64,000 nt of DNA, from assembly GCA_964577685.1 (NCBI GenBank), contig CAZNZT010000003.1, forward strand, positions 11,083-75,082, in the 5' to 3' direction. The translations under genes and the position numbers were made by a program. This document shows, one piece after another, positions 1-64,000 of this stretch. Numbering within the stretch: position 1 is the first letter of the stretch; each line of letters opens with the position of its first letter. The notes below the pieces were generated by a model. It worked only from the letters and a program-made list of their open reading frames with translations. It ran no database searches and had not been told where the DNA came from. This DNA comes from an uncultured Methanosarcinales archaeon. Its GTDB lineage: Archaea; Nanobdellota; Nanobdellia; Woesearchaeales; JACPBV01.

Positions 1-1529
1 TCTTTTGCTAGGTTTAGGGCATCTTTGGGCATCTGTGTTATACCATCAGATATTATTATTATGTTTTTACTTCCTTGGGCGTTCTTTAGAAGATTGACAG
101 CTCTTCTTAGCCCAGCAAAAACAAGGGTTCCACCAGTATCCTTCAATGAAGATATTTTTCTTGAGAGATTTCCGGTCTGCCCTAGCTTGGTTAGAGGTGA
201 TACAAGATAGGCGTTATGATTGAAAGCAATTACACCTATATTGTCTTCCAAGTTCAAACTGGTGAGTAGGTTAATAGCTAGTGCTTTTTCAACATCAATT
301 TTCTTATTGTAGCTTGTTTCAGAAAAACCAAACCCAGTGCTTTCTGAGATATCAATAACCAGTACAACATTTACCTTTCTGCCTTTTGATTTTTTTCCTA
401 GACCTACTTGTGCGGGTAGAATACTCTCAAAATAGCTACCCTTGTAGTTTCCTTTGTTAAATGAATTTTCACCCCCTATAACTATTAGACCTTTGCCTTT
501 TTCTCCTACATAATCACTTATAATATCTACATCTTTATTATTAATTTTGTTTGCGTTTATGTCATTAAGTATAACAGCATGGTACTTTTTAATATCCTCC
601 GGTATTGAGCTTACCACATCAAGGGAATAAATAGAACCCAGCGCTTCTTTTAGGGGACTCTCTTTTTCTGTAACAAACAATATTTTAGGTCTTGGTAATG
701 CTTCAACTGTCTTATAATAGACATTGTTCTCTTCAAAGTAATCTTCGTCTACATTTCTTAACCTTGCCCATATCTTATGATAACCCAAACTAAAACGCCA
801 ACTAAACTCCTTGTTTTTATCTAAGCTAACCTGCTTTCCATCAACAAATACTTCTAGAGTATATTTTAGATTTCCTATATTGTGTATGTTTACTCTAAAC
901 TTATTCTCTGTTTGTACAATTACTTGTGATGGGCCGTCAATGGTTATAGCTACATCTTTTTTAATTGGTTTTAGGTTTAGTGTATGGATTGAACTGTTTA
1001 GAATTGAACTGAATAGTATTATATCACCAAGATCACTACCTTGATTGTTATAACCATCACTAATAACCAGGATGTTGTCTTTTCCTTCTATGTTTTGTAA
1101 TATGCCATCTCCTATTGGAGAAAGTTCACCATGAGCTATATACCTTAAATTAACCGGAAAATATTTCTCTAGTTGTTCTTTTAACCTTGTTGCTATTGAG
1201 GTATCAAATATTTCAAAAGAACTGGAATTATCAGCGAGTATGGTGAGTTTTGGGTTTCCTTCTGTTGTTGTTTCTATTAGCTTATATGGAGTTGCAATTG
1301 CGATTAGTATTGAGAGAAATATAATTGTTCTAAGTATTATAAATACGATTCTGTCCACTAGATGATTTTTTATGAAGATTTTTTTCTCTTCCTTGTCTTT
1401 GAATTTTACGAATGTTATAAAAGAAACAAAGGCTACAATCAGAGCTAGAGGAATTATCGCAATCAAAATGGGAGAGTTAGCTAGGCAATATTCTCTTATA
1501 CAAAACTTTGTTGTAATCTCCTGTAACAT
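1..1529 (-). CDS. VWA-domain membrane protein (BatB-like), partial; C-terminus runs off the left edge
   Basis: Not in the ORF track because there is no stop inside the window. I translated the minus strand from ATG 1529-1527; spot-checked stretches at both ends are open, down to position 3. Product starts MLQEITTKFCIREYC..., has a TM segment and two MIDAS-like DxSxS motifs (ILADNSSSF, VLVIDISESTG), and reads ...IIISDGITQMPKDALNLAK at the edge. Its start overlaps the upstream stop (TAATG). Confidence 0.7.
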   Translation of the reverse strand, partial: MLQEITTKFCIREYCLANSPILIAIIPLALIVAFVSFITFVKFKDKEEKKIFIKNHLVDRIVFIILRTIIFLSILIAIATPYKLIETTTEGNPKLTILADNSSSFEIFDTSIATRLKEQLEKYFPVNLRYIAHGELSPIGDGILQNIEGKDNILVISDGYNNQGSDLGDIILFSSILNSSIHTLNLKPIKKDVAITIDGPSQVIVQTENKFRVNIHNIGNLKYTLEVFVDGKQVSLDKNKEFSWRFSLGYHKIWARLRNVDEDYFEENNVYYKTVEALPRPKILFVTEKESPLKEALGSIYSLDVVSSIPEDIKKYHAVILNDINANKINNKDVDIISDYVGEKGKGLIVIGGENSFNKGNYKGSYFESILPAQVGLGKKSKGRKVNVVLVIDISESTGFGFSETSYNKKIDVEKALAINLLTSLNLEDNIGVIAFNHNAYLVSPLTKLGQTGNLSRKISSLKDTGGTLVFAGLRRAVNLLKNAQGSKNIIIISDGITQMPKDALNLAK

Positions 1530-3373
1530 TATAAATCTCCTCTAGATTTTATATAAAAAAACTCAATAAGCAATATTATTATGCCTATTACCAGTAATGT
1601 ATTATCCAAGTAAAAGGTCTCCGTATCCTTTCCCTTTTCAATTTGAATATTCTTTAGTTCACTCTCTATTTTTATATCTCCTTGGTTTACATTGCTTTCT
1701 TCCTCACTTAGCAGATTTACTGCAATCTTTTTGTGATTGAATTCATAGAAACCAACATTGTCCAGCAATAGCTTATCTGTTTTTATCATCCCTTCAGGTG
1801 TTCTAATATTCTGTTCATTTATGATGAGTGTTTTACCAGTTTTTTGGTTATATTCTTTTATGTCTTTTCTGTCTGTCAGGTAGCCTATTAGGTTGTACCA
1901 GAATATAGGGTAGAGCGGAGTAGAATAAAAGCTAGAGTATTTGTCAATTATTCCGTTATAGATTATTTTTCCTGTTCCTAATTTCATCTCTGTAAGCAAA
2001 GGAGAATTATCGCTTTCTGCACTTAGCATAGTAACTGTATTGTTCCATGCTTTTCCTTTTATATACTTGTTTATTGTAGCAAAACAAGGTTCTTCAGAAA
2101 ATGGGTCTCTTGGAAAGACACTTCCTATAAGGTCAACGCACATTGTGGTTGGCTTGTTTGATAGCTCTATTATGTTAAGGGGCAACATGCCTAGCCAATC
2201 TATCTGTGCAATATCTTCTTGAGCTACTATTATTAGTTTTCCCCCATGCTTTGCATATTTTTTTATATCCATCATATCAGTAGGTACAAAAAGCTTTTTT
2301 GTTATATCACTTATTATGATTATATCATGGTTGATATTATATGCATTTATAGCTGGGGGTTCTCTTATTTCTAAATCAACTTCGGGCATTGATTCTAGTG
2401 CTGCCCTTATTGGTGAACCATCCGGATAGTTCGTTATTAGGAGGATTTTAATTGTTTTCTTTGTAGGCGAGCTTATATAAGCTGTGTTGTCTAATTCTAA
2501 GTCATCTTTTGTATCTAAACGGATTTTGCTTAGTCTATTTGGTGTTTTGAATGTTATTTTTTCTTTGGAATCCTTTAGGATCTTGACCTTCCTGCTGGCT
2601 ATTTTTTTGTTATTTTGACTTAGTATCGCATTCACTTCTTTATCATTTTCTTCATAGTTTTTGATTTCTACTACCGTTTCATCTTTACTTATTATAAGGT
2701 TTGTAATGCCAATATTGTTTGCTTTTTCTCTTATTTTAATGAATTTCACAACATTTCCTTTTGCCTCAAGTGTTTTTTTTGCTGTTAATAAATCAGATCC
2801 TTCTGTTTGTATAAAATCACTTATTACGGTAACAACTCCTTTTTTGTTTTCAAGTAGGTCATTTGCTAGTAAGATAGCATCACCTAAATTGGTTGTTGTT
2901 GCTTTTGGTGTTAGTTTATTTATTATGCTGTTTGCTTCCCCACTTGAACCACTTTCCAGCACTACTAGGGGAACGTTTTCTGCTAGAATTATTGTGTTTC
3001 TTATGCCAAGATTATCTTTGGCTTTTTCTATTGCTTTTTGGAATCTTGTAGTTGAACCTTCCTTTGTTTGCATACTAGCACTTGCGTCTATGATAATAAT
3101 GCTGTTTTTTATCATTACTTTGTGGGGGATTTCTATATAGGGAGCGGCTACGGAGAAAGCTAGTACCACTATTGCAAAAAGTTGTATTATCAGAAGTAAG
3201 TTTCTCAGAAGTTTTTGTAGAAAGGATGCTTTTCTTGATTTTTGTTTTTCTTTTAGAATAAACATAAGAGATGGTACAATCTTTTCAAAGCTTTTAGGCC
3301 TTATTAGATATATCAATATGAATGGCACTAAAAAAAACAGTGCATATAGGCCAATAGGATTATTGAATGGCAT
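1529..3373 (-). CDS. BatA-like membrane-anchored VWA-domain protein
   Basis: N-terminus NPIGLYALFFLVPFILIYLIRPK resembles the BatA-type N-terminal anchor. MIDAS-like IIIIDASASMQ. C-terminal TM segment LLVIGIIILLIEFFYI. Confidence 0.75.
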   Translation of the reverse strand: MPFNNPIGLYALFFLVPFILIYLIRPKSFEKIVPSLMFILKEKQKSRKASFLQKLLRNLLLIIQLFAIVVLAFSVAAPYIEIPHKVMIKNSIIIIDASASMQTKEGSTTRFQKAIEKAKDNLGIRNTIILAENVPLVVLESGSSGEANSIINKLTPKATTTNLGDAILLANDLLENKKGVVTVISDFIQTEGSDLLTAKKTLEAKGNVVKFIKIREKANNIGITNLIISKDETVVEIKNYEENDKEVNAILSQNNKKIASRKVKILKDSKEKITFKTPNRLSKIRLDTKDDLELDNTAYISSPTKKTIKILLITNYPDGSPIRAALESMPEVDLEIREPPAINAYNINHDIIIISDITKKLFVPTDMMDIKKYAKHGGKLIIVAQEDIAQIDWLGMLPLNIIELSNKPTTMCVDLIGSVFPRDPFSEEPCFATINKYIKGKAWNNTVTMLSAESDNSPLLTEMKLGTGKIIYNGIIDKYSSFYSTPLYPIFWYNLIGYLTDRKDIKEYNQKTGKTLIINEQNIRTPEGMIKTDKLLLDNVGFYEFNHKKIAVNLLSEEESNVNQGDIKIESELKNIQIEKGKDTETFYLDNTLLVIGIIILLIEFFYIKSRGDL

Positions 3374-3432
3374 CTTTAATAATGAATCTTAGAGCTATTA
3401 GCTTGTTTATGATTATTTAAATATTAATTACT

Positions 3433-3552
3433 TCAATACAGTGGTCTTTCCCTTTCTGTAAGGTTTAGCTCTATCATATCTTGTTTTTTTAGTAAATCTT
3501 CAATATCTTTTTGTGTTTTACCCATTACTTTCATTAAGTCTTGTATTTTCAT
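3433..3552 (-). CDS. 39-aa hypothetical micro-ORF directly downstream of the AbrB-like gene
   Basis: Manual translation: MKIQDLMKVMGKTQKDIEDLLKKQDMIELNLTERERPLY. The ATG lies 2 nt after the upstream stop. No recognisable family. Confidence 0.2.
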   Translation of the reverse strand: MKIQDLMKVMGKTQKDIEDLLKKQDMIELNLTERERPLY

Positions 3553-3554
3553 TT

Positions 3555-3767
3555 TTACCTCCTTTTTTCTTTGGGCTGTTTGTTTTTTAATTTTACTTCT
3601 AAGTCCTTTGGGTTTACAAGTTCTTTCACGACAATTAGGCTGTTACCTAGTTCATACCAATAGACTTCAGAGTTTAGTTTAATACCTAGGTCACGCCTTG
3701 CTTCATAGGGTAATGTAACTTGTCCCTGTCTTGTTAATTTTGATTTTCCTATGAATTTTGCTTTCAT
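3555..3767 (-). CDS. AbrB/MazE/SpoVT-type DNA-binding protein (antitoxin-like)
   Basis: 70 aa. SKLTRQGQVTLPYEARRDLGIKLNSEVYW fits the swapped-hairpin AbrB/SpoVT pattern. Basic C-terminal tail. Confidence 0.6.
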   Translation of the reverse strand: MKAKFIGKSKLTRQGQVTLPYEARRDLGIKLNSEVYWYELGNSLIVVKELVNPKDLEVKLKNKQPKEKRR

Positions 3768-4007
3768 TCTACTTATTATGATTATTAATCTTAATAATTA
3801 TATTATTATTTTTATTTATATTAAAAATATTAAAATTAATAATCATATATTTAAAGTTTACGCTTTTCTAGTTATTTTTTGTATGTTGTTTTAAAGAGAA
3901 TTCTATTAATGATGCATTTTTCTAAAATTTAAATATTCATTAAATCCAGTAAATAGAAAATAATATAAATATAAAACTATTCTGCTACTCTGTCTGGGAG
4001 GGATATT

Positions 4008-5882
4008 ATGAAGGAATTGATATTGCATGTGGATAATGTATCTTATGAGGTTAAATCAAAGACAAAGTTTTCAGGGTACGATAAAGATATAAAGAATAAG
4101 GATGGAATGGAAGAGGCTTTATTTGTAGCTATCTCTGTGGAGAAGAGAGATGAGAAGAACATAGGACAAGTGGTTAAGAAGGCAGTTAAGGACTTAAAGG
4201 ATGTTGCAGAGAAGGTGAAGACAAAGAACATTATGCTCTACCCATATGTACATCTCCTCTTTGGTTCAGAACCTGCTTCTCCTACCCAATGTATCAAGCT
4301 ATTGGACCTAATGGAAAGTGAATTAAGGAATAATGGGTTTAATGTTAAAAGGTCTCCATTTGGATTCTATAAAGCCTTTGAGTTGAAGGTAAAGGGACAT
4401 CCTTTGTCTGAGTTAAGTAGAGAGTTCGCTCCTGGTGATGAAACAGAGGAAGAAACTGAAGCAGTAAAAAAAGAGAGAAAATTGACTTCTTATTGGTATA
4501 TCCTGACTGAGGATGGTACCCTCCATGATGTTGGTAAGTTTGATTATAGCAAATACGGGAAGCTAAAGAAGTTTGCATTTTATGAAAAGGAAAAGTCAAG
4601 GCTTGTTAAAGAAGAACCACCACATGTTAGGCTAATGAAAAAGTTGGAGCTTGTGGATTACGAACCTGCTTCTGATGCCGGCAATCTTAGGTATTATCCA
4701 AAAGGAAGGCTGATAAAAAAATTGATTGAGGAATATGTAAGTAGGAGAGTTATAGAGTATGGTGGGGTTGAGGTAGAGACTCCTATAATGTACGATATGC
4801 AACATCCTACACTCTCAAAATATCTCCAAAGGTTTCCTGCTAGGCAGTATCAGATAGAATCAGATAAGAGAAGGTTTTTCTTGAGGTTTGCAGCATGCTT
4901 TGGCCAGTTTTTGATGGCACATGATGCTACTATTAGTTATAAAGACTTGCCACTTAAACTGTATGAGCTGACTAGGTACTCTTTTAGAAGAGAGCAATCT
5001 GGGGAATTAACTGGACTGAGGAGATTAAGGGCATTCACTATGCCAGATGTTCATGCAATAGTATCTGATTTAGACCAAGCTATGGATGAGTTTAAGGTAA
5101 GGTTTGATTTGTGTCTTGATGTTCTAAATAAGATAGGTATAAACCAAGAGGATTTAGAGATGGCTCTTAGGACAACAAAGGATTTTTTTAATAAGAACAA
5201 GGAGTTTATCATTAATCTAGTAAAAAAATTTGGCAAACCAATTTTATTGGAAATGTGGGATGAAAGGATATTTTATTTTATTTTGAAGTATGAGTTTAAT
5301 TTTGTTGATAATTTGGATAAGGCTTCTGCTTTGAGTACAGACCAGATTGATATTGAGAATGGAGAGAGGTATAATATAAGGTTTGTTGACAGAAATGGCA
5401 AGTCTAGACATCCTTTAATATTACATTGTAGCCCTTCTGGGGCTATTGAGAGGGTAATGTATGCATTGTTGGAGAAAGCAGAATTTGATAAGAAGGATGG
5501 GATGGTTCCTATGCTCCCACTATGGCTGAGCCCTACCCAGGTTAGGGTAATTCCAGTATCTGATGAATTCTTAGATTACGCCATGGAAATAACAGATAAC
5601 TTAAGAAAAAATAACATCAGGGCTGATATAGATGATAGAACATTACATGTTGGAAAGAAGATTAGGGAGGCTGAAGTTGAGTGGTGTTCTACAATCGTGG
5701 TTATAGGTGAGAAAGAAATAAAAAGTAAGAAGCTTCCTGTAAGGGTACGGGGAAAGAAAGAGCTTGTTGAGATGACAACTACAGAATTAATTGATTATAT
5801 AAAAAAGAAAACATGGGGAATGCCATTTCAGCAGTTGCCCTTACCGAAGAGGTTAAGCAAGAGACCTGTTTTTGTTGGTTAA
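4008..5882 (+). CDS. thrS: threonyl-tRNA synthetase, archaeal type with N-terminal editing domain
   Basis: 624 aa. Class II core (FRREQSGELTGLRRLRAFTMPDVH), C-terminal anticodon-binding domain (QVRVIPVSDEFLDYAMEITDNLR), and an archaeal-style N-terminal domain instead of the bacterial TGS/N2 layout. Confidence 0.9.
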   Translation: MKELILHVDNVSYEVKSKTKFSGYDKDIKNKDGMEEALFVAISVEKRDEKNIGQVVKKAVKDLKDVAEKVKTKNIMLYPYVHLLFGSEPASPTQCIKLLDLMESELRNNGFNVKRSPFGFYKAFELKVKGHPLSELSREFAPGDETEEETEAVKKERKLTSYWYILTEDGTLHDVGKFDYSKYGKLKKFAFYEKEKSRLVKEEPPHVRLMKKLELVDYEPASDAGNLRYYPKGRLIKKLIEEYVSRRVIEYGGVEVETPIMYDMQHPTLSKYLQRFPARQYQIESDKRRFFLRFAACFGQFLMAHDATISYKDLPLKLYELTRYSFRREQSGELTGLRRLRAFTMPDVHAIVSDLDQAMDEFKVRFDLCLDVLNKIGINQEDLEMALRTTKDFFNKNKEFIINLVKKFGKPILLEMWDERIFYFILKYEFNFVDNLDKASALSTDQIDIENGERYNIRFVDRNGKSRHPLILHCSPSGAIERVMYALLEKAEFDKKDGMVPMLPLWLSPTQVRVIPVSDEFLDYAMEITDNLRKNNIRADIDDRTLHVGKKIREAEVEWCSTIVVIGEKEIKSKKLPVRVRGKKELVEMTTTELIDYIKKKTWGMPFQQLPLPKRLSKRPVFVG

Positions 5883-7732
5883 TTTTTTTCTGTTTTCTTT
5901 AGTGCTTGTAACAATCCAACGACCTTTTCTTCTTCCCCTCTTCTGAATACATATACTCTACCTCTAGATTCAAAACCATAATCTTCAAGAGTTTTTATAA
6001 GACCATTTGGCTCTATGCCCTCTTTTATTTCATCTAAGAAACTATTCCATCTTCTTCTATTTTTAATTCCTAATCTTGGACCAATAGAATTGTAGGAGTC
6101 CCTTAGTGTTCTTAATCCCAACCCTTCCATTCTGGCTTTAAGTTCTTCATAGGAGCTTAGATAGAATCCTTCTTTATCCCTCCTAATTACTCCTGAGTTT
6201 ATTATTTCCCTTCTTCCTTCGGGGGTTAATATTCTGAGTTCTGCTCTGAGAAGTCTTTCTATTGTGCTTCTGTTTACTCTGTTATTGTATCCCCTTGCTG
6301 GATTAGTGCTAAGATATTCTCCTAATACTTTGGCTGCTTTCATTTCTCTTAGTTCGCCTATAGCTTGCTCTTGTAGTTGTCTGACCCTTTCCCTTGTTAG
6401 TCCGAGTCGTTTTCCTACCTCTTCAAGAGTATGTATATATCCGTCAGGTATTCCAAATCTCATCTTTATTATTATTCTCTCCCTTTCCGGTAGTTCACCT
6501 ATAAGCTTTCTTACCCACTCCGCTAGGTCCATTCTTTCTACTTCTTGAGATGGTGTTGTATCATATCTTGGAACAGAGCTTTTTATTGTTGGGCTGGCAT
6601 CCAGACTAGGTTTATACCCCATCATATGCAATAACGAGAGTTCCTCTTCTATCACTCTTTCTGGTTTGCCTGTTGCTTCTGCTAGTTCTTCTATAGATGG
6701 ATGTTTTCCGTTACCTGTTGGGTTTGCTCTTCTTTTGTGAAGATCCCTCGTTGATTTTATTTTATATTCTGGTATATATATTGGGTTTTGTGTTTTTTCT
6801 GCAGCTCTTGTTATTCTTTGTTTTATCCACGGGATGGCATATGTGGAAAATTTGCAACCAGCACCCGGCTCAAATCTTTCAGCAGCCATCATTAGTCCTA
6901 TGTTTCCTTCTCCTATAAGATCAAAAGAAGGTAAACCTGATTTATACTTTTTTGCGATATTTACCACTAATCTTAGATTATGGTTTACTAATGTTTGCAA
7001 GGCTCTGATATAGCTTTCTCTTGTCCTGTCAATCAATCTTAGGTATCTATTTAGCATTCTTTCTAATAGCTCATAATCGGCTTTTGGATTATACCGTTCT
7101 GTTGGTAGCCCTAGCAATAGAAGAGCGTTTCTGCCATTTGGTTTGTTTGATGCTCCATTATTTTGTTCTTGTATAATACTTTCAATCTCCTTAATATCTA
7201 TTATATCTAGACCAAGCTCTGAGATAAGTCTAGCACCATTTCTTATTCTTCTGGCAATCCTTCCAGCAATCTGTTCTTCCTTTTTGCTCCTGTATCCTGG
7301 GTTTTTTCTTGCATAGGAGGAATACCTTCTAAAGTCTTCTATATTCTTTCTTAGTAGTGCATCAATTGTTCTGCTATTTGCTTCATGTAAGCGTTTCCAT
7401 TTTCTTATGTCAAAATTCCTTACAACAGGATTCTTTTTAGACCTGTTTTTCTTGATAGGGTTTCTCTCTAAAGCTGTTACCCACACATATGGGATTCTAA
7501 GTAGCGCTAGTGCATAGGTTTCCCTTCTTCTTTTTATTCTTTCAGCAATAGCTCTTTCTTCTTCGGGGCTTAGTAGCGCGTATTTACTGATTTCTTGGAA
7601 ATACTTTTGTAGAAATGAGCTAGTATGCGTGGCTTTATCTCTCTCTTCGGCTGTAATTTTATCTGTGTTAGTTAAATTAGAGTCTTGTTCTATTGGTTCA
7701 GATATGAAGGATATTGTTTCAGCAGCCTCCAA
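5879..7732 (-). CDS. RpoD-like sigma-70 family protein with a ~150-aa C-terminal extension
   Basis: Region 1.2 (FLQKYFQEISKYALLSPEEERAIAERI). Regions 2.1-2.4 (NLRLVVNIAKKYKSGLPSFDLIGEGNIGLMMAAERFEPGAGCKFSTYAIPWIKQRITRAAE). Region 3 (SIEELAEATGKPERVIEE). Region 4 (ERERIIIKMRFGIPDGYIHTLEEVGKRLGLTRERVRQLQEQAIGELR). TTG start preceded by GGGTGGT. Confidence 0.85.
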   Translation of the reverse strand: MEAAETISFISEPIEQDSNLTNTDKITAEERDKATHTSSFLQKYFQEISKYALLSPEEERAIAERIKRRRETYALALLRIPYVWVTALERNPIKKNRSKKNPVVRNFDIRKWKRLHEANSRTIDALLRKNIEDFRRYSSYARKNPGYRSKKEEQIAGRIARRIRNGARLISELGLDIIDIKEIESIIQEQNNGASNKPNGRNALLLLGLPTERYNPKADYELLERMLNRYLRLIDRTRESYIRALQTLVNHNLRLVVNIAKKYKSGLPSFDLIGEGNIGLMMAAERFEPGAGCKFSTYAIPWIKQRITRAAEKTQNPIYIPEYKIKSTRDLHKRRANPTGNGKHPSIEELAEATGKPERVIEEELSLLHMMGYKPSLDASPTIKSSVPRYDTTPSQEVERMDLAEWVRKLIGELPERERIIIKMRFGIPDGYIHTLEEVGKRLGLTRERVRQLQEQAIGELREMKAAKVLGEYLSTNPARGYNNRVNRSTIERLLRAELRILTPEGRREIINSGVIRRDKEGFYLSSYEELKARMEGLGLRTLRDSYNSIGPRLGIKNRRRWNSFLDEIKEGIEPNGLIKTLEDYGFESRGRVYVFRRGEEEKVVGLLQALKKTEKN

Positions 7733-7822
7733 CTAATACCACCCTAGTCAATATAGTTGCTTCTTAATTAATAAATCTTACTAAAAAATTTTGTCTTTAA
7801 CTATATTCATCAAAGTTTATCT

Positions 7823-8095
7823 TTATTTATTTGTTAGAATTTCAGCAATTTTGTCTGCAACTTCTTTTTTTCCTACAAGGCAGCCATCATATTTTGCTTT
7901 TCCTTCAACAACAGCCTTTGCAAATTCATCGCAACCTGCAAAGCCACAAGCTCCACAATTTACTCCTGGGAGGACATCTCTGATTTTTTTTACTATCCCT
8001 TCTTCATCTGGCTTAAATTTTTTTGAGGCCCAGCTAAGGAAAGCACCAAATATAAAGCCTAACAGACCCAAAACAGCTATTGGTTCTATTATCAT
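7823..8095 (-). CDS. rnfB: RnfB, minimal form (membrane anchor plus N-terminal Fe-S domain only)
   Basis: 90 aa. N-terminal TM, then CGACGFAGCDEFAKAVVEGKAKYDGC, the RnfB N-terminal Cys cluster. No ferredoxin-type CxxCxxCxxxCP motifs. Last gene in rnfCDGEAB order. Confidence 0.7.
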   Translation of the reverse strand: MIIEPIAVLGLLGFIFGAFLSWASKKFKPDEEGIVKKIRDVLPGVNCGACGFAGCDEFAKAVVEGKAKYDGCLVGKKEVADKIAEILTNK

Positions 8096-8670
8096 CTTAC
8101 CATCCCTGAGAATGCTAAAAATGCCATTGAGAGTATAGATGCGACAATAAATGCTATAGGCAAGCCTTCAAATGCTTTTGGAACTTTTGAGATTTCTAGC
8201 CTTTCTCTGATTCCAGACATTAGTGCTAATGCCAGTGTAAACCCGATTCCTGCACTTACCCCAAAAACAACAGCACCTATGAAGCTATAGTTCTCTTGTA
8301 TATTGAGTAAGGCTACTCCAAGAACTGCACAGTTTGTTGTTATCAAGGGTAGGTAGATACCTAATGCCCTATATAGTAGTGGATTTGATTTTTTTAGGAA
8401 TAATTCAACAAATTGTACTAGCGTTGCTATAACTAAGATAAATACAATTATTTTTAGGTATTCTATTTTTAATGGGACCAAAATAAAGTGGTACAATATC
8501 CATGTTACAATAGATGCTAGCGTCATAACAAATGTTACTGCTAAGCTCATTCCTAGTGCAGATTTTGTTTTTTTGCTAACACCAAAGAATGGACACAACC
8601 CAAGAAATCTTGTTAATATAAAGTTATTTACTAATATTGCACCAATCATTATCGCAATCAAGTTTTCCAT
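8092..8670 (-). CDS. rnfA: Rnf complex subunit A
   Basis: 192 aa polytopic membrane protein with typical RnfA/NqrE-like sequence (NNFILTRFLGLCPFFGVS; LPLITTNCAVLGVAL). Start overlaps the rnfE end region. Confidence 0.9.
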   Translation of the reverse strand: MENLIAIMIGAILVNNFILTRFLGLCPFFGVSKKTKSALGMSLAVTFVMTLASIVTWILYHFILVPLKIEYLKIIVFILVIATLVQFVELFLKKSNPLLYRALGIYLPLITTNCAVLGVALLNIQENYSFIGAVVFGVSAGIGFTLALALMSGIRERLEISKVPKAFEGLPIAFIVASILSMAFLAFSGMVR

Positions 8671-8671
8671 T

Positions 8672-9319
8672 TTAGCTTCCTGTTGTTTTTTCTTCTATTT
8701 TTTTATCTTGGTTTTTCTTAGATATTTGCGAATAAGCCCTAAAAAATGCTAAGAGCAACCCCATTATAAGTAATGCACCAGGAGCAAGGATAAATATCAT
8801 TGCAGGATTAATTTTTATGTTTATTATGCTAACACCAAATAGCTTTAATGAACCAGTGCCGAGAAGCTCTCTAAAAAAGCTGATTAATAGTAATGCTAGG
8901 GTAAATCCCACTCCTATGCCTAACCCATCTAATATAGACTCTGTAACATTGTTTTTGGAAGCAAATGCCTCTGCCCTACCCAGGATTATACAATTGACTA
9001 CAATCAATGGAACATAAATTCCTAGAGCTTTATTTAGTGTTGGGAAGAATGCCTGCATTATTAGACTTGCCATTGTGACAAATGAGGCGATAATTACAAT
9101 GAATGTTGGGATTCTTATTTTGTCAGAGATTTTTTTTCTTATCAGGCTTATTGTTGTATTTGAAAACACTAGGACAAAGATTACCGCTGTACCCATTCCT
9201 ATTGCATTATCTAGGCTTGTAGAAACAGCTAAGGCAGGACATAAGCCTAACACCATGCAGAATATTGGGTTCTGTTTGAATAGGCCTTTCCAAAATTCAA
9301 GGAGTTTGATTTGTTTCAT
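8672..9319 (-). CDS. rnfE: Rnf complex subunit E
   Basis: 215 aa. KGLFKQNPIFCMVLGLCPALAVSTS and VPLIVVNCIILGRAEAFA are typical of RnfE/NqrD. Confidence 0.9.
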   Translation of the reverse strand: MKQIKLLEFWKGLFKQNPIFCMVLGLCPALAVSTSLDNAIGMGTAVIFVLVFSNTTISLIRKKISDKIRIPTFIVIIASFVTMASLIMQAFFPTLNKALGIYVPLIVVNCIILGRAEAFASKNNVTESILDGLGIGVGFTLALLLISFFRELLGTGSLKLFGVSIINIKINPAMIFILAPGALLIMGLLLAFFRAYSQISKKNQDKKIEEKTTGS

Positions 9320-9890
9320 TTTTCACATTTTTCATATATTCATTTTTTACGTAAACCTTTGCCATTACTTTTTTTGATGTTCTGTCTTTTATATTGAATC
9401 TTTTTATACTTTCTCTTATGGCGTTGGTTATGGAACTTGAACTTATTGTTGCTCCTGTTATAGCATCTATTTCCCCACCATCTTTTTTTATTTTTATTTG
9501 ATTCTCTGTTTTTCCAATAAATTGATTGAGGAAATCTTTTTCTTCAATTTTCGCTCCTAGCCCAGGCGTTTCTGCTTGACTGATGATTTTTATTCCGGTG
9601 ATTTTATTGTTTCTGTCAATCCCAACTAACGCATATATTGTTGATGAATAACCCTTAGCTGATACTTTCAGCACTCTTCCAACAAGATTCTTGCCTTTAT
9701 AGGCTTCATAGTAGTTCTGGTTTTCTTTAAAGGAATCTGCATCAATGATTTCCCTCAATGATGATGAAATTATGTTTTCTCTTTGTTTTATTATTATTGG
9801 ATAGGTATAATAGTTAGTTAAAGCAAGAACAGCTCCAGCTATTAATGTTGTAATCATTAAGCTTAGTCCCATTTTTATTGTTTCTTTCAT
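9297..9890 (-). CDS. rnfG: Rnf complex subunit G (FMN-binding)
   Basis: 197 aa. N-terminal anchor. ETPGLGAKI, and the covalent-FMN site motif DAITGATISSSSI. Confidence 0.85.
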   Translation of the reverse strand: MKETIKMGLSLMITTLIAGAVLALTNYYTYPIIIKQRENIISSSLREIIDADSFKENQNYYEAYKGKNLVGRVLKVSAKGYSSTIYALVGIDRNNKITGIKIISQAETPGLGAKIEEKDFLNQFIGKTENQIKIKKDGGEIDAITGATISSSSITNAIRESIKRFNIKDRTSKKVMAKVYVKNEYMKNVKNETNQTP

Positions 9891-10843
9891 TCTTTTCTTA
9901 TTGTTTCTTTTTTTTCTTTCTTTCTGTAACCAAATGGTTTTTGTTTTGTGAATCTATCAATTAGTGGGGTAGCACCATTCATCAACAATATTGAAAACAT
10001 TACTCCTTCTGGGTAGCTGGAAAATAGTCTCAGTATTATCGTTAGGATACCACATCCAAATCCGAATATTAGTTTACCTTTTTTTGTTATTGGTGTTGTA
10101 ACATAGTCTGTTGCCATAAAGAATGCTCCAAGCAATAAACCACCTGCGAAGAGATGGAAGATAGGGTCTTGCTTAAAGATAAACGAAAATATAAATACTG
10201 TGCCTATGTAGGATATAGGGATTCTCCAGTCAATAATCTTCGTTAAGAGTAGAAATATGGCTCCAATCAGTATTGCTATGGCGGATGTTTCACCAATACA
10301 GCCAGCAGTGTTCCCTAGTATCAGGTTATAATAGCTTGTTTTTATTCCCTCCAGCTTAAGCATGCCTAGTGGAGTTGCACTAGTTGTGCCATCAATATTT
10401 AGCCATGCTGTCATTAAGGCCGGCCATGAAGCAACTAGGAATGCTCTCCCCGCTAAAGCTGGATTGAAGATATTATGTCCTAAGCCTCCGAAAGTATGTT
10501 TTGCTATGGCTATCGCAAATATAGAGCCTAGGGCAGCAATCCACCATGGTACGCTTGGAGATAATATCAGACCAAGGAGTAAACCAGTAACCAATGCAGA
10601 GCCATCTTTTATGTTTTCTGGTTGTTTTCTTATCTTTAAAATAACAAACTCTGTTAATAGGGCTGCTACTACGCTAGTGCATATTACCTTAAGTGCTTTT
10701 GTTTTGAAGAAATATATGCCTGCAATTGTAGCTGGTAATAGCCCTATTATTACATAGTACATTATCTTTCTGCTAGTTGCTTTATCCTTGATGTGTGGGC
10801 TTTGGGTTGTTATCAGTCTTTTTTCTTTTATTGTTTCTTCCAT
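9887..10843 (-). CDS. rnfD: Rnf complex subunit D
   Basis: 318 aa polytopic protein. NPALAGRAFL, the flavinylation-type motif DGTTSATPLG, and YPEGVMFSILLMN are typical of RnfD/NqrB. Confidence 0.9.
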   Translation of the reverse strand: MEETIKEKRLITTQSPHIKDKATSRKIMYYVIIGLLPATIAGIYFFKTKALKVICTSVVAALLTEFVILKIRKQPENIKDGSALVTGLLLGLILSPSVPWWIAALGSIFAIAIAKHTFGGLGHNIFNPALAGRAFLVASWPALMTAWLNIDGTTSATPLGMLKLEGIKTSYYNLILGNTAGCIGETSAIAILIGAIFLLLTKIIDWRIPISYIGTVFIFSFIFKQDPIFHLFAGGLLLGAFFMATDYVTTPITKKGKLIFGFGCGILTIILRLFSSYPEGVMFSILLMNGATPLIDRFTKQKPFGYRKKEKKETIRKE

Positions 10844-10867
10844 CTTGGTTTCTTATTTTTTGTTTGT

Positions 10868-12196
10868 TTATTTCGTGCTTCGTTCTTTTTTCTTTCTTGT
10901 TATCTCTTCCTTGGCTTTTCTGATTTTCTCTACAAGTGGAATCTTTGATGGACAAACATAAGCACAACATCCACATTCATAACAATCTAGAGCAAAGTAT
11001 TCTTCTGCTTTCTCATAGTTCTCATTGTCACTATATTTTGCAATTATTGTTGGCATTAGCAACATAGGACAAACATCAATACACCTCCCACATCTGATGC
11101 ATTCTGTTTCCTTTTCCTCAGGTTCTACTATGGCTTGGACTAGGATACCAGAGCTCCCCTTTATTATTGGAACATTGTTCGTTTTTTGTGCAATCCCCAT
11201 CATGGGACCCCCGAATATTATTTTCCCTATTGCGTTTGTGTATCCTTTGCAATATTCAATTATATCTTTAGTGGGGGTACCTATCTTTACCAATAGGTTT
11301 TTTTGTTCCTTAACAGCACCTGTTACAGTTATTACCCTTTCAATTAATGGTTTTCCCTCATAAACAGCGTCATAAATTGCCTTTGCTGTTTGTACATTCT
11401 GTACAACAACACCTACATCCATCGGCAATCCTCCGTTACTTGGTACTACTCTTTTAGTTATACTATAAATCAGATTTTTTTCTGCACCTTGCGGATACCT
11501 TGTCTTTAACCTTACTACTTTTATCTTATCTGTTAATCCCATATCTTGTAGTTTTGATTCTAGGATTGCTATCGCATTTTCTTTGTTGTCTTCAATTCCT
11601 ATATAACAATATTCTGGTTCAAGAATTTTGGTTATTATTTGAAGCCCTTTTATTATCTTCTCTGGGTGTTCTAACATTACCCTATGGTCGCATGTGAGGT
11701 AAGGTTCACATTCTGCTCCATTTAGTATTACAGTATCTATTTTCTTTTCCTTTGGAGGAGTTAATTTAACATGGGTGGGAAAAGCAGCACCTCCCAGACC
11801 TACAATTCCTGCCTCCCTTATTATCCTCCTAAGTTCTTCTTTGGATAGCGTTTCAATGTTCTCCCTTTTCTTAGTAGAGTCATCTTTTTCCATCAGCTTG
11901 TCGGATTCAATAAGTATTGCCTCACACTCTTTTAAGGTAGGATGGGGTGCTTTTACAATACCTATTACAATTCCAGATACAGGGGAATGGATTGGTGCTG
12001 AGACAAAATCTGTGCTATCTGCAATCTTTTGTCCTACTTTTACTTTATCTCCTTCCTTTACTATCGGAGAACAAGGGGCACCAATGTGTTGTCTTAATGG
12101 CAAGATTACTCTTTTTGGTACCGGCATCTCTTCTGTTCTCTTCTTTCTTGTTAGTTTATTTTCCTTAAGATGTAGTCCTCCTATGAACTTTGGCAT
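10868..12196 (-). CDS. rnfC: Rnf complex subunit C
   Basis: 442 aa. NADH/FMN-type region GIVGLGGAAFPTHVKL. Two ferredoxin motifs, CIRCGRCIDVCP and CYECGCCAYVCP. Confidence 0.9.
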   Translation of the reverse strand: MPKFIGGLHLKENKLTRKKRTEEMPVPKRVILPLRQHIGAPCSPIVKEGDKVKVGQKIADSTDFVSAPIHSPVSGIVIGIVKAPHPTLKECEAILIESDKLMEKDDSTKKRENIETLSKEELRRIIREAGIVGLGGAAFPTHVKLTPPKEKKIDTVILNGAECEPYLTCDHRVMLEHPEKIIKGLQIITKILEPEYCYIGIEDNKENAIAILESKLQDMGLTDKIKVVRLKTRYPQGAEKNLIYSITKRVVPSNGGLPMDVGVVVQNVQTAKAIYDAVYEGKPLIERVITVTGAVKEQKNLLVKIGTPTKDIIEYCKGYTNAIGKIIFGGPMMGIAQKTNNVPIIKGSSGILVQAIVEPEEKETECIRCGRCIDVCPMLLMPTIIAKYSDNENYEKAEEYFALDCYECGCCAYVCPSKIPLVEKIRKAKEEITRKKKERSTK

Positions 12197-12237
12197 AGAG
12201 TTTGATTTTTTGTTTTTATATATAAAGCTTTTTGTGG

Positions 12238-13107
12238 TTAAATTATAAGAAATAAGATATTTCCAAATAAGATTGTGACTATAAACGCTATAAAGAAGCT
12301 TGGAACAAACGGGATTCCCTCTTTTATTGTTACTTTTTTTATTTTCTTCTTTTTGTATAGTTTGATAAGCATTCTGATTTGGCTTTTTTCAATACCAAGG
12401 TCTTTTGGACCACAGATGTATTTTCCTTTGTATCTGATTTCCTTAGCAATCCAGTCTCCTTCGGTTAGTTTGTGAGGGGTTACTTCTTTTATCATGCATA
12501 CCTTTTCAATTGCCTTTACAATAGCCCAAAGATAGAATGTTGCTATTGTGGTTATTAATAATACAATCATGATTATTTTGTATATTGTTTCTTTTATTAT
12601 AATGCCTAAGATGATTGTGGTTACTACAAGGGTTATAGCCAGCATCCTCATTCTGGTGGCTTTTTTGCTATGTAGGGTTCTTCTGAATTCCTTCCAAACT
12701 TTCTTTTTATTTTTAAAAATCAAGGTTAGACTCCAGGTTAGGCCATAAATGGAGCCTAAAAGCAACATATTTGTGAAGAAGCTAATCAACATTGGGAAAT
12801 CTTTTTGTTTTATGTTAAGCCCTATTAGTGCTCCTAGCCCCATTATTACTTTACTATCACCTCCTCCCCATTGACCTGCATAAAACATTACTAATGCAAA
12901 GATGAGGAATACAAGGAAACCGATTATGCTGTTTATTATAAACCAATAGTTTGAATAAATAAAGGAAAATAGAAGATTTAAGCCAAGTCCACTACATATT
13001 AGACCATAACTAAGCCAATCTGGGACCTCTCTTGTTTTTAGGTCTGTTATTGTGGCAAAAAACAAGCCTATGAGTGCTATTGAGGATGTTATCGTGTTGT
13101 GAATCAT
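12238..13107 (-). CDS. A24-family prepilin/preflagellin (archaellin) signal peptidase with an inserted soluble domain
   Basis: Polytopic. Catalytic Asp motifs ITDLKTREVPD and GGGDSKV. C-terminal GIPFVPSFFIA. Confidence 0.8.
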   Translation of the reverse strand: MIHNTITSSIALIGLFFATITDLKTREVPDWLSYGLICSGLGLNLLFSFIYSNYWFIINSIIGFLVFLIFALVMFYAGQWGGGDSKVIMGLGALIGLNIKQKDFPMLISFFTNMLLLGSIYGLTWSLTLIFKNKKKVWKEFRRTLHSKKATRMRMLAITLVVTTIILGIIIKETIYKIIMIVLLITTIATFYLWAIVKAIEKVCMIKEVTPHKLTEGDWIAKEIRYKGKYICGPKDLGIEKSQIRMLIKLYKKKKIKKVTIKEGIPFVPSFFIAFIVTILFGNILFLII

Positions 13108-13174
13108 TACAGAGTAGCTAAAAATAACAAAGTTTATAAATTTAACTTCTATACTATTAGCGTGGGGGTGTCTT

Positions 13175-13903
13175 ATGTTAGGTATGTTTAAGGATAGAAT
13201 GTCTAAGCATCTTAGTGATGGAAATCCAAGACATATAGCTCTTACTACGAGAGGAAAACATGCATATGCAAAAAAGAATAACCTCTCTATAGAGGAAGCA
13301 TATAGTCTAAGTTATCTGGCAATTATGAGTACGATTGCTTCTACCATTAAACTAAAAATTCCAATGTTGACATTTCATCTATTGTCTACCAAAGTAAAAG
13401 AGCTTGATAGTTTTCCTGTTGTGATAGATTCCCTCACAAATTTTTTCAACAACCTTTCTGAGAAAGATATTATCTCTAATAATAGAATAAGGATTTCAAT
13501 CTTGGGTAAGTGGTATGATATGCCCGGTAGATTGGTGGAGGCTATAAAGAAGATTATAGAGCAAACGGAGGATTATGCCTCCTATTTTGTGAATTTCTGT
13601 ATTAACTATAACGGACAAGAGGAAATAGTTGATGCTTTTAGGTTGATAGCTAGACAGGTCGTAGCAAAAAAAATAGACCCTGAGTCTATAGATATAAAGA
13701 CTATAAAAGAGAATACTTATTCCTCCTATTTCCCTCCTCCAGACTTGATTGTAGTCAATTATTATAGAAAAACATCTGATATTTTGTTATGGGACTCTCC
13801 AAATGCAAGTTTCTATTTTACTGATAGGTTGTGGCCAGACTTTAGTAAGGATGATCTGCTTGCTGCTATAAAGTTCTTTAGAGAGAGTTTGAATCAAAAA
13901 TAA
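13175..13903 (+). CDS. cis-prenyltransferase (UppS)-fold protein lacking the canonical catalytic residues
   Basis: UPPS-like blocks: PRHIALTTRGKHAYAKK (versus HVAIIMDGNGRWAKK), FCINYNGQEEIVDAFRLIA, PDLIVVNYYRKTSDILLWDSPNASFYFTDRLWPDF. The catalytic Asp and the RxxGE/RFG motifs are substituted or absent. Confidence 0.65.
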   Translation: MLGMFKDRMSKHLSDGNPRHIALTTRGKHAYAKKNNLSIEEAYSLSYLAIMSTIASTIKLKIPMLTFHLLSTKVKELDSFPVVIDSLTNFFNNLSEKDIISNNRIRISILGKWYDMPGRLVEAIKKIIEQTEDYASYFVNFCINYNGQEEIVDAFRLIARQVVAKKIDPESIDIKTIKENTYSSYFPPPDLIVVNYYRKTSDILLWDSPNASFYFTDRLWPDFSKDDLLAAIKFFRESLNQK

Positions 13904-14046
13904 TAAATTTTTTAAACAAACTCTAATTTCTTCTTTTTGCCTATGAGAAATGAGCCTTTAGGGGCAATGAGGCATTCAGTTCTAATTGCCTCTTGTAGAT
14001 TTTGAATTTTAGGTTTTATATGAAAGCATGCTAAGGGTGAATAAAA

Positions 14047-14598
14047 ATGACTGAAGAAAAGGTTGATGAGGTATATGAAGCAGTAGAGGTTGCAAGAGCA
14101 ACTGGAAAAATAAAGAAAGGAGCAAACGAGGTTACTAAGGCTGTGGAAAGAGGAGAAGCTAGATTGGTTATTATAGCAAAGGATGTAAGTCCTCCAGAGA
14201 TTATTATGCATTTGCCTTTGCTTTGTAAGGAAAAGGGTATTCCTTGTGTGGAGGTTCCATCTAAGGAGGAGCTTGGTACTGTGGCTGGCATTGATAAAGC
14301 AGCTTCCTCCGTAGCAATAGTCCAAGAAGGTGAGGCAAAGGATTTGATAAGGCGAATAAAGGAGAAGAGAGGGGCAAAAGAGGAAGAAAAGGGAGAAGAA
14401 GCAAAGGAAGATAAGGAGGAAAAGAAAGAAGTAAAAGAGGAAGAAAAAGGAGAAGAGGCAAAGGAAGGTAAGGAGGAAAAGAAAGAAGTAAAAGAGGAGA
14501 AAAATAAAAAAGACAGCAAAGAAAAGAAAGGAGAAAAAGAAACGGAGGAAGACAAGAAAGACAAAGATATAAAAAAGGAAGATAAAGATAAAAAGTAG
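14047..14598 (+). CDS. rpl7ae: ribosomal protein L7Ae with a long K/E-rich C-terminal tail
   Basis: Core [57 protein letters not shown], then a ~80-aa K/E tail containing a 19-aa tandem repeat. Confidence 0.9.
14377..14499 (+). repeat. 57-nt tandem repeat (2 full copies plus the start of a third) inside the L7Ae tail
   Basis: 14377-14433 and 14434-14490 differ at a few positions only. They encode [11 protein letters not shown](D/G)KEEKKEV twice. Confidence 0.9.
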
Positions 14599-14617
14599 CG
14601 TGTGGATATGCGTAAAA

Positions 14618-14920
14618 ATGCCTAAAAAAGTTGTTAGGAGGGATTCAGGTAAGCCTAGGGGAAAGAGAGAAGAAGCTAGAAAAGGAGGAGTACATTTTAC
14701 AAAGGCTATTCCGGCTAGGGTTGAGGAAATCATAGGAAGGACAGGAACAAGAGGAGAAGCTATACAGGTTAGGTGTAAGATATTAGAAGGGAGGGACAAG
14801 AATAAGGTTATGAGAAGAAATGTGAAAGGCCCTGTTCAGGTTGGAGATATTCTTATGCTAAGAGAAACCGAAATTGAAGCAAGACCACTTGAAAAAGCTG
14901 GAAGGGGATCTGGTGCTTAA
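14618..14920 (+). CDS. rps28e: ribosomal protein S28e with a basic N-terminal extension
   Basis: [59 protein letters not shown] is a canonical S28e core. I take the ATG at 14618 (MPKKVV...) rather than the track start at 14600. Confidence 0.85.
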
Positions 14921-14922
14921 AA

Positions 14923-15093
14923 ATGCCAAAGTGTAGTTTTTGTGGAGAAGTTATTAAGCAAGGCACAGGCAAGATGTATGTGCAGAAGGATGCTAAAATA
15001 TTATACTTTTGCTCATCAAAATGTGAAAAGAATATGTTAAAGCTTAAGAAAAAACCTTATAATGTTAAGTGGACTAAAAGATATAAAAAGTGA
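14923..15093 (+). CDS. rpl24e: ribosomal protein L24e
   Basis: 56 aa, below the track cutoff. Manual translation: [56 protein letters not shown]. Zinc-ribbon CxxC...CxxxC and the conserved position after rps28e. Confidence 0.85.
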
Positions 15094-15095
15094 AA

Positions 15096-15608
15096 ATGGC
15101 AGTAGAACAATCCCTTGTCTTAATAAAACCTGATGGCTTGGTTAGGAGCCTTACAGGTGATATTCTATCCAAATTATCAGAGACAGGGCTAAAGATAGTT
15201 GGGGCTAAGGTTGTTCAGGTTACTAGGGAGCTTGCAGAGGAACACTATTGCCACCTAAAGGAAGAAAAATTTTTTGATGAATTAATAAAATATATAATGG
15301 GCGAATACCATACCAAAAGAGTTCTTGCTTTGGTTTACCATGGAGAAAATGCTATCAAAAAGATAAGGAAAGTTGTTGGTTCTACAAATCCAGAAAAAGC
15401 AGAACCTAGCACAATAAGGGGAAAGTATGGAAGGATAACAACACACGGCGTTTTTGAGAATGTTGTACATGCTTCAGAGAATGCTAAAGAAGCTGAAAGG
15501 GAAATAAAGCTTTGGTTTAGACCAGATGAACTGGTTTATACCATTTATCCGACTGAGTTGAGAAAAGTTACGCTTAATAAGCTATTCTGGAAAGAAGAGA
15601 AGAAATAG
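15096..15608 (+). CDS. ndk: nucleoside diphosphate kinase
   Basis: EQSLVLIKPDG..., GSTNPEKAEPSTIRGKYG, and active-site NVVHASE. ATG at 15096 preferred over the GTG at 15090. Confidence 0.9.
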   Translation: MAVEQSLVLIKPDGLVRSLTGDILSKLSETGLKIVGAKVVQVTRELAEEHYCHLKEEKFFDELIKYIMGEYHTKRVLALVYHGENAIKKIRKVVGSTNPEKAEPSTIRGKYGRITTHGVFENVVHASENAKEAEREIKLWFRPDELVYTIYPTELRKVTLNKLFWKEEKK

Positions 15609-15616
15609 GTGATACT

Positions 15617-17797
15617 ATGGGAGAACGAATGGTAGACAAAGTTACAAAGATTATGATGGATCCATCAGCTATTAGAAATATTGCTACATGTGCTCATATA
15701 GACCATGGAAAAACAACATTTTCTGATAATCTTTTAGCTGGTGCAGGAATGATGTCAAAAGAGGATGCAGGGAAGGCTTTAAAACTTGATTTTCACGAAG
15801 ATGAACAACAGAGGGGGATAACTATAGATACAGGTGCTGTTTCTATGGTTCATGGGTTAGGAGGTAAAGAGTATCTTATAAATCTATTGGATACACCTGG
15901 TCATATTGATTTCAGTGGTGATGTAACTAGGGCTATGAGGGCAGTAGATGGAGCTATTGTTCTAGTTTGTGCTGTTGAGGGAATTATGCCTCAGACAGAA
16001 ACCGTTTTAAGACAAGCATTAAAAGAGAGGGTAAAGCCCGTTTTGTATATAAATAAAGTTGATAGGTTGATAAAAGAATTGAAATTAACACCAGAACAGA
16101 TGCAAGAGAGATTTATAAAGATAATTTCTAATGTTAATAAGCTTATTAGAGAGATTGCAGAGGAAGAATATAAGGAAAAGTGGCAAGTAAATGTCCAAGA
16201 TGGTTCAGTGGCTTTTGGCTCAGCTTTTCATAATTGGGGTTTATCTCTTCCATATATGCAAAAGAAAGGAATTACTTTCAAGGACATAATAGAGGCTTAC
16301 TCTAGTGATGACCCTCAGAAGGTTAAAGAGCTTGCTGAAAAAGCTCCATTGCACGAGGTTGTTCTAAATATGGTTATTAGACATCTACCTAATCCTGTTG
16401 ATGCCCAGAAGTATAGAATACCCAAGATATGGCATGGGGAGCTAGAAAGTGAGGAGGGCAAAGCACTTTTGGATTGTGCTGCTGGTGGACCATTATTTTT
16501 TGTAATAACTAAGATTGTGATAGATCCACAAGCTGGAGAGATTTCATGTGGTAGGTTATTTTCTGGTACTATGAAAAAGGGTATAGAGGTTTATCTTAAC
16601 AGGATGAAGCAAAAGAGTAGAATTCAGCAGGTCTTTATTTATAATGGGGCAAAAAGAGAGATTGTGGATGAAGTTCCTGCTGGAAATATAATTGGTATAG
16701 CAGGGGTAAAGAGTTATGCTGGCGAGACAATCACTCTTAAAGAGACAGAACCCTTTGAGAAGATCACTCATTTGTTTGAGCCAGTAATAACCAAAGCTAT
16801 AGAACCAGTAAAACCAAGCGATTTGCCTAAGTTAATAGATGTTTTAAATGTTGTTGCAAAAGAAGACCCTACTGTCCAAATAGAGATAAATGAGGAAACT
16901 GGGGAGAACCTTATGCATGGTATGGGTGAGCTACACCTTGAGATTATTGAAAACAGAATAAGAGATGAGAAAGGATTGCAGGTTAAGACATCTAATCCTA
17001 TTGTTGTTTATCGAGAAACAGTAACGAAGAAGGGGCCTACTGTTGAAGGGAAGACTCCAAATAAGCATAATAAGTTCTATTTTCATGTAGAACCATTAGA
17101 GCCTGAGATTTATAATGCCATTAAGGAGGGGAAGATACCTGAAGGAAGAGTGAAAAAGAAGAATGTTGTGGTAAGGGATGCATTAGTGGAAGCAGGTATG
17201 GATTCTAAGATAGCAACAAAGGTTAAGGATGTTTTCAAGGGCAATATCCTTATAGACCAAACTAGAGGGATAGTTCATATAGGAGAAGTTATGGAGATGA
17301 TACTTGATATGTTTGAAGATGTCATGAATGCAGGACCTTTGGCTAGGGAGCCATGTTTAAGGGTTAAGGTTATTATAGATGATATGAAGTTACATGAGGA
17401 TGCTATCCATAGGGGACCAGCCCAGGTATACCCTGCTGTAAGAGATAGCATAAGGGGTTCTATGATGCAGGCAAGACCTGTTATATTTGAGCCATATCAG
17501 GTGTTACAAATTGAGGCTCCTAATGAGTATATGGGTGATTTATCTAAGCTAATCGGAAACAAGAGAGGACAACTTTTAGATATGAAACAAGAAGGCAGTC
17601 TAGTTGTTATAAGGGCAAAGATGCCTGTAGCAGAACTTCTTGGTTGGAGTTCTGATTTGAGGTCTGCAACAGGTGGAAGAGGTTCATCAAGCCTTGTTGA
17701 TCAGATGTTTGAGAAGGTGCCTGAGGAATTACAACAGAAAGTCATTAAACAAATAAAGGATAGAAAAGGATTAACGGATGCTATGGTTGGTGCTTAG
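15617..17797 (+). CDS. fusA: archaeal elongation factor 2 (aEF-2)
   Basis: G motifs AHIDHGKTT, DTPGHIDF, NKVDR. Diphthamide-site motif HEDAIHRGPAQ, typical of archaeal/eukaryotic EF-2. Confidence 0.95.
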   Translation: MGERMVDKVTKIMMDPSAIRNIATCAHIDHGKTTFSDNLLAGAGMMSKEDAGKALKLDFHEDEQQRGITIDTGAVSMVHGLGGKEYLINLLDTPGHIDFSGDVTRAMRAVDGAIVLVCAVEGIMPQTETVLRQALKERVKPVLYINKVDRLIKELKLTPEQMQERFIKIISNVNKLIREIAEEEYKEKWQVNVQDGSVAFGSAFHNWGLSLPYMQKKGITFKDIIEAYSSDDPQKVKELAEKAPLHEVVLNMVIRHLPNPVDAQKYRIPKIWHGELESEEGKALLDCAAGGPLFFVITKIVIDPQAGEISCGRLFSGTMKKGIEVYLNRMKQKSRIQQVFIYNGAKREIVDEVPAGNIIGIAGVKSYAGETITLKETEPFEKITHLFEPVITKAIEPVKPSDLPKLIDVLNVVAKEDPTVQIEINEETGENLMHGMGELHLEIIENRIRDEKGLQVKTSNPIVVYRETVTKKGPTVEGKTPNKHNKFYFHVEPLEPEIYNAIKEGKIPEGRVKKKNVVVRDALVEAGMDSKIATKVKDVFKGNILIDQTRGIVHIGEVMEMILDMFEDVMNAGPLAREPCLRVKVIIDDMKLHEDAIHRGPAQVYPAVRDSIRGSMMQARPVIFEPYQVLQIEAPNEYMGDLSKLIGNKRGQLLDMKQEGSLVVIRAKMPVAELLGWSSDLRSATGGRGSSSLVDQMFEKVPEELQQKVIKQIKDRKGLTDAMVGA

Positions 17798-17802
17798 ATT
17801 AT

Positions 17803-20250
17803 CTAAAAAAATCTACCAAGTTTTTTTTGCTCCAGACTTTCTAGCAAGTCTTCTTTTGTGTATCCAAGGACCTCAAATATTTTCTCTACAGAGGGTATTA
17901 TTTGATTCTTTATATAGTAATCCGGGTCATAGTCTTCTTGTTTGACCTCTTCTGGCAGTCTTGCTCTGTCTCTTATCCTTTTCTCTCCCTTTACAACAAC
18001 AAATTCAATGATAGAACCCGGTCCAATAGCGTGCCCTTTCTTTTTCATCCTTTCTGCAACTGCTACATGGGGTCCAATGGAATCATAGCTTTTTATATCT
18101 TTTTGTAGCTGAACAGAAATAGTAACCTTGTCTATTGGGATGGCATTCTTCCTTAGGCTGTTTATAATCTCCTTTGTATATTTCAATGCCTTTTTTGGGT
18201 CTTTCTCTTTTAGGATAATACTTAGTACTTTTTCTTGAACCTCTTTTGCTATTGGACTCCAGTTTCTTCTAACTGTTTCAAAGCCCCTTATCTTTAGTTT
18301 ATTACCCTCTGAGAGTAGAGCATATTTTTTCTTTGCTCCTAGTTTGCTTGCTTTTGCGGAAACAAATATTCCTGTTGAGTAGAATCCTTCAAATTCCAGC
18401 TCCATTAAGCTTGGTAGTTTCATATTTATCTTATCTTTGAATTCCTCTGCTTCTTTTTTTGTTTTATTTTTTAAGGTAAGAAATACTGAATCTGTGTCAG
18501 AATAGATTACATTAAACCCTTCTTCCTTTGCTTTGTTTATGACTTCGTGAATATAGTATCTTCCATAGGCTGTTGTTGCCTTTGCACAATCTAGGCAATA
18601 CCATCTTGCCATTGGAAAGCCCATGTATCCATAGAATGAGTTTGCAAGCAGTTTAAGTGATTGGGAGCGTGCTTCCATTAATGGGGAATGTTTTTCTTTC
18701 ATTATTTTTTTTATCCTCATTCTTCTTGAGATTAAATCTTCTATAAGGGCTGGTATGAATCCCTTTCTTTTGGAGCAGAACCAGATTTTTTTTCCTTGGA
18801 TTGGCACAGGTTTTACTTTGTCCTTACAACAAGGGCAGTTTAATGTTCCTGGGTCTATATTGTGGGTGCTTATTATACTTGGGTACAAGCTTCTATAATC
18901 AAATACTACAATCTTTTCATATAGTCCTGGCTTTGGCTCAAATACGAATGCTCCTTTATATGTTTGCAACATCCTTTTTCTTAATTCTTCATGATGCGGT
19001 AGTTCGGGAGCAATTTCATTAAACCTTTGTGCTTGTTTTAGTAAGTATGATTCAACTAGCTGTGAGAAACCACTTCTGTTTATTTCATATATTGGCAATC
19101 CTACTATTTTGACTAGCTCTAGTATGGTGGGCAACATTTTTTTTGTCAATTCAAATGTTAGAAAGGAATCTTGTAGATTGTATTTACAATATTGTTCTAG
19201 CTTGTTGGGGCTGTTATCCCATGTTTCTGCTAGTTTATCTAGGTCTATTTCTATCTTATTTTCATTGATTAGTTCAGATGCAATAGCATTTAGATTTAGA
19301 GCAAATACATCCATTGATGGTCCTACTACTTTTTTTATGAATCTAAAGATATCAAGATGGTTTATTCCAACTATATTAGAGACTACTGTTTTTGATCTCT
19401 TAACACTTAATTCAGAAAAGTCTAGGCCTATGTCTAGTTTTATCTTATGTTTGTCCGCTCTTGTCTTGATATATGGCAAATCAAAATCATCAGAGAAATA
19501 TCCTGTTAATATGTCTGGTTTGTAATTGTTTATTATTTCTTTGAATTTTTCAATTAGCTCTGCTTCATTATCTACAAACTCAATATAATCTAGCGTTTTT
19601 TTGAATTTTTTCCAAGTTATTACCTTTTTATAGCCCTCGCCATAAAGTGAGAGCATTATTATTGGGTTTTTTTCCGGGTTTATTATCTTCCCCTCTGGGT
19701 TGTAGGTTTCTATATCAAATGCTAAGATTCTTGGTTTTTCTAGAAATATTTCTTTTTTTTGAGATATTTTTTCAGCCTTCAGTACAGGAACCCTTAATCT
19801 TTCTTTAATAAATTCTCCTTCTGCTTCTAATATCATCAAAGGCGTTATATTCTTATCAATCAGGTATCTCTTCTTGAATTGGATGTCATATTCTGTAACA
19901 ATCTTTAGAGAATCCCAATCTTTTATTATGTCTCTTATTATAGGGACATCTCTTGGTAGTTTTGTGTATATCTTTATTGCTTCTACATCCTTTCCTAGGA
20001 ATTTCTTTTTTATTCTTTCTGTAGCTATTACTTCAGAAATCTCTTTGTTTTTTACTACCTTTAACTTCTTTAGTTTTTCTTCTACACTTTTTCCTTCCTT
20101 TGGGATTGCGTAGAAGTATGGTTTGAAGTTTTCATCTATTACACATACTTGTTCATTGTTTTTTGTTTTTCCGAATAAGTAAATAACAGGCTTTCCACCT
20201 GAAACTTTGTATGTTATGTCTATTGGGAAAAACTCCAATCTTTCTGGCAT
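17803..20250 (-). CDS. polB: family-B DNA polymerase
   Basis: Exo motif LAFDIET. Pol motifs DYRSLYPSII, KLLANSFYGYMG, VIYSDTDSVF. 815 aa with no intein-sized insertion. Confidence 0.95.
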   Translation of the reverse strand: MPERLEFFPIDITYKVSGGKPVIYLFGKTKNNEQVCVIDENFKPYFYAIPKEGKSVEEKLKKLKVVKNKEISEVIATERIKKKFLGKDVEAIKIYTKLPRDVPIIRDIIKDWDSLKIVTEYDIQFKKRYLIDKNITPLMILEAEGEFIKERLRVPVLKAEKISQKKEIFLEKPRILAFDIETYNPEGKIINPEKNPIIMLSLYGEGYKKVITWKKFKKTLDYIEFVDNEAELIEKFKEIINNYKPDILTGYFSDDFDLPYIKTRADKHKIKLDIGLDFSELSVKRSKTVVSNIVGINHLDIFRFIKKVVGPSMDVFALNLNAIASELINENKIEIDLDKLAETWDNSPNKLEQYCKYNLQDSFLTFELTKKMLPTILELVKIVGLPIYEINRSGFSQLVESYLLKQAQRFNEIAPELPHHEELRKRMLQTYKGAFVFEPKPGLYEKIVVFDYRSLYPSIISTHNIDPGTLNCPCCKDKVKPVPIQGKKIWFCSKRKGFIPALIEDLISRRMRIKKIMKEKHSPLMEARSQSLKLLANSFYGYMGFPMARWYCLDCAKATTAYGRYYIHEVINKAKEEGFNVIYSDTDSVFLTLKNKTKKEAEEFKDKINMKLPSLMELEFEGFYSTGIFVSAKASKLGAKKKYALLSEGNKLKIRGFETVRRNWSPIAKEVQEKVLSIILKEKDPKKALKYTKEIINSLRKNAIPIDKVTISVQLQKDIKSYDSIGPHVAVAERMKKKGHAIGPGSIIEFVVVKGEKRIRDRARLPEEVKQEDYDPDYYIKNQIIPSVEKIFEVLGYTKEDLLESLEQKKLGRFF

Positions 20251-20374
20251 TAGTCCTTAGTAATCTAAAAATCTATTTAAACATTTTGAATAAACTTATT
20301 TTTTAATGGTGCTACTCTACGGTAGCAATATAATCGAAAGGTTTAAATATTACCAATCCTTTCTCTTTTTTAAC

Positions 20375-21142
20375 ATGATTGTAAAGCAAGAGCTTTTGAA
20401 TAAACTTAAGAGCGATTTTATGTTGAATATATATGAAGTAAGACTATGGACTGTGCTTCTTTCTAGAGGTATTGCAACAGCTGGTGAACTTGCGGATATT
20501 AGTGGTGTACCTAGGAGTAGATGTTATGATGTTCTTGAAAGTTTGGAGAAGAAGGGATTCATTATAATGAAACTAGGAAAACCAATCAGGTATATCGCTG
20601 TTCCACCTGAGGAGATAGTAGAGAGGGTGAAAAAGAGTATCAAAGAAGATGCTAACTTGAGTACAAAGATGATTGAGGATATTAAAAAAACAGATATCTT
20701 TAGGGAATTGGAGTTATTGCATAAAACAGGTATTGAGAAAGTGGATGGAGATAAGCTTTCTGATTTTATTGTTGGAAGAGCCAATATTTATCAATTCCTG
20801 AAACAAATGGTTAGCAAAGCAAAAGAGAGTGTTTTGATAGTAACAACTGAAACAGGATTTAAGAGAAAAATAAAATTACTAAGTAAAATACTACGAAAAT
20901 TAAAGAGAAACAAGGTAAAGATAAAGATTTTTGCTCCTATTCGCGAAAAATTAGATGAGAGAATTATTAATCTTGCAGATATAAGAAACAGGGATATTAA
21001 TGCTAGATTGGTTATAGTTGATAATAGGGAATTGCTTTTTATGATTACTGAAGACAACTTGCCAAATGAGGATGATTCTGCTGTTTGGATTGATTCTGGC
21101 TTTTTTGTAAAAGCTGTTAGAAATCTCTTTTCACTAAATTAG
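20375..21142 (+). CDS. TrmB-family transcriptional regulator
   Basis: N-terminal wHTH EVRLWTVLLSRGIATAGELADISGVPRSRCYDVLESLEKKGFI plus a C-terminal TrmB-type domain. ATG at 20375 preferred over the track start at 20306. Confidence 0.8.
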   Translation: MIVKQELLNKLKSDFMLNIYEVRLWTVLLSRGIATAGELADISGVPRSRCYDVLESLEKKGFIIMKLGKPIRYIAVPPEEIVERVKKSIKEDANLSTKMIEDIKKTDIFRELELLHKTGIEKVDGDKLSDFIVGRANIYQFLKQMVSKAKESVLIVTTETGFKRKIKLLSKILRKLKRNKVKIKIFAPIREKLDERIINLADIRNRDINARLVIVDNRELLFMITEDNLPNEDDSAVWIDSGFFVKAVRNLFSLN

Positions 21143-21167
21143 GTATTAAATAATTCTAGAGCAGAAA

Positions 21168-21674
21168 CTATCCACTTACTATTATCTTACCTTTCATGTA
21201 TAACCTGTCCTTGTAGAAAACATCATAGTAGTAATGTGTTCCTGTTTTATTAAACGTATGGTTAAAGCTTTGTCCGTATTCTAATACAGGACTCCTAAGT
21301 TTTTCAGAATAAGAATAAAGCATGTGCTTTATGGGACCTGTTTCTTTTGGCTTGTCTTTGTGTTTCCATATAACTTTATCTCCTTTTTTTATTTTTAGTT
21401 GTTGCGGGTTTAACCTTATGTTCTCTATTGTTACTATCCATTCTTTTTTTGTTTTTTGTATTTTCTTACTTTCATTCTTTTCTTTTACTGTTTTTGTAGT
21501 TTCCTTTTTTTCAATTTGCTCTATTGGTGGTGGCATTTCTTCTTCTGCTTTTGTTATATTTTTGTGTTCTGTGGTGGGTTCTGTTATTATTGCATGGGTA
21601 ACAGGTTCTTTAGAACAACCACTAATTATAGTTAGAGTTATAAACAAGATTAGGGCAAAGTAATATTCTTTCAT
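21168..21674 (-). CDS. lipobox-bearing secreted cupredoxin-fold-like protein without Cu ligands
   Basis: Signal plus IISGC lipobox. C-terminal domain LKIKKGDKVIWKHKD...GTHYYYDVFYKDRLYMKGKIIV follows the plastocyanin-like pattern, but Asp replaces the Cys ligand. Confidence 0.55.
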   Translation of the reverse strand: MKEYYFALILFITLTIISGCSKEPVTHAIITEPTTEHKNITKAEEEMPPPIEQIEKKETTKTVKEKNESKKIQKTKKEWIVTIENIRLNPQQLKIKKGDKVIWKHKDKPKETGPIKHMLYSYSEKLRSPVLEYGQSFNHTFNKTGTHYYYDVFYKDRLYMKGKIIVSG

Positions 21675-21805
21675 ACATAATTATAAAGGCTGATTGATTA
21701 TTTAAATCTTTCTGTTAATACTACTGTTGAGTTATTAATTTTCCTTGTAGCCTTTGATTGTTTTTGCAATACCTTTTTAAAGTTTGAATTTCTTTGTTTC
21801 GTATA

Positions 21806-23047
21806 ATGGGGGATTATATAAGGTGTAATGCGGATTTGCATTTGCATGGCTTATACTCTGGTGGTGTAAGCAAGAGCATGACGCCCAAGATAATAGCAGA
21901 GCAAGCCCCATTAAAAGGTTTACACCTAGTTGGAACAGCAGACATATTAAATGAAAAATGGATAAGGCTAATAAAGGAACAATTAGTTGAGATTGATGAT
22001 GGGTTGTTACAATATAAAAATGGGACTAGGTTTATTCTGCAGACTGAAGTGGAAGATAATAGAAGGGTTCATCATATCTTATTGATACCTTCTTTTTCTA
22101 AGGTTTATGAGCTTAGGGAGAGATTCAAAAACAAGAGTAGTGATTTGGATAAGGATGGAAGACCCAAGTTACGGTTAAGTGCAGAAGAGATAGCAGAAAT
22201 CTCTACAGAAGCAGAATGTCTGATAGGACCAAGCCATGCCTTTACTCCTTGGACAGCAATTTTTAAGGAGTATGACTCAATCAGTGACTGTTATGGTGAC
22301 TATTCAGATAAAGTTTATTTTTTGGAGCTTGGTCTATCTGCAGATACAAATATGGCTGATAAGATTTCAGAGCTTCATAGATTAACCTTTTTGAGCAATT
22401 CTGATGGACATTCTCCATGGCCGAATAAACTTGGTAGAGAGTTTAATACTTTTATGGTAAAAGAGATTAATTTTGAAGAGATAAAAAGAGCAATAAAAAG
22501 AGAGGGTGGAAGAAAATGTATGCTTAATGTTGGTTTTAATCCTTTGGAGGGGAAGTATCACAAAACGAGATGTATTGGTTGTTTGACTTTCTTTGAGCCG
22601 AATGATGCCAAAAGGTTAAATTGGAGGTGCCCTATCTGTGGTAAGCCTATAAAGAAGGGAGTTGATTTTAGGATTAATGAGCTTGCTGATTTGCCTGAGG
22701 GAAAACACCCAGAGCATAGACCTCCTTATGTCCATATAATTCCCCTAAGTGAAATAATTGCATTAGCAACTAAAAAGGCTAATGCTTGGTCAATAAGTGT
22801 TCAAGAGAAATGGAAGACCTTTGTTAGTGCTTTTGGTTCAGAAATTAATGTTCTTTTGAATGCTAAAATAGATGAGCTAGAGAAGATAGATGCAGAGATT
22901 GCGAGGTATATACAGTATTTTAGGGATGATAAAATAAAATATATTCCGGGTGGTGCTGGGGTTTATGGAAAGTTGGTACCACCTAATAAGGAATTACCAA
23001 AATTGAAGAGATTTGATTCAATACAAAAAAAGTTGGGTGATTATTGA
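21806..23047 (+). CDS. EndoQ-like PHP-domain nuclease (TIGR00375-type)
   Basis: PHP-type N-terminus ADLHLHGLYSGG. C-terminal zinc ribbon CIGC...CPICGKP. The ~415 aa size and layout match archaeal endonuclease Q. ATG at 21806 preferred over the TTG at 21794. Confidence 0.7.
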   Translation: MGDYIRCNADLHLHGLYSGGVSKSMTPKIIAEQAPLKGLHLVGTADILNEKWIRLIKEQLVEIDDGLLQYKNGTRFILQTEVEDNRRVHHILLIPSFSKVYELRERFKNKSSDLDKDGRPKLRLSAEEIAEISTEAECLIGPSHAFTPWTAIFKEYDSISDCYGDYSDKVYFLELGLSADTNMADKISELHRLTFLSNSDGHSPWPNKLGREFNTFMVKEINFEEIKRAIKREGGRKCMLNVGFNPLEGKYHKTRCIGCLTFFEPNDAKRLNWRCPICGKPIKKGVDFRINELADLPEGKHPEHRPPYVHIIPLSEIIALATKKANAWSISVQEKWKTFVSAFGSEINVLLNAKIDELEKIDAEIARYIQYFRDDKIKYIPGGAGVYGKLVPPNKELPKLKRFDSIQKKLGDY

Positions 23048-23139
23048 TTGGGGAATTTAAAAACAAAAGATTTAAATATGAGCAATCTTATCGTCTAAAG
23101 TTAGTGTTATTCCTTTGTAAAATGGAAGGAGGTTAGAAA

Positions 23140-23373
23140 ATGGCAAAGAAGGTAGCAAAAGTAGGTATAAAAAAAGAAGATGGGTATCTATACTTTGTAG
23201 ATAAGAAAGGAAATGTTGCAAGAGCAAAGATGGCCAGAGGTAAAAAGAGAAAAGGAAAAAAGAAAATAGAGGTTGTAGCAAAAGTAGGAATTAAAAAGCA
23301 GAAGGGATATTTGTATTTCATTGACAAGAATGGAGATATTTCTTGTGCAAAGATGGCTAGAGGCAGAAAGTAA
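23140..23373 (+). CDS. 77-aa basic protein made of two 32-aa repeats
   Basis: VAKVGIKKEDGYLYFVDKKGNVARAKMARGKK and VAKVGIKKQKGYLYFIDKNGDISCAKMARGRK, joined by RKGKKKIEV. Strong GGAGG RBS upstream. Confidence 0.55.
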   Translation: MAKKVAKVGIKKEDGYLYFVDKKGNVARAKMARGKKRKGKKKIEVVAKVGIKKQKGYLYFIDKNGDISCAKMARGRK

Positions 23374-23405
23374 AGCCTATCTCTTGTTTTTTATTTTATA
23401 TATTT

Positions 23406-24041
23406 TTATGTTTTATAGTGGTGGTGGATTATTCTGGAGACAGATAATATCATAATTACAAAGGCTAAAAGAAATATTCCATATGCCTTGTCCTTGCTTG
23501 TTGGAAAAATTCCTATAACGCTTCCTGTGATCGGTAATGGTTCTTCTTTAACTATTATCTTGCCTCGCCCTATTTTTACGAAAACTGCATCAAAATATCT
23601 ATGGGTCCCTGGTTTTGTAAATGTAAAACTATAACTTTCTCCAGGGTAAATCTTCTTTCCGTAGAATAGTCTATCATAGGCTACTACTTTGTGTGGTACA
23701 TTGTCTTTGTTTATCCAAGTTACATTCGTTCCTGGGGATATTATAATCTCTTCTGGATGGAATCTTAGGTTTTTTATCTCTATTATTGCCTCTTTTATTG
23801 GCTGGGTTTCTTCCTCGCTTTTGATTTCTTTTTCTGCTGCTTTTTCTTTTTTAGGTGTTTCTTCTTCTGGTATTTCCATCTGCTCTTCTTCAATGATTTC
23901 TTCTATATTGTATTTGGTTTCTTCTGCTCTTTCTTCTTTTGGATGAGTGTCTATTTTGGTGAAAGAGATAACTACAATAACAAATAGAATAACAACCATT
24001 GTTATGAGGATTGGTTTCCATAGTCTTGAGTCTGTATTCAT
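23406..24041 (-). CDS. membrane-anchored cupredoxin-fold-like protein without Cu ligands
   Basis: N-terminal TM, E/K-rich linker, then LRFHPEEIIISPGTNVTWINKDNVPHKVV...PGTHRYFDAVFVKIGRGKIIV, and a C-terminal TM. Confidence 0.55.
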   Translation of the reverse strand: MNTDSRLWKPILITMVVILFVIVVISFTKIDTHPKEERAEETKYNIEEIIEEEQMEIPEEETPKKEKAAEKEIKSEEETQPIKEAIIEIKNLRFHPEEIIISPGTNVTWINKDNVPHKVVAYDRLFYGKKIYPGESYSFTFTKPGTHRYFDAVFVKIGRGKIIVKEEPLPITGSVIGIFPTSKDKAYGIFLLAFVIMILSVSRIIHHHYKT

Positions 24042-24126
24042 ATTCTACACCTTAGGGGTTGATATATAAATATGTTTTGTTTTTAATAAGTGTTTAAAAG
24101 AAATAAAAGAGAAAAAGATGGTTTGT

Positions 24127-24594
24127 TTATTCTGTTTCTTCAGCCGTTACCGTTACAGTAGCGCTCTTTTTTGTAAATACATCAAATATCTTTACTTTGC
24201 CCTCTTTGTCAAATGTTACTTCGTATGTGTCGCCTTCTTTAATTTTGCCTGTTGATTTTCCTCCTATAGTTAATAAATGGTCTCCTTCAACTGCCTTTAG
24301 CGTTAGTGTTGAACCAACAGTTGTTGTTGTCTCTGCCGGGTCAAACCCGCTTAGTGTCATGAAAATATCTCCTTCACTTGTGGTTGTTTCTTCTTCAGCA
24401 ACCTCTTCAGTAGCTTCTGTTGTTTCTTCTTCAGCAACCTCTTCAGTAGCTTCTGTTGTTTCTTCTTCAGCAGTTTTTTCAGCTGTTCCTGCTTCAGAGG
24501 TTGTTGTTTTCTCTGGTGTTGTTGTACCTTCTTTTGTGGCACATCCGCTTATAATTACTATCATCAAAAGAGCAACTATATACCATGCTCTCAT
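24127..24594 (-). CDS. lipobox-bearing secreted protein with a T/E-rich repeat linker and a cupredoxin-like C-terminal domain
   Basis: Signal plus ISGC lipobox. Tandem TEATEEVAEEET repeats. C-terminal GDTYEVTFDKEGKVKIFDVFTKKSATVTV shares the FD-x-VF motif with the two paralogs. Confidence 0.5.
   Translation of the reverse strand: MRAWYIVALLMIVIISGCATKEGTTTPEKTTTSEAGTAEKTAEEETTEATEEVAEEETTEATEEVAEEETTTSEGDIFMTLSGFDPAETTTTVGSTLTLKAVEGDHLLTIGGKSTGKIKEGDTYEVTFDKEGKVKIFDVFTKKSATVTVTAEETE
24386..24472. repeat. 36-nt tandem repeat (2 full copies plus 15 nt)
   Basis: gtttcttcttcagcaacctcttcagtagcttctgtt at 24386-24421 and 24422-24457, identical, then a partial third copy. Lies inside the 24127-24594 CDS. 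Confidence 0.9.
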
Positions 24595-24686
24595 ATTCCC
24601 ACCTCACAGATTGTCTTTTTTGTTTTTAATTAAAGCACCTTTATATATCTTTTGGTTTTTGGCTTGGTGTTTTTATTTATCTTTAT

Positions 24687-25352
24687 TTATCTTTTTCTTG
24701 TTACATCAACTTGTTTACAATATCTTTTTACGGGGCATTTTGAACAAAATGGGCTTATGGGGACACATATATTTCTTCCAAATTGAACAAATAATTCATT
24801 GAATTCATGCCAATGTTTCTTTGGAATTATTTTTTCAAGTTCTATTTTTGTTTTTTCCGGTGTTTTTGTTTTTACTAATCCTAACCTATTTGTTGTCTGA
24901 TGTACATGGGAGTCAACAGCTATGTGGTCTGGTTTATTAAAGCCATAGACCATTACTATAGAAGCTGTCTTTGGACCAACTCCTTTTAATTTTATTAGTT
25001 CTTCAAATTTATTTGGGACAATTCCATTGTGTTCTTCTATTATCTTTTTTGATATCTCTTTTATTCTTCTTGCCTTTGTTTTATAGAATCCAACGGGATA
25101 TATCAGTTTTTCAATTTCTTTGTTACTTAGTTTTAATATCTTTTTAGGCGTGTTGTATTTCTTCAGCAATCTTATGGCTGCCTTTGCTGTTACCTCATCT
25201 TTGGTTCTTAGACTTAGTAAACAAGAAACTAATGTTGTGAAAGGGTCTTTGACTACTCTTGCCCACTCTGAAACAAAAGGATATTCCCATTTTATTGCCT
25301 CTTTTTTTATTGCTTTTATTATTTTCTCAATTGTATTGTTTCTTTGTGACAT
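24687..25352 (-). CDS. nth: endonuclease III
   Basis: HhH-GPD (LIKLKGVGPKTASIV) and the 4Fe-4S loop CVPISPFCSKCPVKRYC (C-x6-C-x2-C-x5-C). The internal ATG at 25352 avoids overlap with the MFS gene. Confidence 0.85.
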   Translation of the reverse strand: MSQRNNTIEKIIKAIKKEAIKWEYPFVSEWARVVKDPFTTLVSCLLSLRTKDEVTAKAAIRLLKKYNTPKKILKLSNKEIEKLIYPVGFYKTKARRIKEISKKIIEEHNGIVPNKFEELIKLKGVGPKTASIVMVYGFNKPDHIAVDSHVHQTTNRLGLVKTKTPEKTKIELEKIIPKKHWHEFNELFVQFGRNICVPISPFCSKCPVKRYCKQVDVTRKR

Positions 25353-25360
25353 TCTTTGCC

Positions 25361-26512
25361 TTATTTTTCTGCTTCTTTTACTAATACAATTAGTAATATA
25401 GCTGAGCATATTGACAATATGCTAGCATACAGAAATGGAGCTTGGACATTAATTCTGTGCCATAGGAGACCCCCTATTGAGTTTGCTGGGAATACCGTTA
25501 CCCCAACAATAGCATGATATAGGCCTAGTGCAGTGGCTTTATTCTCTTTTGTTAACTCAGAGACAAATGCTCTTGAAACACCATCGGTTATTGCCATGAA
25601 TAACCCATACAGGCCAAATAGCACCCATATTGTAGTGGGATTGGACACAAATGCAAATCCAATAGCTGTTAATCCAAACAATACTAGACCAGTTGCTAGT
25701 ACTTTTTTTCTTCCAACCATGTCAGATATTCTTCCTGCTGGTATGGAAAAAAATGCATAGAAAGTATTGTAGACTAGGTATATAATTGGTATGAGGGCTA
25801 TAGCTATTCCAATATCTTTTGCTCTTAGGATAAAGAAGGCATAGCTAAAATTTGCTAGGTTAAATATCGCTATTACCCATAAGAATCTCTTTAGATTTCT
25901 ACTTAGGTTTCTGAATTTGAATTTGTGGTTTTCTTTGGCTTTATTTTTTACTTCTTTTACTCCAAGGATGAGGATTATTATGGCAATCAGTCCTGGTACT
26001 AGGCTTAGTAGGAATATAATCTTAAAAGCCTTATTTAAGAATTTGCGTAACAGGAAGAATGCGATTATTGTTCCTACAATTGCCCCCATAGTATCTAGTG
26101 TTCTGTGTAATCCAAAGCTCTTTCCTCTTTCTTTTTTGTTTACGGAAACAGCAATTAATGCATCTCTTGGAGCTGTTCTAATCCCTTTTCCTACCCTATC
26201 AATAAATCTTATCCCGAGGACATGTGTCCAGCTGGTTGATATTGCTAGTAGGGGTTTTGTTATGTTGGATAGGGTATAACCAAATAGAGCTAAGGATTTT
26301 TTTCTTCCAATTTTGTCTGAAATCCAACCTGAGAATAGCTTTAATATGGCTGATGTGGCTTCAGCAATTCCCTCAATAAAACCAACGATGGCCATATTTG
26401 CTCCTAGAATTATGGTGAGAAATAGCGGCAGTATGGGAAATATCATTTCAGAGCTGACATCTGTGAAGAAGCTTGTAAGTCCCATATACCAAACATTTTT
26501 TTTGCTTACCAT
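25361..26512 (-). CDS. MFS transporter
   Basis: 383 aa with about 12 hydrophobic segments. MFS loop motifs SDKIGRKK and SDMVGRKK between TM2/3 and TM8/9. Confidence 0.85.
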   Translation of the reverse strand: MVSKKNVWYMGLTSFFTDVSSEMIFPILPLFLTIILGANMAIVGFIEGIAEATSAILKLFSGWISDKIGRKKSLALFGYTLSNITKPLLAISTSWTHVLGIRFIDRVGKGIRTAPRDALIAVSVNKKERGKSFGLHRTLDTMGAIVGTIIAFFLLRKFLNKAFKIIFLLSLVPGLIAIIILILGVKEVKNKAKENHKFKFRNLSRNLKRFLWVIAIFNLANFSYAFFILRAKDIGIAIALIPIIYLVYNTFYAFFSIPAGRISDMVGRKKVLATGLVLFGLTAIGFAFVSNPTTIWVLFGLYGLFMAITDGVSRAFVSELTKENKATALGLYHAIVGVTVFPANSIGGLLWHRINVQAPFLYASILSICSAILLIVLVKEAEK

Positions 26513-26614
26513 TTTTTCTTGTGTTGTTTTTTCTTATTTATAAAATTACCTAAAGTGAAGGAAAACACGAAATCTTTTTAAATGCCCTTTGATTCTAGGT
26601 TTTGTGGTGGTAAT

Positions 26615-27595
26615 ATGCCAGAGCAGCTTAGCCTTATAGGAGGGACATCTAATTTTCAGTTGGCGAAGGAGATATCCAAGAACCTGAAGGTAAATTTGGT
26701 TCCTATAGAGGTCAAGAGGTTTAATGATGGCGAACTTTATGTTCATATAGAAAAGAGTGTTAGGGGTTCTAAGGTTTTTATTGTTCAGTCTACTTCCCCT
26801 CCCGTGAATGATAACCTAATTCAGCTTTTATTAATCGTTGATGCATGCAGAAGGGCTTCTGCAAAGGAGATAAATGCTATAATTCCCTATTATGGGTATT
26901 CAAGACAAGATAGGAAGAATATTCCTAGAGAGCCTATATCTGCTAAGCTTGTTGCAAATATGATAGAAAAGGCAGGCGTAGATAGAGTCGTGACATTTGA
27001 CCTCCATGTTGATCAGATTCAGGGGTTTTTTGATATACCTGTTGATAACCTTGAAGCTATTCCACTAATTGCGAATTATCTATTGAATAAGAAGCTTAAA
27101 GACCTAGTAGTTGTTGCTCCTGATGTGGGTGGCGCGCGTAGAGCAAGGAAGTTAGCTAAAATCTTGGATACAAGGATAGCAATAATAGATAAAAGAAGGC
27201 CAGAACATGGAGTAGCTGAAATAGTGAATGTGATTGGGGAGATTGGCAATATGGATTGTGTTTTAGTTGATGATATAATCGATACTGCTGGAACTATTAC
27301 AAACGCAGCGAGGGTACTGAAGGAGAAGGGAGCCAATAAAATTTTTGTTTGTGCAACCCATGCTGTTTTTTCTGGACCAGCTGTAGAGAGACTGGTAAAT
27401 GCACCGATAGAAGAGGTTATAGTTACTAATAGCATAAACATTCTGGAGGAAAAAAAGTTTGATAAGTTAAAGATAATATCTCTTGCTGGCTTGTTGGCAG
27501 ATTCTATAAGGAAAATCCATGAAGGAACACCTATGGGCGTTCTTTTTGATGAACTATATAAGAATATTGAAGAAAAGAGGAACAAACTAAAATGA
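26615..27595 (+). CDS. prs: ribose-phosphate pyrophosphokinase
   Basis: RFNDGELYV and the PRPP loop CVLVDDIIDTAGTI, with the SRQDRK flexible loop. ATG at 26615 preferred. Confidence 0.9.
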   Translation: MPEQLSLIGGTSNFQLAKEISKNLKVNLVPIEVKRFNDGELYVHIEKSVRGSKVFIVQSTSPPVNDNLIQLLLIVDACRRASAKEINAIIPYYGYSRQDRKNIPREPISAKLVANMIEKAGVDRVVTFDLHVDQIQGFFDIPVDNLEAIPLIANYLLNKKLKDLVVVAPDVGGARRARKLAKILDTRIAIIDKRRPEHGVAEIVNVIGEIGNMDCVLVDDIIDTAGTITNAARVLKEKGANKIFVCATHAVFSGPAVERLVNAPIEEVIVTNSINILEEKKFDKLKIISLAGLLADSIRKIHEGTPMGVLFDELYKNIEEKRNKLK

Positions 27596-28011
27596 AAGAA
27601 GAAGAAAAAAAATTGCAGGAGAAATATATTGAGATGAAGGTTATAGAAGAAAATTTAAACCAGTTGCAAACACAGGCAAATACAATAGAGCACCAGTTAG
27701 CAGAACTCTCTTTGGTTGTTAATAGTCTGGATGAGTTTAGTAAGCTGGATGTAGGAAAGAAAGTTCTTGTCCCTATCAGTTCTGGGATATTTTTTGAGGC
27801 TGAGATAAAGAGAACAGATAACTTGTTTGTGAATATAGGTGCGGATACTGTTGTGGCTAAAGACATCCCTTCTACTAAGAGGCTTATTGGGAAACAGATG
27901 GATGAAGTAAAAAAACTACAAGAGAAGATTCTCATTAATGTACAAAAACTCTCAAAGAGATACTCTGATGTTGAGAAGGAGCTTAGGCAAATCGCATCTA
28001 AGCTAGAGTAA
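27592..28011 (+). CDS. pfdA: prefoldin alpha subunit
   Basis: 139 aa. Coiled coil, two beta-hairpin regions (VLVPISSGIFFEAEI, LFVNIGADTVVAKD), coiled coil. ATGA overlap with the prs stop. Confidence 0.8.
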   Translation: MKEEEKKLQEKYIEMKVIEENLNQLQTQANTIEHQLAELSLVVNSLDEFSKLDVGKKVLVPISSGIFFEAEIKRTDNLFVNIGADTVVAKDIPSTKRLIGKQMDEVKKLQEKILINVQKLSKRYSDVEKELRQIASKLE

Positions 28012-28012
28012 A

Positions 28013-29209
28013 ATGTTTAAATTTCTTAAAGAAAAGCTAAAAGGAACTATAAAGAAGCTTTCTGGTAGGATAGACAAAGAGGGAGTTACAGAGGAGACAA
28101 AGAAAGAAAAGGTGGGAGAAAGTTTAAAAGAGGAGCTTAAAAAAGAACAAGAAGAAAAGACAAAGGAAGAAACTAAGGAGAAAGAAGAAGAAAAAAAGAA
28201 GGGCTTTTTCTCAAAGATAAGGGCGGGCTTTTCTAGGAAGGAGAAAGAAGAGAAAAAAGAAGAAAAAAAGAAGACTGATGTTGAGAAAACAGAAGAGAAG
28301 AAGAAAAAAGAAGAAGATGAAGAAAGGAAGACGGAGTCTGGTTTTTTTAGAGCAATAAAGGAGAAGGTAACCACAAAGAAAATAAACAAAGAAAAGTTTG
28401 AAGAACTTTTTTGGGATTTGGAACTTGCTTTGTTGGAAAGCAATGTGGCTGTTGAGGTTATAGAAAAGATTAAACAGGATTTAATTCGGGAGCTGGTTGA
28501 TAAGCCTTTGTTAAGGTCAAAGATAGAGGAGACTATAAGCAATACTCTGAAGAGGTCTATAGAGAACATATTAAGTATAGAGTCTTTTAATCTCTTAGAA
28601 AAGATAAATAAGAAACCTTATGTAATCTGTTTTTTTGGTATTAATGGCTCAGGGAAAACAACGACAATAGCAAAGATTGCTAAGCTTTTGAAGGACAATA
28701 ACCTTAGTGTTGTTTTGGTGGCAGCCGATACCTGGAGGCAGGCTGCAATAGAGCAGCTTGAAGAGTGGGCAAAGCGTTTGAATGTTCCTATAGTTAAACA
28801 CTCCTATGGTGCTGATCCTGCTGCTGTTGCCTATGATGGCATTGCGATGGCGAAAGCAAGAAATATTGATGTGGTTTTAATAGATACAGCAGGAAGGATG
28901 CATACTAATATCAATTTGATAGAGGAGATGAAGAAGATTGTCCGTGTTGCAAAACCAGATTTGAAAATATTTGTAGGAGAGGCTATCACAGGAAATGATT
29001 GTATCAATCAGGCAAAGGAGTTTAATGAGAGTATAGGCATAGACGGAGTTATACTGTCAAAAGTGGATGTTGATGAGAAAGGTGGTGCAGCTGTTTCTGT
29101 TTCTTATGTTACAAAAAAACCAATAATCTATCTTGGTATAGGGCAGGATTTAAATGATCTGAGAGAGTTTGATTCTAAATTTATTGTTGAGAATCTTGGG
29201 CTTGTTTAA
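28013..29209 (+). CDS. ftsY: SRP receptor FtsY with a K/E-rich N-terminal region
   Basis: NG domain: GINGSGKTTT, DTAGRMH, SKVDVDEKGGAAVS. Confidence 0.9.
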   Translation: MFKFLKEKLKGTIKKLSGRIDKEGVTEETKKEKVGESLKEELKKEQEEKTKEETKEKEEEKKKGFFSKIRAGFSRKEKEEKKEEKKKTDVEKTEEKKKKEEDEERKTESGFFRAIKEKVTTKKINKEKFEELFWDLELALLESNVAVEVIEKIKQDLIRELVDKPLLRSKIEETISNTLKRSIENILSIESFNLLEKINKKPYVICFFGINGSGKTTTIAKIAKLLKDNNLSVVLVAADTWRQAAIEQLEEWAKRLNVPIVKHSYGADPAAVAYDGIAMAKARNIDVVLIDTAGRMHTNINLIEEMKKIVRVAKPDLKIFVGEAITGNDCINQAKEFNESIGIDGVILSKVDVDEKGGAAVSVSYVTKKPIIYLGIGQDLNDLREFDSKFIVENLGLV

Positions 29210-29750
29210 TTTTTATTATTCTTTTTTCGGTTATGATGATATTTACAGGTATATCGTTTCTTGTTTTTGGTATTCTATCTATTACTTGGAAGTCCATGCA
29301 TAATCCGATAGCAAGCGCCTTTGTCTTTTTTAGAAATCTATCATAGTATCCCTTGCCATAACCAATCCTATATCCGAATTTGTCAAACACTATACCTGGG
29401 ACTACTACTATATCATTTTTCTTTAAATTTGTTTTTCTTGTTTTTATTGGCTCTAATATTTTGTATTTTCCCTCTGATAGCTCACTGAAACTCTTTATTA
29501 TACAGGGGATTATGTTGGATTCAATTATCTTTGGGACGGATACAATTTTTTCTTTTAGGGCCTTTTTTATTGCGCTATGCGTGTGAATCTCTTTGTTGAA
29601 CGAAACAAAGAACATTACTTTGTCTGCTTTTTTATACTCTTTTATGCTAAACAGTTTTTCCTTTGCTAAGTTGCCTCTTTTTATAATCTCACTTTTAGAT
29701 AGCTTATTTCTCTTTGCTAGAAACCTTTTTCTTAGTTCTTCTTTTTTCAT
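29181..29750 (-). CDS. 5-formyltetrahydrofolate cyclo-ligase
   Basis: 189 aa. RKRFLAKRNKLS..., VVVPGIVFDKFGYRIGYGKGYYDRFL. Confidence 0.8.
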   Translation of the reverse strand: MKKEELRKRFLAKRNKLSKSEIIKRGNLAKEKLFSIKEYKKADKVMFFVSFNKEIHTHSAIKKALKEKIVSVPKIIESNIIPCIIKSFSELSEGKYKILEPIKTRKTNLKKNDIVVVPGIVFDKFGYRIGYGKGYYDRFLKKTKALAIGLCMDFQVIDRIPKTRNDIPVNIIITEKRIIKIKQAQDSQQ

Positions 29751-29759
29751 ATATCCTTG

Positions 29760-30293
29760 TTACTTCAGTTTTGTTTTTATGGCTCTCTCTGATACAATTG
29801 CACTGTTTCCTGATGGATCTTCTATTATTATCTTTTGGGCTTGTTGGCCCCACATTATTTTTGTAATCTTTTTTAATAATCTCTTTGCTTTCTTCTTTTC
29901 TTCATTGTCATCAGACATTTCTTTTAAACTTTCTATCTCTCTCTTTACCCTGTTTAGTATGCCCTCTATATTTGTTATATAGCCTTGGGAAGCAGGACCA
30001 GGGGTTATTGTAGTAATATGGGGAATTTTTATTGTTGCCTGAGAGGATTTCACAACACGAACCTTCATGTCCTCTTCATTTTTTATTTCAAAAACATATT
30101 TACATGGTTCGTGTCTTTCTACAGCTTCTACATCAGCTTTGTGGTATTTGCACTCTGGATTTAGACAGGTCATAGAGAACAAGTAGACCCTGCCAAAATA
30201 TGGAATTTCTCTTTCTGCTTCCATTAAGGTAAGCGTTTTCTTTTTGCATATTGGGCATGTCTGTTCTTTTAGCTCTTCTATTTTTTCAGGCAT
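29760..30293 (-). CDS. ZPR1-type zinc-finger protein
   Basis: CPICKKKTLTLMEAEREIPYFGRVYLFSMTCLNPECKYH, followed by the ZPR1 beta-domain. Confidence 0.75.
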   Translation of the reverse strand: MPEKIEELKEQTCPICKKKTLTLMEAEREIPYFGRVYLFSMTCLNPECKYHKADVEAVERHEPCKYVFEIKNEEDMKVRVVKSSQATIKIPHITTITPGPASQGYITNIEGILNRVKREIESLKEMSDDNEEKKKAKRLLKKITKIMWGQQAQKIIIEDPSGNSAIVSERAIKTKLK

Positions 30294-30353
30294 GCACTCT
30301 TATCCACTATAGAAATATTTATATGTTTCGATTTTAGCTGTTTAGTAGCTGTT

Positions 30354-31142
30354 TTAGTTAAGAAGCTTTGATGATGTTAGTTCTTTTTTGAGTTCTTCTT
30401 CTGTTTTTCTTAGTATTATGCTTATATCACCAAAGTGTTGTTGCTGGAATAGGTCAATCTTTCTTTGTGTTGTTAGGTGGAGTAATGGAACAAACACATA
30501 AATCTTATCTTCCTTGCTGTTTGATGGTATTAGTTTTGAGAATGTCAGGTGGCCTTTTTTATATTTTAAGAAGAATGATTTAATCTTTCCGTAAATCTCC
30601 TTTATTATCTCTGAGACATCTCTCTTTTTTTCTGGTATTGTAATATTTGTTGGTGGAGCATTCTTCAGAATTCTTCTTCTTTTGACTTCTAGGGCTCTTT
30701 CTAGAGCCGCCATTAAATCATATATTGAAACCTTCCTTTTTCTTGGTTGGGGTGTTCTTGGTATTAGGTTTTTTGGTATCTCTTCTTTTTCTCTTGGTTG
30801 TAGTGGCTCTTCAAAATCCAGGAGTTCTTCCTCTTCTTGTTGCGCTATTAGGCTATCAAGATAACTTATATCTTCTCCTACTAATTTGTTTGATTTGATT
30901 TTTAGTAGGATGGCTGCTGCTAACAATACCTTACCAGATATTCTAAGATCCAGCTTTTTTAGTTTTTTTATGGTTTCTATGTATTCTGCAGTAAGCAGTG
31001 ATAGGTCAATGTCCCATGGATTCATCTGTTCACTTTTCACTAGCTCATATATTATGGAACGCCAAGTGATTTCATCCTTTTTTGTTAGTATTTCTAATAT
31101 CTTTTCATGTGGCTTTTTTTCTTCTTTCAGTCTTTCTTCCAT
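30354..31142 (-). CDS. scpA: segregation and condensation protein A
   Basis: NPWDIDLSLLTAEYIETIKKLKKLDLRISGKVLLAAAILLKIKSNKL is a typical ScpA N-terminal block. Confidence 0.75.
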   Translation of the reverse strand: MEERLKEEKKPHEKILEILTKKDEITWRSIIYELVKSEQMNPWDIDLSLLTAEYIETIKKLKKLDLRISGKVLLAAAILLKIKSNKLVGEDISYLDSLIAQQEEEELLDFEEPLQPREKEEIPKNLIPRTPQPRKRKVSIYDLMAALERALEVKRRRILKNAPPTNITIPEKKRDVSEIIKEIYGKIKSFFLKYKKGHLTFSKLIPSNSKEDKIYVFVPLLHLTTQRKIDLFQQQHFGDISIILRKTEEELKKELTSSKLLN

Positions 31143-31176
31143 CTTTGTTATCCTTATAAATTTGCAATATAAAAAG

Positions 31177-31186
31177 TTTTTTATAT
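31177..31186 (+). promoter_or_regulatory. TATA-like box upstream of tRNA-Val
   Basis: tttttatatt is centred about 27 nt upstream of the tRNA 5' end at 31210, the usual archaeal TATA distance. AT-rich background lowers specificity. Confidence 0.35.
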
Positions 31187-31209
31187 TAAATGCTTAATCC
31201 ACTAATCTT

Positions 31210-31282
31210 GGGCCCATGGTTTAGTGGCTATAACGTCGCCCTTACAAGGCGAAGGTCGCCGGTTCGATTCCGGCTGGGCCCA
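31210..31282 (+). tRNA. tRNA-Val (anticodon TAC)
   Basis: Folded by hand: acceptor gggccca/tgggccc, anticodon stem tcgcc/ggcga, loop ctTACaa, T arm gccgg-ttcgatt-ccggc, discriminator A. 73 nt, no encoded CCA. Confidence 0.85.
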
Positions 31283-31288
31283 TCTTAT

Positions 31289-31376
31289 GCGCCAGTGGTC
31301 TAGTGGCTATGATAGGGCCTTGCCAAGGCTCTGACCCGAGAATCTATGGTCGGGAATTCAAATCTCGGCTGGCGCA
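31289..31376 (+). tRNA. tRNA-Gly (anticodon GCC) with a 16-nt insertion between the T-stem and T-loop
   Basis: Acceptor gcgccag/ctggcgc, anticodon stem gggcc/ggctc, loop ttGCCaa, T stem ccgag (31336-40) / ctcgg (31364-68), T loop ttcaaat (31357-63). Removing 31341-31356 gives a canonical 72-nt tRNA. Confidence 0.7.
31341..31356 (+). other. candidate non-canonical tRNA intron (aatctatggtcgggaa)
   Basis: Inserted exactly between the position 53/54 equivalents. tcggg inside it can pair with upstream exon cccga. I could not draw a strict bulge-helix-bulge by eye. Confidence 0.45.
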
Positions 31377-31431
31377 TCGGCTAGGGGAAATTCCTCTAGC
31401 CTGTTTTAAAATTATTTTTTGTTTTACAGAT

Positions 31432-32001
31432 ATGAACTTTGATAATTTCAAAAGAGATTGCTTGGCTAGAGCGGATAAGAGTAAGAAGAAGTCTATTGAT
31501 TTAAAGATAAAACCATTAATAGATTTTATCAATTCTTTGCCGAATTATTGCACTACAAGTAGTTGTTCTGGGAGAATTTTGGTTATAGAAAAGAGGTCTT
31601 ATAAGAAACAGGAGTCAAAGTGGCTTTTTGTTTCTCATAAGCCTACTAGTTTTTTGGATATTAAAAAAGCACTGCAAAAAACGAGTGGTGATGTTTGGTT
31701 CAAGCAAGAGAGTTTTATACTACATATCTGTTGTAGAACACTAGAAGATGCAAAGAATATTCTGGGAGCCTCTAGGGATATAGGAATCAAAAGGGCAGGT
31801 ATAATCTCTTTGGGTTCTAAGATTATGGTTGAGGTTATAGGTACTGAAGCAATAGAGGCATTAATAGCTAAGGGTGGTAAATTGCTGGTGGATGATAATT
31901 ATTTGAGGATTTTAACTGAAGAAGCAAATAAAAAACTAGAAAGGAATAGCAAGAGGATAGAATTGTTTTATAATGAAATAAAGAAGATTACTTCTTCTTG
32001 A
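31432..32001 (+). CDS. taw3: tRNA wybutosine-synthesizing protein 3 homolog (Taw3/TYW3)
   Basis: Signature TTSSCSGRI. 189 aa from the ATG at 31432. The longer track ORF overlaps tRNA-Gly and is rejected. Confidence 0.8.
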   Translation: MNFDNFKRDCLARADKSKKKSIDLKIKPLIDFINSLPNYCTTSSCSGRILVIEKRSYKKQESKWLFVSHKPTSFLDIKKALQKTSGDVWFKQESFILHICCRTLEDAKNILGASRDIGIKRAGIISLGSKIMVEVIGTEAIEALIAKGGKLLVDDNYLRILTEEANKKLERNSKRIELFYNEIKKITSS

Positions 32002-35000
32002 CAATAATAACTATCGTTCCTATAGCAAATATAACAAGTCCGCTGAGGATTATAAATAATATTGCTATTAGTGTTAGGTATTCTTGTGTATCTCTAAAGG
32101 AGATTTTTGTTGGTTGTATGGGCCTTGGTTTTTTTATCGGTTCTGTTAGCTTGATAATCTCTACTGGTTCAGCTTCTACATGTATTTTTTCTGTGAGGCA
32201 TTCTTGAACTTCAAGATAGATTGTTTTTTCATCTGCGAGTTTATCGTTGTAATATACCTTAATTCCTATTGGATATGTTCCTGTTTTGACATCTTTGTCT
32301 ATTTTTAGGTTATATATGCTTTCAAAGATTGAGTCTTCGTCAGAACCTTCTTCTAACTCTATTTCTTTTTCACTTATTCCAATCCCTAGTTCTTTACTTT
32401 CTATTTCTATTGAAACATCATCTTCATCTTTGCTTCCTATGTTTGCCACCCTAATATCTAGCTTTGTATTCCTATTGCAGTTTATTACTCTTGGGCTTAT
32501 ATCTGCTTTGTCTATGATTATGCTGTGTTTTTCCTTTTCAACATTAAGCTTTAATTCCCATGTTTCCTCATGGATTTTTCCATTTTCGTCTTTTCCTTCA
32601 ACATCTATGACTACATTATAGGTGTCTTCGTCAACCAGTGTTGGTACTGTAAATTCTATGCTGACTGATTCTGTATCATCGGCATATATCTTGTCAATGT
32701 CAGCTGTTTCTTCAAGCTCATCTCCATCATCTATGTCTTCAATTGTTACAGTAACTTCCACATCCTCAATTGTTATATCTTCTGAACTAGAGTATTCATT
32801 TTCAATTTCAATATTGAATTTTATAGTTTCTTTTGGTTTTGCTTCTCTGCTTATTGTTTCTCCATCTTGGATGTTCTTAGCGGTTTTGTCTCCTATTTTA
32901 ACATCTAAATCAGATATTCTTAATTTGCTTGCTTCTTCAACATATATTGTGGTTGTGGTTGATGATTCTTGATTGTTGTTGTCTTCTACTGTTAGTTTGA
33001 ATACATATTTTCCTGTTGTGCTTGTGTTAAAGGATATGGTTGGGCTTGTTGGGTTGGACAAATCTACTGTTGGTCCTTCTTCTTGCGACCATCTATAGCT
33101 TGTTATGTTCCCATCGGGATCGTAGGAAGATAAGCCATCAAGGGTTATTATTGTGTTTGGCCTAACCCTGCTTGATGGAGATACTTCTATTATTGGAATA
33201 GGGGCTTGATTTCCTGGTGGTGGAGGTGGTGGCACTTCGGAACCAACTAAGAAGCTTGAAAATCCGGTTACATTGAATATTATAATGCCGTTGCCATCAG
33301 CATTTGAAGGTGGAGATATATTTACAATCTTGCATACCGAAGATGGACACTCATCTGTTATTTTTGTTCTGTCTGATGTGAATTCCTCTGTGTAATATAT
33401 CTTTGGCTCTTCTTGGTATGTTAAGCCTTTAAGTGTTATTTGTGCCTTTTTGTTGAGAACATAATATTCATCTGAGTCATTTATTGCTGCTATCCCGTCT
33501 TGGATTATAACATGGTCTCCTAAGGTTATTATGTCTGATAAATCAACTGGTTCTAGGAACCTTATTTCACCTTCTCCTTCCATCATTAATGTTAGGTTAA
33601 CATTTTTTAGTTGTGTTTCATTTAGGCTAGATAGGTCTGGGATGGTTGAGTATGGCTCTGCTATTGGATACATTCTTGCTTTTGGGTACCAGCTGTGTGA
33701 ATATTGGTATCCTCTGTTGTCTGTGAACTCAACTTTGATATGGTAATCCTCATTTTTGAATTTGCCTTCAAAGATATACCTGCTTTGGTTGTTGTATTCT
33801 GGTTTGTTTTCTCCGTTTTCTTGCCATTCTGCTGTTGCTAAGCTCAATTCTGAAGGCAGGATAAAGCCAAATATTGTGTTTTTCTTTGCACTTATTATTG
33901 GATATTGTTCTGGGAAATAACTTACTTTGCAGTCTTCTATCTCTATGTAGCCCGTGGTTTCGTCTGTGGTGTTATACTTTGTCTTTGCTTGTATTGTTAA
34001 TTGATATGTGCCTGCTGTAGCTTCTCTTGGGATGTTTATCGGAATTGTGAATGTTTTTTCATCATTATATTGGATTGTGGAGTAGTTTGTTTCTTCGTTT
34101 ATTCCTAACTCTGAATTTCTGACAACAACTTTTGTTTCTTGGGCCTCTGTAAAGCCATCTATGTTTTTAACACTTGTATTCACTACTATGTCTCTTATAC
34201 ACTTTACTTTTGATGGCTTGACACTGGTTGATGTTATTAGTATTTGATGTGCCTTGCTTTGTATTCTAACTTTTGCGCTCCAATTTGCATATACCCTTTT
34301 TAAGTCATATTCTCCTATTCCTGTGATTATTAGGTCATAAATACCATTTTGAACTGCGGGTATGGTTCCTAGGTCAATGACTATGTTCTGTGATTGTCTC
34401 TTTGGTAATATATCTATGTCAGTCTTATTTGTGGATACTGTCTGAGAGTTGTTCTTTATGGTGGCGTTTATTTTTACAAAGGTTAGGTCGTGTGTGCTTA
34501 ACCAGTTTTTTACATCAAGGCTTATTTTTACTCTATCTCCTTGGGAAATATTATCAAGAACTTCTCCTGCATTTAGCGGTTTGTAATAGCCATCATTAAT
34601 CTTTGTTTTAATGTTGCTTAGGCTCAGTGCATTATAGATGCTTAATGTAAATGCTTTAGATGTGTTTAATAGCCCATCTGATACTGTTATGTTAATTGTA
34701 TATGTACCAATATCTGAGATATTTGGTGTAAATCTGATATCTCCTGTTGTTCTATTGATATCAAACAATGTCGTGTTGTCATTAAAGGTTAGATTATCCC
34801 CGTCAACATCATTTGCCTGTATCTGATAATTGTATTCTTCACCTACAGTACCGATTGCTGGTGGATTAAAGTTTGTTATTTGGGGTGCATCATTTACAGG
34901 GGTTACATTCAATATTACTACATTGCTGTAGTTTGAATACAAGGTGCCATCAAATGCTCTGAATGTTATGTTCCTAATTCCATTGAAGTTAGTGTTTGGC

Positions 35001-36175
35001 AGTAATGTTACTATCCCTGTGTTTTGGTTTATGGTTACATTGATATCCTCTACAGGAGTAGCCTCGTATGTCAGGACATCATTGTCTGGGTCATAGAAGA
35101 CTGGCGTTAAGTTAATTTTTGTGTTTGCTGTGTCTTCTTGCCATTCTATTGGTGTTGGTATATTCTGAACAAATAAAGGAGCATCATTTGTAGGGTTTAC
35201 AGTAACAGTTACATTTATAGAACTGCTTAAACCTCCAGTGTCGGTTGCTCCGAGTGTTATGTTCCTTTTTCCGTTCCAGTCCTTGTCTGCTGTTATATTT
35301 AGTATCTTATCTGGAGATATGCTGATTGATATATTTTCTACGGGAAGATAATACCAGACGATATCTTCTTTGCTGTCTTCAATATCATAAACATAATCAC
35401 TAAGATTTATTGTATCATTGTAGTTGTCTTCATCTAATATTATTTCCGGTATTGAATAAATAATAGGCCTGTCATTTACAGGGGTTACATTTATGGTAAA
35501 GAGGACATCAATAAAGGAATAGGTATCGTTAATCCTTACTTTACAGTCTGTTATTCCATTCCAATTTGGAGCAGGCGTTAGTGTAATGTTTGTTTTGTTG
35601 ATAACATTACAATCCACTTTTGATACATTTTCCTTGACAATAGTGAAGGTTAAGGGATCATTGTCTAGGTCTACTATGGTTGCACTTGGATTTATAGAAA
35701 CCTGTGTATCTTCTTCTATCGTTTGATTAGGGATTGTGCCGATTGGGAGCCTGTTGTTTGTTGAGTTTGGTGTTGGTGTAGTAAACCTTACCCATTCTTC
35801 TAGTCCGTCATGAAGCCTTCCTTCTGATATGTCTTCCTCTGCTGTTGAGTAAGTGTAGTTGTCTATTATATTACCAAGGTTATCTATTAGCTTTATTTCA
35901 TCACCATTGTTGTTTAGTTTATTGTTGAAAAAATATACCAGATAGCCTTTCCCTTCTATAGATGTGTTGTCTGGTATTGTTTTTATTGTAGAAATGCTAT
36001 CATTTATTTTCCAGTTGCTTATGTTTTTTGGGGATGTGTCATTATTGTAAAGCTCAATCCACTCATATCCTGATGATGGTCTTGCCATAAATTCATTGAT
36101 AAAGACATCTGCATTGATAGAAGCTGCATTGGAGATTATCATTAAAAGTGTTAATAGCAGTATTAATCTTTTCAA
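31988..36175 (-). CDS. giant cell-surface protein: signal peptide, lamin-tail domain, cadherin-like repeats, PKD domain, acidic C-terminal module, C-terminal TM anchor
   Basis: 1395 aa. LTD-like DVFINEFMARPSSGYEWIELYNN. Repeats ending VNDRP / TNDAP / VNDAP. PKD-like LDGLSSYDPDGNITSYRWSQEEG...FKLTVEDNNN. PPPPPPGNQAP linker. C-terminal TM LIAILFIILSGLVIFAIGTIVIIV. Confidence 0.85.
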   Translation of the reverse strand: MKRLILLLTLLMIISNAASINADVFINEFMARPSSGYEWIELYNNDTSPKNISNWKINDSISTIKTIPDNTSIEGKGYLVYFFNNKLNNNGDEIKLIDNLGNIIDNYTYSTAEEDISEGRLHDGLEEWVRFTTPTPNSTNNRLPIGTIPNQTIEEDTQVSINPSATIVDLDNDPLTFTIVKENVSKVDCNVINKTNITLTPAPNWNGITDCKVRINDTYSFIDVLFTINVTPVNDRPIIYSIPEIILDEDNYNDTINLSDYVYDIEDSKEDIVWYYLPVENISISISPDKILNITADKDWNGKRNITLGATDTGGLSSSINVTVTVNPTNDAPLFVQNIPTPIEWQEDTANTKINLTPVFYDPDNDVLTYEATPVEDINVTINQNTGIVTLLPNTNFNGIRNITFRAFDGTLYSNYSNVVILNVTPVNDAPQITNFNPPAIGTVGEEYNYQIQANDVDGDNLTFNDNTTLFDINRTTGDIRFTPNISDIGTYTINITVSDGLLNTSKAFTLSIYNALSLSNIKTKINDGYYKPLNAGEVLDNISQGDRVKISLDVKNWLSTHDLTFVKINATIKNNSQTVSTNKTDIDILPKRQSQNIVIDLGTIPAVQNGIYDLIITGIGEYDLKRVYANWSAKVRIQSKAHQILITSTSVKPSKVKCIRDIVVNTSVKNIDGFTEAQETKVVVRNSELGINEETNYSTIQYNDEKTFTIPINIPREATAGTYQLTIQAKTKYNTTDETTGYIEIEDCKVSYFPEQYPIISAKKNTIFGFILPSELSLATAEWQENGENKPEYNNQSRYIFEGKFKNEDYHIKVEFTDNRGYQYSHSWYPKARMYPIAEPYSTIPDLSSLNETQLKNVNLTLMMEGEGEIRFLEPVDLSDIITLGDHVIIQDGIAAINDSDEYYVLNKKAQITLKGLTYQEEPKIYYTEEFTSDRTKITDECPSSVCKIVNISPPSNADGNGIIIFNVTGFSSFLVGSEVPPPPPPGNQAPIPIIEVSPSSRVRPNTIITLDGLSSYDPDGNITSYRWSQEEGPTVDLSNPTSPTISFNTSTTGKYVFKLTVEDNNNQESSTTTTIYVEEASKLRISDLDVKIGDKTAKNIQDGETISREAKPKETIKFNIEIENEYSSSEDITIEDVEVTVTIEDIDDGDELEETADIDKIYADDTESVSIEFTVPTLVDEDTYNVVIDVEGKDENGKIHEETWELKLNVEKEKHSIIIDKADISPRVINCNRNTKLDIRVANIGSKDEDDVSIEIESKELGIGISEKEIELEEGSDEDSIFESIYNLKIDKDVKTGTYPIGIKVYYNDKLADEKTIYLEVQECLTEKIHVEAEPVEIIKLTEPIKKPRPIQPTKISFRDTQEYLTLIAILFIILSGLVIFAIGTIVIIVKKK

Positions 36176-36315
36176 TTTGAGTAACCCCCTTCGTTTGGAA
36201 ATATCTGATTATTTAGAGGAAGAGTGTATTACTATTATTTAAACTTTTCTATATTTTTAGTATTCTCTAGTAGTTACTCATACAATAATAAAAAATTAAA
36301 AAATTAAGAAATCTT

Positions 36316-37737
36316 TTATACCTTCTTTCTCATTGAGAGTAAGATTACTAATAATATCACTACTAAAATAAATGCTATTATTACTGCTCCGATTAGTATA
36401 TATAGGAATGTATTAGATTCCAAGAATGATTCTTCTGTTGTCAGTGCTATTGGTGTTGTTATTATCTCTGGTTGCTCTTCTTCTGGTGATTCTTCTGATG
36501 GTCTTTCTTCTGTTGTTGTTACAATTACTTCCTCTTCTGGTGGTGCTTCTTCCTCTGGTGGTGCTTCCTCTTCTGCCTCTTCGCATTTCTCTACAACTAG
36601 GTTGATTGTCTTTATGTCTGATAATATATCAGAGTCATAATATGCCTTTATTGTTATTGGGTATGTTCCTTCTTTTACATTTTCGTCAATTGTGAAAGGA
36701 TAAACCTTGCTGAATTCTGTATCATCACCAGTTCCTTCTTCTATTTCAGGTATTGAGGTGTCTTCTTCTTGGATTTTTAGGTTACTGTTTAGTATTTCTA
36801 TAGCAACTTCATCTTCGTCTGTTCTACCAAAATTCTTTAGGTCAACTCTTATGTTTATGTTCCTGTCACAATCTATAGTAGATGGCGTTACAACTGCCTT
36901 TGTTATCTTTATGTCATGTTTGTCTTTCTCTAACTCTAATGTTAAATCCCATTCAACTTTGTGTTTTGCATTATTTTCGTCCTCTCCTTCTGCTATAATC
37001 TCAATATCATACTCCCCATCTTCTACATCTTCTGGTATTTCAAAATCAATGCTGAAGCTTTCTTTGTCATCAGCTCTTATATCGCCTATATCCTCGCTTT
37101 CTTCTAAGTCATCGCCATCATCTATATCTTTTATGGTGATTGTTACCTCTACATCCTCAATGTCAATGTCTTCGTCATCTGTGAATAGGTTTTCTACTTC
37201 TCCTGAGATTGTGAGCTTGCTTCCTGGTTTGACATCCCTTATCTTGTCTCCTGGGTCTAGTGATGAGGTGTCTCCATCTACTTTTGATTTTACTCTCTTT
37301 AGATATAGTTGTGATACTGCAATTATATTAATGCTTGTTGAATTGAGTATTGTTGAGTCAGATAAGACATTAATGGTTCCAGTGTGGCTTGTTCCTTTCT
37401 CTTCGTCTTCTCCGATTCTTTTTGTTGTTATGTCTGTTGGTACTGTTCCATTTATGCTTATTGTCCTAGAATCCCCCGTGTTTAGTGTAAGGCTTGAGGG
37501 GTTTATTGTGATTCCGAAGTTTCCTAGCTCTGTAGAATCTAGTCTTATTGTCAGGGTGAGGTTTTCATCACCTGTGTTTGTTATTGTGAATGTTGTTTGA
37601 AAGCTTTTGGATGGTTTTTCTTCTATTGTTGGTATTGTTGAGATGCTTATGCTTTTTGTTGCATTAACATTCATTGCTAGCAGCAATATCAAAAATAGAC
37701 TTAACACAAGTATCTTTTTCATTTTGTTTACCCCCAT
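36316..37737 (-). CDS. cell-surface protein with the same acidic C-terminal module and TM anchor
   Basis: Signal peptide MKKILVLSLFLILLLAMNVNA. The module DIEDVEVTITIKDIDDGDDLEESEDIGDIRADDKESFSIDF...EGTYPITIKAYYD is paralogous to the neighbour. EEAPPEEEAPPEEE linker and C-terminal TM. Confidence 0.8.
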   Translation of the reverse strand: MGVNKMKKILVLSLFLILLLAMNVNATKSISISTIPTIEEKPSKSFQTTFTITNTGDENLTLTIRLDSTELGNFGITINPSSLTLNTGDSRTISINGTVPTDITTKRIGEDEEKGTSHTGTINVLSDSTILNSTSINIIAVSQLYLKRVKSKVDGDTSSLDPGDKIRDVKPGSKLTISGEVENLFTDDEDIDIEDVEVTITIKDIDDGDDLEESEDIGDIRADDKESFSIDFEIPEDVEDGEYDIEIIAEGEDENNAKHKVEWDLTLELEKDKHDIKITKAVVTPSTIDCDRNINIRVDLKNFGRTDEDEVAIEILNSNLKIQEEDTSIPEIEEGTGDDTEFSKVYPFTIDENVKEGTYPITIKAYYDSDILSDIKTINLVVEKCEEAEEEAPPEEEAPPEEEVIVTTTEERPSEESPEEEQPEIITTPIALTTEESFLESNTFLYILIGAVIIAFILVVILLVILLSMRKKV

Positions 37738-37820
37738 AAGTTTATTGTTATTTTAGAGTGGTATCATTTTATATTTAAATATTATTATACTAGAATATAT
37801 ATAATAAAGTATATATTAAA

Positions 37821-38171
37821 TTAGCTGTTTTTGTTCACATCAAAAATCTTGCTGAGACTTACCTTTTTTTCAGCAGAGTAATCTAGCTTTTTCTTTTCTT
37901 TTTCTTGCTCCTTTTCTGTTGTGGTGGTTGAGAATACCTCTTCTTTCTTTAGTTTTTCTTCCTCTGTTTTTTTCTCTGGCTTTTCTTCTTTCTTTTCAAT
38001 CTCTGTGAGTGTTACTTGTGTTTCATCTATTTTTTTTGGTTCTTCTGTTTTTTCTTCCCCCTTTTTTTCAAGCATCTGTTTTGCTCTCTTTATTGCATCC
38101 TGTATAGAAGCAGCTAATCCAGATTTCTTTAATGTTTCAGCAAGGTTTTTTATATCTTCCGCAGTTGCCAT
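37821..38171 (-). CDS. K/E-rich hypothetical protein
   Basis: 116 aa. Short helical N-terminus (MATAEDIKNLAETLKKSGLAASIQDAIKRAKQ), then low complexity. No family recognised. Confidence 0.4.
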   Translation of the reverse strand: MATAEDIKNLAETLKKSGLAASIQDAIKRAKQMLEKKGEEKTEEPKKIDETQVTLTEIEKKEEKPEKKTEEEKLKKEEVFSTTTTEKEQEKEKKKLDYSAEKKVSLSKIFDVNKNS

Positions 38172-38268
38172 TTTTCCCTTAAAAAAACAGATTATTATTT
38201 AAGGTTTTTGATTTTTTTGCTTTGTTTTAGAAAAGATTTAATAAATCTATTTACATCCTTCCTTAAAG

Positions 38269-39069
38269 ATGAGGATTCAATTAAAACTTAAAGTAGCAAA
38301 GGAGTTTTCTTATGATAGAGAATATCATTCAAAGTTTCAGGGCTTTATTTATAAGCAGCTTATTGATACTCCTTACAGATTTTTACATGAAAAGAAAGGT
38401 TGCAAATTTTTTTGCTTTTCAAATATTTTTCCTTTAAGAATTGGAAAAAATAAGAAAATAGAGACATTTAAAGAAGGGCAAACAAAGTTCTGGCTTATTT
38501 CAAGTCCAGATTCTGGCTTTATTTATGTTTTGCGGGAAAGGTTAGAAAAAATTAAAGATGAAAATAAACTGATAAATCTTGGGGAGATGCAATTTTATTT
38601 GGAAGAACCTAAACTTGTTGATTTGAGGATGGGGAGAAAAAACCTGACAATAAAAACAGAAACCCCAATAGTTTTAAGGATAGGCAGGAAGACATATAGG
38701 AGATATGGAGTTAAACCATCAAAAGATTATGAATATTTATTTTGGCGTCCAAAATGGCCTTTTGAATTATTTATAGAACCTTTAACAAATAATCTTCTCA
38801 ATAAATATAGGGATTTTTACCAATTAAAGGAAAAAGAATTTAATGAGTTAAAAAATAAAGTCTTGCCTTTATTTCAGAGATTGGAGTTTAAGGATACACT
38901 AGTTAATCATGTTGTCATTAATGGCAAGGAACAAAGGTTTTTCGGTTCCTTATGGAAGTTTCATTTTGACTGGCTTAATAATGAGCAGAAAAAATTGCTT
39001 GGGTTTGCTCTTGATTGTGGCTTTGGAGAGAAAAATAGTTATGGTTTTGGGTTTGTGAATATTAGATAG
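38269..39069 (+). CDS. cas6: CRISPR endoribonuclease Cas6
   Basis: 266 aa with a two-RAMP layout and the C-terminal glycine-rich loop GFGEKNSYGFGFV. Confidence 0.85.
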   Translation: MRIQLKLKVAKEFSYDREYHSKFQGFIYKQLIDTPYRFLHEKKGCKFFCFSNIFPLRIGKNKKIETFKEGQTKFWLISSPDSGFIYVLRERLEKIKDENKLINLGEMQFYLEEPKLVDLRMGRKNLTIKTETPIVLRIGRKTYRRYGVKPSKDYEYLFWRPKWPFELFIEPLTNNLLNKYRDFYQLKEKEFNELKNKVLPLFQRLEFKDTLVNHVVINGKEQRFFGSLWKFHFDWLNNEQKKLLGFALDCGFGEKNSYGFGFVNIR

Positions 39070-39082
39070 TTATATACCAAAT

Positions 39083-39178
39083 GTTAAAAAAATTTAACAC
39101 CTGTAAAAAATAATTAACAAACCGATAAATTTAAATACTAATGTTAATAATAATTAACAGATGTTAGAAATAATTAAC
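39083..39178. promoter_or_regulatory. four phased GTTAA-N6-TTAAC-type palindromes in front of and over the start of the wHTH-NTase gene
   Basis: Perfect sites at 39083-39098 and 39143-39158. One-mismatch sites at 39103-39118 (GTAAA) and 39163-39178 (GTTAG, overlapping ATG 39161). Spacing 20/40/20 bp. Confidence 0.55.
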
Positions 39179-39673
39179 AACCTAAAACCTTTTTTTGAAG
39201 ATTGCTATAGAAGAATTCATGTAAGAGAGTATGCGAGAATTATAAGAATAAGCCCGCCAACTGCTTCAAAATTATTAGGTAAAATGCACAAAAAGGGGTT
39301 ATTAAAAAAAGAAGTTGGAAAACAATACTTATTATATTATGCTAATAAAGATTCTGAGCTGTTTGTTGATTTATCAAGAATCTACTGGAAATTAAAATTA
39401 AAATCCTCGGGATTGTTGGATTCTATAGAAGAGAACTTCCTCTCTCCAATAGTAATTCTTTTTGGTTCCCTTTCTAAAGCTGAGGCAAAAAAAGATTCTG
39501 ATATAGATTTGGCTATATTTACTATAACTAAAAAGAAAATAGAGTTGTTGAGATATGAAAAAAAATTAAAAAGAAACATTCAGTTATTTATCTTTAAAAG
39601 TATAGAGAATGTGAAAAATAAAGAATTGCTTAATAACATTCTAAATGGTTATAAAATTATGGGAGAATTTTAA
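39161..39673 (+). CDS. wHTH-fused minimal nucleotidyltransferase (MNT-type)
   Basis: N-terminal wHTH (REYARIIRISPPTASKLLGKMHKKGLL). NTase motif ILFGSLSKAEAKKDSDIDLAIF. Confidence 0.8.
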   Translation: MLEIINNLKPFFEDCYRRIHVREYARIIRISPPTASKLLGKMHKKGLLKKEVGKQYLLYYANKDSELFVDLSRIYWKLKLKSSGLLDSIEENFLSPIVILFGSLSKAEAKKDSDIDLAIFTITKKKIELLRYEKKLKRNIQLFIFKSIENVKNKELLNNILNGYKIMGEF

Positions 39674-39674
39674 A

Positions 39675-40079
39675 ATGGATTGGGAAGAGTGTGTAAAGAA
39701 AAGAATAGTAAAAGATGTAAAAAAAGATAAAAACTTAATGGGATCAATAAAAGAAATCGCAGAAATAAAGATAAAGTCAGCTAAAATATTGCCAAAACAC
39801 TTAGTTGTAAGTAAAATAACTCTATTGTATGATGCTTTAAGAGGCTATTTAGAAGCATTAACTTTAGAAAATGGATATAAGATTTATAATCATGAATGTT
39901 ATGCTGCTTTTTTAAAAGAAATTTTGAACAAACCAAAAGAAGCTGAAGAATTTAATAAATTAAGGAAAATCAGAAATGCTATTAATTATTATGGAAGAAA
40001 GGTAAACAAAGAAGAAGCAGAAGAAATTATAAAAAACCTATTGCATTTAATTGAAAAAATAAAAAACTTGATAGATTAA
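39675..40079 (+). CDS. HEPN-domain protein (partner of the MNT)
   Basis: All-helical, about 134 aa. Motif LRKIRNAINYYG. ATG at 39675, 2 nt after the MNT stop. Confidence 0.7.
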   Translation: MDWEECVKKRIVKDVKKDKNLMGSIKEIAEIKIKSAKILPKHLVVSKITLLYDALRGYLEALTLENGYKIYNHECYAAFLKEILNKPKEAEEFNKLRKIRNAINYYGRKVNKEEAEEIIKNLLHLIEKIKNLID

Positions 40080-40111
40080 TGGGAATGAAAGTTAAAAAGA
40101 CCACTTTATAA

Positions 40112-40345
40112 ATGAAATTTGAATTTCATTATGATAAGGAAGATGATATTCTTGTTATTTATAGTCTTAATTCTAAATATCAAGAGAGCATTGAATATGA
40201 TGAAAAGTTGGTTATAGATTTAGATAAAGATGGTAAAGTTATAGGAATAGGAATTTTTGATGCTTCAGAGTTTCTCCATGCTTTTAATGAGCTTGTCAAT
40301 AATAAATTTCTTGAAAATTTAGAAGAGGCTATATTAATAAATTAA
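40112..40345 (+). CDS. DUF2283-like small protein
   Basis: HYDKEDDILVIYSL...EKLVIDLDKDGKVIGIGIFDASEF fits the DUF2283 pattern (YD-x-E-x-D-x-L ... D-x-x-G-x-h-h-G-I-E-I). Confidence 0.55.
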   Translation: MKFEFHYDKEDDILVIYSLNSKYQESIEYDEKLVIDLDKDGKVIGIGIFDASEFLHAFNELVNNKFLENLEEAILIN

Positions 40346-40547
40346 TTGCCAGTAAATTAAAGAGCCATGGATAAAATTAGAAAAAGATATTCTTAATTAT
40401 TTCTATTTTATAAGGAGAGGGCTTTTATATTCGGTTTTTCTTATTAAAGGTATGGGCTGTTTAACAAAACCAACTTTAGATTTAAGGACAAGAATAAGAT
40501 ATATTTTGTTTCTAAATTCTTTATATTCTAAATAAGAATTAGATCTT

Positions 40548-40635
40548 GTTAATATTATTTGAACAAGTAAAAGGTTATTCATATTCGTTAACTGCATTTA
40601 ACGAAAAATTTATATATTCGTTAATTGTCCTTAAC
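40548..40635. promoter_or_regulatory. GTTAA-N6-TTAAC palindromes upstream of the AAA-ATPase gene
   Basis: Perfect, extended TTCGTTAA-ctgcat-TTAACGAA at 40584-40605. Perfect GTTAA-ttgtcc-TTAAC at 40620-40635, ending 5 nt before ATG 40640. Degenerate GTTAA-tattat-TTGAAC at 40548-40564. Confidence 0.5.
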
Positions 40636-40639
40636 ATAT

Positions 40640-41875
40640 ATGAAATTAGAAATTTTGAATCACTGGTGGAAAGAAAGAAGAGTTAGAAAAGAATTTATAC
40701 CTGAAATCAAAAGAAATTTGTTTTATGAGTTGATTCCTTATTTAAATAAGAAGCAAATAATATCGTTGGTTGGTTTAAGAAGGGTTGGAAAAACTACTAT
40801 GCTTTATCAGTTAATTCAATATTTAATAGAAAAGGGAGTTGACCCTTTTCATATACTTTATTTTTCTTTTGATGAAGAGAAAGAGGATTTGGATGAAATA
40901 TTAGGGTATTATGAGAAAGAGATACTCAAGAAAAATCTCGCAAAAGAAAGGGTTTTTCTTTTTCTTGACGAAATCCAAAAATTAGAAAAATGGCAAGATA
41001 AACTTAAATTTTTATACGATACCCATCCTAAGATGAAAATAATTATTTCTGGTTCAGCATCTATTGATTTAATTTTTCACGGCAAAGAAACACTTGCAGG
41101 AAGAATATTTTACTTTTACCTTGATTTATTAAGCTTTGATGAATTTTTGAAATTTAAAAATGTCTCTATAGAGAAAATTAAAAAAAGGCCAGAATTATGG
41201 AGAGAAGAAATTGAAACATTAGTTAGAGAATATTTAGAAAAACCTTTTCCAGAAATAGTGAATGCTTCTGGAATATTTGTAAAAAAATATTTGAAAGAGG
41301 GTATAGTTGACAGAGTTATAATAAAAGATATTAAAGAACTGTTTGAAATAAGAGGATTTGAGGTTTTGGAAAAATTGATTAAACTTATTTTTCTTAATCC
41401 TGGCTTGATTATGAATCTCGAACAATTTTCCAAAGAATTGGGAATAAGCAGACAAGCTCTAAGCAATTATCTTTACTACTTAGAAACTACATATCTCATT
41501 AGATCTGCAGGAAATTTTAGAGGTTCAATTAGGGCATCTTCAAGAAAATTAAGGAAATACTATCCTGTCCATCCTTGTTTTAGTTTGGCTTTTAACTGTG
41601 AAGACAAAGGAAAGTTCATAGAGAATTTAGTTTTATTTTTAACTAAAGCCAAGTATTATTGGAGGGAAAAGGAAAAGGAAGTAGATTTTGTTCTTGAAAA
41701 CATAACTCCCGTAGAAGTAAAATTCAAGAAAGAAATAAAAAGACAGGACTTTAAATATCTTGAATATTTTATGAAAAAATTTAAATGCAAGAAAGCTTTA
41801 ATGATTAGTAAAAATACAGAAACAAAAAAAGGAAAAATTAAAATTATCCCATTATGGAAATTCATACTAAAATGA
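40640..41875 (+). CDS. AAA-type ATPase with a C-terminal PD-(D/E)xK-like domain (AAA_14/DUF4143-type)
   Basis: Walker A GLRRVGKTT. Walker B FLFLDEIQ. C-terminal EVDFVLENITPVEVKFKKE nuclease-like motif. ATG at 40640 preferred over the TTG at 40625. Confidence 0.8.
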   Translation: MKLEILNHWWKERRVRKEFIPEIKRNLFYELIPYLNKKQIISLVGLRRVGKTTMLYQLIQYLIEKGVDPFHILYFSFDEEKEDLDEILGYYEKEILKKNLAKERVFLFLDEIQKLEKWQDKLKFLYDTHPKMKIIISGSASIDLIFHGKETLAGRIFYFYLDLLSFDEFLKFKNVSIEKIKKRPELWREEIETLVREYLEKPFPEIVNASGIFVKKYLKEGIVDRVIIKDIKELFEIRGFEVLEKLIKLIFLNPGLIMNLEQFSKELGISRQALSNYLYYLETTYLIRSAGNFRGSIRASSRKLRKYYPVHPCFSLAFNCEDKGKFIENLVLFLTKAKYYWREKEKEVDFVLENITPVEVKFKKEIKRQDFKYLEYFMKKFKCKKALMISKNTETKKGKIKIIPLWKFILK

Positions 41876-41949
41876 AATTAAAATTCACAGGAAATTGGTT
41901 TATTGATGCTGGTATTTTGGGGTTTGTGAGGTTGATGGAGGAGGTGTGA
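41872..41949 (+). CDS. 25-aa ORF resembling a Cas8b N-terminus
   Basis: MKLKFTGNWFIDAGILGFVRLMEEV-stop. ATGA overlap with the ATPase stop. The TGNWFIDAGILGF motif resembles N-termini I recall for Cas8a/b large subunits. The frame differs by +1 from the following ORF. Confidence 0.35.
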   Translation: MKLKFTGNWFIDAGILGFVRLMEEV

Positions 41950-41950
41950 G

Positions 41951-43765
41951 ATGATAAAGGAGGCAGTTCAATTTGTTAAAGAAGTAGAAGAAAGCGGGAT
42001 TTTAAAAGATTTTGAAGTTGATTTTTCGAAGAAGAAATTTATAATTATAGAAACTGAAAAGAAAAGTGAGCATATCAAATACAAGAATGCTCTTTTTTTT
42101 GAAGGAGATAAGATAAGAGAATGGCTAAATGTTCACAACCATTATGAAGAATTTTTTAAAAACCTTGACAATTTTATTTTTCCAAAAGAAATCGGTGGCA
42201 ACAAAGCATTAGGTGGAAGGAGAGGTCTCCTGACGTTTGTTCCATTCGCTTTTCAATTTAGAGATGAAATTATAAATTCACTATTAAAAAGGAAAGAAGA
42301 CAAAAGGAATATCAATAAAAAAGTGGATAATACTTATAAAGCATTTTCTTCTATTTCAAACAGATACAAAATACTTAATAATATTAAAGATAGAGAGGAC
42401 TTAATTTCAAAGATTAAAAATATTTATGAAATTTTTTTTAAAAAAATCAAAGAAAAATTTACAAGTGAGAATTTAAAAGAAAAATATATAAATTCATATG
42501 TAATTATTCAATTAGATAAAGATACCTTTTCTAAATTGTTTGCGTGGAGTAGAGAGTACATTAAAATAAAAAAGAGTGAAGCTAAACAAAGTGCTAAAAA
42601 GTTTCAAGGAGAGTGTGCTATATGCAAAAAGAAAAGAAAAATCTCTTATTCTTCGTTCTTTTCAAGTTGGGATGTAGATAAAATTTACTTCAATCATAAA
42701 ACAAGGATAAAAGAAAAACCATTATTTATATGTTCAGAATGCCAACTAAAACTAAAAGATTTCCAAAACATCTTAAAAAGATTTAAAATAAAAATTTTTC
42801 CTCTTTTTATTGATTCTTCTTTTCGTGAAAAAGAAATAAAACTTTTAAATAGTAAGACTAAAAACATCTTTTCTTATATTTTTGAACAATTAAAGGAAGA
42901 GACCTCAAATATGGATTTTTATCTTGTTGTGAATAGCGGGGGAATTGTTTTCTTTGATTATGTAACTAATTACAGATGGCTTTTAGGAAATTATTTTTTC
43001 TTTTTTGATTTTAAAGAAGAAAATAGGCAATATAGGAAGGGAGAGATAATTTCTAACGTATCCAGACAATTTATAGAAAAAAAGGTTGCTCAGCTTCTTG
43101 ACAACAAAGACAATGTTAAGTATTTTGGTGAATTGAAAGGAAAAGATAATGAATCTTTAACTAAAGAGTATCAAATACGACAAAAAATTTTTGATTTCAT
43201 TTACAGAAGTAAAAATTACTTAACTAAAAAAGATATAGAAAATTTAGTGATTTTTAAAATAGAAAAAGACATCAAAGACCCTAAAAAGAAAGATAGTCTT
43301 ATAAGGGTGAATTCCAAAAAATATTTAAATTTCCTTTTCAATTATCACTTAATAGGAGGGTTTGAGATGAATGAAAAGAGCATAATCTTAAATAAAGTGA
43401 AAGATATGAAAGAAGTTTTAAATTCTGGAGATTATGATAAATTCGATATTAGAGATAGTGAAGAATGGGCCTATTGGGTTGGGCAACTTGCTTATTATTT
43501 GGCGTATCAATCAAAATCTCAAAATAAAAATTACGCTTTGATAGAGCCATTTATAAATCGTTCAACTACAAAACTTATAAAGAAAACATTAAATGAGTTT
43601 TTTGAGAAATTTAAGCATGCAATAAATATGCAAAATAAGAAATTTTCAGTAGTATCTTCTAAGGTTTCTGATTATCTAATACAAAAATCTTTTATAGATT
43701 TAAAAATTTATTTTTACACAGGAGTTTTTGATGATAATATCTTTTTAAAGAAAAAGGAGGTATAA
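41951..43765 (+). CDS. cas8b: type I-B large subunit Cas8b (Cst1-like, CXXC-CXXC)
   Basis: 604 aa. CAICKKK...ICSECQ double CXXC. Sits directly upstream of cas7-cas5-cas3. GGAGGAGGTG RBS upstream. Confidence 0.75.
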   Translation: MIKEAVQFVKEVEESGILKDFEVDFSKKKFIIIETEKKSEHIKYKNALFFEGDKIREWLNVHNHYEEFFKNLDNFIFPKEIGGNKALGGRRGLLTFVPFAFQFRDEIINSLLKRKEDKRNINKKVDNTYKAFSSISNRYKILNNIKDREDLISKIKNIYEIFFKKIKEKFTSENLKEKYINSYVIIQLDKDTFSKLFAWSREYIKIKKSEAKQSAKKFQGECAICKKKRKISYSSFFSSWDVDKIYFNHKTRIKEKPLFICSECQLKLKDFQNILKRFKIKIFPLFIDSSFREKEIKLLNSKTKNIFSYIFEQLKEETSNMDFYLVVNSGGIVFFDYVTNYRWLLGNYFFFFDFKEENRQYRKGEIISNVSRQFIEKKVAQLLDNKDNVKYFGELKGKDNESLTKEYQIRQKIFDFIYRSKNYLTKKDIENLVIFKIEKDIKDPKKKDSLIRVNSKKYLNFLFNYHLIGGFEMNEKSIILNKVKDMKEVLNSGDYDKFDIRDSEEWAYWVGQLAYYLAYQSKSQNKNYALIEPFINRSTTKLIKKTLNEFFEKFKHAINMQNKKFSVVSSKVSDYLIQKSFIDLKIYFYTGVFDDNIFLKKKEV

Positions 43766-43770
43766 ATAAC

Positions 43771-44826
43771 ATGACAGAACCGAAACCTTACACAAAATTT
43801 GCACAAGGGATTTTTATTGTCAAATCTAAGAACAGCGCCTTTAATAGCGACTTCAGCGGATTACCGAGAAGACTACCGGATGAAAATGGAACTATTTACG
43901 CTACAGATAAAGCATTGAAATATTGTATTAGGAAATACTTACTTGATAAAGGAGAATTGGTTTTTGTGTGGAGAAGATACGGAGAGAGTGGTGATCCTAT
44001 TTCTCTTGAAGAAAATTATAAGAAATTTATTGAATTATTAAAAGAGAAAGAAGAAATAGATAAAAATTATAAAGTTGATGATAAAGAAAAAAATAGTGCC
44101 ATAATTACAAATCTTTTAAAAGCTATTGATATTAAATTATTTGGAGTTACATTTGCTAAAAAATCCAAGAAAAAAGAAGAACAAAGAAATTTATCCATCA
44201 CAGGACCAGTTCAATTATCTTATGGAGTTAATAAATTAAATGAGAATACATTTTACAATAATGATATTCTTTCACCATATATTACTGAAGAAGAAAAAAA
44301 GCAGTCTACGATAGGAAATGAAACAAAAACTCTCGAAGCTCATTATGTTTATGATTTTGTTATAAATCCAAATAATCTCATTGATGATTTAGAATTTTTA
44401 GATAAAGAAGAAAGAGAAAAGTTAATATTAACAGAAGATGATGTGGATAAATTTAAAGAAGCTATCTGTAAAGGGGTAAACTATGTAAATTCTACCACAA
44501 AAATAGGATCTGAAGGAGAACTTCTTCTCTTTGTAGAGTTAAAAACTGAAGAAGATAAAGAGAGTAAAAAATTAGAAGGAACCTTTTTGCCTCTTTTAAA
44601 AGATTTAGTTAAAATAGAAGAAGAGAATAATCGAACTAAGATTGATTTAACAGAAGTTTTTAACGTCTTAAATGGATATAGCGATCAGGTAGAAAAAATT
44701 GAAATTTATTATAACCCTTCTCTTTCTGAAATATTGGGAGTTCCGGAAGATGAGGGTGGATTAAATATAGAAAAATTTGATATAATTACTTTAGAAAAGA
44801 TTGACGAAAATCAAACATCTGCTTAA
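43771..44826 (+). CDS. cas7: type I-B Cas7 (Cst2/DevR-like)
   Basis: N-terminal FIVKSKNSAFNSDFSGLPRRLPDENGTIYATDKALKYCIRKYL is typical of Cas7. 351 aa. Confidence 0.85.
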   Translation: MTEPKPYTKFAQGIFIVKSKNSAFNSDFSGLPRRLPDENGTIYATDKALKYCIRKYLLDKGELVFVWRRYGESGDPISLEENYKKFIELLKEKEEIDKNYKVDDKEKNSAIITNLLKAIDIKLFGVTFAKKSKKKEEQRNLSITGPVQLSYGVNKLNENTFYNNDILSPYITEEEKKQSTIGNETKTLEAHYVYDFVINPNNLIDDLEFLDKEEREKLILTEDDVDKFKEAICKGVNYVNSTTKIGSEGELLLFVELKTEEDKESKKLEGTFLPLLKDLVKIEEENNRTKIDLTEVFNVLNGYSDQVEKIEIYYNPSLSEILGVPEDEGGLNIEKFDIITLEKIDENQTSA

Positions 44827-44866
44827 AAACAAAAAATTATTTAAATTTTTAAATAATCCCAATTTT

Positions 44867-45676
44867 ATGGAAAAGTTAATCACTTTCAAGATAGAATCAG
44901 ATTTTGCTTTATTTAAAAAACCAGATATTAACGAGGTTTATTTAACTTATAATCTCCCACCAAAACCGCTTCTTTTAGGGATATTTGGAGCAATTTTAGG
45001 ACTAAAAGGACTAAAACATCAATATGAAAAAGGTGAAAAATATCCAGAATACTATGGGAAACTTAAACATTGGAGAACAGGTATTAAACCATTAGGCAAT
45101 TTTCCTTTTAATAAAATAATAAATGAATATAATAGTAAAAATAGTTATTTTGGAAGTGCAAAATATGAAAACATAACTATTCAAGAGCAACTCCTCATAA
45201 GACCAAAATATCAGATTTTTGTTTTATCAGATAATGAAGATTCTCTTTTTAATAAATTCGTCTCTTTATTGAATGGGAATAAGGTTATATTTATGCCTTA
45301 TATGGGCAAAAATGAATTTGTTTTAAAGATTAGTGATTTTGAGAAAATTGGTAACTTTGAGGATATAGAAAATTTTGAAAAAGGAAAAATAGATTCGATA
45401 TTTCTTCATAAACCTATTAATAAAGAAGAGAAGAAAGAATCAAAGGAAGGATTAGATTCCAAAGAATTTTATGTTGAAGGAGAAGGGTTGCTTGACGAAA
45501 AAGAAGGATGGGGATTTGAATTTTATGAGAATTTTCCCATAGGTTTCGACAAAAATATGCAATACAACTTATTCAAAATTAAGTATACCAATAAAGAGGT
45601 AGAAAAGAAAGAATTATTATTTGAAGAATTTTCTAGGATTTTGAAAATAAAAGATAAAATAGTTTATTTTTTTTGA
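44867..45676 (+). CDS. cas5: type I-B Cas5
   Basis: FKIESDFALFKKPDINEVYLTYNLPPKPLLLGIFGAILGLKG is the Cas5 N-terminal RAMP signature. ATG at 44867 preferred over the TTG at 44801; the start is uncertain. Confidence 0.8.
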   Translation: MEKLITFKIESDFALFKKPDINEVYLTYNLPPKPLLLGIFGAILGLKGLKHQYEKGEKYPEYYGKLKHWRTGIKPLGNFPFNKIINEYNSKNSYFGSAKYENITIQEQLLIRPKYQIFVLSDNEDSLFNKFVSLLNGNKVIFMPYMGKNEFVLKISDFEKIGNFEDIENFEKGKIDSIFLHKPINKEEKKESKEGLDSKEFYVEGEGLLDEKEGWGFEFYENFPIGFDKNMQYNLFKIKYTNKEVEKKELLFEEFSRILKIKDKIVYFF

Positions 45677-45686
45677 ACTATCTAAA

Positions 45687-48266
45687 ATGCTGAGATATGA
45701 AAATGTAATAAGAAAAGAATACTCTCAAAAATTTTATGCTCATATAAATGAAAATAATAATTCATATGAAACTTTGGAAGAACATTCTAAAAAAACTCTT
45801 AATTATTTTAATCTGCTTATTGATAAATTAGAATTAAAAAATATAATACTAAGTCTTTTAGGGTGTTTAGTTGGAATAAAAAAAAGAGATAAATTCTATG
45901 AGATTCTCATGGAAATTGTTTATTTTCATGACATTGGTAAATTGAATCCTTCTTTCCAAAAAGAAAAAATGAAAAATCCGATTAAAGATTTAAATATTTC
46001 TTTTCAAGATACCACCCATTCTGAATATGGGAAGTTTATCTTTGATTCAGTGTGTTTGAATTATTTAAATTTAGAAAAGTTTAATGAAAATGACCTTAAA
46101 TTGATTTTTTTGTTAAGTTCTTGTATTGCTCGCCATCACTCTTTCTTAGAAAATATAGATTATTTAATTAAAAAAGAAGAAACTATAAAAAAATATAATG
46201 AATCTAGAAAGTTGTATGTAGCTCTTATTAAAAAAACAAAAAAGGGTTTTAGTAAGGAACATTTAAGATCCCTTTATAAATTCTCAGATTATATAGAAAA
46301 ACTTGATGTAGAACAAAAGGAAGCTCTTTTCTATCTCTATAAATTAATATTCTCTCTCCTTTCTTTATCTGATTATTATGCAACCATGGAATTTGAAACT
46401 GGAATACAAATTGAACCTTATTTTTTAAGTAATAGTCTTAAGAAAAAAATGAATGATGAGTTTTTTAAAAATAGGAATTATAATAGGGAATTATTGGATA
46501 AAGATTATGTAGAAAAATTAAAGCAGAAACCATTAAAAGAAATGACAGATATTAATGATTTACGAACAAGGATTCTTTTAGAATCCGAAGAAAATCTTAA
46601 AAAAATAATAAAAAGAAATCCAAATAGAAAAGTTTTCTACTTAAATGTTCCAACAGGAGGAGGAAAAACAAATATTTCTTTAAAGTTAATCTTAACTTTA
46701 CTCCAATTAAAGAAAGAAATAAAAAGAGTCTTCTACGTATTCCCATATATTAATATAATAGAACAGAATTACGAGGTAATTAAAGAAACCCTTAATATAG
46801 AAAAGGAAATTTCACCAATTTATTCTAGAAAAGCATGGGATATAAAAACAAAAAACGAAGAGGAAGAATATGAATATCTCTTAAATACAAAATTTTTTAA
46901 TTACCCTTTTATTGTTTGTAGCAATGTCTCTTTTTTTAATACCTTTATTAAAAATGGAAAAAAATCAAATATGAGATTAATTAATATAGCCAATTCAGTA
47001 GTAGTAATAGATGAGATTCAAAGTTTAAATGATCATGAATGGACTCTTTTTGCAGATTTTATTAGATTTAGTTCAAAATTTCTTAACTTTCATTATATCA
47101 TAATGAGCGCCACTCTTCCCAGGATAGATAAAATAGCTCTTGGATTAGAAAGAGATGAGAATTTTATAGATTTTTTACTTAAAGAAGATTTTTCCCGCGA
47201 ATTATATGAACATACTCTTTTTAAAAAAAGAGTTAATTTTATCTACAAAGACGATGTTAAAAGTATAGAAGATGTTTTATCTATCATAAAAGAAATCTTG
47301 AAAAAGAGATACAGCAAAATCCTTATTGTTGTTAATACAATAGGGGATTCTTTGGAGTTATATGACCTATGTCACAAGAACAGTTTAATAAAAAAAGAAT
47401 ATAAAATATTTCTATTAAACTCAACAATTTTATCATGGAAAAGAAAAGAAATAATTAAAAAATTTAAAGAAGTTAAAAAATGTATTCTTATCTCAACTCA
47501 AAGTATTGAAGCTGGAGCAGATATAGATGCTGATATTGGAGTTAGAGATTTAGCTATTTTTGATTCAATTGAACAAGTGGCTGGGAGGGTAAATAGAAAT
47601 TCTAAAAAAAAGGAAGCTTATTTGTATGTTATAAACTTAAATAAAGGAAAAAAAATATATAAAAATAGCTATAGATGGAAAATCTTAGAAGAAGAATACC
47701 TCTACAATAATAAAATTAATTCGTTTTTAAAAAATAGAAATTTCTTTTTTGATGAGAACTCTTATTATAATAAAGTTATAGATTATATAAATAAATTAAA
47801 TGAAAAAAGCAAGAATCCTCTTATTAAAGTTTCATTAGAAGATGTTCAAAATTTAAGAAAACTGAATTTCCAAAATCTTAATAAGGTCAATGTGATTGAA
47901 GATAAAAATCAAATATCTATTTTAGTGAATATAGAAATTCCTTTTGAGCTTTTTTCAAAAAAAGAAAAAGAAATACTAGAAAAGCTAAAATTAAAAAAAG
48001 CAAAAATTAAAGGAGAAGAAATTTTGGAGATTTTTGAAGAAATAAAAAAGAATAAATCAATACCATTTTTAAAGAAAAAAGTAGAAATAAGAAAGTTTTT
48101 AAGCATAATAAACTATTTTTTAATTAATATTTCTTATTTTGGAAATAAAGTTTTTATTGAAGAATTATTAGAAATGAATAGAGCTATTCCTTTTTTACCT
48201 AATATTAAAGGAGTATATGATATAAATAGAGGATTCATTAAGGGAGAATTGGAGAATATCATTTAA
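45687..48266 (+). CDS. cas3: Cas3 HD nuclease-helicase fusion
   Basis: HD domain (VYFHDIGKLNPSFQ; ARHHSF). Helicase Walker A NVPTGGGKT and DExx VVIDEIQ. C-terminal helicase motifs (STQSIEAGADID). Confidence 0.9.
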   Translation: MLRYENVIRKEYSQKFYAHINENNNSYETLEEHSKKTLNYFNLLIDKLELKNIILSLLGCLVGIKKRDKFYEILMEIVYFHDIGKLNPSFQKEKMKNPIKDLNISFQDTTHSEYGKFIFDSVCLNYLNLEKFNENDLKLIFLLSSCIARHHSFLENIDYLIKKEETIKKYNESRKLYVALIKKTKKGFSKEHLRSLYKFSDYIEKLDVEQKEALFYLYKLIFSLLSLSDYYATMEFETGIQIEPYFLSNSLKKKMNDEFFKNRNYNRELLDKDYVEKLKQKPLKEMTDINDLRTRILLESEENLKKIIKRNPNRKVFYLNVPTGGGKTNISLKLILTLLQLKKEIKRVFYVFPYINIIEQNYEVIKETLNIEKEISPIYSRKAWDIKTKNEEEEYEYLLNTKFFNYPFIVCSNVSFFNTFIKNGKKSNMRLINIANSVVVIDEIQSLNDHEWTLFADFIRFSSKFLNFHYIIMSATLPRIDKIALGLERDENFIDFLLKEDFSRELYEHTLFKKRVNFIYKDDVKSIEDVLSIIKEILKKRYSKILIVVNTIGDSLELYDLCHKNSLIKKEYKIFLLNSTILSWKRKEIIKKFKEVKKCILISTQSIEAGADIDADIGVRDLAIFDSIEQVAGRVNRNSKKKEAYLYVINLNKGKKIYKNSYRWKILEEEYLYNNKINSFLKNRNFFFDENSYYNKVIDYINKLNEKSKNPLIKVSLEDVQNLRKLNFQNLNKVNVIEDKNQISILVNIEIPFELFSKKEKEILEKLKLKKAKIKGEEILEIFEEIKKNKSIPFLKKKVEIRKFLSIINYFLINISYFGNKVFIEELLEMNRAIPFLPNIKGVYDINRGFIKGELENII

Positions 48267-48267
48267 A

Positions 48268-48756
48268 ATGCGAATAATTCCCACACAAATTAATTATTAT
48301 TTTGTATGTAAAAGGGAGCTGTGGCTTTTTTCTAAAGACCTAAGCATGGAACAAACTTCTGAGTTGGTAGCTTTAGGCCAACTTTTGCATGAATTGAGTT
48401 ATGGTGAAGAAAAGAAGGGTATAGAAATTGGTTCAGCAAAATTTGATTTTATAAGGCGAGGAGATAAAATCATTATTAACGAAGTTAAAAAATCAGATAA
48501 AATTGAGGAAGCACACATCTGGCAACTTTTATATTATCTTTTTATTCTGAAAAAAAGGGGAGTAAAAGCAGAAGGCCTAATAAGATATCCAAAATTAAGA
48601 AAAATTGAAAAAGTTAAGCTGACAGAAGAAAAAGAAGAAAAAATAAAGCAAATCTTAAAAGAAATAAGAAAAATAACAAACTACCCAATCCCTCCCCGCC
48701 CAATCAATAAACCTTACTGCAAGAGTTGTAGCTATTATGAATTGTGCTTTGCATAA
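48268..48756 (+). CDS. cas4: Cas4 (RecB-like nuclease with 4 Cys)
   Basis: N-terminal YYFVCKRELWL Cys. D...E-V-K core (IINEVKKS). C-terminal CKSCSYYELC. Confidence 0.85.
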   Translation: MRIIPTQINYYFVCKRELWLFSKDLSMEQTSELVALGQLLHELSYGEEKKGIEIGSAKFDFIRRGDKIIINEVKKSDKIEEAHIWQLLYYLFILKKRGVKAEGLIRYPKLRKIEKVKLTEEKEEKIKQILKEIRKITNYPIPPRPINKPYCKSCSYYELCFA

Positions 48757-48767
48757 CAAAACATTTA

Positions 48768-48821
48768 TAAACTTAAGTTTACATCTATAAACTAAAATGG
48801 ACAATCATAAACTTAAGTTTA
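48768..48821. promoter_or_regulatory. two copies of the perfect 14-bp palindrome TAAACTTAAGTTTA, 40 bp apart
   Basis: 48768-48781 (upstream of ATG 48797) and 48808-48821 (inside codons 4-9 of the same gene). Flanks are also conserved (ataaacttaagtttaca). Confidence 0.5.
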
Positions 48822-49336
48822 CACTATTGGAGCAAGAAATTTTTTCCTTGCTTTCTCAAAATGCAGGAAAGAAATTTAGCCAGAGGGAAATCGCAAAACT
48901 TTTAGAAGTTTCTCCAACTGCTGTTTCTAAAACTATAAAGAGATTGATAGAGAAAAAACTTATAAAAATTGAAAAAACAAAAAATATAAATTTTGTTTTT
49001 TTTAATAGAGACGAACAAAAAGCAATTGAATTAAAAAGAATTGAGAATTTAAGACAGATATATTTATCAGGACTTTCTGATTTTTTGTTAAATAATCTGC
49101 CAGGAACAACTATTATTTTATTTGGCAGTTATTCAATAGGTGAAGATATTTTTAATTCTGATATTGATATTGCTATTATTGGAAGAAAAGAAAAAATTCT
49201 TCAATTAGATAAATATGAAAGAATACTAAATAGAACTATCCATATTTTGTTTTTTGATTCATGGAAAAAAATAAATAAGCACTTGAAAAATAATATTTTA
49301 AATGGCATAGTTTTACACGGAAATATAGAAATATGA
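48797..49336 (+). CDS. wHTH-fused minimal nucleotidyltransferase (second copy)
   Basis: wHTH (FSQREIAKLLEVSPTAVSKTIKRLIEKKLI). NTase IILFGSYSIGEDIFNSDIDIAIIG. C-terminal NNILNG shared with the 39161 paralog. Confidence 0.8.
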   Translation: MDNHKLKFTLLEQEIFSLLSQNAGKKFSQREIAKLLEVSPTAVSKTIKRLIEKKLIKIEKTKNINFVFFNRDEQKAIELKRIENLRQIYLSGLSDFLLNNLPGTTIILFGSYSIGEDIFNSDIDIAIIGRKEKILQLDKYERILNRTIHILFFDSWKKINKHLKNNILNGIVLHGNIEI

Positions 49337-49369
49337 TAAAAAATTTCTGAATATATTGAAGACGGAACG

Positions 49370-49771
49370 GTGAGGAAGGTTTCGTCAAATCCTGAGAGAG
49401 CTAAAAGTTTGGTAAAAGAAGCAGAGAGAAAACTTAAGGTTATATATAGACAAATTAAAGTGTTAGGCATTGATGACGAGCTTGCTAACGAGTATATACT
49501 TATGTGTTATGATTGTTTGATGTTTTTAGTAAGAGCCAAAATGCTTTTGAGTGGTTATTATGCAATTGGCAATCACGCCCATGAAGCAGAGGTTTCTTAT
49601 TTGAAGATTTTAAATTTTAATAAAGCTTATGTTCAATTTCTGGATAAAATGAGATATTACAGAAATGGAATGCTTTATTATGGGACAAAATTAGATAGGG
49701 AGTATGCAAAGAAGGTTATAAAATTTACAGAAAAGATATATTTTAAACTAAGAAAAATTCTTGGATTATAA
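49370..49771 (+). CDS. HEPN-domain protein (second copy)
   Basis: Helical. Motif MRYYRNGMLYYG parallels LRKIRNAINYYG of the first copy. Only a GTG start (49370) is available in frame after the upstream stop, so the start is uncertain. Confidence 0.6.
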   Translation: MRKVSSNPERAKSLVKEAERKLKVIYRQIKVLGIDDELANEYILMCYDCLMFLVRAKMLLSGYYAIGNHAHEAEVSYLKILNFNKAYVQFLDKMRYYRNGMLYYGTKLDREYAKKVIKFTEKIYFKLRKILGL

Positions 49772-49783
49772 AAATCCGATGAA

Positions 49784-50302
49784 ATGCCAAAAAAATCAAA
49801 AAAATACAAATTGACTAAAAAAGAGTTAGAAACAATCTATCTTGTTTTAAAAGGGATAGAAGAGGGTATTATTGATTATTTGGATAAGGAGTGGGAAGAA
49901 GATTATTATAATGATGATCTTATAGATTTGGAAGAAATCGAGAAGATTTCAAAGAAATTAAAAAAAATTTTGGAAGAAAAGAGTATAGAGAATTTAGAGA
50001 AAAGCGTTCTTCTAAGAAAATTTCATCCATTTAGGAATGACATAGACGAGGCAGTTTTCTCAAAACTTGAAAGAGCATTTGAAAACCTAAAAGAAGTCGA
50101 AGTAAAATATTTTTCATTATCTTCTGGAGATTTCACACAAAGAAAATTAAAAATTTATTATTTAAGCAGAAAGTATATGATAGCTTACTGTTATCTTAGA
50201 AAGGAAATCAGAAAGTTCAGAGTAAGCAGAATTAGGTCTGTTAAAATACTAAAAAAAAGATATACTATTCCAAAAAATTTCAATAAAAATAACTTTTTAT
50301 AA
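49784..50302 (+). CDS. WYL-domain protein without a recognisable HTH
   Basis: C-terminal RKLKIYYLSRKYMIAYCYLRKEIRKFRVSRIRSVKIL fits the WYL domain pattern. Acidic helical N-terminus. The stop lies 1 nt before the cas1 ATG. Confidence 0.6.
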   Translation: MPKKSKKYKLTKKELETIYLVLKGIEEGIIDYLDKEWEEDYYNDDLIDLEEIEKISKKLKKILEEKSIENLEKSVLLRKFHPFRNDIDEAVFSKLERAFENLKEVEVKYFSLSSGDFTQRKLKIYYLSRKYMIAYCYLRKEIRKFRVSRIRSVKILKKRYTIPKNFNKNNFL

Positions 50303-50303
50303 A

Positions 50304-51293
50304 ATGCCACAAAATTATTATATTCTAAAATCAGGAAAATTAAGAAGAAAAGGAAATACTCTTTATTTGAAAACAAATGAAGAAGCAAAGGCAATTCCAA
50401 TTAACAATGTAAACTCTTTATTTTGTTTTGGAGAAGTTGATGTTAACACAAAACTCCTTATATTTTTGTCGCAAAACAAAATACCTGTTCATTTTTTCAA
50501 TTACTATGGCTTTTATGTTGGAAGTTTTTATCCTAGAGAATATCTGAATTCTGGTTTATTGTTGGTCAAACAAGTTGAGCATTATCTTAATAATGAAAAA
50601 AGAAGTTTTATAGCAAGAGAGTTTGTAAGTGCAGCTTTGTTTAATATCCTTAAAAATATAGGGCATTATAAAAAACATGGTAAAGATGTTTCTGAGAACA
50701 TAGAGAAAATTAAAGAAAATCTTAGAAAACTGAAAGAAGTGAAAGAGAGGAGAGAATTGATGGGAATAGAGGGGGATAGCAGGAATATTTATTACCAAAC
50801 TTTTTCTGAAATCTTAAGGGGAGATTTTAACTTTGAAAAGAGAACAAGACAGCCACCAAAAAATATGCTAAATGCAATGATTAGTTTTGGAAACTCCTTG
50901 CTTTATACTGTTTGCCTAACTGAGATTTACCATACTCAGCTTAATCCTACTATTAGTTATTTGCATGAACCTTCAGAGAGGAGGTTTAGTCTCTCTTTGG
51001 ATTTGGCAGAAATTTTCAAACCAGTTATTGTAGATAAGGTTATTTTTAGGCTCATTAATAATCAAATGATAAATAAACAACACTTTGATAGGCAACTTAA
51101 CTTTTGTTATCTTAAAGACAATGGGAAAAGATTATTTTTACAGGAATTTGATTCTAGACTAAAAACAACAATCAAACATAAACATCTAAAGAGAAATGTT
51201 TCATATCAACATTTAATAAGAATTGAATGTTATAAATTAATAAAACACCTATTAGGAGATAAGGAATATAAGGCATTTAGGGTATGGTGGTAA
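50304..51293 (+). CDS. cas1: Cas1 integrase
   Basis: 329 aa. N-terminal YYILKSGKLRRKGNTLYL. C-terminal catalytic region LHEPSERRFSLSLDLAEIFKPVIVD. Confidence 0.9.
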   Translation: MPQNYYILKSGKLRRKGNTLYLKTNEEAKAIPINNVNSLFCFGEVDVNTKLLIFLSQNKIPVHFFNYYGFYVGSFYPREYLNSGLLLVKQVEHYLNNEKRSFIAREFVSAALFNILKNIGHYKKHGKDVSENIEKIKENLRKLKEVKERRELMGIEGDSRNIYYQTFSEILRGDFNFEKRTRQPPKNMLNAMISFGNSLLYTVCLTEIYHTQLNPTISYLHEPSERRFSLSLDLAEIFKPVIVDKVIFRLINNQMINKQHFDRQLNFCYLKDNGKRLFLQEFDSRLKTTIKHKHLKRNVSYQHLIRIECYKLIKHLLGDKEYKAFRVWW

Positions 51294-51294
51294 A

Positions 51295-51552
51295 ATGTAT
51301 ATAATAATTGTTTATGATGTTAATCAGAAAAGAGTTAGTAAATTTTGTAAATTTTTAAGGCAATATCTACATTGGATTCAGAATAGCGTGTTTGAAGGAG
51401 AGGTTTCTGAATCTCAATTTTTCTTTATAAAAGAAAAATTAAAGAAGATGATAAAAGAAGATGATTCAGTAATAATATTTGATATAGGTAAAAAGTGGTT
51501 AAGCAGAGAAATTCTTGGAAAAGAGAAAAATCCTGTTTCATCAATAATCTAA
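51295..51552 (+). CDS. cas2: Cas2
   Basis: 85 aa. MYIIIVYDV...IQNSVFEGEV, typical ferredoxin-fold Cas2. Confidence 0.85.
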   Translation: MYIIIVYDVNQKRVSKFCKFLRQYLHWIQNSVFEGEVSESQFFFIKEKLKKMIKEDDSVIIFDIGKKWLSREILGKEKNPVSSII

Positions 51553-51656
51553 CAAATCAAAGTCAGCCTTTATAAATAAAGTACAAGATTAAAACATGAC
51601 TTCCAAAGGACTTACAGAACCTCAAAATTTATATATTTCAGGACATCTGATATAGT
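51553..51656 (+). promoter_or_regulatory. CRISPR leader
   Basis: 104-bp AT-rich non-coding stretch between cas2 and the first repeat, with TATA-like tttataaata (about 51571) and tttatatattt (about 51628). Confidence 0.5.
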
Positions 51657-53487
51657 ATTCAAATAGAACTATAGTAGGATTGAAATTACGGATACAATGC
51701 CCTTATTGCCTGCAAGGTTACACATATTCAAATAGAACTATAGTAGGATTGAAATACTGTTACCTTTAGGAATATGCTACTTCCATAATTACATTCAAAT
51801 AGAACTATAGTAGGATTGAAATCCTGTTGTAGTTTGGTATCCATTTAGCTCAAGAAGTACATTCAAATAGAACTATAGTAGGATTGAAATAGAGTGAAAG
51901 AATTCCTTAAAGAAGAGCGAACAATTTATTCAAATAGAACTATAGTAGGATTGAAATAAAGACATACAAAACGCAGTAAATAACAGCGGATATTATTCAA
52001 ATAGAACTATAGTAGGATTGAAATTTCGTCTGGAATTGTGTATTTGTGTTCGCAATTAACATTCAAATAGAACTATAGTAGGATTGAAATGGACTAATTA
52101 GTCCTGCTATTGCTCCAGCAATTAGTATTCAAATAGAACTATAGTAGGATTGAAATATAAAATGCTGGTCTATAAGCTTCCTTTTTTCATCAATTCAAAT
52201 AGAACTATAGTAGGATTGAAATGGTAATGCTGATTGGGTGTTGTAATCTGCTACAGTTCATTCAAATAGAACTATAGTAGGATTGAAATGTACAGAGCAA
52301 GAAATGGGAAAGAGCAAACACACAAATTCAAATAGAACTATAGTAGGATTGAAATAGAGGATTTATTATAAAATTTATTATTTTTTTTATGCATTCAAAT
52401 AGAACTATAGTAGGATTGAAATATGGGCAGTTAAGGCTTACTTAGAAGAATTTACAAACATTCAAATAGAACTATAGTAGGATTGAAATCAGCAGAAGCA
52501 GTAAAGATATGTTCAAGTGCTTCGTCATTCAAATAGAACTATAGTAGGATTGAAATTACTAGAACCGTGGCGAGCATTCCGAGATGCAGCACAATTCAAA
52601 TAGAACTATAGTAGGATTGAAATGGTACTACAGCTAGCCAGACAAAAACCTTTTTCGCATTCAAATAGAACTATAGTAGGATTGAAATAAGTATGCGTAT
52701 ATATATTTTACTTCTAACTCCTCTGTATTCAAATAGAACTATAGTAGGATTGAAATAGGGCTACTCCATCGTAACCCTCTTTACTAACTATAAATTCAAA
52801 TAGAACTATAGTAGGATTGAAATGCTCTATTAAAGGGGGGTTTGTGTTCTCCCTGCTGTGATTCAAATAGAACTATAGTAGGATTGAAATATAGTGATGT
52901 CATCAGGAACTTCTGAATCATCATCTGATTCAAATAGAACTATAGTAGGATTGAAATAGAGAAAGAAAGAGAAAAGAAAGAGAAGAAGAAAAATTCAAAT
53001 AGAACTATAGTAGGATTGAAATAAGATTGAAAAGGGGTGATAAAATGTTAGTAATAGATTCAAATAGAACTATAGTAGGATTGAAATAAAACTATAAAAA
53101 TGTTTAGTTCAATTCAAAACCAAATTCAAATAGAACTATAGTAGGATTGAAATGAAGTCAAATCAATTTTTGCGAACTTAACATTGTAAATTCAAATAGA
53201 ACTATAGTAGGATTGAAATTGGGTCTCCTGTGAATGTTCCCAAAAACATATAATCAGATTCAAATAGAACTATAGTAGGATTGAAATCTATATCTCTCTG
53301 CCCACCATGTTTTTAATCTTATTATATTCAAATAGAACTATAGTAGGATTGAAATTGAAAAAGAAACAGAAGGATGGAAGATAATAAAGAACATTCAAAT
53401 AGAACTATAGTAGGATTGAAATGCAGAAGGCAGGATTTAACGAACGGGGATTTTTTAATTCAAATAGAACTATAGTAGGATTGAAAT
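51657..53487 (+). CRISPR. CRISPR array: 28 identical 30-nt repeats (attcaaatagaactatagtaggattgaaat), 27 spacers of 35-39 nt
   Basis: Counted by hand. Repeat starts: 51657, 51726, 51793, 51861, 51928, 51995, 52061, 52127, 52193, 52260, 52326, 52393, 52460, 52527, 52594, 52659, 52727, 52794, 52861, 52928, 52993, 53058, 53124, 53190, 53258, 53326, 53393, 53458. The repeat ends in ATTGAAAT (I-B-like 8-nt handle) and the leader is on the cas2 side, so I assign the plus orientation. Confidence 0.97.
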
Positions 53488-53512
53488 ATCTAATACTCTT
53501 AAACTCTTATCT

Positions 53513-54787
53513 TCAGCTTTTATTTAGCTTTCTTAGACCGTACTCTGCGGCCATGTTGAGGACATCATAATAGTCAGAGAGGGCTGGGCAGTATGCTAGT
53601 TCCAGATTAAAAACATCCTTCAGGGTGAATCCTGACTTTATTGCGGTTGCTATGATGTTTATCCTTTCCTTTGCTCCTGTGCCAATTGCTTGCCCTCCTA
53701 TGAGTCTTTCTTTTTCATCTGCGATTAATTTGACTACAATCTCTTTACTTTCGCCAAACCATCTTGGTCTATTCAGACCTTTTGCTTTGCTTGTTATTGT
53801 TTTAATCTTAAAGTAATCAGCAAAGAATGAATTAAAACCAGTTGATGCTATTTCTATGTCATCAATAAGAGAAACAAATGTGTTAAGGATTCCATCATAC
53901 TTTTGATTTCCACCAACAGCATTAGAACCAGCAACAGTTCCTTCTTTGTAAGCATTGTTCGCTAGTTGGGATGGCATCTCTTCTTTGTTTATTAATGAAA
54001 AAACACAACAGCAATCCCCGGCAGCATAAATATCCTTAACATTGGTCTGCATTTCCTCATTAACCTTAATCCCAAACTTGTTTGTTTCTATTTCATCTGG
54101 CAGAAAATCAATATTTGGCCTCACTCCCGTAGCCATTATGACAACAGCTTTTTCTTTGATTTCATCTATTTTCTCTCCAAGCCTTAGTTTAATCCCTTTC
54201 CTCTTTAGCTTTTCTTCTAGGATTTCAGAAATATCCTTATCAATAGCCTTCGGAAATGTTGATGGTAACATGTCTATTACTTCTACATCTATCCCTCTTT
54301 TGTTTAGTGCAACAGCACACTCTAGCCCAATAGCACCAGCACCAATTATTATCGCTTTTTTTCCTTTTTCAATATTTGTCTCTAGTTTCTCCACATCTTC
54401 TATCCTGTTTATAGTGAATACTTTGTTGTTTGTTTTTATTGGTGGTATGAATGGCTTAGAACCAGTGGCTATTATTAGTTTGTCGTACTTTATCTTTTCT
54501 CTTTTTCCATCTTTTTCATATTCTACTGTTTTATCTTTTATATTGATGCCTGTCACATGAGAATTCAGACAGAGCCTTACACCCATCCTTTCTGCATTTA
54601 TAGAGTGTTTCAGTTTTTCTATGTTGTCAATAGTCCCTTCAAGAAAGAAAGGCAACCCACATGAATGCATCAAATCAAAATCTTTGTTGTCTATTATTGT
54701 TATTTCTATGTCCCTTCTTTGTTTCTTTGCAGATAGGACCGCACCAAACCCAGCCGCTCCTAAGCCCAAAATTACCAATCTTACCAT
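53513..54787 (-). CDS. pyridine nucleotide-disulfide oxidoreductase (CoA-disulfide reductase / NADH oxidase type)
   Basis: FAD GxGxxG ILGLGAAGFG. Single redox Cys motif HSCGLPFF. Second dinucleotide fold IIGAGAIGLECA. Confidence 0.8.
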   Translation of the reverse strand: MVRLVILGLGAAGFGAVLSAKKQRRDIEITIIDNKDFDLMHSCGLPFFLEGTIDNIEKLKHSINAERMGVRLCLNSHVTGINIKDKTVEYEKDGKREKIKYDKLIIATGSKPFIPPIKTNNKVFTINRIEDVEKLETNIEKGKKAIIIGAGAIGLECAVALNKRGIDVEVIDMLPSTFPKAIDKDISEILEEKLKRKGIKLRLGEKIDEIKEKAVVIMATGVRPNIDFLPDEIETNKFGIKVNEEMQTNVKDIYAAGDCCCVFSLINKEEMPSQLANNAYKEGTVAGSNAVGGNQKYDGILNTFVSLIDDIEIASTGFNSFFADYFKIKTITSKAKGLNRPRWFGESKEIVVKLIADEKERLIGGQAIGTGAKERINIIATAIKSGFTLKDVFNLELAYCPALSDYYDVLNMAAEYGLRKLNKS

Positions 54788-54865
54788 TATATTTAATATA
54801 TCAAAAACAAATACTTTAAAAGTTTTTGGATAATCTTTATAAATGCAAGAGGGGTTCCTTTTACT

Positions 54866-56218
54866 ATGGTCCTAGAAAAATTGGGTTCAAGCCTAAGAAA
54901 CACATTAAGTAGAATAGCAAAATCCCTATTTGTAGATGAAAAACTGATAAACGAACTAATCAAGGATATACAAAGAGCATTATTACAGGCTGATGTTAAT
55001 GTTAAGCTTGTTTTTGATTTAACCAATAAAATCAAAGAAAGGATAAAAAAAGAGGAAACACCAAAGGGATTAACAAAGAAGGAACACCTTATTAATATTG
55101 TTTATGAAGAACTTGTGAATTTCTTAGGAAAGGAGGCATACAGGATAGAAATAAGGGAAAGACCATTCAAAATTATGCTCGTTGGTTTGTTCGGCTCTGG
55201 AAAAACAACAACAGCAGGCAAACTAGCAAGATACTTCTCAAAAAGAGGATACAAGGTGGCTCTTGTAGGCTTAGATACTCATAGACCGGCAGCCATGGAG
55301 CAGATTGCCCAGATTGGTAAGCAAGCAAATGTTCCTGCTTATTTTGATAAAAAGGAAAGGGATGCTGTTAAGATATGGAACAGATTCAAGGATGAGTATA
55401 AAAAATATGATATCCTGATTATTGATACCGCTGGGAGAGATGCATTGTCTAAAGAGCTAATCCAAGAGATTGAAAAACTAAACAAGGAAATAAAGCCGAA
55501 TGAAAATCTTCTTGTTATTTCTGCAGACATTGGACAGGCAGCCCAAAAACAAGCACAGCAGTTCCATGAATCTTGTCATGTTACTGGTGTGATAGCAACA
55601 AAGATGGATGGCAGTGCTAAGGCGGGTGGTGCCTTAAGTGCATGTGCTGTAACCAAAGCACCTATAAAGTTTATTGGTGTGGGAGAGAAACTTGATGATT
55701 TGGAACAGTTTAATCCACCTGGTTTTGTTGGCAGGTTGCTTGGGATGGGTGATTTGGAGGCACTCTTGGAGAAGGCAAAGGAGGCAATAACAGAGGAAGA
55801 GGCAGAGGATTTAGGAAAACGCTTGCTTAAAGGGGAATTTACCCTGATTGATTTGTATGAACAGATGGAGGCAATGAGTAAGATGGGACCTCTTTCTAAG
55901 CTGATTGAGATGATTCCGGGATTCGGTCAATTAAAATTGCCCAAGGAACTATTACAGGTTCAAGAAGATAAGCTTAAGAAATGGAAATATGCTATACAAT
56001 CAATGACTAGGGAAGAGCTGGAAAATCCTGAGATTATTAATCTAGGTAGGATTGAGAGGATTTCAAAGGGTTCTGGTGTTCCAATATCTGACATTAGGCT
56101 GCTGATAAAACAGTATAGGCAGTCTAAGAAATTGATAAAGATGATGGGAGGGAAGGGAGATATAAACAAATTAATGAAAAGGTTTCAAGGCAGATTGCCT
56201 AAGGGCTTTTCAATCTAG
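54866..56218 (+). CDS. srp54: signal recognition particle protein SRP54
   Basis: GLFGSGKTTT, DTAGRD, TKMDGSAKAGGALS, and a Met-rich M domain (MEAMSKMGPLSKLIEMIPG). Confidence 0.95.
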   Translation: MVLEKLGSSLRNTLSRIAKSLFVDEKLINELIKDIQRALLQADVNVKLVFDLTNKIKERIKKEETPKGLTKKEHLINIVYEELVNFLGKEAYRIEIRERPFKIMLVGLFGSGKTTTAGKLARYFSKRGYKVALVGLDTHRPAAMEQIAQIGKQANVPAYFDKKERDAVKIWNRFKDEYKKYDILIIDTAGRDALSKELIQEIEKLNKEIKPNENLLVISADIGQAAQKQAQQFHESCHVTGVIATKMDGSAKAGGALSACAVTKAPIKFIGVGEKLDDLEQFNPPGFVGRLLGMGDLEALLEKAKEAITEEEAEDLGKRLLKGEFTLIDLYEQMEAMSKMGPLSKLIEMIPGFGQLKLPKELLQVQEDKLKKWKYAIQSMTREELENPEIINLGRIERISKGSGVPISDIRLLIKQYRQSKKLIKMMGGKGDINKLMKRFQGRLPKGFSI

Positions 56219-56784
56219 CTTTTTTGGTATCTGCCCATTAACTCTGCTTTTGCAATAGCATGCTTTTCAACTTCCCTGTAGAAATCTTCCTTGTTTTCTG
56301 CTTCAAGTTTTTCTACATCCAAGGCATATAGCTTAAAGAAGTATCTGTGCACTCCTGATGGAGGACATGGCCCTCCATAATCTTCTTTACCAAAGTCATT
56401 TATAACTTGCTTCCCAGGAACGCTATTCTGTGGAATTTCCCTTACCTCTGGTGGGATATCCTTTACTAGCCAATGTACCCATGTTCCCATTGGTGCATCT
56501 GGGTCATCAACAATCAAAGCAAAACTTTTTGTTCCCTCTGGAACATCCTCCCATTTTAGATGTGGGTTTATATCCTCTCCTTGGCAAGTGAATTTTCTTG
56601 GAATCATCTCTCCTTCTTTGAAATCATCACTTGTTAATTTCATGCTACCACCCCCTATTTGTTTTTCTTCTTTTATGGTTGTTGTTCTATGAATTTCTTT
56701 TTCAACAACCTCCTGTTTGATACAACCAATCAACATAGCAACTAAAAAAATTCCTAGGATTGAAATGATGTTTGTTCTTTTCAT
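56215..56784 (-). CDS. PEBP-family (YbhB/YbcL-type) protein with signal/lipobox
   Basis: LVAMLIGC lipobox-like signal. LIVDDPDAPMGTWVHW and YGGPCPPSGVHRYFFKLYALD are PEBP signatures. ATG at 56784 avoids overlap with the upstream gene. Confidence 0.75.
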   Translation of the reverse strand: MKRTNIISILGIFLVAMLIGCIKQEVVEKEIHRTTTIKEEKQIGGGSMKLTSDDFKEGEMIPRKFTCQGEDINPHLKWEDVPEGTKSFALIVDDPDAPMGTWVHWLVKDIPPEVREIPQNSVPGKQVINDFGKEDYGGPCPPSGVHRYFFKLYALDVEKLEAENKEDFYREVEKHAIAKAELMGRYQKS

Positions 56785-56830
56785 AATATAAAATGATAGG
56801 GGAGAATTCTTAATAAACTTTTCTAATCTC

Positions 56831-57946
56831 TTAGCAGTGTTCAATATATGTATACATATTCCCCTTGTAGTTTTTTAGAACTATCTTCTTGTCATCCCTT
56901 TCCACTACATAGTTTGGTAATAGAGGGATTTTTCCTCCTCCTCCGGGGGAATCTATAACAAAATGAGGAACAGCTAAGCCAGATGTCCAGCCCTGTATGG
57001 CTTTTATTATCTCAATCCCCTTTTCAACCTTTGTTCTGAAATGGTTTATCCCCTTTGTCATATCAGCTTGGTAGATGTAGTATGGTCTTACCCTAATCTC
57101 TAATAGTTTCTGCATTAGTTCTTTCATAACCTTGGGGTCGTCATTAACCCCTTTCAGTAAAACAGTCTGGCTACTTAATGGAATTCCTGCATCTGATAAC
57201 ATTTCACAAGCTTTAGCACTTAGTTCAGTGATTTCATCTGGATGCTCAAAGTGGACATTGATGTAAAGGGGATGATACTTTTTTAGCATTTCACACAGCT
57301 CTGGAGTTATTCTATGAGGTAAGGCACATGGTATTCTTGTGCCTATTCTTATAATCTTTACATGCGGTATCTTTCTTAGTTCTTTTAGAATCCATTCTAG
57401 ATATGCATCAGAAAGCAAAAGTGGATCTCCACCAGATAGCAAAACATCTCTGATTTCTTTGTGTTTTCTTATATATTCAATGCCTTGCATAATCTGTTTT
57501 TTTGTTATTCTTTTAAACGGATCCCCTACCTTTCTTTTTCTTGTACAGAACCTACAATACATTGCACATTGATTGCAAACAAGAAATAATACCCTGTCAG
57601 GATATCTGTGGGTTAGTCCAGGAACAGGCGAATCTCTCTCTTCGCATAATGGGTCTTCAAATCCTTCTGGATCTTCTAATTCTCTTATGTCAGGGATACA
57701 TTGCTTCCATATAGGATCATCTTTTTTCTTTATTAGACTTAGATAATATGGGTTGATTCTCATAGGATATCTTTTTATTACAGCCCTTATCTTTTCTTTG
57801 TCAATATTTCCTTTACAGATTAAATCTAACTGTTCTTCATTTACAACACTTTTTCCTAGTAACTCTTTCCATACAGAAATATTTTTTATTTCTTGAACAA
57901 CATTTTTTTTCAACAGGGTTTCATATTGTTGTTCTATCATTTGCAT
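56831..57946 (-). CDS. KamA-family radical-SAM aminomutase (lysine 2,3-aminomutase-like)
   Basis: CAMYCRFCTRKRK (CxxxCxxC) and LLSGGDPLLL. 371 aa, the short KamA/EpmB-like size class. Confidence 0.85.
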   Translation of the reverse strand: MQMIEQQYETLLKKNVVQEIKNISVWKELLGKSVVNEEQLDLICKGNIDKEKIRAVIKRYPMRINPYYLSLIKKKDDPIWKQCIPDIRELEDPEGFEDPLCEERDSPVPGLTHRYPDRVLFLVCNQCAMYCRFCTRKRKVGDPFKRITKKQIMQGIEYIRKHKEIRDVLLSGGDPLLLSDAYLEWILKELRKIPHVKIIRIGTRIPCALPHRITPELCEMLKKYHPLYINVHFEHPDEITELSAKACEMLSDAGIPLSSQTVLLKGVNDDPKVMKELMQKLLEIRVRPYYIYQADMTKGINHFRTKVEKGIEIIKAIQGWTSGLAVPHFVIDSPGGGGKIPLLPNYVVERDDKKIVLKNYKGNMYTYIEHC

Positions 57947-58204
57947 TCACTCTTTCGTTTTTATAGTATTATTATAGATTTGTTTTTTAGTAAAATAAAA
58001 GAAATCTTTTTCCTTTTCATCTATCATCTCTTTCCACCAATTTTTTTAGTTTTACCTCCTATTTTTTTATTATTTTTTTGAAATTACTTATATTTAAATC
58101 TTATTATTTTTTTAATTTCTCGTCTATAAATCTTAAAAAATTTTAAAGAATTTTGCAAAGTAAAGCAATAAAAAATTAAATTTTTTTTATTTAATCGGCG
58201 AGAA

Positions 58205-59587
58205 TTATAGTTTACATCTTGCATATCTGTCTTCAAATTTTTCTTTTTCTTTTGCTAAGATTAACCTCTTGTTTTTTATAACAACATATGGTGCAGTTTC
58301 TTTTAAAAAACGCCAAGCTCTTGAAAAGTTGTATGACCCCTGATTCAGTATTGCTAAGATATCTCCTCTTTTTGCTTTTCTTCCGTAATATGAGTAGCCC
58401 CATAAATCGTTTGGTGTGCATAAGGGACCATATACTATTTCCCTCCTTAATCTGAACGAAGGATTTGATAAATTAATTATTGGGGCGAATAGATACTCTG
58501 AAAAATCAGACCCACCTATTAAGTTAATCCCACCATCAACTATTATGCTATTCTTCTTTCTAGCAATAACCTTTACTAGGATGTGAGTTGAGTTTGTATT
58601 GATGTATCTACCGGGTTCAAAGAAGATTTTAATATCTTTTTTTAGAGTAAAGATATATCTCTTAAGGTATTTTGATATGTCTTTTGCAAACTTTTCCAAT
58701 GGGTCAACTTCGTCAATGTAGAACCTATATGGGTCAAAGTTAGCATCTTTGTTTGAGAAATCTCTTATCATCTCTATTAAAGAGAATTTGTGACTAAACT
58801 TTAATAATAACGCTGTATCTTTTTGGTAAAACCCACCACCTATGTCCAAGAATTCTATCTTTGATATATCTTCTTTTGAAAAATTATTTTTTAGATAAGA
58901 ACCAATCAGTTTAATATTTCTGCAATATCTTTCTGCTGTTTCATTCCATGAGGAATGGAAATGCAATCCAATAATTTTTATATTGTTCTTTTTGGCTTTT
59001 TTTATTGTTCCTCCTAAATCCTTTAAATCCACCCCAAACTTTGACCACTTTCTCATTATCTTTTTGTCTGTGTTTATCCTTATACTGGCTTTTATTCTTT
59101 TGTTTTTAGTCAGCTTTATTATTTTCTCTAACTCGTCTTGATTGTCAATATTTATTATCACTTTGCTTTTGTTTTTTATAGCTGCCTTTATTTCATTTAT
59201 AGTTTTGCCTGGACTTGTGAATATTATCTTCTTGAATTTCAACTTCAGAGCCAATTGTAACTCAAAAAGACTACCAACATCCGCGTTATATCCTTCCTTT
59301 TGTAGTGTTTTTATTAGGTATGGCAAATCATTTGATTTAAAGGCATAGAAAAATTCAGAGTTTGCTACATATTTTCTGAAAGTGTTGATAAAGAATATAG
59401 CATCTTTTTTTAGCTTTTTTTCATCAAGTATGTATAATGGGGTGTCAAAAGTTCTTGTTGCTTTAAGAAGAATTTTTTTCTTATTTGTTATATCTGCTAT
59501 ATGGTTCTTGTAATAGCTTCCGTCATCTGTTTTTATCTTTTCCTCCCATGCTTTTTTTATTATTTTTGATATTTCTCTCCATCTCAT
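58205..59587 (-). CDS. fold-III PLP-dependent decarboxylase (Orn/DAP/Arg decarboxylase family)
   Basis: PLP-lysine block FFYAFKSNDLPYLIKTL, LDIGGGF, and the catalytic Cys region YGPLCTPNDL. About 40-aa N-terminal extension. Confidence 0.75.
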   Translation of the reverse strand: MRWREISKIIKKAWEEKIKTDDGSYYKNHIADITNKKKILLKATRTFDTPLYILDEKKLKKDAIFFINTFRKYVANSEFFYAFKSNDLPYLIKTLQKEGYNADVGSLFELQLALKLKFKKIIFTSPGKTINEIKAAIKNKSKVIINIDNQDELEKIIKLTKNKRIKASIRINTDKKIMRKWSKFGVDLKDLGGTIKKAKKNNIKIIGLHFHSSWNETAERYCRNIKLIGSYLKNNFSKEDISKIEFLDIGGGFYQKDTALLLKFSHKFSLIEMIRDFSNKDANFDPYRFYIDEVDPLEKFAKDISKYLKRYIFTLKKDIKIFFEPGRYINTNSTHILVKVIARKKNSIIVDGGINLIGGSDFSEYLFAPIINLSNPSFRLRREIVYGPLCTPNDLWGYSYYGRKAKRGDILAILNQGSYNFSRAWRFLKETAPYVVIKNKRLILAKEKEKFEDRYARCKL

Positions 59588-60909
59588 TTGTTTAGTTCTT
59601 CTTTGTAGATTGATTTTACTTGTGTCTTTATTTTTTTTGGTATGGAAACTGCAGTATGTATCTTAAAAAATCTGTTGTAGAGTTCGTCTTCTCTTTCCTT
59701 TGCTTCTGCTAAGAAGTTTTCCTTGAATTTTTTTATTAGGTAGCCATTCTTTTTGTTCCTGTAAGCCAAATAGAATGCAAGTAATTGCTCATCCCTTACA
59801 GCTTTTGGCTTTTCATATATTCTAAATGGCTTATTAAAAAGAGGGTATAATCTTTTGTATTCTTTATTAAAAAAATTAATTTTGAAGTCTATAATCTTTG
59901 GATTTATGTTGTTTGCTACAAGATATAAGAAGGCTTTTGCACACATGGGGCAATTGTAACACCATCTACTTTTTTTATTCCCTATTTCCTGGGAACAGGA
60001 CATCTGATATTTTGCGATAGCAGGATATCTGTTAAAAAGAACTTTTATTTCTGCTATGTTATATAGAGGTTCTACAAGGCTACACAGTCTTATTTTGTTA
60101 TTGGTGAATCCTCTTAAGGATTTGCTTTGCTCTAGCATCCAGTTACTATTTTGTTCGTGTGATGGATATACATTGAATCCTTCTTTGTTGGTAAAGTAAT
60201 CATTAAAGTTCTGTTCATTCCCAAATATTATGTATTCAGATTTGTTGTATATTGCAAATGGAAGCAATATAGCCATATATGAGCTCATGGCATTTGTAGC
60301 TACAATCCCTTTTGAGTTTGTTTTGTTTATCCTTTTGTGAGTAGAAATATCGTCTATATAGTCATACACTATGCTTATCTTTTCTTTGAACTCTTTTTTA
60401 AATTTTTTTACTAACCTGAGTTTATGATATGCTTCAAGGTCCCAAAAATCTTGTACTAAGACTAGTTTGGGATTTAGATTTAGTTCTTTTGCAATAGCAT
60501 AAGATAATAGGCTGTCTTTGCCAAAGGAGATACTAACTATGCTAGAGCCTTCTGTGGAAATGTTTTTAATCTTCTTTGTATAGTTATACTTAAACCTAAT
60601 TTTTCTTTTTTTAAATTTTTCAATTAATTCTTTGGAAGAGATGTTGTCTTCTTCGGCTATTCTTGGGATGTCTAGTTCCATTCCTTTGTCAGCTAGTCTC
60701 CTCATATATGGAACAGAGAAATTGTAGTGTATTTCTTCTTCTAGGAACAATGAATATGGTGATGTTTTAAGGTAAATTATGTTTTCAGCTATAGTTTTTT
60801 TTGTTTCTTTACTGATGGATTCCCAAACAGCCCTTGGGTATTCAATTTTAAAGTTTTTTTGAAGATTTATAGAGAAGCCTGTTTTTAACAATCTGCTTTT
60901 TATTTCCAT
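59584..60909 (-). CDS. PP-loop (adenine nucleotide alpha-hydrolase-like) protein of unknown specificity
   Basis: SISFGKDSLLSY matches the SGGxDS PP-loop with one substitution. C-terminal RWCYNCPMC. The rest is unrecognised. Overlaps both neighbours (4 nt and 10 nt). Confidence 0.5.
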   Translation of the reverse strand: MEIKSRLLKTGFSINLQKNFKIEYPRAVWESISKETKKTIAENIIYLKTSPYSLFLEEEIHYNFSVPYMRRLADKGMELDIPRIAEEDNISSKELIEKFKKRKIRFKYNYTKKIKNISTEGSSIVSISFGKDSLLSYAIAKELNLNPKLVLVQDFWDLEAYHKLRLVKKFKKEFKEKISIVYDYIDDISTHKRINKTNSKGIVATNAMSSYMAILLPFAIYNKSEYIIFGNEQNFNDYFTNKEGFNVYPSHEQNSNWMLEQSKSLRGFTNNKIRLCSLVEPLYNIAEIKVLFNRYPAIAKYQMSCSQEIGNKKSRWCYNCPMCAKAFLYLVANNINPKIIDFKINFFNKEYKRLYPLFNKPFRIYEKPKAVRDEQLLAFYLAYRNKKNGYLIKKFKENFLAEAKEREDELYNRFFKIHTAVSIPKKIKTQVKSIYKEELNK

Positions 60910-61892
60910 CTTGATAAGGCACTTTCTATTATTTTTGCTATTAGCTCTTTGTATGTGTATCCTTTTGCTTTTGCCATTGCTGCTAGTCCAGCATCTTCTG
61001 AGATGTCAGGATTCGGATTGATTTCTAGGACATATGGGTTGTTTTCTTTGTCTACCCTAAAATCAACCCTATAATAATCCTCACACATCATAAGCCTTGA
61101 AGCCTTTAATGCTAAATTGATTAGTTTTCTTTTTAGTTTCTCATCAATCTTCGCTGGGCAGCTTCTTTTTGTCTCCTTGTAGTCAATGGTATTCTCTTTC
61201 CACTTTGCATTATAGTTAACGATTCTTGGCTTATCTTTTGGTAGTCCATCAAAAGTTATCTCAGAAATAGGTAATACCTCATTTCCTACAATCCCTACAT
61301 TGAATTCCCTGCCTTCAATAAACTCCTCTACTAGTGCTGGTTGTTTGTATTTGGCTATGATGTCACTTATTTTTTTTCTTAGCTCTTTTTCATCCTTTAC
61401 AACAGAGTCGTCTCTTATCCCAATAGATGCATCCTCACGAACTGGTTTCACTATTAGTGGAAATCTTAGGCCTTTCTTGATATTTTCTTTGCTATTCTCA
61501 AAGACTTGGAATTTTGGAGTTGGTATTTTGTGGTACATCAGTATTTTTTTGGCTCTTGCTTTGTTTAAGCACATCGCTAAGGTTAAGTAACCTGAGCCAG
61601 TATAAGGTATTCCAAGAATATCAAGTATTGCGGGTAAGTGTGGTTCTAGGGTGGGGTCTGAAAAAAAACCATCATCACACAAGTTGAATACCATATCAAT
61701 ATTTTTTTTATTGTTTCGTAAAGTTTCAAATAGGTCTAGGTCTACATAATATTGCAATACTTCATGTCCTAGTTCTTTTAACACATTCATGACAGAAAAA
61801 GCATCATCATTTGTATCTCTACCTTCCCAATCAATAGGTTCGTAGCTTTTTGAATCGTCTTCTCTTCTCGTAAATACAACTGCTATTTTCAT
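60900..61892 (-). CDS. Ddl-like ATP-grasp ligase (copy 2)
   Basis: KIAVVF..., LGIPYTGSGYLTLAMCLNKARAKKIL, IVKPVREDASIGI, VEEFIEGREFNV, VLEINPNPDI. ATG at 61892 preferred over the TTG at 61901. Confidence 0.75.
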   Translation of the reverse strand: MKIAVVFTRREDDSKSYEPIDWEGRDTNDDAFSVMNVLKELGHEVLQYYVDLDLFETLRNNKKNIDMVFNLCDDGFFSDPTLEPHLPAILDILGIPYTGSGYLTLAMCLNKARAKKILMYHKIPTPKFQVFENSKENIKKGLRFPLIVKPVREDASIGIRDDSVVKDEKELRKKISDIIAKYKQPALVEEFIEGREFNVGIVGNEVLPISEITFDGLPKDKPRIVNYNAKWKENTIDYKETKRSCPAKIDEKLKRKLINLALKASRLMMCEDYYRVDFRVDKENNPYVLEINPNPDISEDAGLAAMAKAKGYTYKELIAKIIESALSRWK

Positions 61893-61901
61893 AAAAACCA
61901 A

Positions 61902-62936
61902 TCATCTACCTATTGCTAGCTTTGTTTTGATTTTCCATCTCTTTAAACCAGCGTTTAATATCTCTCCAACAAGCTTTTCATAACTCCAGCCAAGAGTATA
62001 TGCTGCTCTGGGCATTCTTGAGTTTTCTTTTGGGTCTTTAATCAAGCCAACTGGAGTATTAACCTCTAGGACATTTGGAATTTTGTTTTTGTCTAGCCTT
62101 ATATCTATTCTTGCCCAGTCTTTACAGTCAAGAACCCTGAATGTTTTTAGGGACACTTCTTTTATTTTTTCTTCAAGGTCTCTATCAATTTCTGCTGGAC
62201 ATATTAGCGGGTCTGCTTCCTTATTGTTTTTTGGGTTATCATATATCCACTTTGCTTCATAGGAATCAAAATTGTTTAGATGGTCTGGTAAATGGTGGAA
62301 CCTAATCTCTACTATTGGCAGTATAATGGGATTTTCGTTTCCTATTATAGATACTGTAAATTCTTCTCCATCTAGAAACTCTTCAACAATAGCTTCTTGC
62401 TTGTATCTTTTTATTATTCTCCTGACAACATTTCTTAATTCATTTTCATTGTTCACTAGGTTCTTGTTGTTTAATCCCTTTGATGAACCCTCAGCTATCG
62501 CCTTTACAAGAACTGGAAATTCTAACAATAGGTTTTCGTTTTCATTCTTCATAATCTGGAACCTTGGAGTGGGTATATTATAGTATCCTAAAATCTCTTT
62601 TGTTCTTGCTTTGTTTAGGATTATTCCAGATGTAAGTGGATCCGGACCAAGGTATGGTATCTTTAACATCTCACAGAAAATGGGTATTTGTGATTCTCTG
62701 CTTCTTCCTTCTATTCCTTCTGCAAAATTAAATACAAAATCAATCTTTTCTCTATTTTTTTTTAGGTTAATATAAGCTTCTTCGTTTGCTTCAATTAGTA
62801 TGCATTTATGTCCATTTGCTTCTATTGCTTCTTTTAGATTATTTATTGTTTCTATGGAGTCATATTCTATATGAAGGTCTTCTTCGTTTTTTTTGATTAA
62901 AGAAGGTTTCAGATTAAAAGTCAGTGCTATGTTCAT
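61902..62936 (-). CDS. Ddl-like ATP-grasp ligase (copy 1)
   Basis: LKIPYLGPDPLTSGIILNKARTKEIL, LVKAIAEGSSKGL, VEEFLDGEEFTV, VLEVNTPVGL. Confidence 0.75.
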   Translation of the reverse strand: MNIALTFNLKPSLIKKNEEDLHIEYDSIETINNLKEAIEANGHKCILIEANEEAYINLKKNREKIDFVFNFAEGIEGRSRESQIPIFCEMLKIPYLGPDPLTSGIILNKARTKEILGYYNIPTPRFQIMKNENENLLLEFPVLVKAIAEGSSKGLNNKNLVNNENELRNVVRRIIKRYKQEAIVEEFLDGEEFTVSIIGNENPIILPIVEIRFHHLPDHLNNFDSYEAKWIYDNPKNNKEADPLICPAEIDRDLEEKIKEVSLKTFRVLDCKDWARIDIRLDKNKIPNVLEVNTPVGLIKDPKENSRMPRAAYTLGWSYEKLVGEILNAGLKRWKIKTKLAIGR

Positions 62937-63100
62937 GAGATAATCGCATTAAAAAATTAGAAAACTTATATTTAAAGATTTCTTTTTTGTTTGTAAACTT
63001 GTTGAATAATTTTTGATTAAATTAATTGGTTTTTTTATTTTTATTTTAAATCAAAACCAAATCAAAAAGTTTATATACAATAGTTATTAGTAAACTGAGT

Positions 63101-63661
63101 ATGGCTGAAGGATTGTGGGATGATTTTGCAGAGCCTGTTGTTTATATTAGGTATAAGGGAGTTTGGGATATGCAGGATTTGTATGAATCTATAGCCGAGT
63201 GGTTTAGAAGGAGGAAGTATAAATTTCATGAGAGGGTTTACAAACATAAACATCCTAGTCCGTTTGGAGTGGAGAGGCAATATATCTGGCAGGCAGAGAG
63301 ATATGAAACTGAGTATGTTAAAATCCATTATGATATCTATATACATACTTACGATGCACATGATGTAGAAGTAGCTATGCCTGATGGTTCTAGAAAAACC
63401 TTTACAAAGGGAAGGATATGGATTGAGATAAAGGCTAATCTTGTAAGTGATTGGGAAAAGAGATTTGATGAGAGTCTTTTTTTAACTCACTTAAAGAGCT
63501 TTTATAACAAATACATCATAAAGAAGAATTTTACAATGGGTTGGGGACCAAAATTAAGGTATGAGATGTATGATTTGCATGCAATGATAAAAAGAAAACT
63601 GAAGATGGAGTCAGAAGAGTATGAGCATAGATACTTTTCTGGTGTCTATAGGAAATATTAA
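63101..63661 (+). CDS. hypothetical protein (186 aa)
   Basis: Clean ORF with ordinary composition, divergent from the ATP-grasp cluster. No family recognised. Weakly similar in layout to the next ORF. Confidence 0.5.
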   Translation: MAEGLWDDFAEPVVYIRYKGVWDMQDLYESIAEWFRRRKYKFHERVYKHKHPSPFGVERQYIWQAERYETEYVKIHYDIYIHTYDAHDVEVAMPDGSRKTFTKGRIWIEIKANLVSDWEKRFDESLFLTHLKSFYNKYIIKKNFTMGWGPKLRYEMYDLHAMIKRKLKMESEEYEHRYFSGVYRKY

Positions 63662-63663
63662 AA

Positions 63664-64000
63664 ATGTCTGAAACAAGAATAATTGTTGATCATCTAAGAT
63701 TGGAGTACAAGGGACCATTAAAGGTTAAAGAACTATTTAAACTGATTGGAGCATGGCACAAGGAAAAGGGACTGCAAAAAAAGGAGGATAAAAATTTTGA
63801 GCAAGACCTTCCTTCCGGTAAGTCAATAGAATATGAAATATCATATTGGAAAAAAATATCCTATTACACTAGATATATAATCAAACTAAGGGCTCTTTTT
63901 TCTGAGTTAAAAAGGGTGCAATTGGTTCATAATGATAAGAGGATAACTACAGATGAGGGAAAGGTTTTAATGTATTTTGATGGTATTATAGAACATGACC
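63664..64000 (+). CDS. hypothetical protein, partial (runs off the right edge); possible paralog of the preceding gene
   Basis: Manual translation from ATG 63664: MSETRIIVDHLRLEYKGPLKVKELFKLIGAWHKEKGLQKKEDKNFEQD... Open to the window end. Confidence 0.45.
   Translation, partial: MSETRIIVDHLRLEYKGPLKVKELFKLIGAWHKEKGLQKKEDKNFEQDLPSGKSIEYEISYWKKISYYTRYIIKLRALFSELKRVQLVHNDKRITTDEGKVLMYFDGIIEHD

Follow-up and report, generated by a model that had tools for sequence, protein, structure and literature searches.

An open reading frame at 5879..7732 of the window (the whole 64-kb stretch of DNA that we analysed) is a genuine, intact sigma-70 family gene of bacterial ancestry that has long resided in an archaeal chromosome. 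The explanation that we tentatively favour for its product is a domesticated DNA-binding regulator, which would no longer act as the subunit that gives a bacterial enzyme its promoter specificity.

Identity and architecture of the sigma protein

Searches of Pfam, NCBIfam and PDB sequences and a Foldseek comparison were concordant in assigning the protein to the sigma-70 family. In the profile HMM search proposed by the earlier note, Sigma70_r1_2, Sigma70_r2 and Sigma70_r4 matched above cut-off. The sigma-70 superfamily model TIGR02937 of NCBIfam scored 108.7 bits (cut-off 42.9), and the top Foldseek matches were all sigma70/sigmaA chains of holoenzyme structures. The TTG at 7732, already proposed as the start, is the only sensible one because no in-frame ATG occurs before about residue 225; GGGTGGT lies 5 nt upstream. 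The gene and its parts are as follows:

5879..7732, minus strand: gene of the sigma-70 family, TTG start, 617 aa; 4-bp overlap (TTAA) between its stop and that of thrS
7625..7732, minus strand: N-terminal tail, aa 1-36, acidic (9 D/E versus 3 K/R), predicted disordered, pLDDT 32-37
7529..7612, minus strand: region 1.2, aa 41-68, PF00140 (Sigma70_r1_2) at 31.4 bits versus 22, pLDDT ~90
7013..7528, minus strand: non-conserved region separating 1.2 from 2.1, aa ~69-240, with homology solely to the same region of the relative P0241
6791..6991, minus strand: sigma domain 2 (regions 2.1-2.4), aa 248-314, PF04542 (Sigma70_r2) at 53.2 bits versus 24, pLDDT 91-96
6623..6775, minus strand: sigma domain 3, aa ~320-370, divergent, PF04539 (Sigma70_r3) sub-threshold at 21.4 bits versus 25.3
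6344..6502, minus strand: sigma domain 4 (regions 4.1-4.2), aa 411-463, PF04545 (Sigma70_r4) at 55.9 bits versus 24.1, pLDDT 79-95
5882..6301, minus strand: orphan C-terminal extension, aa 478-617, modelled with moderate confidence as mixed alpha/beta, pLDDT 55-71

This architecture (region 1.2, non-conserved insert, sigma2, sigma3, sigma4) is that of a primary-like sigma. The earlier description of a full-length sigma-70 holds for regions 1.2, 2 and 4. Region 3 stays below the Pfam threshold, aligns with Thermus SigA without large gaps and is modelled at pLDDT 70-89, while region 1.1 is absent: Sigma70_r1_1 of Pfam gave no match in the protein, and the N-terminal tail is not a region 1.1 domain. 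The acidic 36-aa tail could act as a region-1.1-like autoinhibitor, and since it might, the case for DNA binding by the free protein is weaker.

The order of regions (1.2, non-conserved insert, 2.1-2.4, 3, 4.1-4.2) is shared with bacterial group 1 and group 2 sigmas (RpoD/SigA, RpoS). These proteins gave the best matches in PDB sequence and fold comparisons, are 38-46% identical to the protein over the conserved core and have NLRLV, DLIxEGNIGL, KFSTYA and TRERVRQ in common with it. Unlike RpoD/SigA, the protein has no region 1.1, and it reached none of the RpoD, RpoS and MzaA equivalog cut-offs of NCBIfam, its scores with the RpoD and RpoS models being a third to half of the cut-offs. Column analysis revealed that sigma domain 2 retains NLRLV, DLIGEGNIGL, KFSTYA and WIKQ, and that HTLEEVG and TRERVRQ are unbroken in sigma domain 4. 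In contrast to RpoD/SigA and RpoS, the equivalent of E. coli W433 in sigma domain 2 is Pro, the extended -10 residues in sigma domain 3 are changed (Tyr for H455, Lys for E458) and the acidic sigma-finger (DF) motif is gone. Pro at the W433 equivalent is also found in SigB/F/G-type sigmas. In a set of 47 bacterial primary-like sigmas, 121 columns show conservation of 85% or more, and 43 of them are altered in the protein.

An exhaustive search among 1.84 billion representatives returned only one closer relative, P0241, which is 41% identical and matches aa 34-466 in one stretch; among 185,579 GTDB species genomes, nothing besides generic bacterial sigmas was found. Identity to P0241 is 44% over region 1.2 and the non-conserved region, and 42% over the conserved core, compared with a mean of 0.68 among bacterial sigmas. 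Both proteins have a much higher rate of evolution than primary sigmas of bacteria. They nevertheless retain NLRL, DLIxEGNxGL, KFSTYA, WIKQ, TLEExG and TRExxRQ, with core-binding, -10 and -35 motifs kept in each, which points to selection on sigma-like surfaces. Conservation of region 2.2 would also be expected of a sigma that still binds the bacterial beta' subunit. The fast evolution also fits relaxed selection, as do the 43/121 lost positions, which include the sigma-finger and the extended -10 residues as well as the W433 equivalent.

The stretch of about 150 aa in which the earlier note recognized no motif corresponds to a C-terminal extension of ~140-150 aa that was unmatched in Pfam, NCBIfam, PHROGs and PDB sequences; the best PDB sequence hit (E = 0.11) faintly resembles the beginning of an S1 domain. 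Structure prediction, suggested as a check, gave the mixed alpha/beta model listed above. P0241 (461 aa) stops at the end of the sigma core, before the extension, and among the matches listed nearly all best-scoring stretches finish by query residue ~480 (exceptions at 504, 514 and 566).

The top NCBIfam model was MzaA (NF041931, PADLOC PDLC02203), whose match (200.8 bits, aa 20-477) spans the insert between regions 1.2 and 2, and MzaA was also the only PADLOC match (125 bits). A role like that of MzaA, as part of an anti-virus defence system, is nevertheless highly improbable. The score is far under the cut-off of 800 and close to those of RpoD (185 bits) and RpoS (179 bits), both of which outscore MzaA with P0241; the N-terminal ~300 aa of the MzaA profile are unmatched, and no MZA partner genes were found with the sigma gene. 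The defence locus of the window, a type I CRISPR-Cas system, lies 30 kb from the sigma gene, which also speaks against this reading.

An archaeal contig and a resident gene

The contig belongs to Woesearchaeota (DPANN). Its EF-2 is 75-83% identical to those of named Woesearchaeota and Nanoarchaeota, and archaeal informational genes are present, in line with the earlier note: thrS with tRNA-Thr_ED, EF-2, PolB, TrmB and prefoldin were confirmed, as were FtsY, SRP54, TYW3, L7Ae and S28e. Bacterial ribosomal proteins or RNA polymerase (RNAP), which would have pointed to a bacterial contig, were not found within the 64-kb window, and the contigs of relatives carry archaeal RNAP subunits near EF-2. 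The surroundings of the sigma gene are as follows:

4008..5882, plus strand: thrS, convergent with the sigma gene; PF08915, PF00587 and PF03129 contiguous
7733..7822, minus strand: rnfB-sigma spacer, 90 bp, with a T6 run at 7783-7788 and an SD-like GGGTGGT at 7738-7744
7823..8095, minus strand: rnfB, 90 aa, PF04060; N-terminal membrane helix and Fe-S domain
8092..12196, minus strand (that of the sigma gene): rnfA, rnfE, rnfG, rnfD, rnfC
12238..17797, no single strand assigned: archaeal backbone of A24 prepilin peptidase, UPP synthase, L7Ae, S28e, NDK and EF-2

As first described, the stops of the sigma gene and thrS overlap by 4 bp (TTAA, 5879-5882), and 90 bp (7733-7822) separate the sigma gene from rnfB. 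The thrS product (624 aa) contains the archaea-specific editing domain (tRNA-Thr_ED), and the backbone genes likewise cluster around EF-2 in the related Woesearchaeota contigs L008-L010. Together with rnfB the five rnf genes make up rnfCDGEAB, and the sigma gene lies directly downstream of this operon. This rnfB is without its ferredoxin (2x[4Fe-4S]) half, covering positions 5-93 of RnfB profiles 190-265 long, and a CxxCxxCxxxC motif was absent outside RnfC in the whole window. A bacterial origin has been inferred for the rnf operon in Woesearchaeota subgroup J (PMC8421398). The spacer also contains an AT-rich TATA-like TTTATTAATTAA at 7764-7775, ~38 nt 5' of the start. Its motifs would fit an archaeal promoter of the sigma gene's own, but are weak evidence for one because such motifs are frequent in AT-rich spacers.

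In composition the sigma gene is native (GC 36.9%, GC3 26.1%), and its synonymous-codon log-likelihood of -0.945 falls within the range of neighbour genes (-0.86 to -1.06). Such fully ameliorated composition indicates an old gene. The junctions recur in other assemblies. Locus L001 is 99.9% identical to the window across the rnfB 3' end, the sigma gene and the thrS 3' end, while L017, L018 and L019 (ENA, Logan, JGI) contain UPPS, pepA24 and rnf at 99.98-100%.

Because GC and codon use match those of the neighbours and the junctions recur, there is very little chance that sigma, alone or with rnf, is a piece of bacterial DNA mis-joined into an archaeal contig by assembly or binning. What suggests such an artefact, besides rnf and sigma each being bacterial-type genes, is a break within rnfB in the assembly of sample ERZ27248458, where L017 stops at 8024 and L001 begins at 7956; among the assemblies compared, the window contig alone spans the 67 bp at 7957-8023. 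Within thrS, L001 also departs from the window at 5286 and runs on into leuB. However, thrS of the window is uninterrupted (624 aa), with all domains ordered across position 5286, and L001 holds the rnfB Fe-S-domain fragment, the sigma gene and the thrS 3' end followed by archaeal genes, one of which encodes a class I CCA-adding enzyme. The sigma gene therefore sits on an archaeal contig whichever join is correct. Composition and codon use indistinguishable from those of archaeal genes argue against an artefact as well, as does the pepA24-rnfC junction, which is the same in three more assemblies from different sources. Both rnfCDGEAB (PMC8421398) and sigma-70 genes, with mis-binning excluded (PMC8204110), are documented in Woesearchaeota.

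The presence of sigma-70 genes in Woesearchaeota has been known since 2021 and is not new as such. Castelle et al. 2021 (Front Microbiol, PMC8204110) described them (fam00359) as 'particularly prevalent in Woesearchaeota', ruled out mis-binning, detected no anti-sigma factors and did not settle the mechanism. This earlier report lowers the novelty of our gene; the biological puzzle stays real. Like fam00359, the gene lies amid archaeal genes in a Woesearchaeota lineage with no anti-sigma factor near it, a likeness drawn from the description in PMC8204110. Unlike those genes, it has only one relative above generic sigma similarity and carries the orphan C-terminal ~140 aa missing from P0241.

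Possible functions of the sigma protein

Sigma-70 genes outside bacterial chromosomes include nucleus-encoded plastid sigma factors and phage sigma factors, which act on the PEP enzyme and on host RNAP, respectively, both bacterial-type. We know of no bacterial-type RNAP in Woesearchaeota. Phage sigmas match our protein in the conserved core alone (38-40% identity), and the dnaG-rpoD context of the best bacterial matches is absent around the sigma gene, in a host genome that is archaeal.

We consider it quite unlikely that the protein is a working sigma for a bacterial-type RNAP encoded elsewhere in the genome or belonging to a bacterial partner that would receive the protein as a host-directed effector. 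Such a role would agree with the conservation, in both the protein and P0241, of region 2.2 (core binding), of the surface of region 4.1/4.2 and of the helix that recognizes -35, and with best structural matches that are sigma chains inside holoenzymes. Yet the 64-kb window has no bacterial RNAP genes and relatives carry an archaeal RNAP operon, while the protein departs from primary sigmas of bacteria at several of their invariant positions (P for W433, Y for H455, K for E458, loss of the sigma-finger DF). Promoters of the sigma70 type are not enriched in 1-20 kb, where we found 64 promoter-like sites (68 +/- 8.8 expected) and 30 TTGACA (38.6 expected). Export is disfavoured by the lack of an obvious hydrophobic N-terminal signal sequence, as judged by eye, and of secretion genes beside the sigma gene. 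To our knowledge, the known hosts of DPANN are archaea, which counts against a bacterial partner.

It is also unlikely that the intact reading frame is left over from horizontal transfer, neutral or decaying and without current function. The gene is a near-singleton (a single relative, 41% identical, in 1.84 billion representatives; generic bacterial sigmas only in 185,579 GTDB species genomes) on a long branch (core identity 0.42 versus 0.68 among bacterial sigmas), 43/121 conserved positions are lost and the truncated rnfB next door suggests a rearranged region, all as a relic might look. Against this, a stop-free 1,854-nt reading frame at 37% GC is unlikely to last neutrally, and the gene is fully ameliorated, hence old. 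Furthermore, in both diverged copies the conserved residues cluster in known functional motifs and are not scattered, and sequence has been gained, not lost, in the form of the 140-aa extension, which is predicted to be structured.

Among the three functional ideas raised by the earlier note (host-directed factor, repurposed DNA binder, regulator of the neighbouring rnf genes), our best guess ranks a repurposed DNA binder or regulator first. The bacterial promoter-specificity role has probably been given up, because a bacterial core RNAP is not expected in this lineage. Domesticated as a sequence-specific DNA-binding regulator, the protein would read DNA through the helix-turn-helix of sigma4, which is intact (TRERVRQ), and through the -10-reading surface of sigma2, which is partly so. 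Region 2.2, whose surface (DLIxEGNxGL) is strongly conserved, probably continues to dock on a coiled-coil partner, for which the clamp coiled-coil of archaeal RNAP, the structural counterpart of the bacterial beta' clamp helices, is the obvious candidate. Genes of ferredoxin or acetyl-CoA metabolism are co-directional with both family members, rnf here and acs and POR at the P0241 locus L011 (3.8 kb, without established taxonomy), a link to energy metabolism drawn from two loci. The likely targets of such a regulator would be bacterial-derived energy-metabolism genes, such as rnf.

Family and domain structure of the sigma-70 protein

As the earlier note had described, an ORF of 617 codons with a TTG start occupies positions 5879-7732 on the minus strand. 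No in-frame ATG appears before about residue 225, which leaves TTG as the only plausible start, and GGGTGGT is found 5 bases upstream of it. The stop codon overlaps that of thrS by 4 bp (TTAA) and a spacer of 90 bp separates the gene from rnfB, both as had been claimed; within this spacer, a TATA-like box is predicted at 7764-7775.

The product had been proposed to contain sigma-70 regions 1.2, 2, 3 and 4. Profile searches placed regions 1.2, 2 and 4 above their gathering scores, whereas region 3 fell below its cut-off. The region 3 segment can be aligned with that of Thermus SigA without large gaps.

Sigma-70 regions of the protein encoded at 5879-7732 (minus strand), with profile scores and AlphaFold confidence
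Residues 41-68: region 1.2 (Sigma70_r1_2, PF00140), 31.4 bits against a cut-off of 22; pLDDT about 90
Residues 248-314: region 2 (Sigma70_r2, PF04542), 53.2 bits against 24; pLDDT 91-96
Sub-threshold: region 3 (Sigma70_r3, PF04539), 21.4 bits against 25.3; pLDDT 70-89
Residues 411-463: region 4 (Sigma70_r4, PF04545), 55.9 bits against 24.1; pLDDT 79-95, TRERVRQ intact

At 108.7 bits, its score for the sigma-70 superfamily model TIGR02937 clears the cut-off of 42.9. An AlphaFold prediction from the single sequence had a mean pLDDT of 38 and was set aside as unusable; the model used here was built from a 49-sequence alignment. Foldseek comparison of this model with the PDB revealed that the top 50 matches were all sigma70, sigmaA or sigmaS chains from holoenzyme or initiation complexes (best E = 2e-14; 440-520 aligned columns). 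Owing to a different arrangement of domains in the free model, global TM-scores were low, at 0.3-0.4.

None of the equivalog models tried (RpoD, RpoS and MzaA) was passed. Against RpoD/SigA (group 1) the protein scores below the cut-offs (NF004208, 184.8 versus 555 bits; TIGR02393, 162.3 versus 354), and it contains region 1.2 but lacks region 1.1 (no PF03979 match), with only an acidic, disordered tail of about 36-40 residues ahead of region 1.2. Scores for RpoS (group 2) are also below cut-off (TIGR02394, 178.7 versus 378.7 bits; NF004207, 174.8 versus 394). We rejected an identity as MzaA of the MZA defence system, for which NF041931 gave 200.8 bits against a cut-off of 800 and only profile positions 309-717 of 726 were covered. 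A PADLOC scan of four proteins returned a partial MzaA match and nothing else, and no mzaB-E domains are found among the annotated ORFs of the window. With both score and context against it, a role as an MzaA-like defence component is highly improbable.

Residues 478-617 follow a complete region 4.2. The earlier statement that this extension carries no recognized motif held in Pfam, NCBIfam, PHROGs and PDB sequences, none of which yielded a match; it contains no internal repeat, and a likeness to an S1 domain was discarded as not significant (E = 0.11). In the alignment-based model the extension folds as helix-helix-hairpin-helices-hairpin-helix at pLDDT 55-71, and from this order of secondary structure we would guess that it may be winged-helix-like.

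Archaeal context and contig joins

A bacterial-type sigma-70 gene lies in an archaeal chromosome: this observation was confirmed, and its interpretation is supported. EF-2 (15617-17797) shares 75-83% identity with proteins recorded under the names Candidatus Woesearchaeota or Nanoarchaeota. Further genes of the window encode a family B DNA polymerase, a ThrS with the editing domain specific to archaea, L7Ae, S28e, TrmB, prefoldin, FtsY, SRP54, TYW3 and ZPR1. In three contigs of relatives (L008-L010, EF-2 79-83% identical), pepA24, UPP synthase, L7Ae, S28e, NDK and EF-2 are clustered as well, and two of these contigs carry archaeal RNAP subunits close by.

Several other loci of the window were observed in passing. 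A low-GC island at 38269-53487 (23-30% GC versus about 35% elsewhere) contains a type I CRISPR-Cas locus (cas6, cas7, cas3 with HD and helicase domains, cas4 and cas1), two HTH-nucleotidyltransferase genes, a WYL-domain gene and an AAA_14/DUF4143 ATPase, and its CRISPR array at 51663-53487 has 28 repeats with the core ATAGAACTATAGTAGGATTGAAAT and a period of about 66-67 bp. Two adjoining genes of the D-Ala-D-Ala ligase family (ATP-grasp) at 60900-62936, in this archaeal genome, stand beside an Orn/DAP/Arg decarboxylase, a lysine-2,3-aminomutase-like radical SAM gene and an unannotated 441-aa ORF; this cluster may be another bacterial-type module. A predicted surface protein of 1,395 aa with lamin-tail, Big_9, cadherin-like and PKD domains (31988-36175) is followed by a CARDB/MG2-like protein of 473 aa (36316-37737). 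Two cupredoxin-like genes of the plastocyanin/azurin family (21168-21674 and 23406-24041) occur in what is otherwise a predicted anaerobic fermenter. Upstream of thrS, 1529-3373 encodes a 614-aa BatA/VWA/DUF7408/DUF7406 protein of bacterial-type, aerotolerance-operon-like architecture.

The composition of the sigma gene (36.9% GC, 26.1% GC3) is mid-range among 32 other genes, and its synonymous-codon log-likelihood of -0.945 falls within their range of -0.86 to -1.06. The gene is thus neither a recent arrival nor a compositionally foreign fragment. A phage or mobile-element origin was rejected: we found no integrase and no phage-like neighbours, and phage sigmas are no closer to the protein than bacterial ones. 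The only tRNA gene of the window (31209-31284) is far from the locus.

Upstream of the sigma gene, on the same strand, lie rnfC, D, G, E, A and B. The rnfCDGEAB operon has been described in four Woesearchaeota genomes of subgroup J, where acquisition from bacteria was inferred (Huang et al. 2021, PMC8421398). Next to pepA24, HIT-family genes take the place of rnf in L009 and L010 and an unannotated gene is found in L008; the rnf-sigma block is thus specific to the lineage of the window. The rnfB gene (7823-8095) encodes only 90 aa, and its product matches no more than positions 5-93 in RnfB profiles with lengths of 190-265. It lacks the 2x[4Fe-4S] ferredoxin half, a motif that the window contains only in RnfC. 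This truncation makes the region just upstream of the sigma gene look rearranged. Rnf may take up electrons through a different input module; alternatively, the 3' end of the operon may have been lost when the sigma gene arrived there.

A protein identical to the sigma protein is encoded on an ENA contig from another assembly of this population (L001; ERZ27248458, k141_829945), which matches window positions 7956..5286 at 99.93% identity, spanning the Fe-S-domain end of rnfB, the spacer, the sigma gene and the last 198 codons of thrS. At window position 5286 (L001 position 2671), inside thrS, this contig diverges abruptly into leuB and a leu/ilv cluster, creating a fused Iso_dh/thrS-C-terminal ORF; no repeat is present at the breakpoint. 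In the window, thrS runs uninterrupted across 5286 with its three domains in order, and we therefore took L001 as the deviating version, either chimeric or genuinely rearranged. An exact look-up of the window thrS product returned no record, probably as a result of a different start call. L001 continues to an archaeal class I CCA-adding enzyme, so the sigma gene is linked to archaeal genes under either join. L001 also carries genes for leucine and isoleucine biosynthesis, which would fit the metabolically richer subgroup J.

Contigs of other assemblies that match the window on the rnf side
Window 14118-8024: L017 (ENA), 99.98-100% identity
Window 13120-10246: L018 (Logan SRR7051285), 99.98-100% identity
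Window 13054-10247: L019 (JGI 3300021468), 99.98-100% identity

Through these three contigs the junction of the rnf operon with the archaeal backbone is confirmed, and the population is represented in samples ERZ27248458, SRR7051285 and JGI 3300021468. Of the assemblies compared, the window contig alone bridges the 67 bp at 7957-8023, inside rnfB. We consider it very improbable that an assembly artefact accounts for the sigma gene in the archaeal contig. The assembly of sample ERZ27248458 breaks inside rnfB (between the end of L017 at 8024 and the start of L001 at 7956), and an inverted repeat with an 11-bp stem is located just downstream, at 7916-7943. Such a break could reflect heterogeneity among strains where rnfB meets the sigma gene.

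Relatives and conserved residues

A word-index search with the sigma protein returned bacterial sigmas only, at 28-44% identity, and those matches covering 70% of it either were housekeeping sigmas encoded in dnaG-rpoD operons or lay in some other bacterial context. An exhaustive phmmer search of 1.84 billion representatives revealed one protein that stands out, the 461-aa P0241, at 265 bits, with all others at 175 bits or less. P0241 aligns in a single stretch to residues 34-466 (41% identity), and the two proteins have in common the insert that separates region 1.2 from region 2.1, which is seen in no other protein (44% identity). P0241 lacks the C-terminal extension and ends where canonical sigmas end. 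Its contig (3.8 kb, 34% GC) has an ENA accession numerically near those of L001 and L009. On this contig (positions 1-3847) P0241 is encoded between the C-terminus of an AMP-forming acyl/acetyl-CoA synthetase and a pyruvate:ferredoxin oxidoreductase of fused gamma-alpha type, all on one strand. Taken with rnf in the window, these neighbours place both copies among ferredoxin and acetyl-CoA metabolism genes.

No further members of the family were found in GTDB genomes (four bacterial loci; the genome of the source organism is not among the representatives), in JGI metagenomes scanned with a family-specific N-terminal alignment (region 1.2 matches only) or in IMG/VR (one generic phage sigma). 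The named top matches are scattered over Nitrospirota/Thermodesulfovibrio, Babeliales, Deltaproteobacteria and Pirellulales. The sigma protein and P0241 pair on a long branch of their own in a neighbour-joining tree, on account of which no donor lineage can be named. Identity over 233 core columns is 42% between the two and likewise 42% to bacterial sigmas, which among themselves average 68%.

Across 47 bacterial primary-like sigmas, 121 alignment columns show conservation of 85% or more; 78 of these are kept in the sigma protein and 73 in P0241. Both retain NLRL in region 2.1; DLIxEGNxGL in region 2.2, with which sigma70 binds the beta' clamp helices; KFSTYA and WIKQ in region 2.3/2.4, which in sigma70 serve -10 recognition and melting; and RFG, TLEExG and TRExxRQ in region 4.1/4.2, which there serve flap binding and -35 recognition. 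Of the features invariant in primary sigmas (group 1), the sigma protein does not keep the WW dyad of region 2.3, RIPVH or the acidic motif of the sigma finger. Where E. coli has W433, the first Trp of the dyad, the sigma protein has Pro (residue 301) and P0241 has Phe. At the extended -10 residues, the H455 equivalent is Tyr in both (residue 323 in the sigma protein) and that of E458 is Lys in the sigma protein and Asp in P0241. The RIPVH segment of the sigma protein carries R to Y at 319 and H to Y at 323. The acidic/aromatic motif of the sigma finger is lost in both (DF to SS at 385-386 in the sigma protein), and an Asp of region 1.2 is altered in both. As read from the sequences, this is the pattern of a protein freed from housekeeping constraint whose partner-binding and DNA-reading surfaces are still selected. 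That the gene is a neutral relic, as the lost motifs might suggest, is unlikely beside the kept ones.

Possible role and significance

Bacterial transcription initiation is defined by sigma factors; in archaea, initiation relies on TBP, TFB and TFE together with a polymerase resembling RNAP II. The protein could be a true sigma for a bacterial-type polymerase, either the archaeon's own or a partner's. As regards binding to a bacterial core RNAP and promoter-specific initiation, what was seen is the conservation of residues in regions 2.2 and 4. Within window positions 1-20 kb, sigma70-type promoter-like sites are not enriched (64 versus 68 +/- 8.8 expected), and TTGACA was observed 30 times versus 38.6 expected; bacterial promoters were rejected as targets, given the lack of enrichment of promoter-like sites. 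We regard a true sigma as distinctly unlikely.

The likeliest of the readings considered, at somewhat less than even odds, is that the protein acts instead as a domesticated sequence-specific regulator, with nearby bacterial-derived energy-metabolism genes as its likely targets. Here, DNA would be read by sigma4 and perhaps also by sigma2, and region 2.2 may have been kept since it still docks on a coiled-coil, plausibly that of the archaeal RNAP clamp. This clamp coiled-coil is the site used by TFE and Spt5. A further proposal, rather improbable in our view, is a hybrid bacterial/archaeal form of initiation or activation, with a sigma-70-derived protein rewired to the archaeal transcription machinery. 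In this scheme the archaeal clamp coiled-coil would be the docking site of region 2.2, sigma4 and sigma2 would read DNA, the C-terminal domain, perhaps winged-helix-like, would give an extra contact, and bacterial-derived operons such as rnfCDGEAB would be switched on.

Sigma-70 genes are particularly prevalent in Woesearchaeota, and mis-binning was ruled out for them; no anti-sigma factors were found, and the controlling mechanism was left unclear (Castelle et al. 2021, PMC8204110). As with those genes, the window has a sigma-70 protein beside informative Woesearchaeota proteins. We found no later paper taking DPANN sigma-70 further. The phenomenon is thus already published, and unexplained, and the protein described here is an unusually decorated, nearly orphan example of it. 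The value of the locus is that of a defined candidate for experiments, not of a discovery of sigma-70 in DPANN: it is a concrete, well-anchored test case that adjoins a bacterial-derived rnf operon and has a lineage-specific added domain, and the single diverged paralogue or orthologue, P0241, could guide mutagenesis.

Finding an intact, ameliorated sigma with kept motifs in an archaeon must mean one of the following: that the motifs have a new partner, that an unknown bacterial-type polymerase or a bacterial partner is involved, or that sigma-type genes can persist for long without function. DPANN archaea have absorbed many bacterial systems, and if either of the first two were true, it would change the view of DPANN gene expression and of how such absorbed systems are controlled.

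What the first reader, a model, noticed from the sequence alone, without database searches (positions are those of the whole stretch)
38269..53487. Type I-B CRISPR-Cas locus split twice by paralogous wHTH-nucleotidyltransferase/HEPN cassettes
The usual I-B order is cas6-cas8b-cas7-cas5-cas3-cas4-cas1-cas2. Here five extra genes sit between cas6 and cas8b: wHTH-MNT, HEPN, a DUF2283-like gene and an AAA-ATPase with a PD-(D/E)xK-like tail, followed by the 25-aa Cas8b-like micro-ORF. Three more sit between cas4 and cas1: a second wHTH-MNT, a second HEPN and a WYL protein. The two MNT proteins are clear paralogs (shared ILFGS...SDIDxAI and C-terminal NNILNG), as are the two HEPN proteins. All inserted genes are co-directional with the cas genes and tightly spaced. 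MNT/HEPN pairs are known as abundant toxin-antitoxin-like modules in archaea. HEPN RNases are known CRISPR ancillary effectors in type III and VI systems. Two such cassettes wired into a type I operon, separating effector from adaptation genes, suggest an abortive-infection or regulatory layer coupled to I-B interference or adaptation.
Basis: partly seen in the sequence, partly recalled or inferred. Interest (0 to 1): 0.65.

Follow-up and report, generated by a model that had tools for sequence, protein, structure and literature searches.

The report
Defence gene cassettes nested in CRISPR locus
A complete type I-B CRISPR-Cas locus of a small-genome (DPANN-like) vent archaeon carries two self-regulated nucleotidyltransferase/HEPN toxin-antitoxin-like modules and other candidate defence genes at its module junctions. 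This is a new example of the known habit of defence genes nesting inside one another, not a dedicated CRISPR add-on.

Summary
The order is cas6, [wHTH-MNT1, HEPN1, DUF2283, AAA_14/DUF4143 ATPase, 25-aa micro-ORF], cas8b-cas7-cas5-cas3-cas4, [wHTH-MNT2, HEPN2, WYL], cas1-cas2, then 28 identical repeats.

The two MNT/HEPN pairs belong to two very large, highly conserved DPANN families (PADLOC candidate system PDC-M05). In all 27 other contexts I examined, these families had no cas gene nearby. Each pair brings its own family-typical promoter: a TATA box about 30 nt before the ATG, overlapped by palindromic operators. They are therefore autonomous, autoregulated modules.

The ATPase matches PDC-S01. 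WYL is a known cas-associated accessory family.

Of the three closest I-B relatives, two have cas6 and cas8b contiguous. The third carries a different MNT/HEPN pair at the same junction. Other archaeal loci carry MNT/HEPN or AbiE pairs next to cas4.

New details:
- HEPN2 is frameshifted at codon 5-6.
- Both HEPNs are AF0298-type and lack the canonical histidine.
- The MNT1-type operator core recurs at the promoter in front of the ATPase and cas8b.
- The micro-ORF is conserved and matches the N-terminus of another Cas8 family.

Verdict: an embedded defence or toxin-antitoxin cargo. Regulatory cross-talk with the CRISPR genes is possible but unproven.

The parts
38269..39069 (+). cas6
   Evidence: Pfam Cas_Cas6_C E 5e-15; TIGR01877 E 2.3e-23, above its cut-off.
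39082..39180 (+). MNT1 promoter. TATA box TTTAAATA at 39130-39137. Four palindromes (T)GTTAA-N6-TTAAC(A) at about -78, -58, -18 and +2 relative to the ATG.
   Evidence: The same architecture is conserved at six non-cas loci of the family. The TATA box centre lies about 27 nt before the ATG, which suggests a leaderless mRNA (inference).
39161..39673 (+). wHTH-MNT1, a predicted antitoxin, nucleotidyltransferase and autorepressor
   Evidence: Pfam Polbeta E 1.6e-8, NTP_transf_2, and HTH hits in residues 18-54. PADLOC PDC-M05A E 5e-15. GS...DxD motif is present in the sequence. More than 1300 homologues at 60-84% identity.
39675..40079 (+). HEPN1, an AF0298-type HEPN and predicted toxin
   Evidence: No Pfam hit alone. 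AlphaFold model pLDDT 90.4. Best fold match is 2hsb (AF0298 HEPN), TM 0.74-0.78, followed by HepT structures. PDC-M05B E 1.8e-9. 66-78% identical to partner genes at non-cas loci; the motif R..RN...YYG is invariant.
40112..40345 (+). DUF2283 small protein
   Evidence: Pfam PF10049 E 5.5e-13. It is not found next to MNT1/HEPN1 homologues elsewhere.
40584..40636 (+). Promoter of the ATPase / micro-ORF / cas8b unit. TATA box TTTATATA at 40609-40616, flanked by two palindromes TTCGTTAA-N6-TTAAC(GAA) at 40584-40605 and 40617-40636.
   Evidence: Exact GTTAA-N6-TTAAC occurs 4 times in the 64 kb window against 0.2 expected. All four lie at this promoter or at the MNT1 promoter. A T5 run at about 40446 may act as a terminator upstream (inference).
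40640..41875 (+). AAA_14 + DUF4143 ATPase (PADLOC PDC-S01)
   Evidence: Pfam AAA_14 E 1.7e-31, DUF4143 E 8.5e-16. PDC-S01 E 8.8e-59. Start at ATG 40640 is inferred from the TATA spacing and from the homologue's N-terminus in L004.
41872..41949 (+). 25-aa micro-ORF MKLKFTGNWFIDAGILGFVRLMEEV. Its ATG overlaps the ATPase stop codon (ATGA). Its own stop lies 1 nt before the cas8b ATG.
   Evidence: Conserved upstream of cas8b in L101/L102: the 17-aa core is identical, with 6 synonymous and 1 non-synonymous change in 18 codons. It matches the N-terminus of the otherwise unrelated full-length Cas8 of L007 at 21 of 23 residues. It is reproduced in three runs.
41951..43765 (+). cas8b (I-B large subunit), full length
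   Evidence: PADLOC Cas8b E 2e-31, matching residues 1-603. Homologues start MIKQLVEFVEKF / MIKEISNFVEKI / MIREAINFVEEF, like this one. The Shine-Dalgarno-like GGAGGTG lies upstream.
43771..44826 (+). cas7
   Evidence: Pfam Cas_Cas7 E 1.6e-32; best NCBIfam hit is Cas7/Csh2.
44867..45676 (+). cas5b
   Evidence: TIGR02592 E 1.8e-29, above its cut-off. The start follows the gene call on L001.
45687..48266 (+). cas3 (HD nuclease plus helicase)
   Evidence: Cas3_HD, DEAD, Helicase_C and Cas3-like_C_2 domains; TIGR01587 and TIGR01596.
48268..48756 (+). cas4
   Evidence: Pfam Cas_Cas4 E 7.5e-59.
48764..48821 (+). MNT2 promoter. TATA box TTTATAAA at 48764-48771. Perfect palindrome TAAACTTAAGTTTA at 48768-48781 (overlapping the TATA box) and again at 48808-48821 (codons 4-9).
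   Evidence: these are the only two sites in the window, found on both strands, against 0.63 expected. The same TATA plus ATAAACTnAAGTT(T/A)A layout is conserved at many non-cas loci of the family.
48797..49336 (+). wHTH-MNT2
   Evidence: Pfam HTH_11, MarR_2, Polbeta and NTP_transf_2. PDC-M05A E 2e-14. More than 2000 homologues; the best 120 are 63-78% identical and nearly all 179 aa long.
49333..49771 (+). HEPN2, with its 5' end frameshifted. The canonical ATG at 49333 (ATGA overlap with the MNT2 stop) yields MIKNF*. The body continues in the +1 frame. The only in-frame start is GTG 49370 (133 aa).
   Evidence: five homologues are intact through this region. The sequence is identical in independent assemblies. 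Weak Pfam HEPN hit E 0.0035. A family profile hits 2hsb at E 2e-9.
49784..50302 (+). WYL-domain protein with no detectable HTH
   Evidence: Pfam WYL E 9.5e-11. PADLOC cas-associated WYL E 9.6e-17. It is absent next to MNT2/HEPN2 homologues elsewhere.
50304..51293 (+). cas1
   Evidence: Pfam Cas_Cas1 E 5.9e-99.
51295..51552 (+). cas2
   Evidence: Pfam CRISPR_Cas2 E 1.2e-24.
51657..53487 (+). CRISPR array: 28 identical repeats ATTCAAATAGAACTATAGTAGGATTGAAAT and 27 spacers of 35-39 nt
   Evidence: No spacer matches the window or any fetched locus.

Best explanation
**What it is.** This is a complete, probably functional type I-B CRISPR-Cas locus on a low-GC island of a DPANN-like archaeon. Independent defence or toxin-antitoxin modules have nested at its module junctions, cas6|cas8b and cas4|cas1.

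**How each MNT/HEPN pair works (by analogy with HepT/MntA, not shown here).** Each wHTH-MNT/HEPN pair is a self-contained module resembling a type VII toxin-antitoxin system.
- The HEPN protein is the latent toxin, an AF0298-type fold with an alternative or absent RNase site.
- The upstream nucleotidyltransferase would neutralise it, probably by AMPylating the invariant Tyr in the RN...YYG motif.
- The N-terminal winged helix of the MNT would repress the module's own TATA promoter through the palindromic operators. That the operators exist and are conserved across the family is shown. That the MNT binds them is inferred.

**The other guests.** The AAA_14/DUF4143 ATPase (PDC-S01) and DUF2283 are further independent guests. 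WYL is a conventional cas-associated ligand sensor.

**Relation to the Cas machinery.** The guests do not need Cas proteins to act. They gain co-inheritance and co-expression with the island. They may stabilise it by addiction or add a second, suicidal line of defence.

**State of cassette 2.** Its toxin gene is frameshifted, so it is partly decayed or attenuated.
For: - **Family identities.**: PDC-M05A/B twice, PDC-S01, WYL, Cas8b I-B.
- **HEPN fold.**
- **Families live outside cas loci.** No cas gene within 6-10 kb, or within whatever the shorter contig held, in 27 other loci carrying MNT1- or MNT2-family genes. The flanks vary: pyrI, LeuRS, a kinase, IS66, a methyltransferase.
- **Own promoter travels with the pair.** The family-specific TATA-plus-operator architecture is conserved at non-cas loci and retained intact here.
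- **Relatives differ.** Closest I-B relatives L100 and L103 have cas6-cas8b contiguous. L101/L102 carry a different subfamily pair at the same junction (26% and 31% identity, against 40-68% for the Cas proteins) and place the ATPase at cas3|cas4 instead.
- **Varied guests elsewhere.** AbiEi/AbiEii or MNT/HEPN pairs abut cas4 in L005, L014, L051 and L055.
- **Decay.** HEPN2 is frameshifted.
- **Literature.** PDC-M05 and PDC-S01 are archaea-enriched, and DPANN genomes are enriched in AbiE and PDC systems (PMC12988326). Defence systems are commonly embedded, co-oriented, within other defence systems (bioRxiv 10.1101/2024.01.29.577857). The HepT/MntA mechanism and the AF0298-type active site are described in PMC3710099.
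Against: - Both pairs in the 64 kb window lie inside the 13 kb cas cluster.
- Of about 11 archaeal Cas1-anchored loci with enough flanking sequence, five carry a nucleotidyltransferase-type pair next to cas4 or cas1: MNT/HEPN in L014, L051 and L055, AbiE in L005, and a less certain pair in L012. None of about 64 bacterial loci do. This looks more than random, though no genome-wide background was available.
- The MNT1-type operator core also flanks the TATA box of the promoter that precedes the ATPase, micro-ORF and cas8b.
- The cassettes share the low GC content of the cas genes, so they may have travelled with the island for a long time.
- Both families are unusually well conserved for toxin-antitoxin genes (mean column identity 79%).
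- Toxicity, AMPylation and DNA binding are all untested.
Confidence: 0.62

Rival explanations
1. **Regulatory wiring.** The winged-helix MNT proteins have been co-opted as transcription regulators of the CRISPR genes. wHTH-MNT1 would repress both its own promoter and the promoter that drives ATPase, micro-ORF and cas8b-cas7-cas5-cas3-cas4. The MNT2 promoter would drive WYL-cas1-cas2. The state of the toxin-antitoxin module (antitoxin level, HEPN activation) would then set interference and adaptation gene expression.
For: - Exact GTTAA-N6-TTAAC occurs only at the MNT1 promoter (39083, 39143) and flanking the TATA box before the ATPase (40587, 40620): 4 sites against 0.2 expected. With one mismatch allowed, 6 of 7 sites are at these two promoters.
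- The motif is the conserved operator of the MNT1 family elsewhere.
- ATPase, micro-ORF and cas8b are linked by overlapping or adjacent stop and start codons.
- No T-rich terminator lies between HEPN2, WYL, cas1 and cas2.
- HEPN2 decay fits retention of MNT2 mainly as a regulator.
Against: - DUF4143 ATPase genes elsewhere (L004, L089, L101) each have their own, different palindromes flanking their TATA box. The sites here, with the longer arms TTCGTTAA, may simply be the ATPase's own operators.
- In L101/L102 the MNT and ATPase promoters do not share a motif.
- No operator copy lies at the cas6 promoter or in the CRISPR leader.
- No transcript data exist.
Confidence: 0.2
2. **Dedicated abortive-infection back-up.** The HEPN RNases would be released when I-B interference fails or is inhibited, in the manner of CreTA/CrePA or the type III ancillary nucleases.
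For: - The position between cas6 and cas8b is the same as that of CreTA in Haloarcula I-B (PMC12737573).
- MNT/HEPN or AbiE pairs recur in related archaeal cas loci.
- The immunity-suicide coupling hypothesis is set out in PMC3632139.
Against: - No sensor links the pairs to Cas proteins. There is no CARF or SAVED domain, and no crRNA-like or repeat-like element in the inserts (22 weak repeat matches against 24.8 expected).
- The families are overwhelmingly found without cas genes (0 of 27 contexts).
- HEPN2 is frameshifted.
- The canonical RNase histidine is missing.
Confidence: 0.08
3. **Inert hitch-hikers.** The inserts would be decaying selfish elements in a 'genomic junkyard', with no present function.
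For: - HEPN2 is frameshifted.
- Guest content varies among related loci and includes transposases.
- Defence islands are described as junkyards (bioRxiv 10.1101/270033).
Against: - MNT1, HEPN1, MNT2, the ATPase, WYL and DUF2283 are intact.
- MNT1 and HEPN1 are 66-84% identical to their relatives, with intact operators and catalytic motifs.
- DPANN genomes are compact.
Confidence: 0.1

Closest known systems
HepT/MntA (HEPN/MNT) type VII toxin-antitoxin systems: Shewanella SO_3166/SO_3165 and the Aphanizomenon HEPN-MNT pair
   Same: - A two-gene unit with the MNT upstream of, and abutting, the HEPN gene.
- The MNT has the GS...DxD nucleotidyltransferase motif.
- The HEPN fold matches 7bxo, 7ae6 and 5yep.
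- A conserved Tyr lies next to the arginine motif, where MntA AMPylates HepT.
   Different: - The MNT carries an N-terminal winged helix.
- The HEPN lacks the histidine of Rx4-6H (it has RN...YYG instead).
- The promoter is archaeal and probably leaderless, with palindromic operators.
- Toxicity and AMPylation are untested.
AF0298-type HEPN-T (PDB 2hsb; PF05168 / UPF0332)
   Same: - Best sequence-profile hit (E 2e-9) and best fold hit (TM 0.74-0.78).
- The histidine of the canonical motif is missing and another conserved His lies N-terminal to it, as described in PMC3710099.
   Different: In the HEPN1 subfamily that upstream His is not invariant: it is Arg in two of seven members. The motif here ends in YYG.
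PADLOC phage-defence candidates PDC-M05 (nucleotidyltransferase + HEPN) and PDC-S01 (ATPase + PD-(D/E)xK)
   Same: HMM hits to M05A and M05B for both pairs and to S01 for the ATPase. These families are archaea-enriched, and they were defined from genes embedded in other defence systems (PMC12988326; bioRxiv 10.1101/2024.01.29.577857).
   Different: [quoted passage not shown] Here the host system is a type I-B CRISPR-Cas locus. Antiviral activity of these candidates is unproven.
CreTA, the RNA toxin-antitoxin that safeguards Haloarcula type I-B
   Same: A toxin-antitoxin element sits inside a I-B locus between cas6 and cas8. It could stabilise the locus by addiction.
   Different: CreTA is RNA-based and depends on Cascade and Cas6 through a crRNA-like antitoxin. 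No repeat-like element is present here, and the modules here are protein-based and autonomous.
WYL-domain CRISPR accessory regulators (for example sll7009, WYL1)
   Same: A WYL domain encoded inside a cas locus.
   Different: The protein is short (172 aa) and has no detectable DNA-binding domain.

Membership tests
Type I-B CRISPR-Cas | Cas8b large subunit | tested here: met
   PADLOC Cas8b (CAS-I-B effector large subunit) E 2e-31, full length. No Pfam or NCBIfam hit.
Type I-B CRISPR-Cas | Cas7, Cas5b and Cas6, plus Cas3 with fused HD nuclease and helicase | tested here: met
   TIGR02592 Cas5b above its cut-off. The best Cas7 hit is Csh2, below its cut-off. Cas6 TIGR01877 is above its cut-off. 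Cas3 has HD plus helicase domains.
Type I-B CRISPR-Cas | Cas4-Cas1-Cas2 adaptation module and an adjacent CRISPR array | tested here: met
   28 identical 30-nt repeats ending in ATTGAAAT.
HEPN/MNT (HepT/MntA) type VII toxin-antitoxin | Minimal nucleotidyltransferase with the GS-x(9-13)-DxD motif, encoded immediately upstream of the HEPN gene | tested here: met
   LFGSLSKAEAKKDSDIDLAI and LFGSYSIGEDIFNSDIDIAI. Pfam Polbeta and NTP_transf_2. Gene junctions are 1 nt apart or overlap as ATGA.
HEPN/MNT (HepT/MntA) type VII toxin-antitoxin | HEPN fold of the partner protein | tested here: met
   Profile hit to 2hsb at E 2e-9. HEPN1 model pLDDT 90.4; top fold hits are 2hsb, 1ufb, 7bxo, 7ae6 and 5yep.
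HEPN/MNT (HepT/MntA) type VII toxin-antitoxin | Canonical Rx4-6H RNase motif | tested here: not met
   The motif is R-N-x3-Y-Y-G with no His. The AF0298-type alternative His is present in both window proteins but is not invariant in the HEPN1 family.
HEPN/MNT (HepT/MntA) type VII toxin-antitoxin | Toxicity of HEPN and its neutralisation by MNT-catalysed AMPylation of a Tyr | not testable with these tools
   An invariant Tyr-Tyr follows the Arg motif.
PADLOC PDC-M05 | Adjacent genes matching the M05A and M05B models | tested here: met
   M05A E 5e-15 and 2e-14; M05B E 1.8e-9 and 3.8e-5.
PADLOC PDC-S01 | Single ATPase + PD-(D/E)xK protein matching the S01 model | tested here: met
   E 8.8e-59, matching residues 23-410. 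Pfam AAA_14 + DUF4143.
Dedicated CRISPR ancillary module (in the sense of Csm6/Csx1/Can-type effectors) | Consistent genomic co-occurrence with cas genes | tested here: not met
   0 of 27 other loci with MNT1- or MNT2-family genes have cas genes nearby. Only distinct subfamilies occur in some archaeal cas loci.
Dedicated CRISPR ancillary module (in the sense of Csm6/Csx1/Can-type effectors) | A sensor domain coupling the module to Cas signalling (CARF, SAVED) | tested here: not met
   No such domain in Pfam or PADLOC beyond weak hits to the HTH region.
CreTA-like CRISPR-guarding toxin-antitoxin | A crRNA-like antitoxin with degenerate CRISPR repeats inside the cas locus | tested here: not met
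   Repeat-like matches of at least 18 of 30 nt in 36001-51640: 22 observed against 24.8 expected.
WYL cas-associated regulator | WYL domain plus a DNA-binding domain | tested here: inconclusive
   The WYL domain is present (E 9.5e-11; PADLOC WYL E 9.6e-17). No HTH was detected in residues 1-90.

The most novel reading that the evidence does not exclude
The toxin-antitoxin-like cassette has become the transcriptional switch of the CRISPR effector genes. wHTH-MNT1 would bind the same GTTAA-N6-TTAAC operators at its own promoter and at the promoter driving ATPase, micro-ORF and cas8b-cas3-cas4. The MNT2 promoter would feed WYL-cas1-cas2. Interference and adaptation would then be derepressed exactly when the antitoxin is depleted. 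In addition, the conserved 25-aa micro-ORF would be a separately translated Cas8 N-terminal peptide that the effector complex needs.
Probability: 0.15. Interest if true: 0.7.

Novelty: new member of a known kind. Interest (0 to 1): 0.35.

Why it matters
- **CRISPR loci as hosts.** It shows that CRISPR-Cas loci, like BREX, DISARM and RM systems, host nested candidate defence modules. It gives a clean archaeal (DPANN) example with defined promoters and operators.
- **Ready experiments.** The conserved operator and TATA layouts of two very large wHTH-MNT families give testable binding sites.
- **A route to co-regulation.** The shared operator core at the effector-operon promoter suggests how an embedded toxin-antitoxin module could come to co-regulate an immune system.
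- **An unexplained detail of I-B architecture.** The conserved Cas8 N-terminal micro-ORF has no explanation yet.
- **Limit.** None of this changes the current picture of CRISPR biology unless the regulatory link is demonstrated.

Tried and rejected
- **CreTA-like RNA element.** Scanned 36001-51640 for degenerate CRISPR repeats. Nothing exceeded chance.
- **Self-targeting spacers.** No spacer matches the window or any fetched locus.
- **Micro-ORF as a frameshifted Cas8b N-terminus, or a programmed frameshift.** Rejected for three reasons:
  - Cas8b homologues start at the same MIKE.. residue.
  - The micro-ORF and cas8b are in different relative frames in the window (+1) and in L102 (-1).
  - Three independent assemblies agree.
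- **Cassette-less population variants.** None appeared in the contigs of four runs. The reported 'joints' are 20-27-nt low-complexity matches. Contigs can hide rare variants.
- **Transcript evidence.** No RNA run holds the locus.
- **Virus-borne origin of the MNT families.** Three scans of IMG/VR, with single proteins and with a 20-sequence alignment, found no relative.
- **Close relatives of the host genome.** The best Cas1 match in the GTDB representative genomes is only 64% identical.
- **Orthology of the cas6|cas8b cassette between the window and L102.** Rejected at 26% and 31% identity, against 40-68% for the Cas proteins.
- **NCBIfam naming.** No NCBIfam model reached E 0.1 for the micro-ORF, Cas8b or either HEPN; Pfam likewise gave nothing for Cas8b or HEPN1 and only a sub-threshold HEPN hit for HEPN2. 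Direct phmmer of HEPN2 against PDB sequences found no HEPN structure.

Full report
**1. Observation**

The + strand between 38269 and 53487 carries 16 co-oriented ORFs followed by a CRISPR array. Family searches confirm the cas genes. Cas6, Cas7, Cas5b (TIGR02592, above its cut-off), Cas3 (HD plus helicase), Cas4, Cas1 and Cas2 are all recognised. PADLOC calls the 604-aa protein a I-B Cas8b (E 2e-31). The array has 28 identical 30-nt repeats ending in ATTGAAAT and 27 spacers of 35-39 nt.

Between cas6 and cas8b lie five genes:
- a winged-helix plus minimal nucleotidyltransferase protein (MNT1);
- a 134-aa partner (HEPN1);
- DUF2283;
- an AAA_14+DUF4143 ATPase;
- a 25-aa micro-ORF.

Between cas4 and cas1 lie MNT2, HEPN2 and a WYL protein.

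MNT1 and MNT2 are paralogues (35% identity, E 5e-25). So are the HEPNs (38% over 77 aa, E 7e-10). The locus comes from hydrothermal-vent metagenomes. Independent assemblies of four runs reproduce it with no indels. The whole 15 kb has GC 0.23-0.31 against 0.345 for the rest of the window, and the inserts share this low GC. The flanks are housekeeping genes: SRP54, FtsY, PRPP synthetase and surface proteins.

**2. What the inserted genes are**

HEPN1 has no Pfam hit on its own. Three lines of evidence still place it in the HEPN fold.
- A six-member family profile hits the HEPN protein AF0298 (PDB 2hsb) at E 2e-9.
- Three of the six members hit Pfam HEPN, down to E 2.5e-16.
- An AlphaFold model of HEPN1 (pLDDT 90.4) has 2hsb as best fold match (TM 0.74-0.78). 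The next matches are other HEPN proteins, including the HepT toxins 7bxo, 7ae6 and 5yep.

Both HEPNs carry R-N-x3-Y-Y-G in place of Rx4-6H. Both also have a His further upstream. This is the AF0298-type arrangement described by Anantharaman et al. 2013 (PMC3710099). That paper also proposed the conserved Tyr as the site nucleotidylated by the MNT. In the HEPN1 subfamily the upstream His is Arg in two of seven members, so catalytic competence is uncertain.

Both MNTs keep the GS...DxD motif. PADLOC assigns both pairs to the candidate system PDC-M05 (A and B subunits). It assigns the ATPase to PDC-S01 (E 8.8e-59) and the WYL protein to the cas-associated WYL family. PDC-M05 and PDC-S01 are reported as archaea-enriched, and DPANN genomes as enriched in AbiE and PDC systems (PMC12988326).

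**3. The MNT/HEPN pairs are autonomous and mostly not cas-linked**

- MNT2 has more than 2000 homologues. The best 120 are 63-78% identical and nearly all 179 aa long. Those with names come from Woesearchaeota or Nanoarchaeota.
- MNT1 has more than 1300 homologues of about 170 aa at 60-84% identity, from Woesearchaeota or Pacearchaeota.

I examined 27 other loci carrying these families.
- L003.
- 16 metagenome loci.
- L104-L108.
- L109-L113.

In every locus where the downstream sequence is available, the MNT is followed by an abutting HEPN-like partner. None has a cas gene within the flanks. The neighbours vary: pyrI, leucyl-tRNA synthetase, a kinase, IS66, a DNA methyltransferase. Several loci carry an MNT1-type and an MNT2-type pair in tandem (L088, L092, L097, L104). 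No relative was found on IMG/VR viral contigs.

**4. Promoters and operators**

*MNT2.* Upstream of MNT2, a TATA box (TTTATAAA, 48764-48771) begins 33 nt before the ATG. It overlaps a perfect palindrome, TAAACTTAAGTTTA, which is repeated at codons 4-9. The same TATA plus ATAAACTnAAGTT(T/A)A layout, including the copy inside the coding region, is conserved at many non-cas loci of the family.

*MNT1.* Upstream of MNT1, four (T)GTTAA-N6-TTAAC(A) palindromes sit at about -78, -58, -18 and +2 around a TATA box (TTTAAATA, 39130-39137). This arrangement is nearly base-for-base conserved in six non-cas loci.

Each cassette therefore arrived with, and still has, its own probably leaderless, operator-controlled promoter. 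This is the hallmark of an autoregulated toxin-antitoxin-type module. Binding by the winged helix is inferred, not shown.

**5. Comparison with related I-B loci**

No close relative of the host genome is in the GTDB representative set. The best Cas1 match there is 64% identical.

Among 80 Cas1-anchored loci, cas4 and cas1 are adjacent in nearly all. A profile search found wHTH-MNT/HEPN pairs abutting cas4 or cas1 in only three, all archaeal:
- L014 (Thermoplasmatales);
- L051 (Nanoarchaeia), where the pair lies between cas4 and cas1;
- L055 (Altiarchaeales).

AbiEi/AbiEii pairs were found in L005, L051 and L055. No bacterial locus had either kind of pair.

Only three Cas8b homologues exist in the 5.8-billion-protein collection.
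- L100 (42% identity) has cas6 and cas8b contiguous.
- L103 (36% identity) also has them contiguous.
- L101/L102 (40% Cas8b identity, 68% Cas1 identity) read cas6-[wHTH-MNT][HEPN][micro-ORF]-cas8b-cas7-cas5-cas3-[AAA_14/DUF4143]-cas4-cas1-cas2.

The MNT and HEPN in L101/L102 are only 26% and 31% identical to MNT1 and HEPN1, whereas the Cas proteins are 40-68% identical. They are therefore a different subfamily occupying the same junction.

The overall picture is that the module junctions of this archaeal I-B clade are repeatedly colonised by varying nucleotidyltransferase-type toxin-antitoxin pairs, DUF4143 ATPases and transposases. This matches the described phenomenon of defence systems embedded, co-oriented, inside other defence systems (bioRxiv 10.1101/2024.01.29.577857). 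It also matches the long-standing view of cas neighbourhoods as defence islands (PMC3632139; bioRxiv 10.1101/270033).

**6. New details**

(a) *HEPN2 is damaged.* In five homologues the HEPN gene starts at an ATG that overlaps the MNT stop codon (ATGA). It begins M..(K/D)F.E(Y/F).. in each. In the window this ATG (49333) gives MIKNF followed by a stop. The conserved sequence continues in the +1 frame (EYIEDGTVRKV...). Only GTG 49370 could initiate a truncated 133-aa protein. The sequence is identical in independent assemblies.

(b) *The micro-ORF is not a broken Cas8b start.* Cas8b homologues begin at the same MIKE.. residue, and a Shine-Dalgarno-like GGAGGTG lies upstream of the cas8b ATG. 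Yet the micro-ORF is conserved upstream of cas8b in L101/L102.
- Its core LKFTGNWFIDAGILGFV is identical there, with 6 synonymous changes and 1 non-synonymous change in 18 codons.
- It matches the N-terminus of the otherwise unrelated full-length Cas8 of a Hadarchaeota locus, L007, at 21 of 23 residues.
- GN[WP]F.DAG is a common N-terminal signature of Cas8 proteins.
- Its reading frame relative to cas8b differs between the two loci. This argues for a separately translated peptide or a relic of effector-module exchange, not for a programmed frameshift.

(c) *The MNT1 operator core recurs before the ATPase.* Exact GTTAA-N6-TTAAC occurs four times in the window against 0.2 expected. Two copies are at the MNT1 promoter. 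The other two flank the TATA box (40609-40616) in front of the ATPase. The ATPase stop overlaps the micro-ORF start, and the micro-ORF stop abuts cas8b. This could mean that MNT1 co-regulates the effector operon. However, DUF4143 ATPase genes elsewhere have their own, different palindromes flanking their TATA box. The sites here may therefore be the ATPase's own operators.

**7. Mechanism and verdict**

*Most likely (about 0.6).* The locus is a functional I-B system carrying nested, autonomous cargo.
- Two PDC-M05 (HepT/MntA-like) modules are each autorepressed through the winged helix. Each is presumably neutralised by Tyr nucleotidylation.
- One PDC-S01 ATPase and DUF2283 are additional guests.
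- The WYL protein is a conventional accessory.

The benefit to the cargo would be co-inheritance and co-expression. The possible benefit to the island would be stabilisation by addiction or a second defence layer.

*Rivals.*
- Genuine regulatory wiring through shared operators and read-through: about 0.2.
- A dedicated abortive-infection back-up: about 0.08.
- Inert junk: about 0.1.

I found no CreTA-like repeat element, no self-targeting spacer, no cassette-less variant and no transcript data.

The finding is a new member of a known kind. It is interesting mainly for the well-defined operators, the possible operator sharing with the effector operon, and the conserved Cas8 N-terminal micro-ORF.

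Noticed in passing
window 49333-49372: HEPN2 has a frameshift at codon 5-6 relative to five intact homologues. The canonical ATG, which overlaps the MNT2 stop codon, gives a 5-aa peptide. The body of the gene can only start at GTG 49370.
   Followed up: yes
window 41872-41949; L102 2031-2162; L007 about 1235-1310: The 25-aa micro-ORF upstream of cas8b is conserved in L101/L102, with mostly synonymous changes. It nearly equals the N-terminus of an unrelated full-length Cas8 in a Hadarchaeota locus. It is either a split-off Cas8 N-terminal peptide or a relic of effector-module exchange.
   Followed up: partly
L088 8838-10962; L092 9986-11946; L097 10022-11731; L104 4917-6983: MNT1-type and MNT2-type MNT/HEPN pairs often sit in tandem at non-cas loci. 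The two paralogous families therefore tend to co-locate even without CRISPR.
   Followed up: partly
L005 7910-9390; L051 58-1319; L055 7447-8277: AbiEi/AbiEii-like pairs (an HTH protein plus a DUF1814-type nucleotidyltransferase) are inserted next to cas4 in other archaeal I-B-like loci. This is a second kind of nucleotidyltransferase toxin-antitoxin pair at the same junctions.
   Followed up: partly
L083 6630-9959: A Methanoflexus locus has three genes between cas4 and cas1, none run against a family library: a 537-aa ORF, a 395-aa ORF with a Walker A-like GANGAGKT motif, and a 187-aa ORF. It is another embedded multi-gene unit.
   Followed up: no
L004 about 70-134; L089 about 255-300; L101 7800-7848; window 40584-40636: DUF4143/AAA_14 (PDC-S01) genes each have a TATA box flanked by locus-specific palindromes just before the start codon. 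This suggests autoregulation by the ATPase's own HTH.
   Followed up: partly
L101 101-775 versus L102 1018-1578: The same MNT gene carries an N-terminal MazE/AbrB-like domain in L101 but a short different N-terminus in L102, while the downstream genes are identical. This is either a domain swap or an assembly chimera. L101 also contains a run of Ns.
   Followed up: no
window 31289-31376: Rfam reports a second tRNA-like match (39 bits, 88 nt) directly after tRNA-Val. ARAGORN did not call it. It may be an intron-containing archaeal tRNA.
   Followed up: no
window 38269-53487 versus the flanks: The whole cas island, including the inserts, has GC 0.23-0.31 against 0.345 for the flanking housekeeping genes. 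This is consistent with horizontal acquisition of the island as a unit.
   Followed up: partly
window 52958-52992: One spacer is purine-rich and of low complexity (AGAGAAAGAAAGAGAAAAGAAAGAG...). That explains the extra tandem-repeat calls within the array.
   Followed up: no

What the first reader, a model, noticed from the sequence alone, without database searches (positions are those of the whole stretch)
56215..62936. Uncharacterised biosynthetic cluster: two Ddl-like ATP-grasp ligases, PP-loop protein, fold-III PLP decarboxylase, KamA-family aminomutase, PEBP protein
Six co-directional genes. The first four are translationally coupled: a 9-nt gap (a direct abutment if the TTG at 61901 is the real start), a 10-nt overlap and a 4-nt overlap. 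A 258-bp AT-rich gap follows, then the KamA-like gene and a secreted PEBP gene. The chemistry implied is beta-amino acid formation by a 2,3-aminomutase (beta-lysine, beta-glutamate and beta-arginine are known products of the KamA family). It also implies decarboxylation of a basic or dicarboxylic amino acid, an adenylating PP-loop step and two successive ATP-grasp amide-bond formations. That adds up to a non-ribosomal, ligase-built small peptide, polyamine conjugate or osmolyte. I know of no described pathway with this gene set. It is not the ablAB N-epsilon-acetyl-beta-lysine pair, not EpmAB, not Mur-type (pseudo)murein ligases and not LysX/ArgX. Its presence in an otherwise biosynthetically sparse-looking genome makes it stand out.
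Basis: inference. Interest (0 to 1): 0.75.

Follow-up and report, generated by a model that had tools for sequence, protein, structure and literature searches.

The report
Conserved β-lysine ligase gene cluster
A tiny symbiotic archaeon carries a conserved, undescribed set of five enzyme genes that most likely builds a small β-lysine-containing peptide-like molecule without the ribosome. Versions of the same enzyme kit recur across several major groups of uncultured microbes.

Summary
Six co-directional minus-strand genes lie at 56215-62936 with exactly the stated overlaps and the 258-bp gap. All six family calls hold.

Two refinements:
- The "PP-loop protein" (G3) has a QueC-like PP-loop core and is a full-length, remote homolog of MurL, the ATP-dependent, AMP-releasing peptide L→D epimerase.
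- KamA has the lysine-specific active site.

The adjacency is not chance:
- G1-G2-G3-G4-KamA is co-linear in about eight other Nanoarchaeota/Woesearchaeota genomes.
- In four genomes KamA is fused to a G1-type ligase.
- 65 of 80 G3 loci keep a Ddl-like ATP-grasp within 3 kb. These come from DPANN, CPR bacteria, Bathyarchaeia and an Asgard archaeon.
- Relatives add PanD (β-alanine), a third ATP-grasp and SET methyltransferases.

PEBP is not conserved and is probably not part of the unit. KamA has its own conserved promoter, operator-like motif and leader uORF.

No characterised pathway matches. AblAB, EpmAB, Ddl, LysA, PylBC, MurD2/MurL and defence systems were tested.

Best reading: a ligase-built, β-lysine-containing pseudopeptide. 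G3 adenylates a terminal carboxylate (epimerisation or amidation) and G4 decarboxylates a conjugated amino acid. The product is unknown.

The parts
62969..62976 (-). Archaeal TATA box (TTTAAATA) of the G1-G4 operon. It ends 32 nt upstream of the G1 ATG, which implies a very short 5' UTR.
   Evidence: Sequence read. It sits in the same TTTAAATATAAG context as the kamA TATA box. Function is inferred from the archaeal promoter consensus.
61902..62936 (-). G1: Ddl-like ATP-grasp ligase (344 aa), inferred to be the β-lysine-using ligase.
   Evidence: PF07478 at 2.4e-35. PRK01372 scores 172.5 bits, below the 243 cutoff. The ATP/Mg residues of E. coli DdlB are kept, but Y216→W, L282→R and there is a 4-aa insertion. 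The ATP-grasp domain fused to KamA in L020, L025 and L027 is G1-type: 45-49% identity to G1 against 34-40% to G2.
60900..61901 (-). G2: second Ddl-like ATP-grasp ligase (333 aa; alternative ATG start at 61892).
   Evidence: PF07478 at 2.8e-36. PRK01372 scores 186.6 bits, below 243. Catalytic K215, R255, D257, E270 and N272 are kept. Y216→W, S281→A and L282→G. G2-type is the C-terminal domain of the 807-aa double ATP-grasp next to G3 in CPR bacteria.
59584..60909 (-). G3: MurL-like enzyme with a QueC-fold PP-loop ATP pyrophosphatase core (441 aa), flanked by family-specific N- and C-terminal domains.
   Evidence: No Pfam hit. NCBIfam MurL NF041275 at E = 1.8e-9 over residues 102-431, matching model positions 117-443 of 447; 28 of 32 family members hit it. 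Invariant S128-x-G-K-D-S133 and C305, C317, C320, C323. AF2 model pLDDT 95. Foldseek to QueC 3bl5 gives target-normalised TM 0.71. Family size is 173 clusters at E ≤ 1e-30.
58205..59587 (-). G4: fold-III PLP decarboxylase (460 aa). It is not an orthodox LysA or ODC.
   Evidence: PF02784 at 1.8e-34. lysA TIGR01048 scores 155 bits, below 298. Best solved relatives are DAPDC 2p3e, N-citrylornithine decarboxylase FslC 7kh2 (full length) and BtrK 2j66. The PLP-Lys, HxH, GGG, EPGR and catalytic Cys motifs are conserved in 20 orthologs. The specificity position after the Cys is variable.
57947..58204 (-). kamA promoter and leader: an oligo-T stretch after the G4 stop; the operator-like motif AGACGAGAAA (58116-58125); a TATA box TTTAAATA (58091-58098); an SD-like GGTGG (58034-58038); and a 26-codon uORF (58027-57947) whose TGA abuts the kamA ATG.
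   Evidence: Sequence. The TATA box, the CGACGAGAAA-like motif (1-2 copies), the GGTGA-type SD and an 18-31-aa uORF are conserved in L004-L009, L007 and L016. The motif-plus-TATA combination occurs only upstream of kamA in those loci. There is no Rfam hit and no consensus RNA fold.
56831..57946 (-). KamA: lysine 2,3-aminomutase-type radical SAM/PLP enzyme (371 aa, C-terminally short), the β-lysine source.
   Evidence: AblA TIGR03820 scores 510.5 bits (cutoff 525.4). The KamA family model TIGR00238 scores 318, above 199. The match to C. subterminale LAM 2A5H is 416 bits, with the CxxxCxxC motif, the D293 and D330 equivalents (lysine ε-NH3+ binding) and PLP-Lys337 conserved. It is the most conserved gene of the cluster, at 64-83% identity.
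56215..56844 (-). PEBP/YbhB-family protein with an N-terminal hydrophobic segment and an LIGC lipobox-like motif. It is adjacent but probably not part of the functional unit.
   Evidence: PF01161 at 4e-44; TIGR00481 scores 133.9, above 57.75. Among the other genomes it follows KamA only in L005. In L004-L006 the SRP54 gene follows KamA directly.

Best explanation
The locus is one functional biosynthetic module, transcribed from two promoters. It assembles a small, probably cationic, β-lysine-containing pseudopeptide with stand-alone ligases.

Proposed steps:
1. KamA converts L-lysine to β-lysine. This is a strong inference from active-site conservation.
2. G1, a Ddl-derived ATP-grasp ligase, forms an amide bond that involves β-lysine. 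This is inferred from KamA::G1 gene fusions.
3. G2, a second Ddl-derived ligase shared with CPR bacteria, forms a second amide bond.
4. G3, a MurL-like PP-loop enzyme, adenylates a terminal carboxylate of the intermediate. The adenylation itself is well supported by the fold, the motif and MurL's AMP release. The outcome is inferred: either L→D epimerisation of the C-terminal residue, as in MurL ('ligate, then epimerise', so no racemase is needed), or conversion of the carboxylate to an amide.
5. G4 decarboxylates an α-amino-acid moiety whose side chain is already conjugated, as FslC and BtrK do. This leaves a terminal amine.

kamA is regulated separately through its own promoter, operator-like motif and leader uORF, so β-lysine supply may be the controlled step. 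The physiological role is unknown. A compatible solute, a polyamine-like cation or a host-interaction metabolite are all possible.
For: - Coupled gene layout.
- The same order and overlaps in L004-L009, L016 and L023.
- KamA::G1 fusions in L020, L025 and L027, and a split version in L080.
- A minimal cluster in L025: KamA::G1, SET, G4, G3.
- G3 plus ATP-grasp adjacency in 58-65 of 80 loci spanning DPANN, CPR, Bathyarchaeia, Asgard and Omnitrophota.
- G4 within 8 kb of G3 in 20 loci, including 11 CPR loci.
- KamA lysine-binding residues are conserved.
- G3: PP-loop motif, QueC fold and MurL homology.
- MurL needs ATP and Mg2+ and releases AMP (PMC5808125).
- G4's nearest solved relatives act on conjugated or distally substituted amino acids.
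- Relatives add a second β-amino-acid source, PanD (TIGR00223, 121.8 bits against a cutoff of 106), a third LAL-like ATP-grasp and SET methyltransferases. That fits a variable small-molecule scaffold.
- In Bathyarchaeia, G3 + ligase sits among L-D-dipeptide and D-amino-acid enzymes: M19 dipeptidase, MR_MLE, Amidohydro_3 and alanine racemase. This favours the epimerase reading.
Against: - No product is known and no enzyme of this cluster has been assayed.
- kamA has its own promoter and could serve another purpose.
- The G3 + ligase core exists without KamA in CPR and Bathyarchaeia, so β-lysine is not intrinsic to the core chemistry.
- G4 is missing from several otherwise complete DPANN clusters (L007, L023, L020, L027).
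- The MurL relationship is remote: 36.6 bits against an equivalog cutoff of 700.
- A class-I GATase near G3 in 9 Bathyarchaeia loci fits amidation as well as epimerisation.
- No transporter or obvious acceptor is conserved.
- The order of the steps is entirely inferred.
Confidence: 0.55

Rival explanations
1. Cell-envelope peptide synthesis. The genes build or remodel a peptidoglycan- or pseudomurein-like stem peptide or cross-bridge that contains a D-residue. Ddl-like ligases add the residues, the MurL-like enzyme epimerises, and the LysA-like enzyme acts on a DAP/Lys residue.
For: All three core families have their archetypes in murein synthesis: Ddl, MurL and LysA. In CPR loci L026 and L043 the G3 cluster follows murG, ddl and Mur-ligase genes, and Mur ligases lie within 8 kb in 5 CPR loci. 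G2 weakly hits the pseudomurein model Ddl_archaea (55 bits).
Against: The host is a DPANN archaeon. No Mur-type ligase, glycosyltransferase, MraY-like gene or lipid-carrier gene is in or next to the DPANN clusters. G1 and G2 fail the Ddl and Ddl_archaea cutoffs and have altered substrate residues. β-Lysine and PanD-derived β-alanine are not known wall components. CPR genomes are small, so proximity to dcw genes can be coincidental.
Confidence: 0.12
2. Two unrelated units that merely sit together. kamA (with or without PEBP) would make β-lysine as an osmolyte precursor or for lysine catabolism. G1-G4 would be a separate operon with unrelated chemistry.
For: There is a 258-bp gap with an independent TATA box, an operator-like motif and a leader uORF for kamA. 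CPR and Bathyarchaeia clusters lack KamA. KamA scores closest to AblA, the osmolyte enzyme.
Against: KamA is fused in frame to a G1-type ligase in three MAGs from different studies, and split in a fourth. kamA follows the ligase/G3/G4 genes in 9 DPANN loci, even where other genes such as PanD or a third ligase are inserted. No AblB-type acetyltransferase or KamDE is present.
Confidence: 0.1
3. Post-translational modification of a protein. One example would be β-lysylation or peptide tagging of a translation factor or ribosomal protein, in the manner of EpmAB, RimK or TTL. G3 would adenylate a protein C-terminus and SET enzymes would methylate a lysine.
For: KamA relatives (EpmB) feed β-lysine to EF-P. 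G2 weakly hits RimK and TTL models. QueC-like Cap9 modifies a protein (Foldseek hit 9nto). SET-domain genes occur in 6-7 related clusters.
Against: A fold-III PLP decarboxylase needs a free α-amino acid moiety, which is awkward on a protein. EpmB scores 240 bits, below the 369 cutoff, and no EpmA is present. No candidate target gene is conserved in the neighbourhoods. PanD and extra LAL-type ligases point to small-molecule building blocks.
Confidence: 0.08
4. Salvage or catabolism of D-amino-acid-containing peptides rather than biosynthesis.
For: Bathyarchaeia G3 loci are surrounded by dipeptidases (M19, M24), an Amidohydro_3, an MR_MLE epimerase, alanine racemase and GGCT.
Against: ATP-grasp ligases and a PP-loop enzyme consume ATP to make bonds or activate carboxylates. 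The window cluster contains two precursor-forming enzymes (KamA and G4) and no hydrolase.
Confidence: 0.05

Closest known systems
MurD2/MurL 'ligate L-Glu, then epimerise' route of peptidoglycan synthesis (Xanthomonas oryzae; PMC5808125, PMC8788868)
   Same: G3 is homologous to MurL over essentially its whole length (28 of 32 family members). It is always paired with an amide-forming ligase encoded next to it. MurL uses ATP and Mg2+ and releases AMP, which fits the PP-loop fold found here for the family.
   Different: The similarity is remote (36.6 bits against a cutoff of 700). The partner is a Ddl-type ATP-grasp ligase, not a Mur ligase. There is no UDP-MurNAc context and the host is an archaeon. 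Epimerase activity is untested.
PylB/PylC of pyrrolysine biosynthesis (from my own knowledge of the pathway)
   Same: The logic is the same. A radical-SAM enzyme rearranges lysine into a non-α amino acid, and a Ddl-like ATP-grasp ligase couples that product to another amine (lysine Nε in the Pyl pathway). Here the pairing appears as KamA::G1 fusions.
   Different: There is no detectable homology. PylC is absent from G1's PDB hits even at E ≤ 1. KamA belongs to the LAM family, not the PylB family. There is no PylD.
AblA/AblB Nε-acetyl-β-lysine osmolyte pathway of methanogens
   Same: KamA scores best against AblA (510.5 bits) and has the lysine-specific residues. β-Lysine is derivatised at an amine or carboxyl group to give a compatible-solute-like compound.
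   Different: The score is just under the AblA cutoff of 525.4. There is no AblB GNAT in the window. Derivatisation would be by ATP-grasp ligation rather than acetylation.
Ligase plus fold-III decarboxylase pairs acting on conjugated amino acids: FslA/FslC (rhizoferrin) and BtrJ/BtrK (butirosin side chain)
   Same: After DAPDC, G4's best solved relatives are FslC (full-length alignment, 2e-25) and BtrK (2e-20). In both systems an amino acid is first ligated through its side chain and then α-decarboxylated. BtrJ is an ATP-grasp enzyme.
   Different: G4 is well below the FslC model cutoff (108 bits against 500). There is no NIS synthetase, citrate chemistry or acyl carrier protein here.
[quoted passage not shown]
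   Same: G1 and G2 have the full Ddl fold. They keep the ATP/Mg2+ and phosphoryl-transfer residues K144, K215, R255, D257, E270 and N272.
   Different: They are below the family cutoffs (172.5 and 186.6 bits against 243). Y216→W in both. L282→R in G1; S281→A and L282→G in G2. The N-terminal E15 motif is not alignable.
NAGGN dipeptide-osmolyte synthesis (Ngg GNAT/ATP-grasp plus AsnO PP-loop amidotransferase; recalled from memory, not read here)
   Same: It combines an ATP-grasp ligase, a GNAT and a PP-loop enzyme that acts on a dipeptide's C-terminal carboxylate. This resembles the Bathyarchaeia G3 + ligase + GNAT trio.
   Different: G3 gives no asparagine-synthetase-type hit. There is no GNAT in the window. 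This is an analogy only.

Membership tests
D-Ala-D-Ala ligase (NCBIfam PRK01372 / TIGR01205) | Whole-protein HMM score at or above the curated cutoff | tested here: not met
   G1 scores 172.5 and G2 186.6 bits against a cutoff of 243. On TIGR01205 they score 143.6 and 161.4 against 245.65.
D-Ala-D-Ala ligase | ATP-grasp catalytic residues (E. coli DdlB K144, K215, R255, D257, E270, N272) | tested here: met
   Conserved in G1 (alignment to 1iov/2dln) and in G2 (alignment to 8evv).
D-Ala-D-Ala ligase | D-Ala site residues (E15 motif, Y216, S281/L282) | tested here: not met
   Y216→W in both proteins. L282→R plus a 4-aa insertion in G1. S281→A and L282→G in G2. The E15 region lies outside all alignments.
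[quoted passage not shown] | Equivalog-level HMM score | tested here: not met
   36.6 bits against a cutoff of 700. It is nevertheless the only NCBIfam hit, and 28 of 32 family members hit it.
MurL | Same length and full-length architecture | tested here: met
   G3 residues 102-431 align to model positions 117-443 of 447. G3 is 441 aa.
MurL | Encoded next to, and working with, a MurD2-type Mur ligase on a UDP-MurNAc peptide | tested here: not met
   The neighbours are Ddl-type ATP-grasp ligases. There is no Mur ligase in the DPANN clusters.
MurL | ATP/Mg2+-dependent, AMP-releasing, unidirectional L→D epimerisation of a peptide C-terminal residue | not testable with these tools
   This is a biochemical property (PMC5808125). 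Only the capacity to adenylate is inferred from the fold.
PP-loop ATP pyrophosphatase (QueC-like) | SGGxDS-type PP-loop motif | tested here: met
   S128-F-G130-K-D-S133. The S, G and S positions are invariant and K and D are at least 90% conserved in 32 sequences.
PP-loop ATP pyrophosphatase (QueC-like) | Rossmann-like PP-loop fold with a Cys cluster | tested here: met
   AF2 model pLDDT 95. Foldseek to QueC 3bl5: E = 6e-4, target-normalised TM 0.71. Also Cap9, YcfA, TtuA and TilS. C305, C317, C320 and C323 are invariant. Metal binding is inferred by analogy.
QueC proper (TIGR00364) | HMM match and a size of about 220 aa | tested here: not met
   Only 1 of 32 family members gives a weak hit (1.4e-3). 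G3 has extra N- and C-terminal domains of about 110 aa each.
Diaminopimelate decarboxylase LysA (TIGR01048) | Equivalog HMM score | tested here: not met
   155.3 bits against a cutoff of 297.9, and matched in two pieces.
Fold-III PLP decarboxylase | PLP-Lys, HxH, GGG, EPGR and catalytic Cys motifs | tested here: met
   Present in G4 and conserved across all 20 aligned proteins (G4 plus 19 orthologs). PF02784 at 1.8e-34.
Lysine 2,3-aminomutase (KamA/AblA) | KamA-family HMM, CxxxCxxC, PLP-Lys and the two Asp residues binding lysine ε-NH3+ | tested here: met
   TIGR00238 scores 318, above 199. The CAMYCRFC motif is present. The D293, D330 and K337 equivalents are conserved against 2A5H. The AblA equivalog score of 510.5 is just under its 525.4 cutoff.
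AblA/AblB Nε-acetyl-β-lysine system | Adjacent AblB GNAT acetyltransferase | tested here: not met
   There is no GNAT among the six genes or their flanks.
EpmA/EpmB EF-P β-lysylation | EpmB equivalog score and an EpmA partner | tested here: not met
   EpmB TIGR03821 scores 240.1 against 369.3. There is no LysRS-like gene nearby.
PylB/PylC | Sequence homology of the ligase to PylC | tested here: not met
   No PylC chain appears among the 52 PDB sequences matched by G1 at E ≤ 1.
Known anti-phage defence systems (PADLOC) | Any component model hit | tested here: not met
   The only hit is a marginal generic radical-SAM match of KamA to pVip (3.8e-4).
PEBP / YbhB | Family HMM | tested here: met
   TIGR00481 scores 133.9, above 57.75. 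PF01161 at 4e-44.

The most novel reading that the evidence does not exclude
DPANN archaea, CPR bacteria and Bathyarchaeia share a previously unrecognised ribosome- and NRPS-independent assembly line. In it, Ddl-derived ATP-grasp ligases are paired with a MurL-like PP-loop enzyme that epimerises (or caps) each newly added C-terminal residue. In the DPANN version this would make a protease-resistant, polycationic β-lysyl (± β-alanyl) D-residue pseudopeptide ending in a decarboxylated amine. An example would be an N-(β-lysyl)-diamine-type 'pseudo-polyamine' serving as a polyamine or osmolyte surrogate, or as a host-interaction molecule. Its supply would be controlled through a metabolite-sensing leader peptide upstream of kamA.
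Probability: 0.2. Interest if true: 0.85.

Novelty: new variant of a known kind. Interest (0 to 1): 0.66.

Why it matters
- 'D-alanine-D-alanine ligase' genes are annotated by the thousand in archaea that have no murein. This G1 family alone has 3,293 proteins at E ≤ 1e-20, and no function has been assigned to them.
- This locus gives them a testable context: a β-lysine supplier fused to the ligase, a MurL-like adenylating enzyme and a conjugate-type decarboxylase.
- It also extends the MurL family to archaea and CPR bacteria, with ATP-grasp partners. MurL has so far been a single-reaction curiosity 'without known domains', and the family is shown here to have a QueC-type PP-loop core.
- DPANN and CPR organisms have minimal genomes. 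A conserved 5-7-gene pathway in them is therefore likely to make something important for their symbiotic lifestyle.
- The enzymes could also be useful biocatalysts for β-amino-acid and D-amino-acid amide bonds.

Tried and rejected
1. Mapping to known pathways. AblAB, EpmAB, Ddl/Van, pseudomurein Ddl_archaea, LysA, FslC, PylBC and QueC all fail curated cutoffs or lack their partner genes.
2. Defence-system reading. I considered this because of the Cap9/QueC-like fold and the neighbouring CRISPR locus. There are no PADLOC hits.
3. Sequence search of G3 against the PDB. There were no hits at E ≤ 1; only the fold search was informative.
4. Riboswitch or structured leader upstream of kamA. There is no Rfam match at E ≤ 1 and no consensus structure from RNAalifold. 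The alignment is poor, so this is not a strong negative.
5. A regulon for the AGACGAGAAA motif in the window. There were 2 matches against 0.77 expected, which is not significant. The G1 promoter lacks the motif.
6. The bacterial σ70 promoter and terminator scan was at background and is irrelevant for an archaeon.
7. Literature searches for the gene set found nothing describing it. The term combinations were MurL + ATP-grasp, QueC-like + ATP-grasp, aminomutase + ATP-grasp + archaea, amidoligase neighbourhoods, and Woesearchaeota + Ddl.
8. 'DPANN lack polyamine synthesis, so this is a surrogate'. This is not supported as a generalisation. PMC10407285 documents SpeD-derived Arg/Orn decarboxylases and homospermidine genes in DPANN and CPR.
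9. I could not obtain a MurL sequence to compare conserved residues directly.

Full report
**1. Observation**

- G1 61902-62936 (344 aa).
- G2 60900-61901 (333 aa from a TTG that abuts the G1 stop; the first ATG, at 61892, would leave a 9-nt gap).
- G3 59584-60909 (441 aa; 10-nt overlap with G2).
- G4 58205-59587 (460 aa; 4-nt overlap with G3).
- A 258-bp gap of 18% GC.
- KamA 56831-57946 (371 aa).
- PEBP 56215-56844.

GC content across the cluster is 29-35%, against a window average of about 33%, so it does not stand out. The source is an 81.7-kb metagenomic contig. The closest protein homologs come from Nanoarchaeota and Woesearchaeota MAGs, so this is a DPANN archaeon.

**2. What each gene is**

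*G1 and G2.* Both are full-length Ddl-fold ATP-grasp ligases (PF07478, 2e-35 and 3e-36). Both score below the curated Ddl cutoffs: 172.5 and 186.6 bits against 243. Residue mapping onto E. coli DdlB and P. aeruginosa DdlA shows that the ATP/Mg2+ and phosphoryl-transfer residues are kept, so they should be active ligases. The D-Ala-site residues are changed. Y216→W in both. G1 has L282→R plus a 4-residue insertion. G2 has S281→A and L282→G. The E15 motif is not alignable. They are not D-Ala-D-Ala ligases.

*G3.* It has no Pfam domain. Its only NCBIfam hit is MurL (NF041275), at E = 1.8e-9. The match covers residues 102-431 of G3 and positions 117-443 of the 447-position model. 28 of 32 diverse family members hit MurL, the best at 3e-12. 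An alignment of 32 homologs has an invariant S-x-G-K-D-S PP-loop motif and four invariant cysteines. An AlphaFold model (pLDDT 95) has a core that superposes on QueC (3bl5, target-normalised TM 0.71) and on other PP-loop enzymes: Cap9, YcfA, TtuA, TilS and NAD synthetase. Family-specific domains of about 110 aa flank the core on each side.

[quoted passage not shown] A PP-loop fold for this superfamily explains the AMP release.

*G4.* It is a fold-III PLP decarboxylase and is far below the LysA cutoff (155 bits against 298). Its best solved relatives are DAP decarboxylase, N-citrylornithine decarboxylase FslC (full-length alignment) and BtrK, which decarboxylates γ-glutamyl-ACP. All of these are enzymes whose substrate carries a substituted distal end. 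The catalytic motifs are conserved in 20 orthologs. The residue after the catalytic Cys, which fixes specificity in ODC and DAPDC, varies between loci as T, D, K, A, L or M.

*KamA.* It matches the C. subterminale lysine 2,3-aminomutase structure at 416 bits. The CxxxCxxC motif, the PLP lysine and both aspartates that bind the lysine ε-ammonium are conserved. It scores highest against AblA (510.5 bits), ahead of the glutamate and arginine aminomutase models. β-Lysine is therefore the expected product.

*PEBP.* It is a YbhB-family protein with a lipobox-like N-terminus.

**3. Is the adjacency meaningful?**

I scanned one genome per GTDB species with a profile of G3. This gave 243 relatives, and the best 80 loci were fetched. 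I then searched their ORFs with the six window proteins. Four architectures emerge.

- **(A) Nanoarchaeota/Woesearchaeota** (L004-L009, L016, L023). The order is G1-G2-G3-(third ATP-grasp)-G4-(PanD)-KamA, with overlapping stops and starts as in the window. KamA is the most conserved gene, at 64-83% identity.
- **(A') Other Woesearchaeota** (L020, L025, L027, and split in L080). KamA is fused in frame to an ATP-grasp domain (Radical_SAM + LAM_C + Dala_Dala_lig_C in one 694-703-aa protein). That domain is G1-type (45-49% identity to G1 against 34-40% to G2). L025 is a minimal cluster: KamA::G1, a SET-domain gene, G4, G3.
- **(B) CPR bacteria** (12 loci). G3 is followed by an 807-aa double ATP-grasp with an N-terminal LAL-type domain and a C-terminal G2-type domain. 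Eight loci then have another ATP-grasp, and 11 have a G4 ortholog within 8 kb. The DPANN 'third ATP-grasp' is distantly homologous to the CPR LAL domain (E 1e-8 to 1e-16).
- **(C) Bathyarchaeia, an Asgard MAG and a Krumholzibacteria MAG.** A divergent ThrC-like PLP enzyme precedes G3, a G1-like ligase, a GNAT and a GGCT. Nearby lie M19 and M24 peptidases, an Amidohydro_3, an MR_MLE-type epimerase, alanine racemase and a class-I GATase.

Overall, an ATP-grasp lies within 3 kb of G3 in 65 of 80 loci and on the same strand within 350 nt in 58. G4 lies within 8 kb in 20 loci, and KamA in 14. It is not met. PEBP, by contrast, follows KamA only in L005 among the other genomes, so I exclude it from the unit.

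**4. Extra clues from relatives**

- L004 and L016 carry a bona fide PanD between G4 and KamA (TIGR00223, 121.8 bits against a cutoff of 106). This is a second enzyme that makes a β-amino acid.
- Six to seven clusters carry a small SET-domain methyltransferase.
- 'Solo' G3 genes in three archaeal MAGs sit beside an AdoMet_dc-type pyruvoyl decarboxylase. That family is known to include Arg and Orn decarboxylases in DPANN and CPR (PMC10407285).

So G3 and its ligases keep company with three unrelated kinds of amino-acid decarboxylase and two β-amino-acid-forming enzymes. This points to a small molecule built from de-carboxylated or β-shifted amino acids, that is, one with a high amine content.

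**5. Transcription and regulation**

The G1 start is preceded by TTTAAATA (62969-62976), 32 nt upstream. After the G4 stop there is an oligo-T stretch. The 258-bp gap then contains an AGACGAGAAA motif (58116-58125), a second TTTAAATA (58091-58098), a GGTGG ribosome-binding site and a 26-codon uORF (58027-57947). The uORF's TGA directly abuts the kamA ATG.

The motif (often duplicated), the TATA box, the SD and a short uORF of 18-31 codons recur in L004-L009, L007 and L016. The uORF stop abuts or overlaps the kamA start in L004, L006 and L007. The motif-TATA pair occurs only upstream of kamA in those loci.

There is no Rfam family and no consensus RNA fold. kamA is therefore very likely a separately controlled transcription unit with a leader-peptide-type element.

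**6. Mechanism**

Shown here:
- gene layout;
- family and fold assignments;
- conserved synteny;
- the fusions.

Inferred, with my confidence in each step:
- KamA makes β-lysine (strong).
- G1 ligates β-lysine (moderate; rests on the Rosetta-stone fusions).
- G2 makes a second amide bond (moderate).
- G3 adenylates a carboxylate of the intermediate (fairly strong).
- G4 decarboxylates a side-chain-conjugated α-amino-acid moiety (moderate; by analogy with FslC and BtrK).

For the outcome of the G3 reaction, I rate L→D epimerisation of a C-terminal residue at about 0.45. The support is that MurL is the only characterised homolog and that the Bathyarchaeia contexts are rich in D-amino-acid enzymes. 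I rate amide formation or carboxylate capping at about 0.3. The support is the QueC chemistry, the nearby GATase and the 'remove negative charge' logic. The remainder goes to other outcomes.

A 'ligate, then epimerise' module would let organisms with minimal genomes install D-residues without racemases. The exact substrates, the order of steps and the physiological role remain unknown.

**7. Comparison with known systems and novelty**

The closest systems are these:
- MurD2/MurL, which is homologous for G3 and shares the ligase-plus-epimerase logic, but uses a Mur ligase and a UDP-MurNAc substrate.
- PylB/PylC, which has the same mutase-plus-Ddl-like-ligase logic but no homology.
- AblAB, which has the same β-lysine source but no acetyltransferase here.
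- FslA/FslC and BtrJ/BtrK, which pair a ligase with a fold-III decarboxylase acting on conjugates.

None is a match for membership (see the table). No PADLOC defence model hits. Literature searches found no description of this gene set. The searched library is open-access only, so a description elsewhere cannot be excluded.

I classify the locus as a new variant of a known kind. It is stand-alone-ligase peptide biosynthesis with a MurL-type partner, in a new combination and a new phylogenetic setting, and the product is unknown.

**8. Verdict**

The finding is real and the cluster is conserved. Interest is 0.66. The cluster gives a concrete, testable function for the many 'Ddl' genes of wall-less archaea and broadens the MurL family. 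The chemistry is still inferred.

Noticed in passing
window 57947-58204 (minus strand); also L004 14490-14730, L005 12800-12995, L006 12870-13064, L009 12945-13160, L007 3600-3791, L016 9620-9864: There is a conserved regulatory region upstream of kamA. It has 1-2 copies of a (T)CGACGAGAAA-like motif just upstream of a TTTAAATA box, then a GGTGA-type SD and a short uORF of 18-31 codons. In the window the uORF encodes MIDEKEKDFFYFTKKQIYNNTIKTKE. Its stop abuts or overlaps the kamA start in the window and in L004, L006 and L007. This may be a leader-peptide or arrest-peptide control of β-lysine synthesis. There is no Rfam match and no consensus fold.
   Followed up: partly
window 51657-53487: A CRISPR array of 28 copies of the 30-nt repeat ATTCAAATAGAACTATAGTAGGATTGAAAT with spacers of about 36-38 nt. 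It lies directly downstream of cas1 and cas2.
   Followed up: partly
window ~38000-52000: A low-GC block (24-28% against about 33-37% elsewhere). From about 41.9 kb it holds a type I CRISPR-Cas locus: Cas7, Cas3 at 45687-48266, Cas4, an HTH/nucleotidyltransferase gene, a WYL-domain gene, Cas1 at 50304-51293, and Cas2. The composition suggests horizontal acquisition.
   Followed up: partly
L004 14000-14338; L016 9198-9530: A bona fide PanD (aspartate 1-decarboxylase, which makes β-alanine) is inserted between G4 and kamA in two related Nanoarchaeota clusters. Both of those clusters also carry a third, LAL-like ATP-grasp. Neither gene is present in the window.
   Followed up: yes
L015 4159-4575, L025 8164-8568 (also L029, L043, L020, L081): Small SET-domain methyltransferase genes (134-138 aa) are embedded in both CPR and Woesearchaeota versions of the cluster. 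This is unexpected for a small-molecule pathway. It suggests N-methylation of a lysine-type amine or, alternatively, a protein target.
   Followed up: partly
L038 11330-11722 (also L061, L072): 'Solo' G3 genes in three archaeal MAGs lie next to an AdoMet_dc-family pyruvoyl decarboxylase and several glycosyltransferases. This is another link between G3 and a decarboxylase.
   Followed up: no
L013 15071-16933, L028 15148-17022: A conserved protein of about 620 aa with no Pfam or NCBIfam match sits between the ATP-grasp genes and G4 in several CPR clusters. It contains a HELAH-like motif, so it may be a metallopeptidase. Its function is unknown.
   Followed up: no
window 63101-63661 (+) and beyond the window end (L001 5330-7427): Four consecutive small genes (146-186 aa) without any Pfam match are transcribed divergently from G1. 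They are not found next to the cluster in the other genomes examined.
   Followed up: no
L005, L007, L011, L016, L023, L028, L030, L046 (record titles): Several MAG records that carry DPANN- or CPR-type versions of the cluster are titled 'uncultured Methanosarcinales archaeon' or 'uncultured Gammaproteobacteria bacterium'. The gene content looks like Nanoarchaeota and Patescibacteria, so these titles are probably taxonomic mislabels.
   Followed up: no
window 31210-31376 and 31988-36175: Two adjacent tRNA genes lie on the plus strand at 31210-31282 and 31289-31376. Next to them is a very large ORF (1395 aa, minus strand) that was not examined.
   Followed up: no
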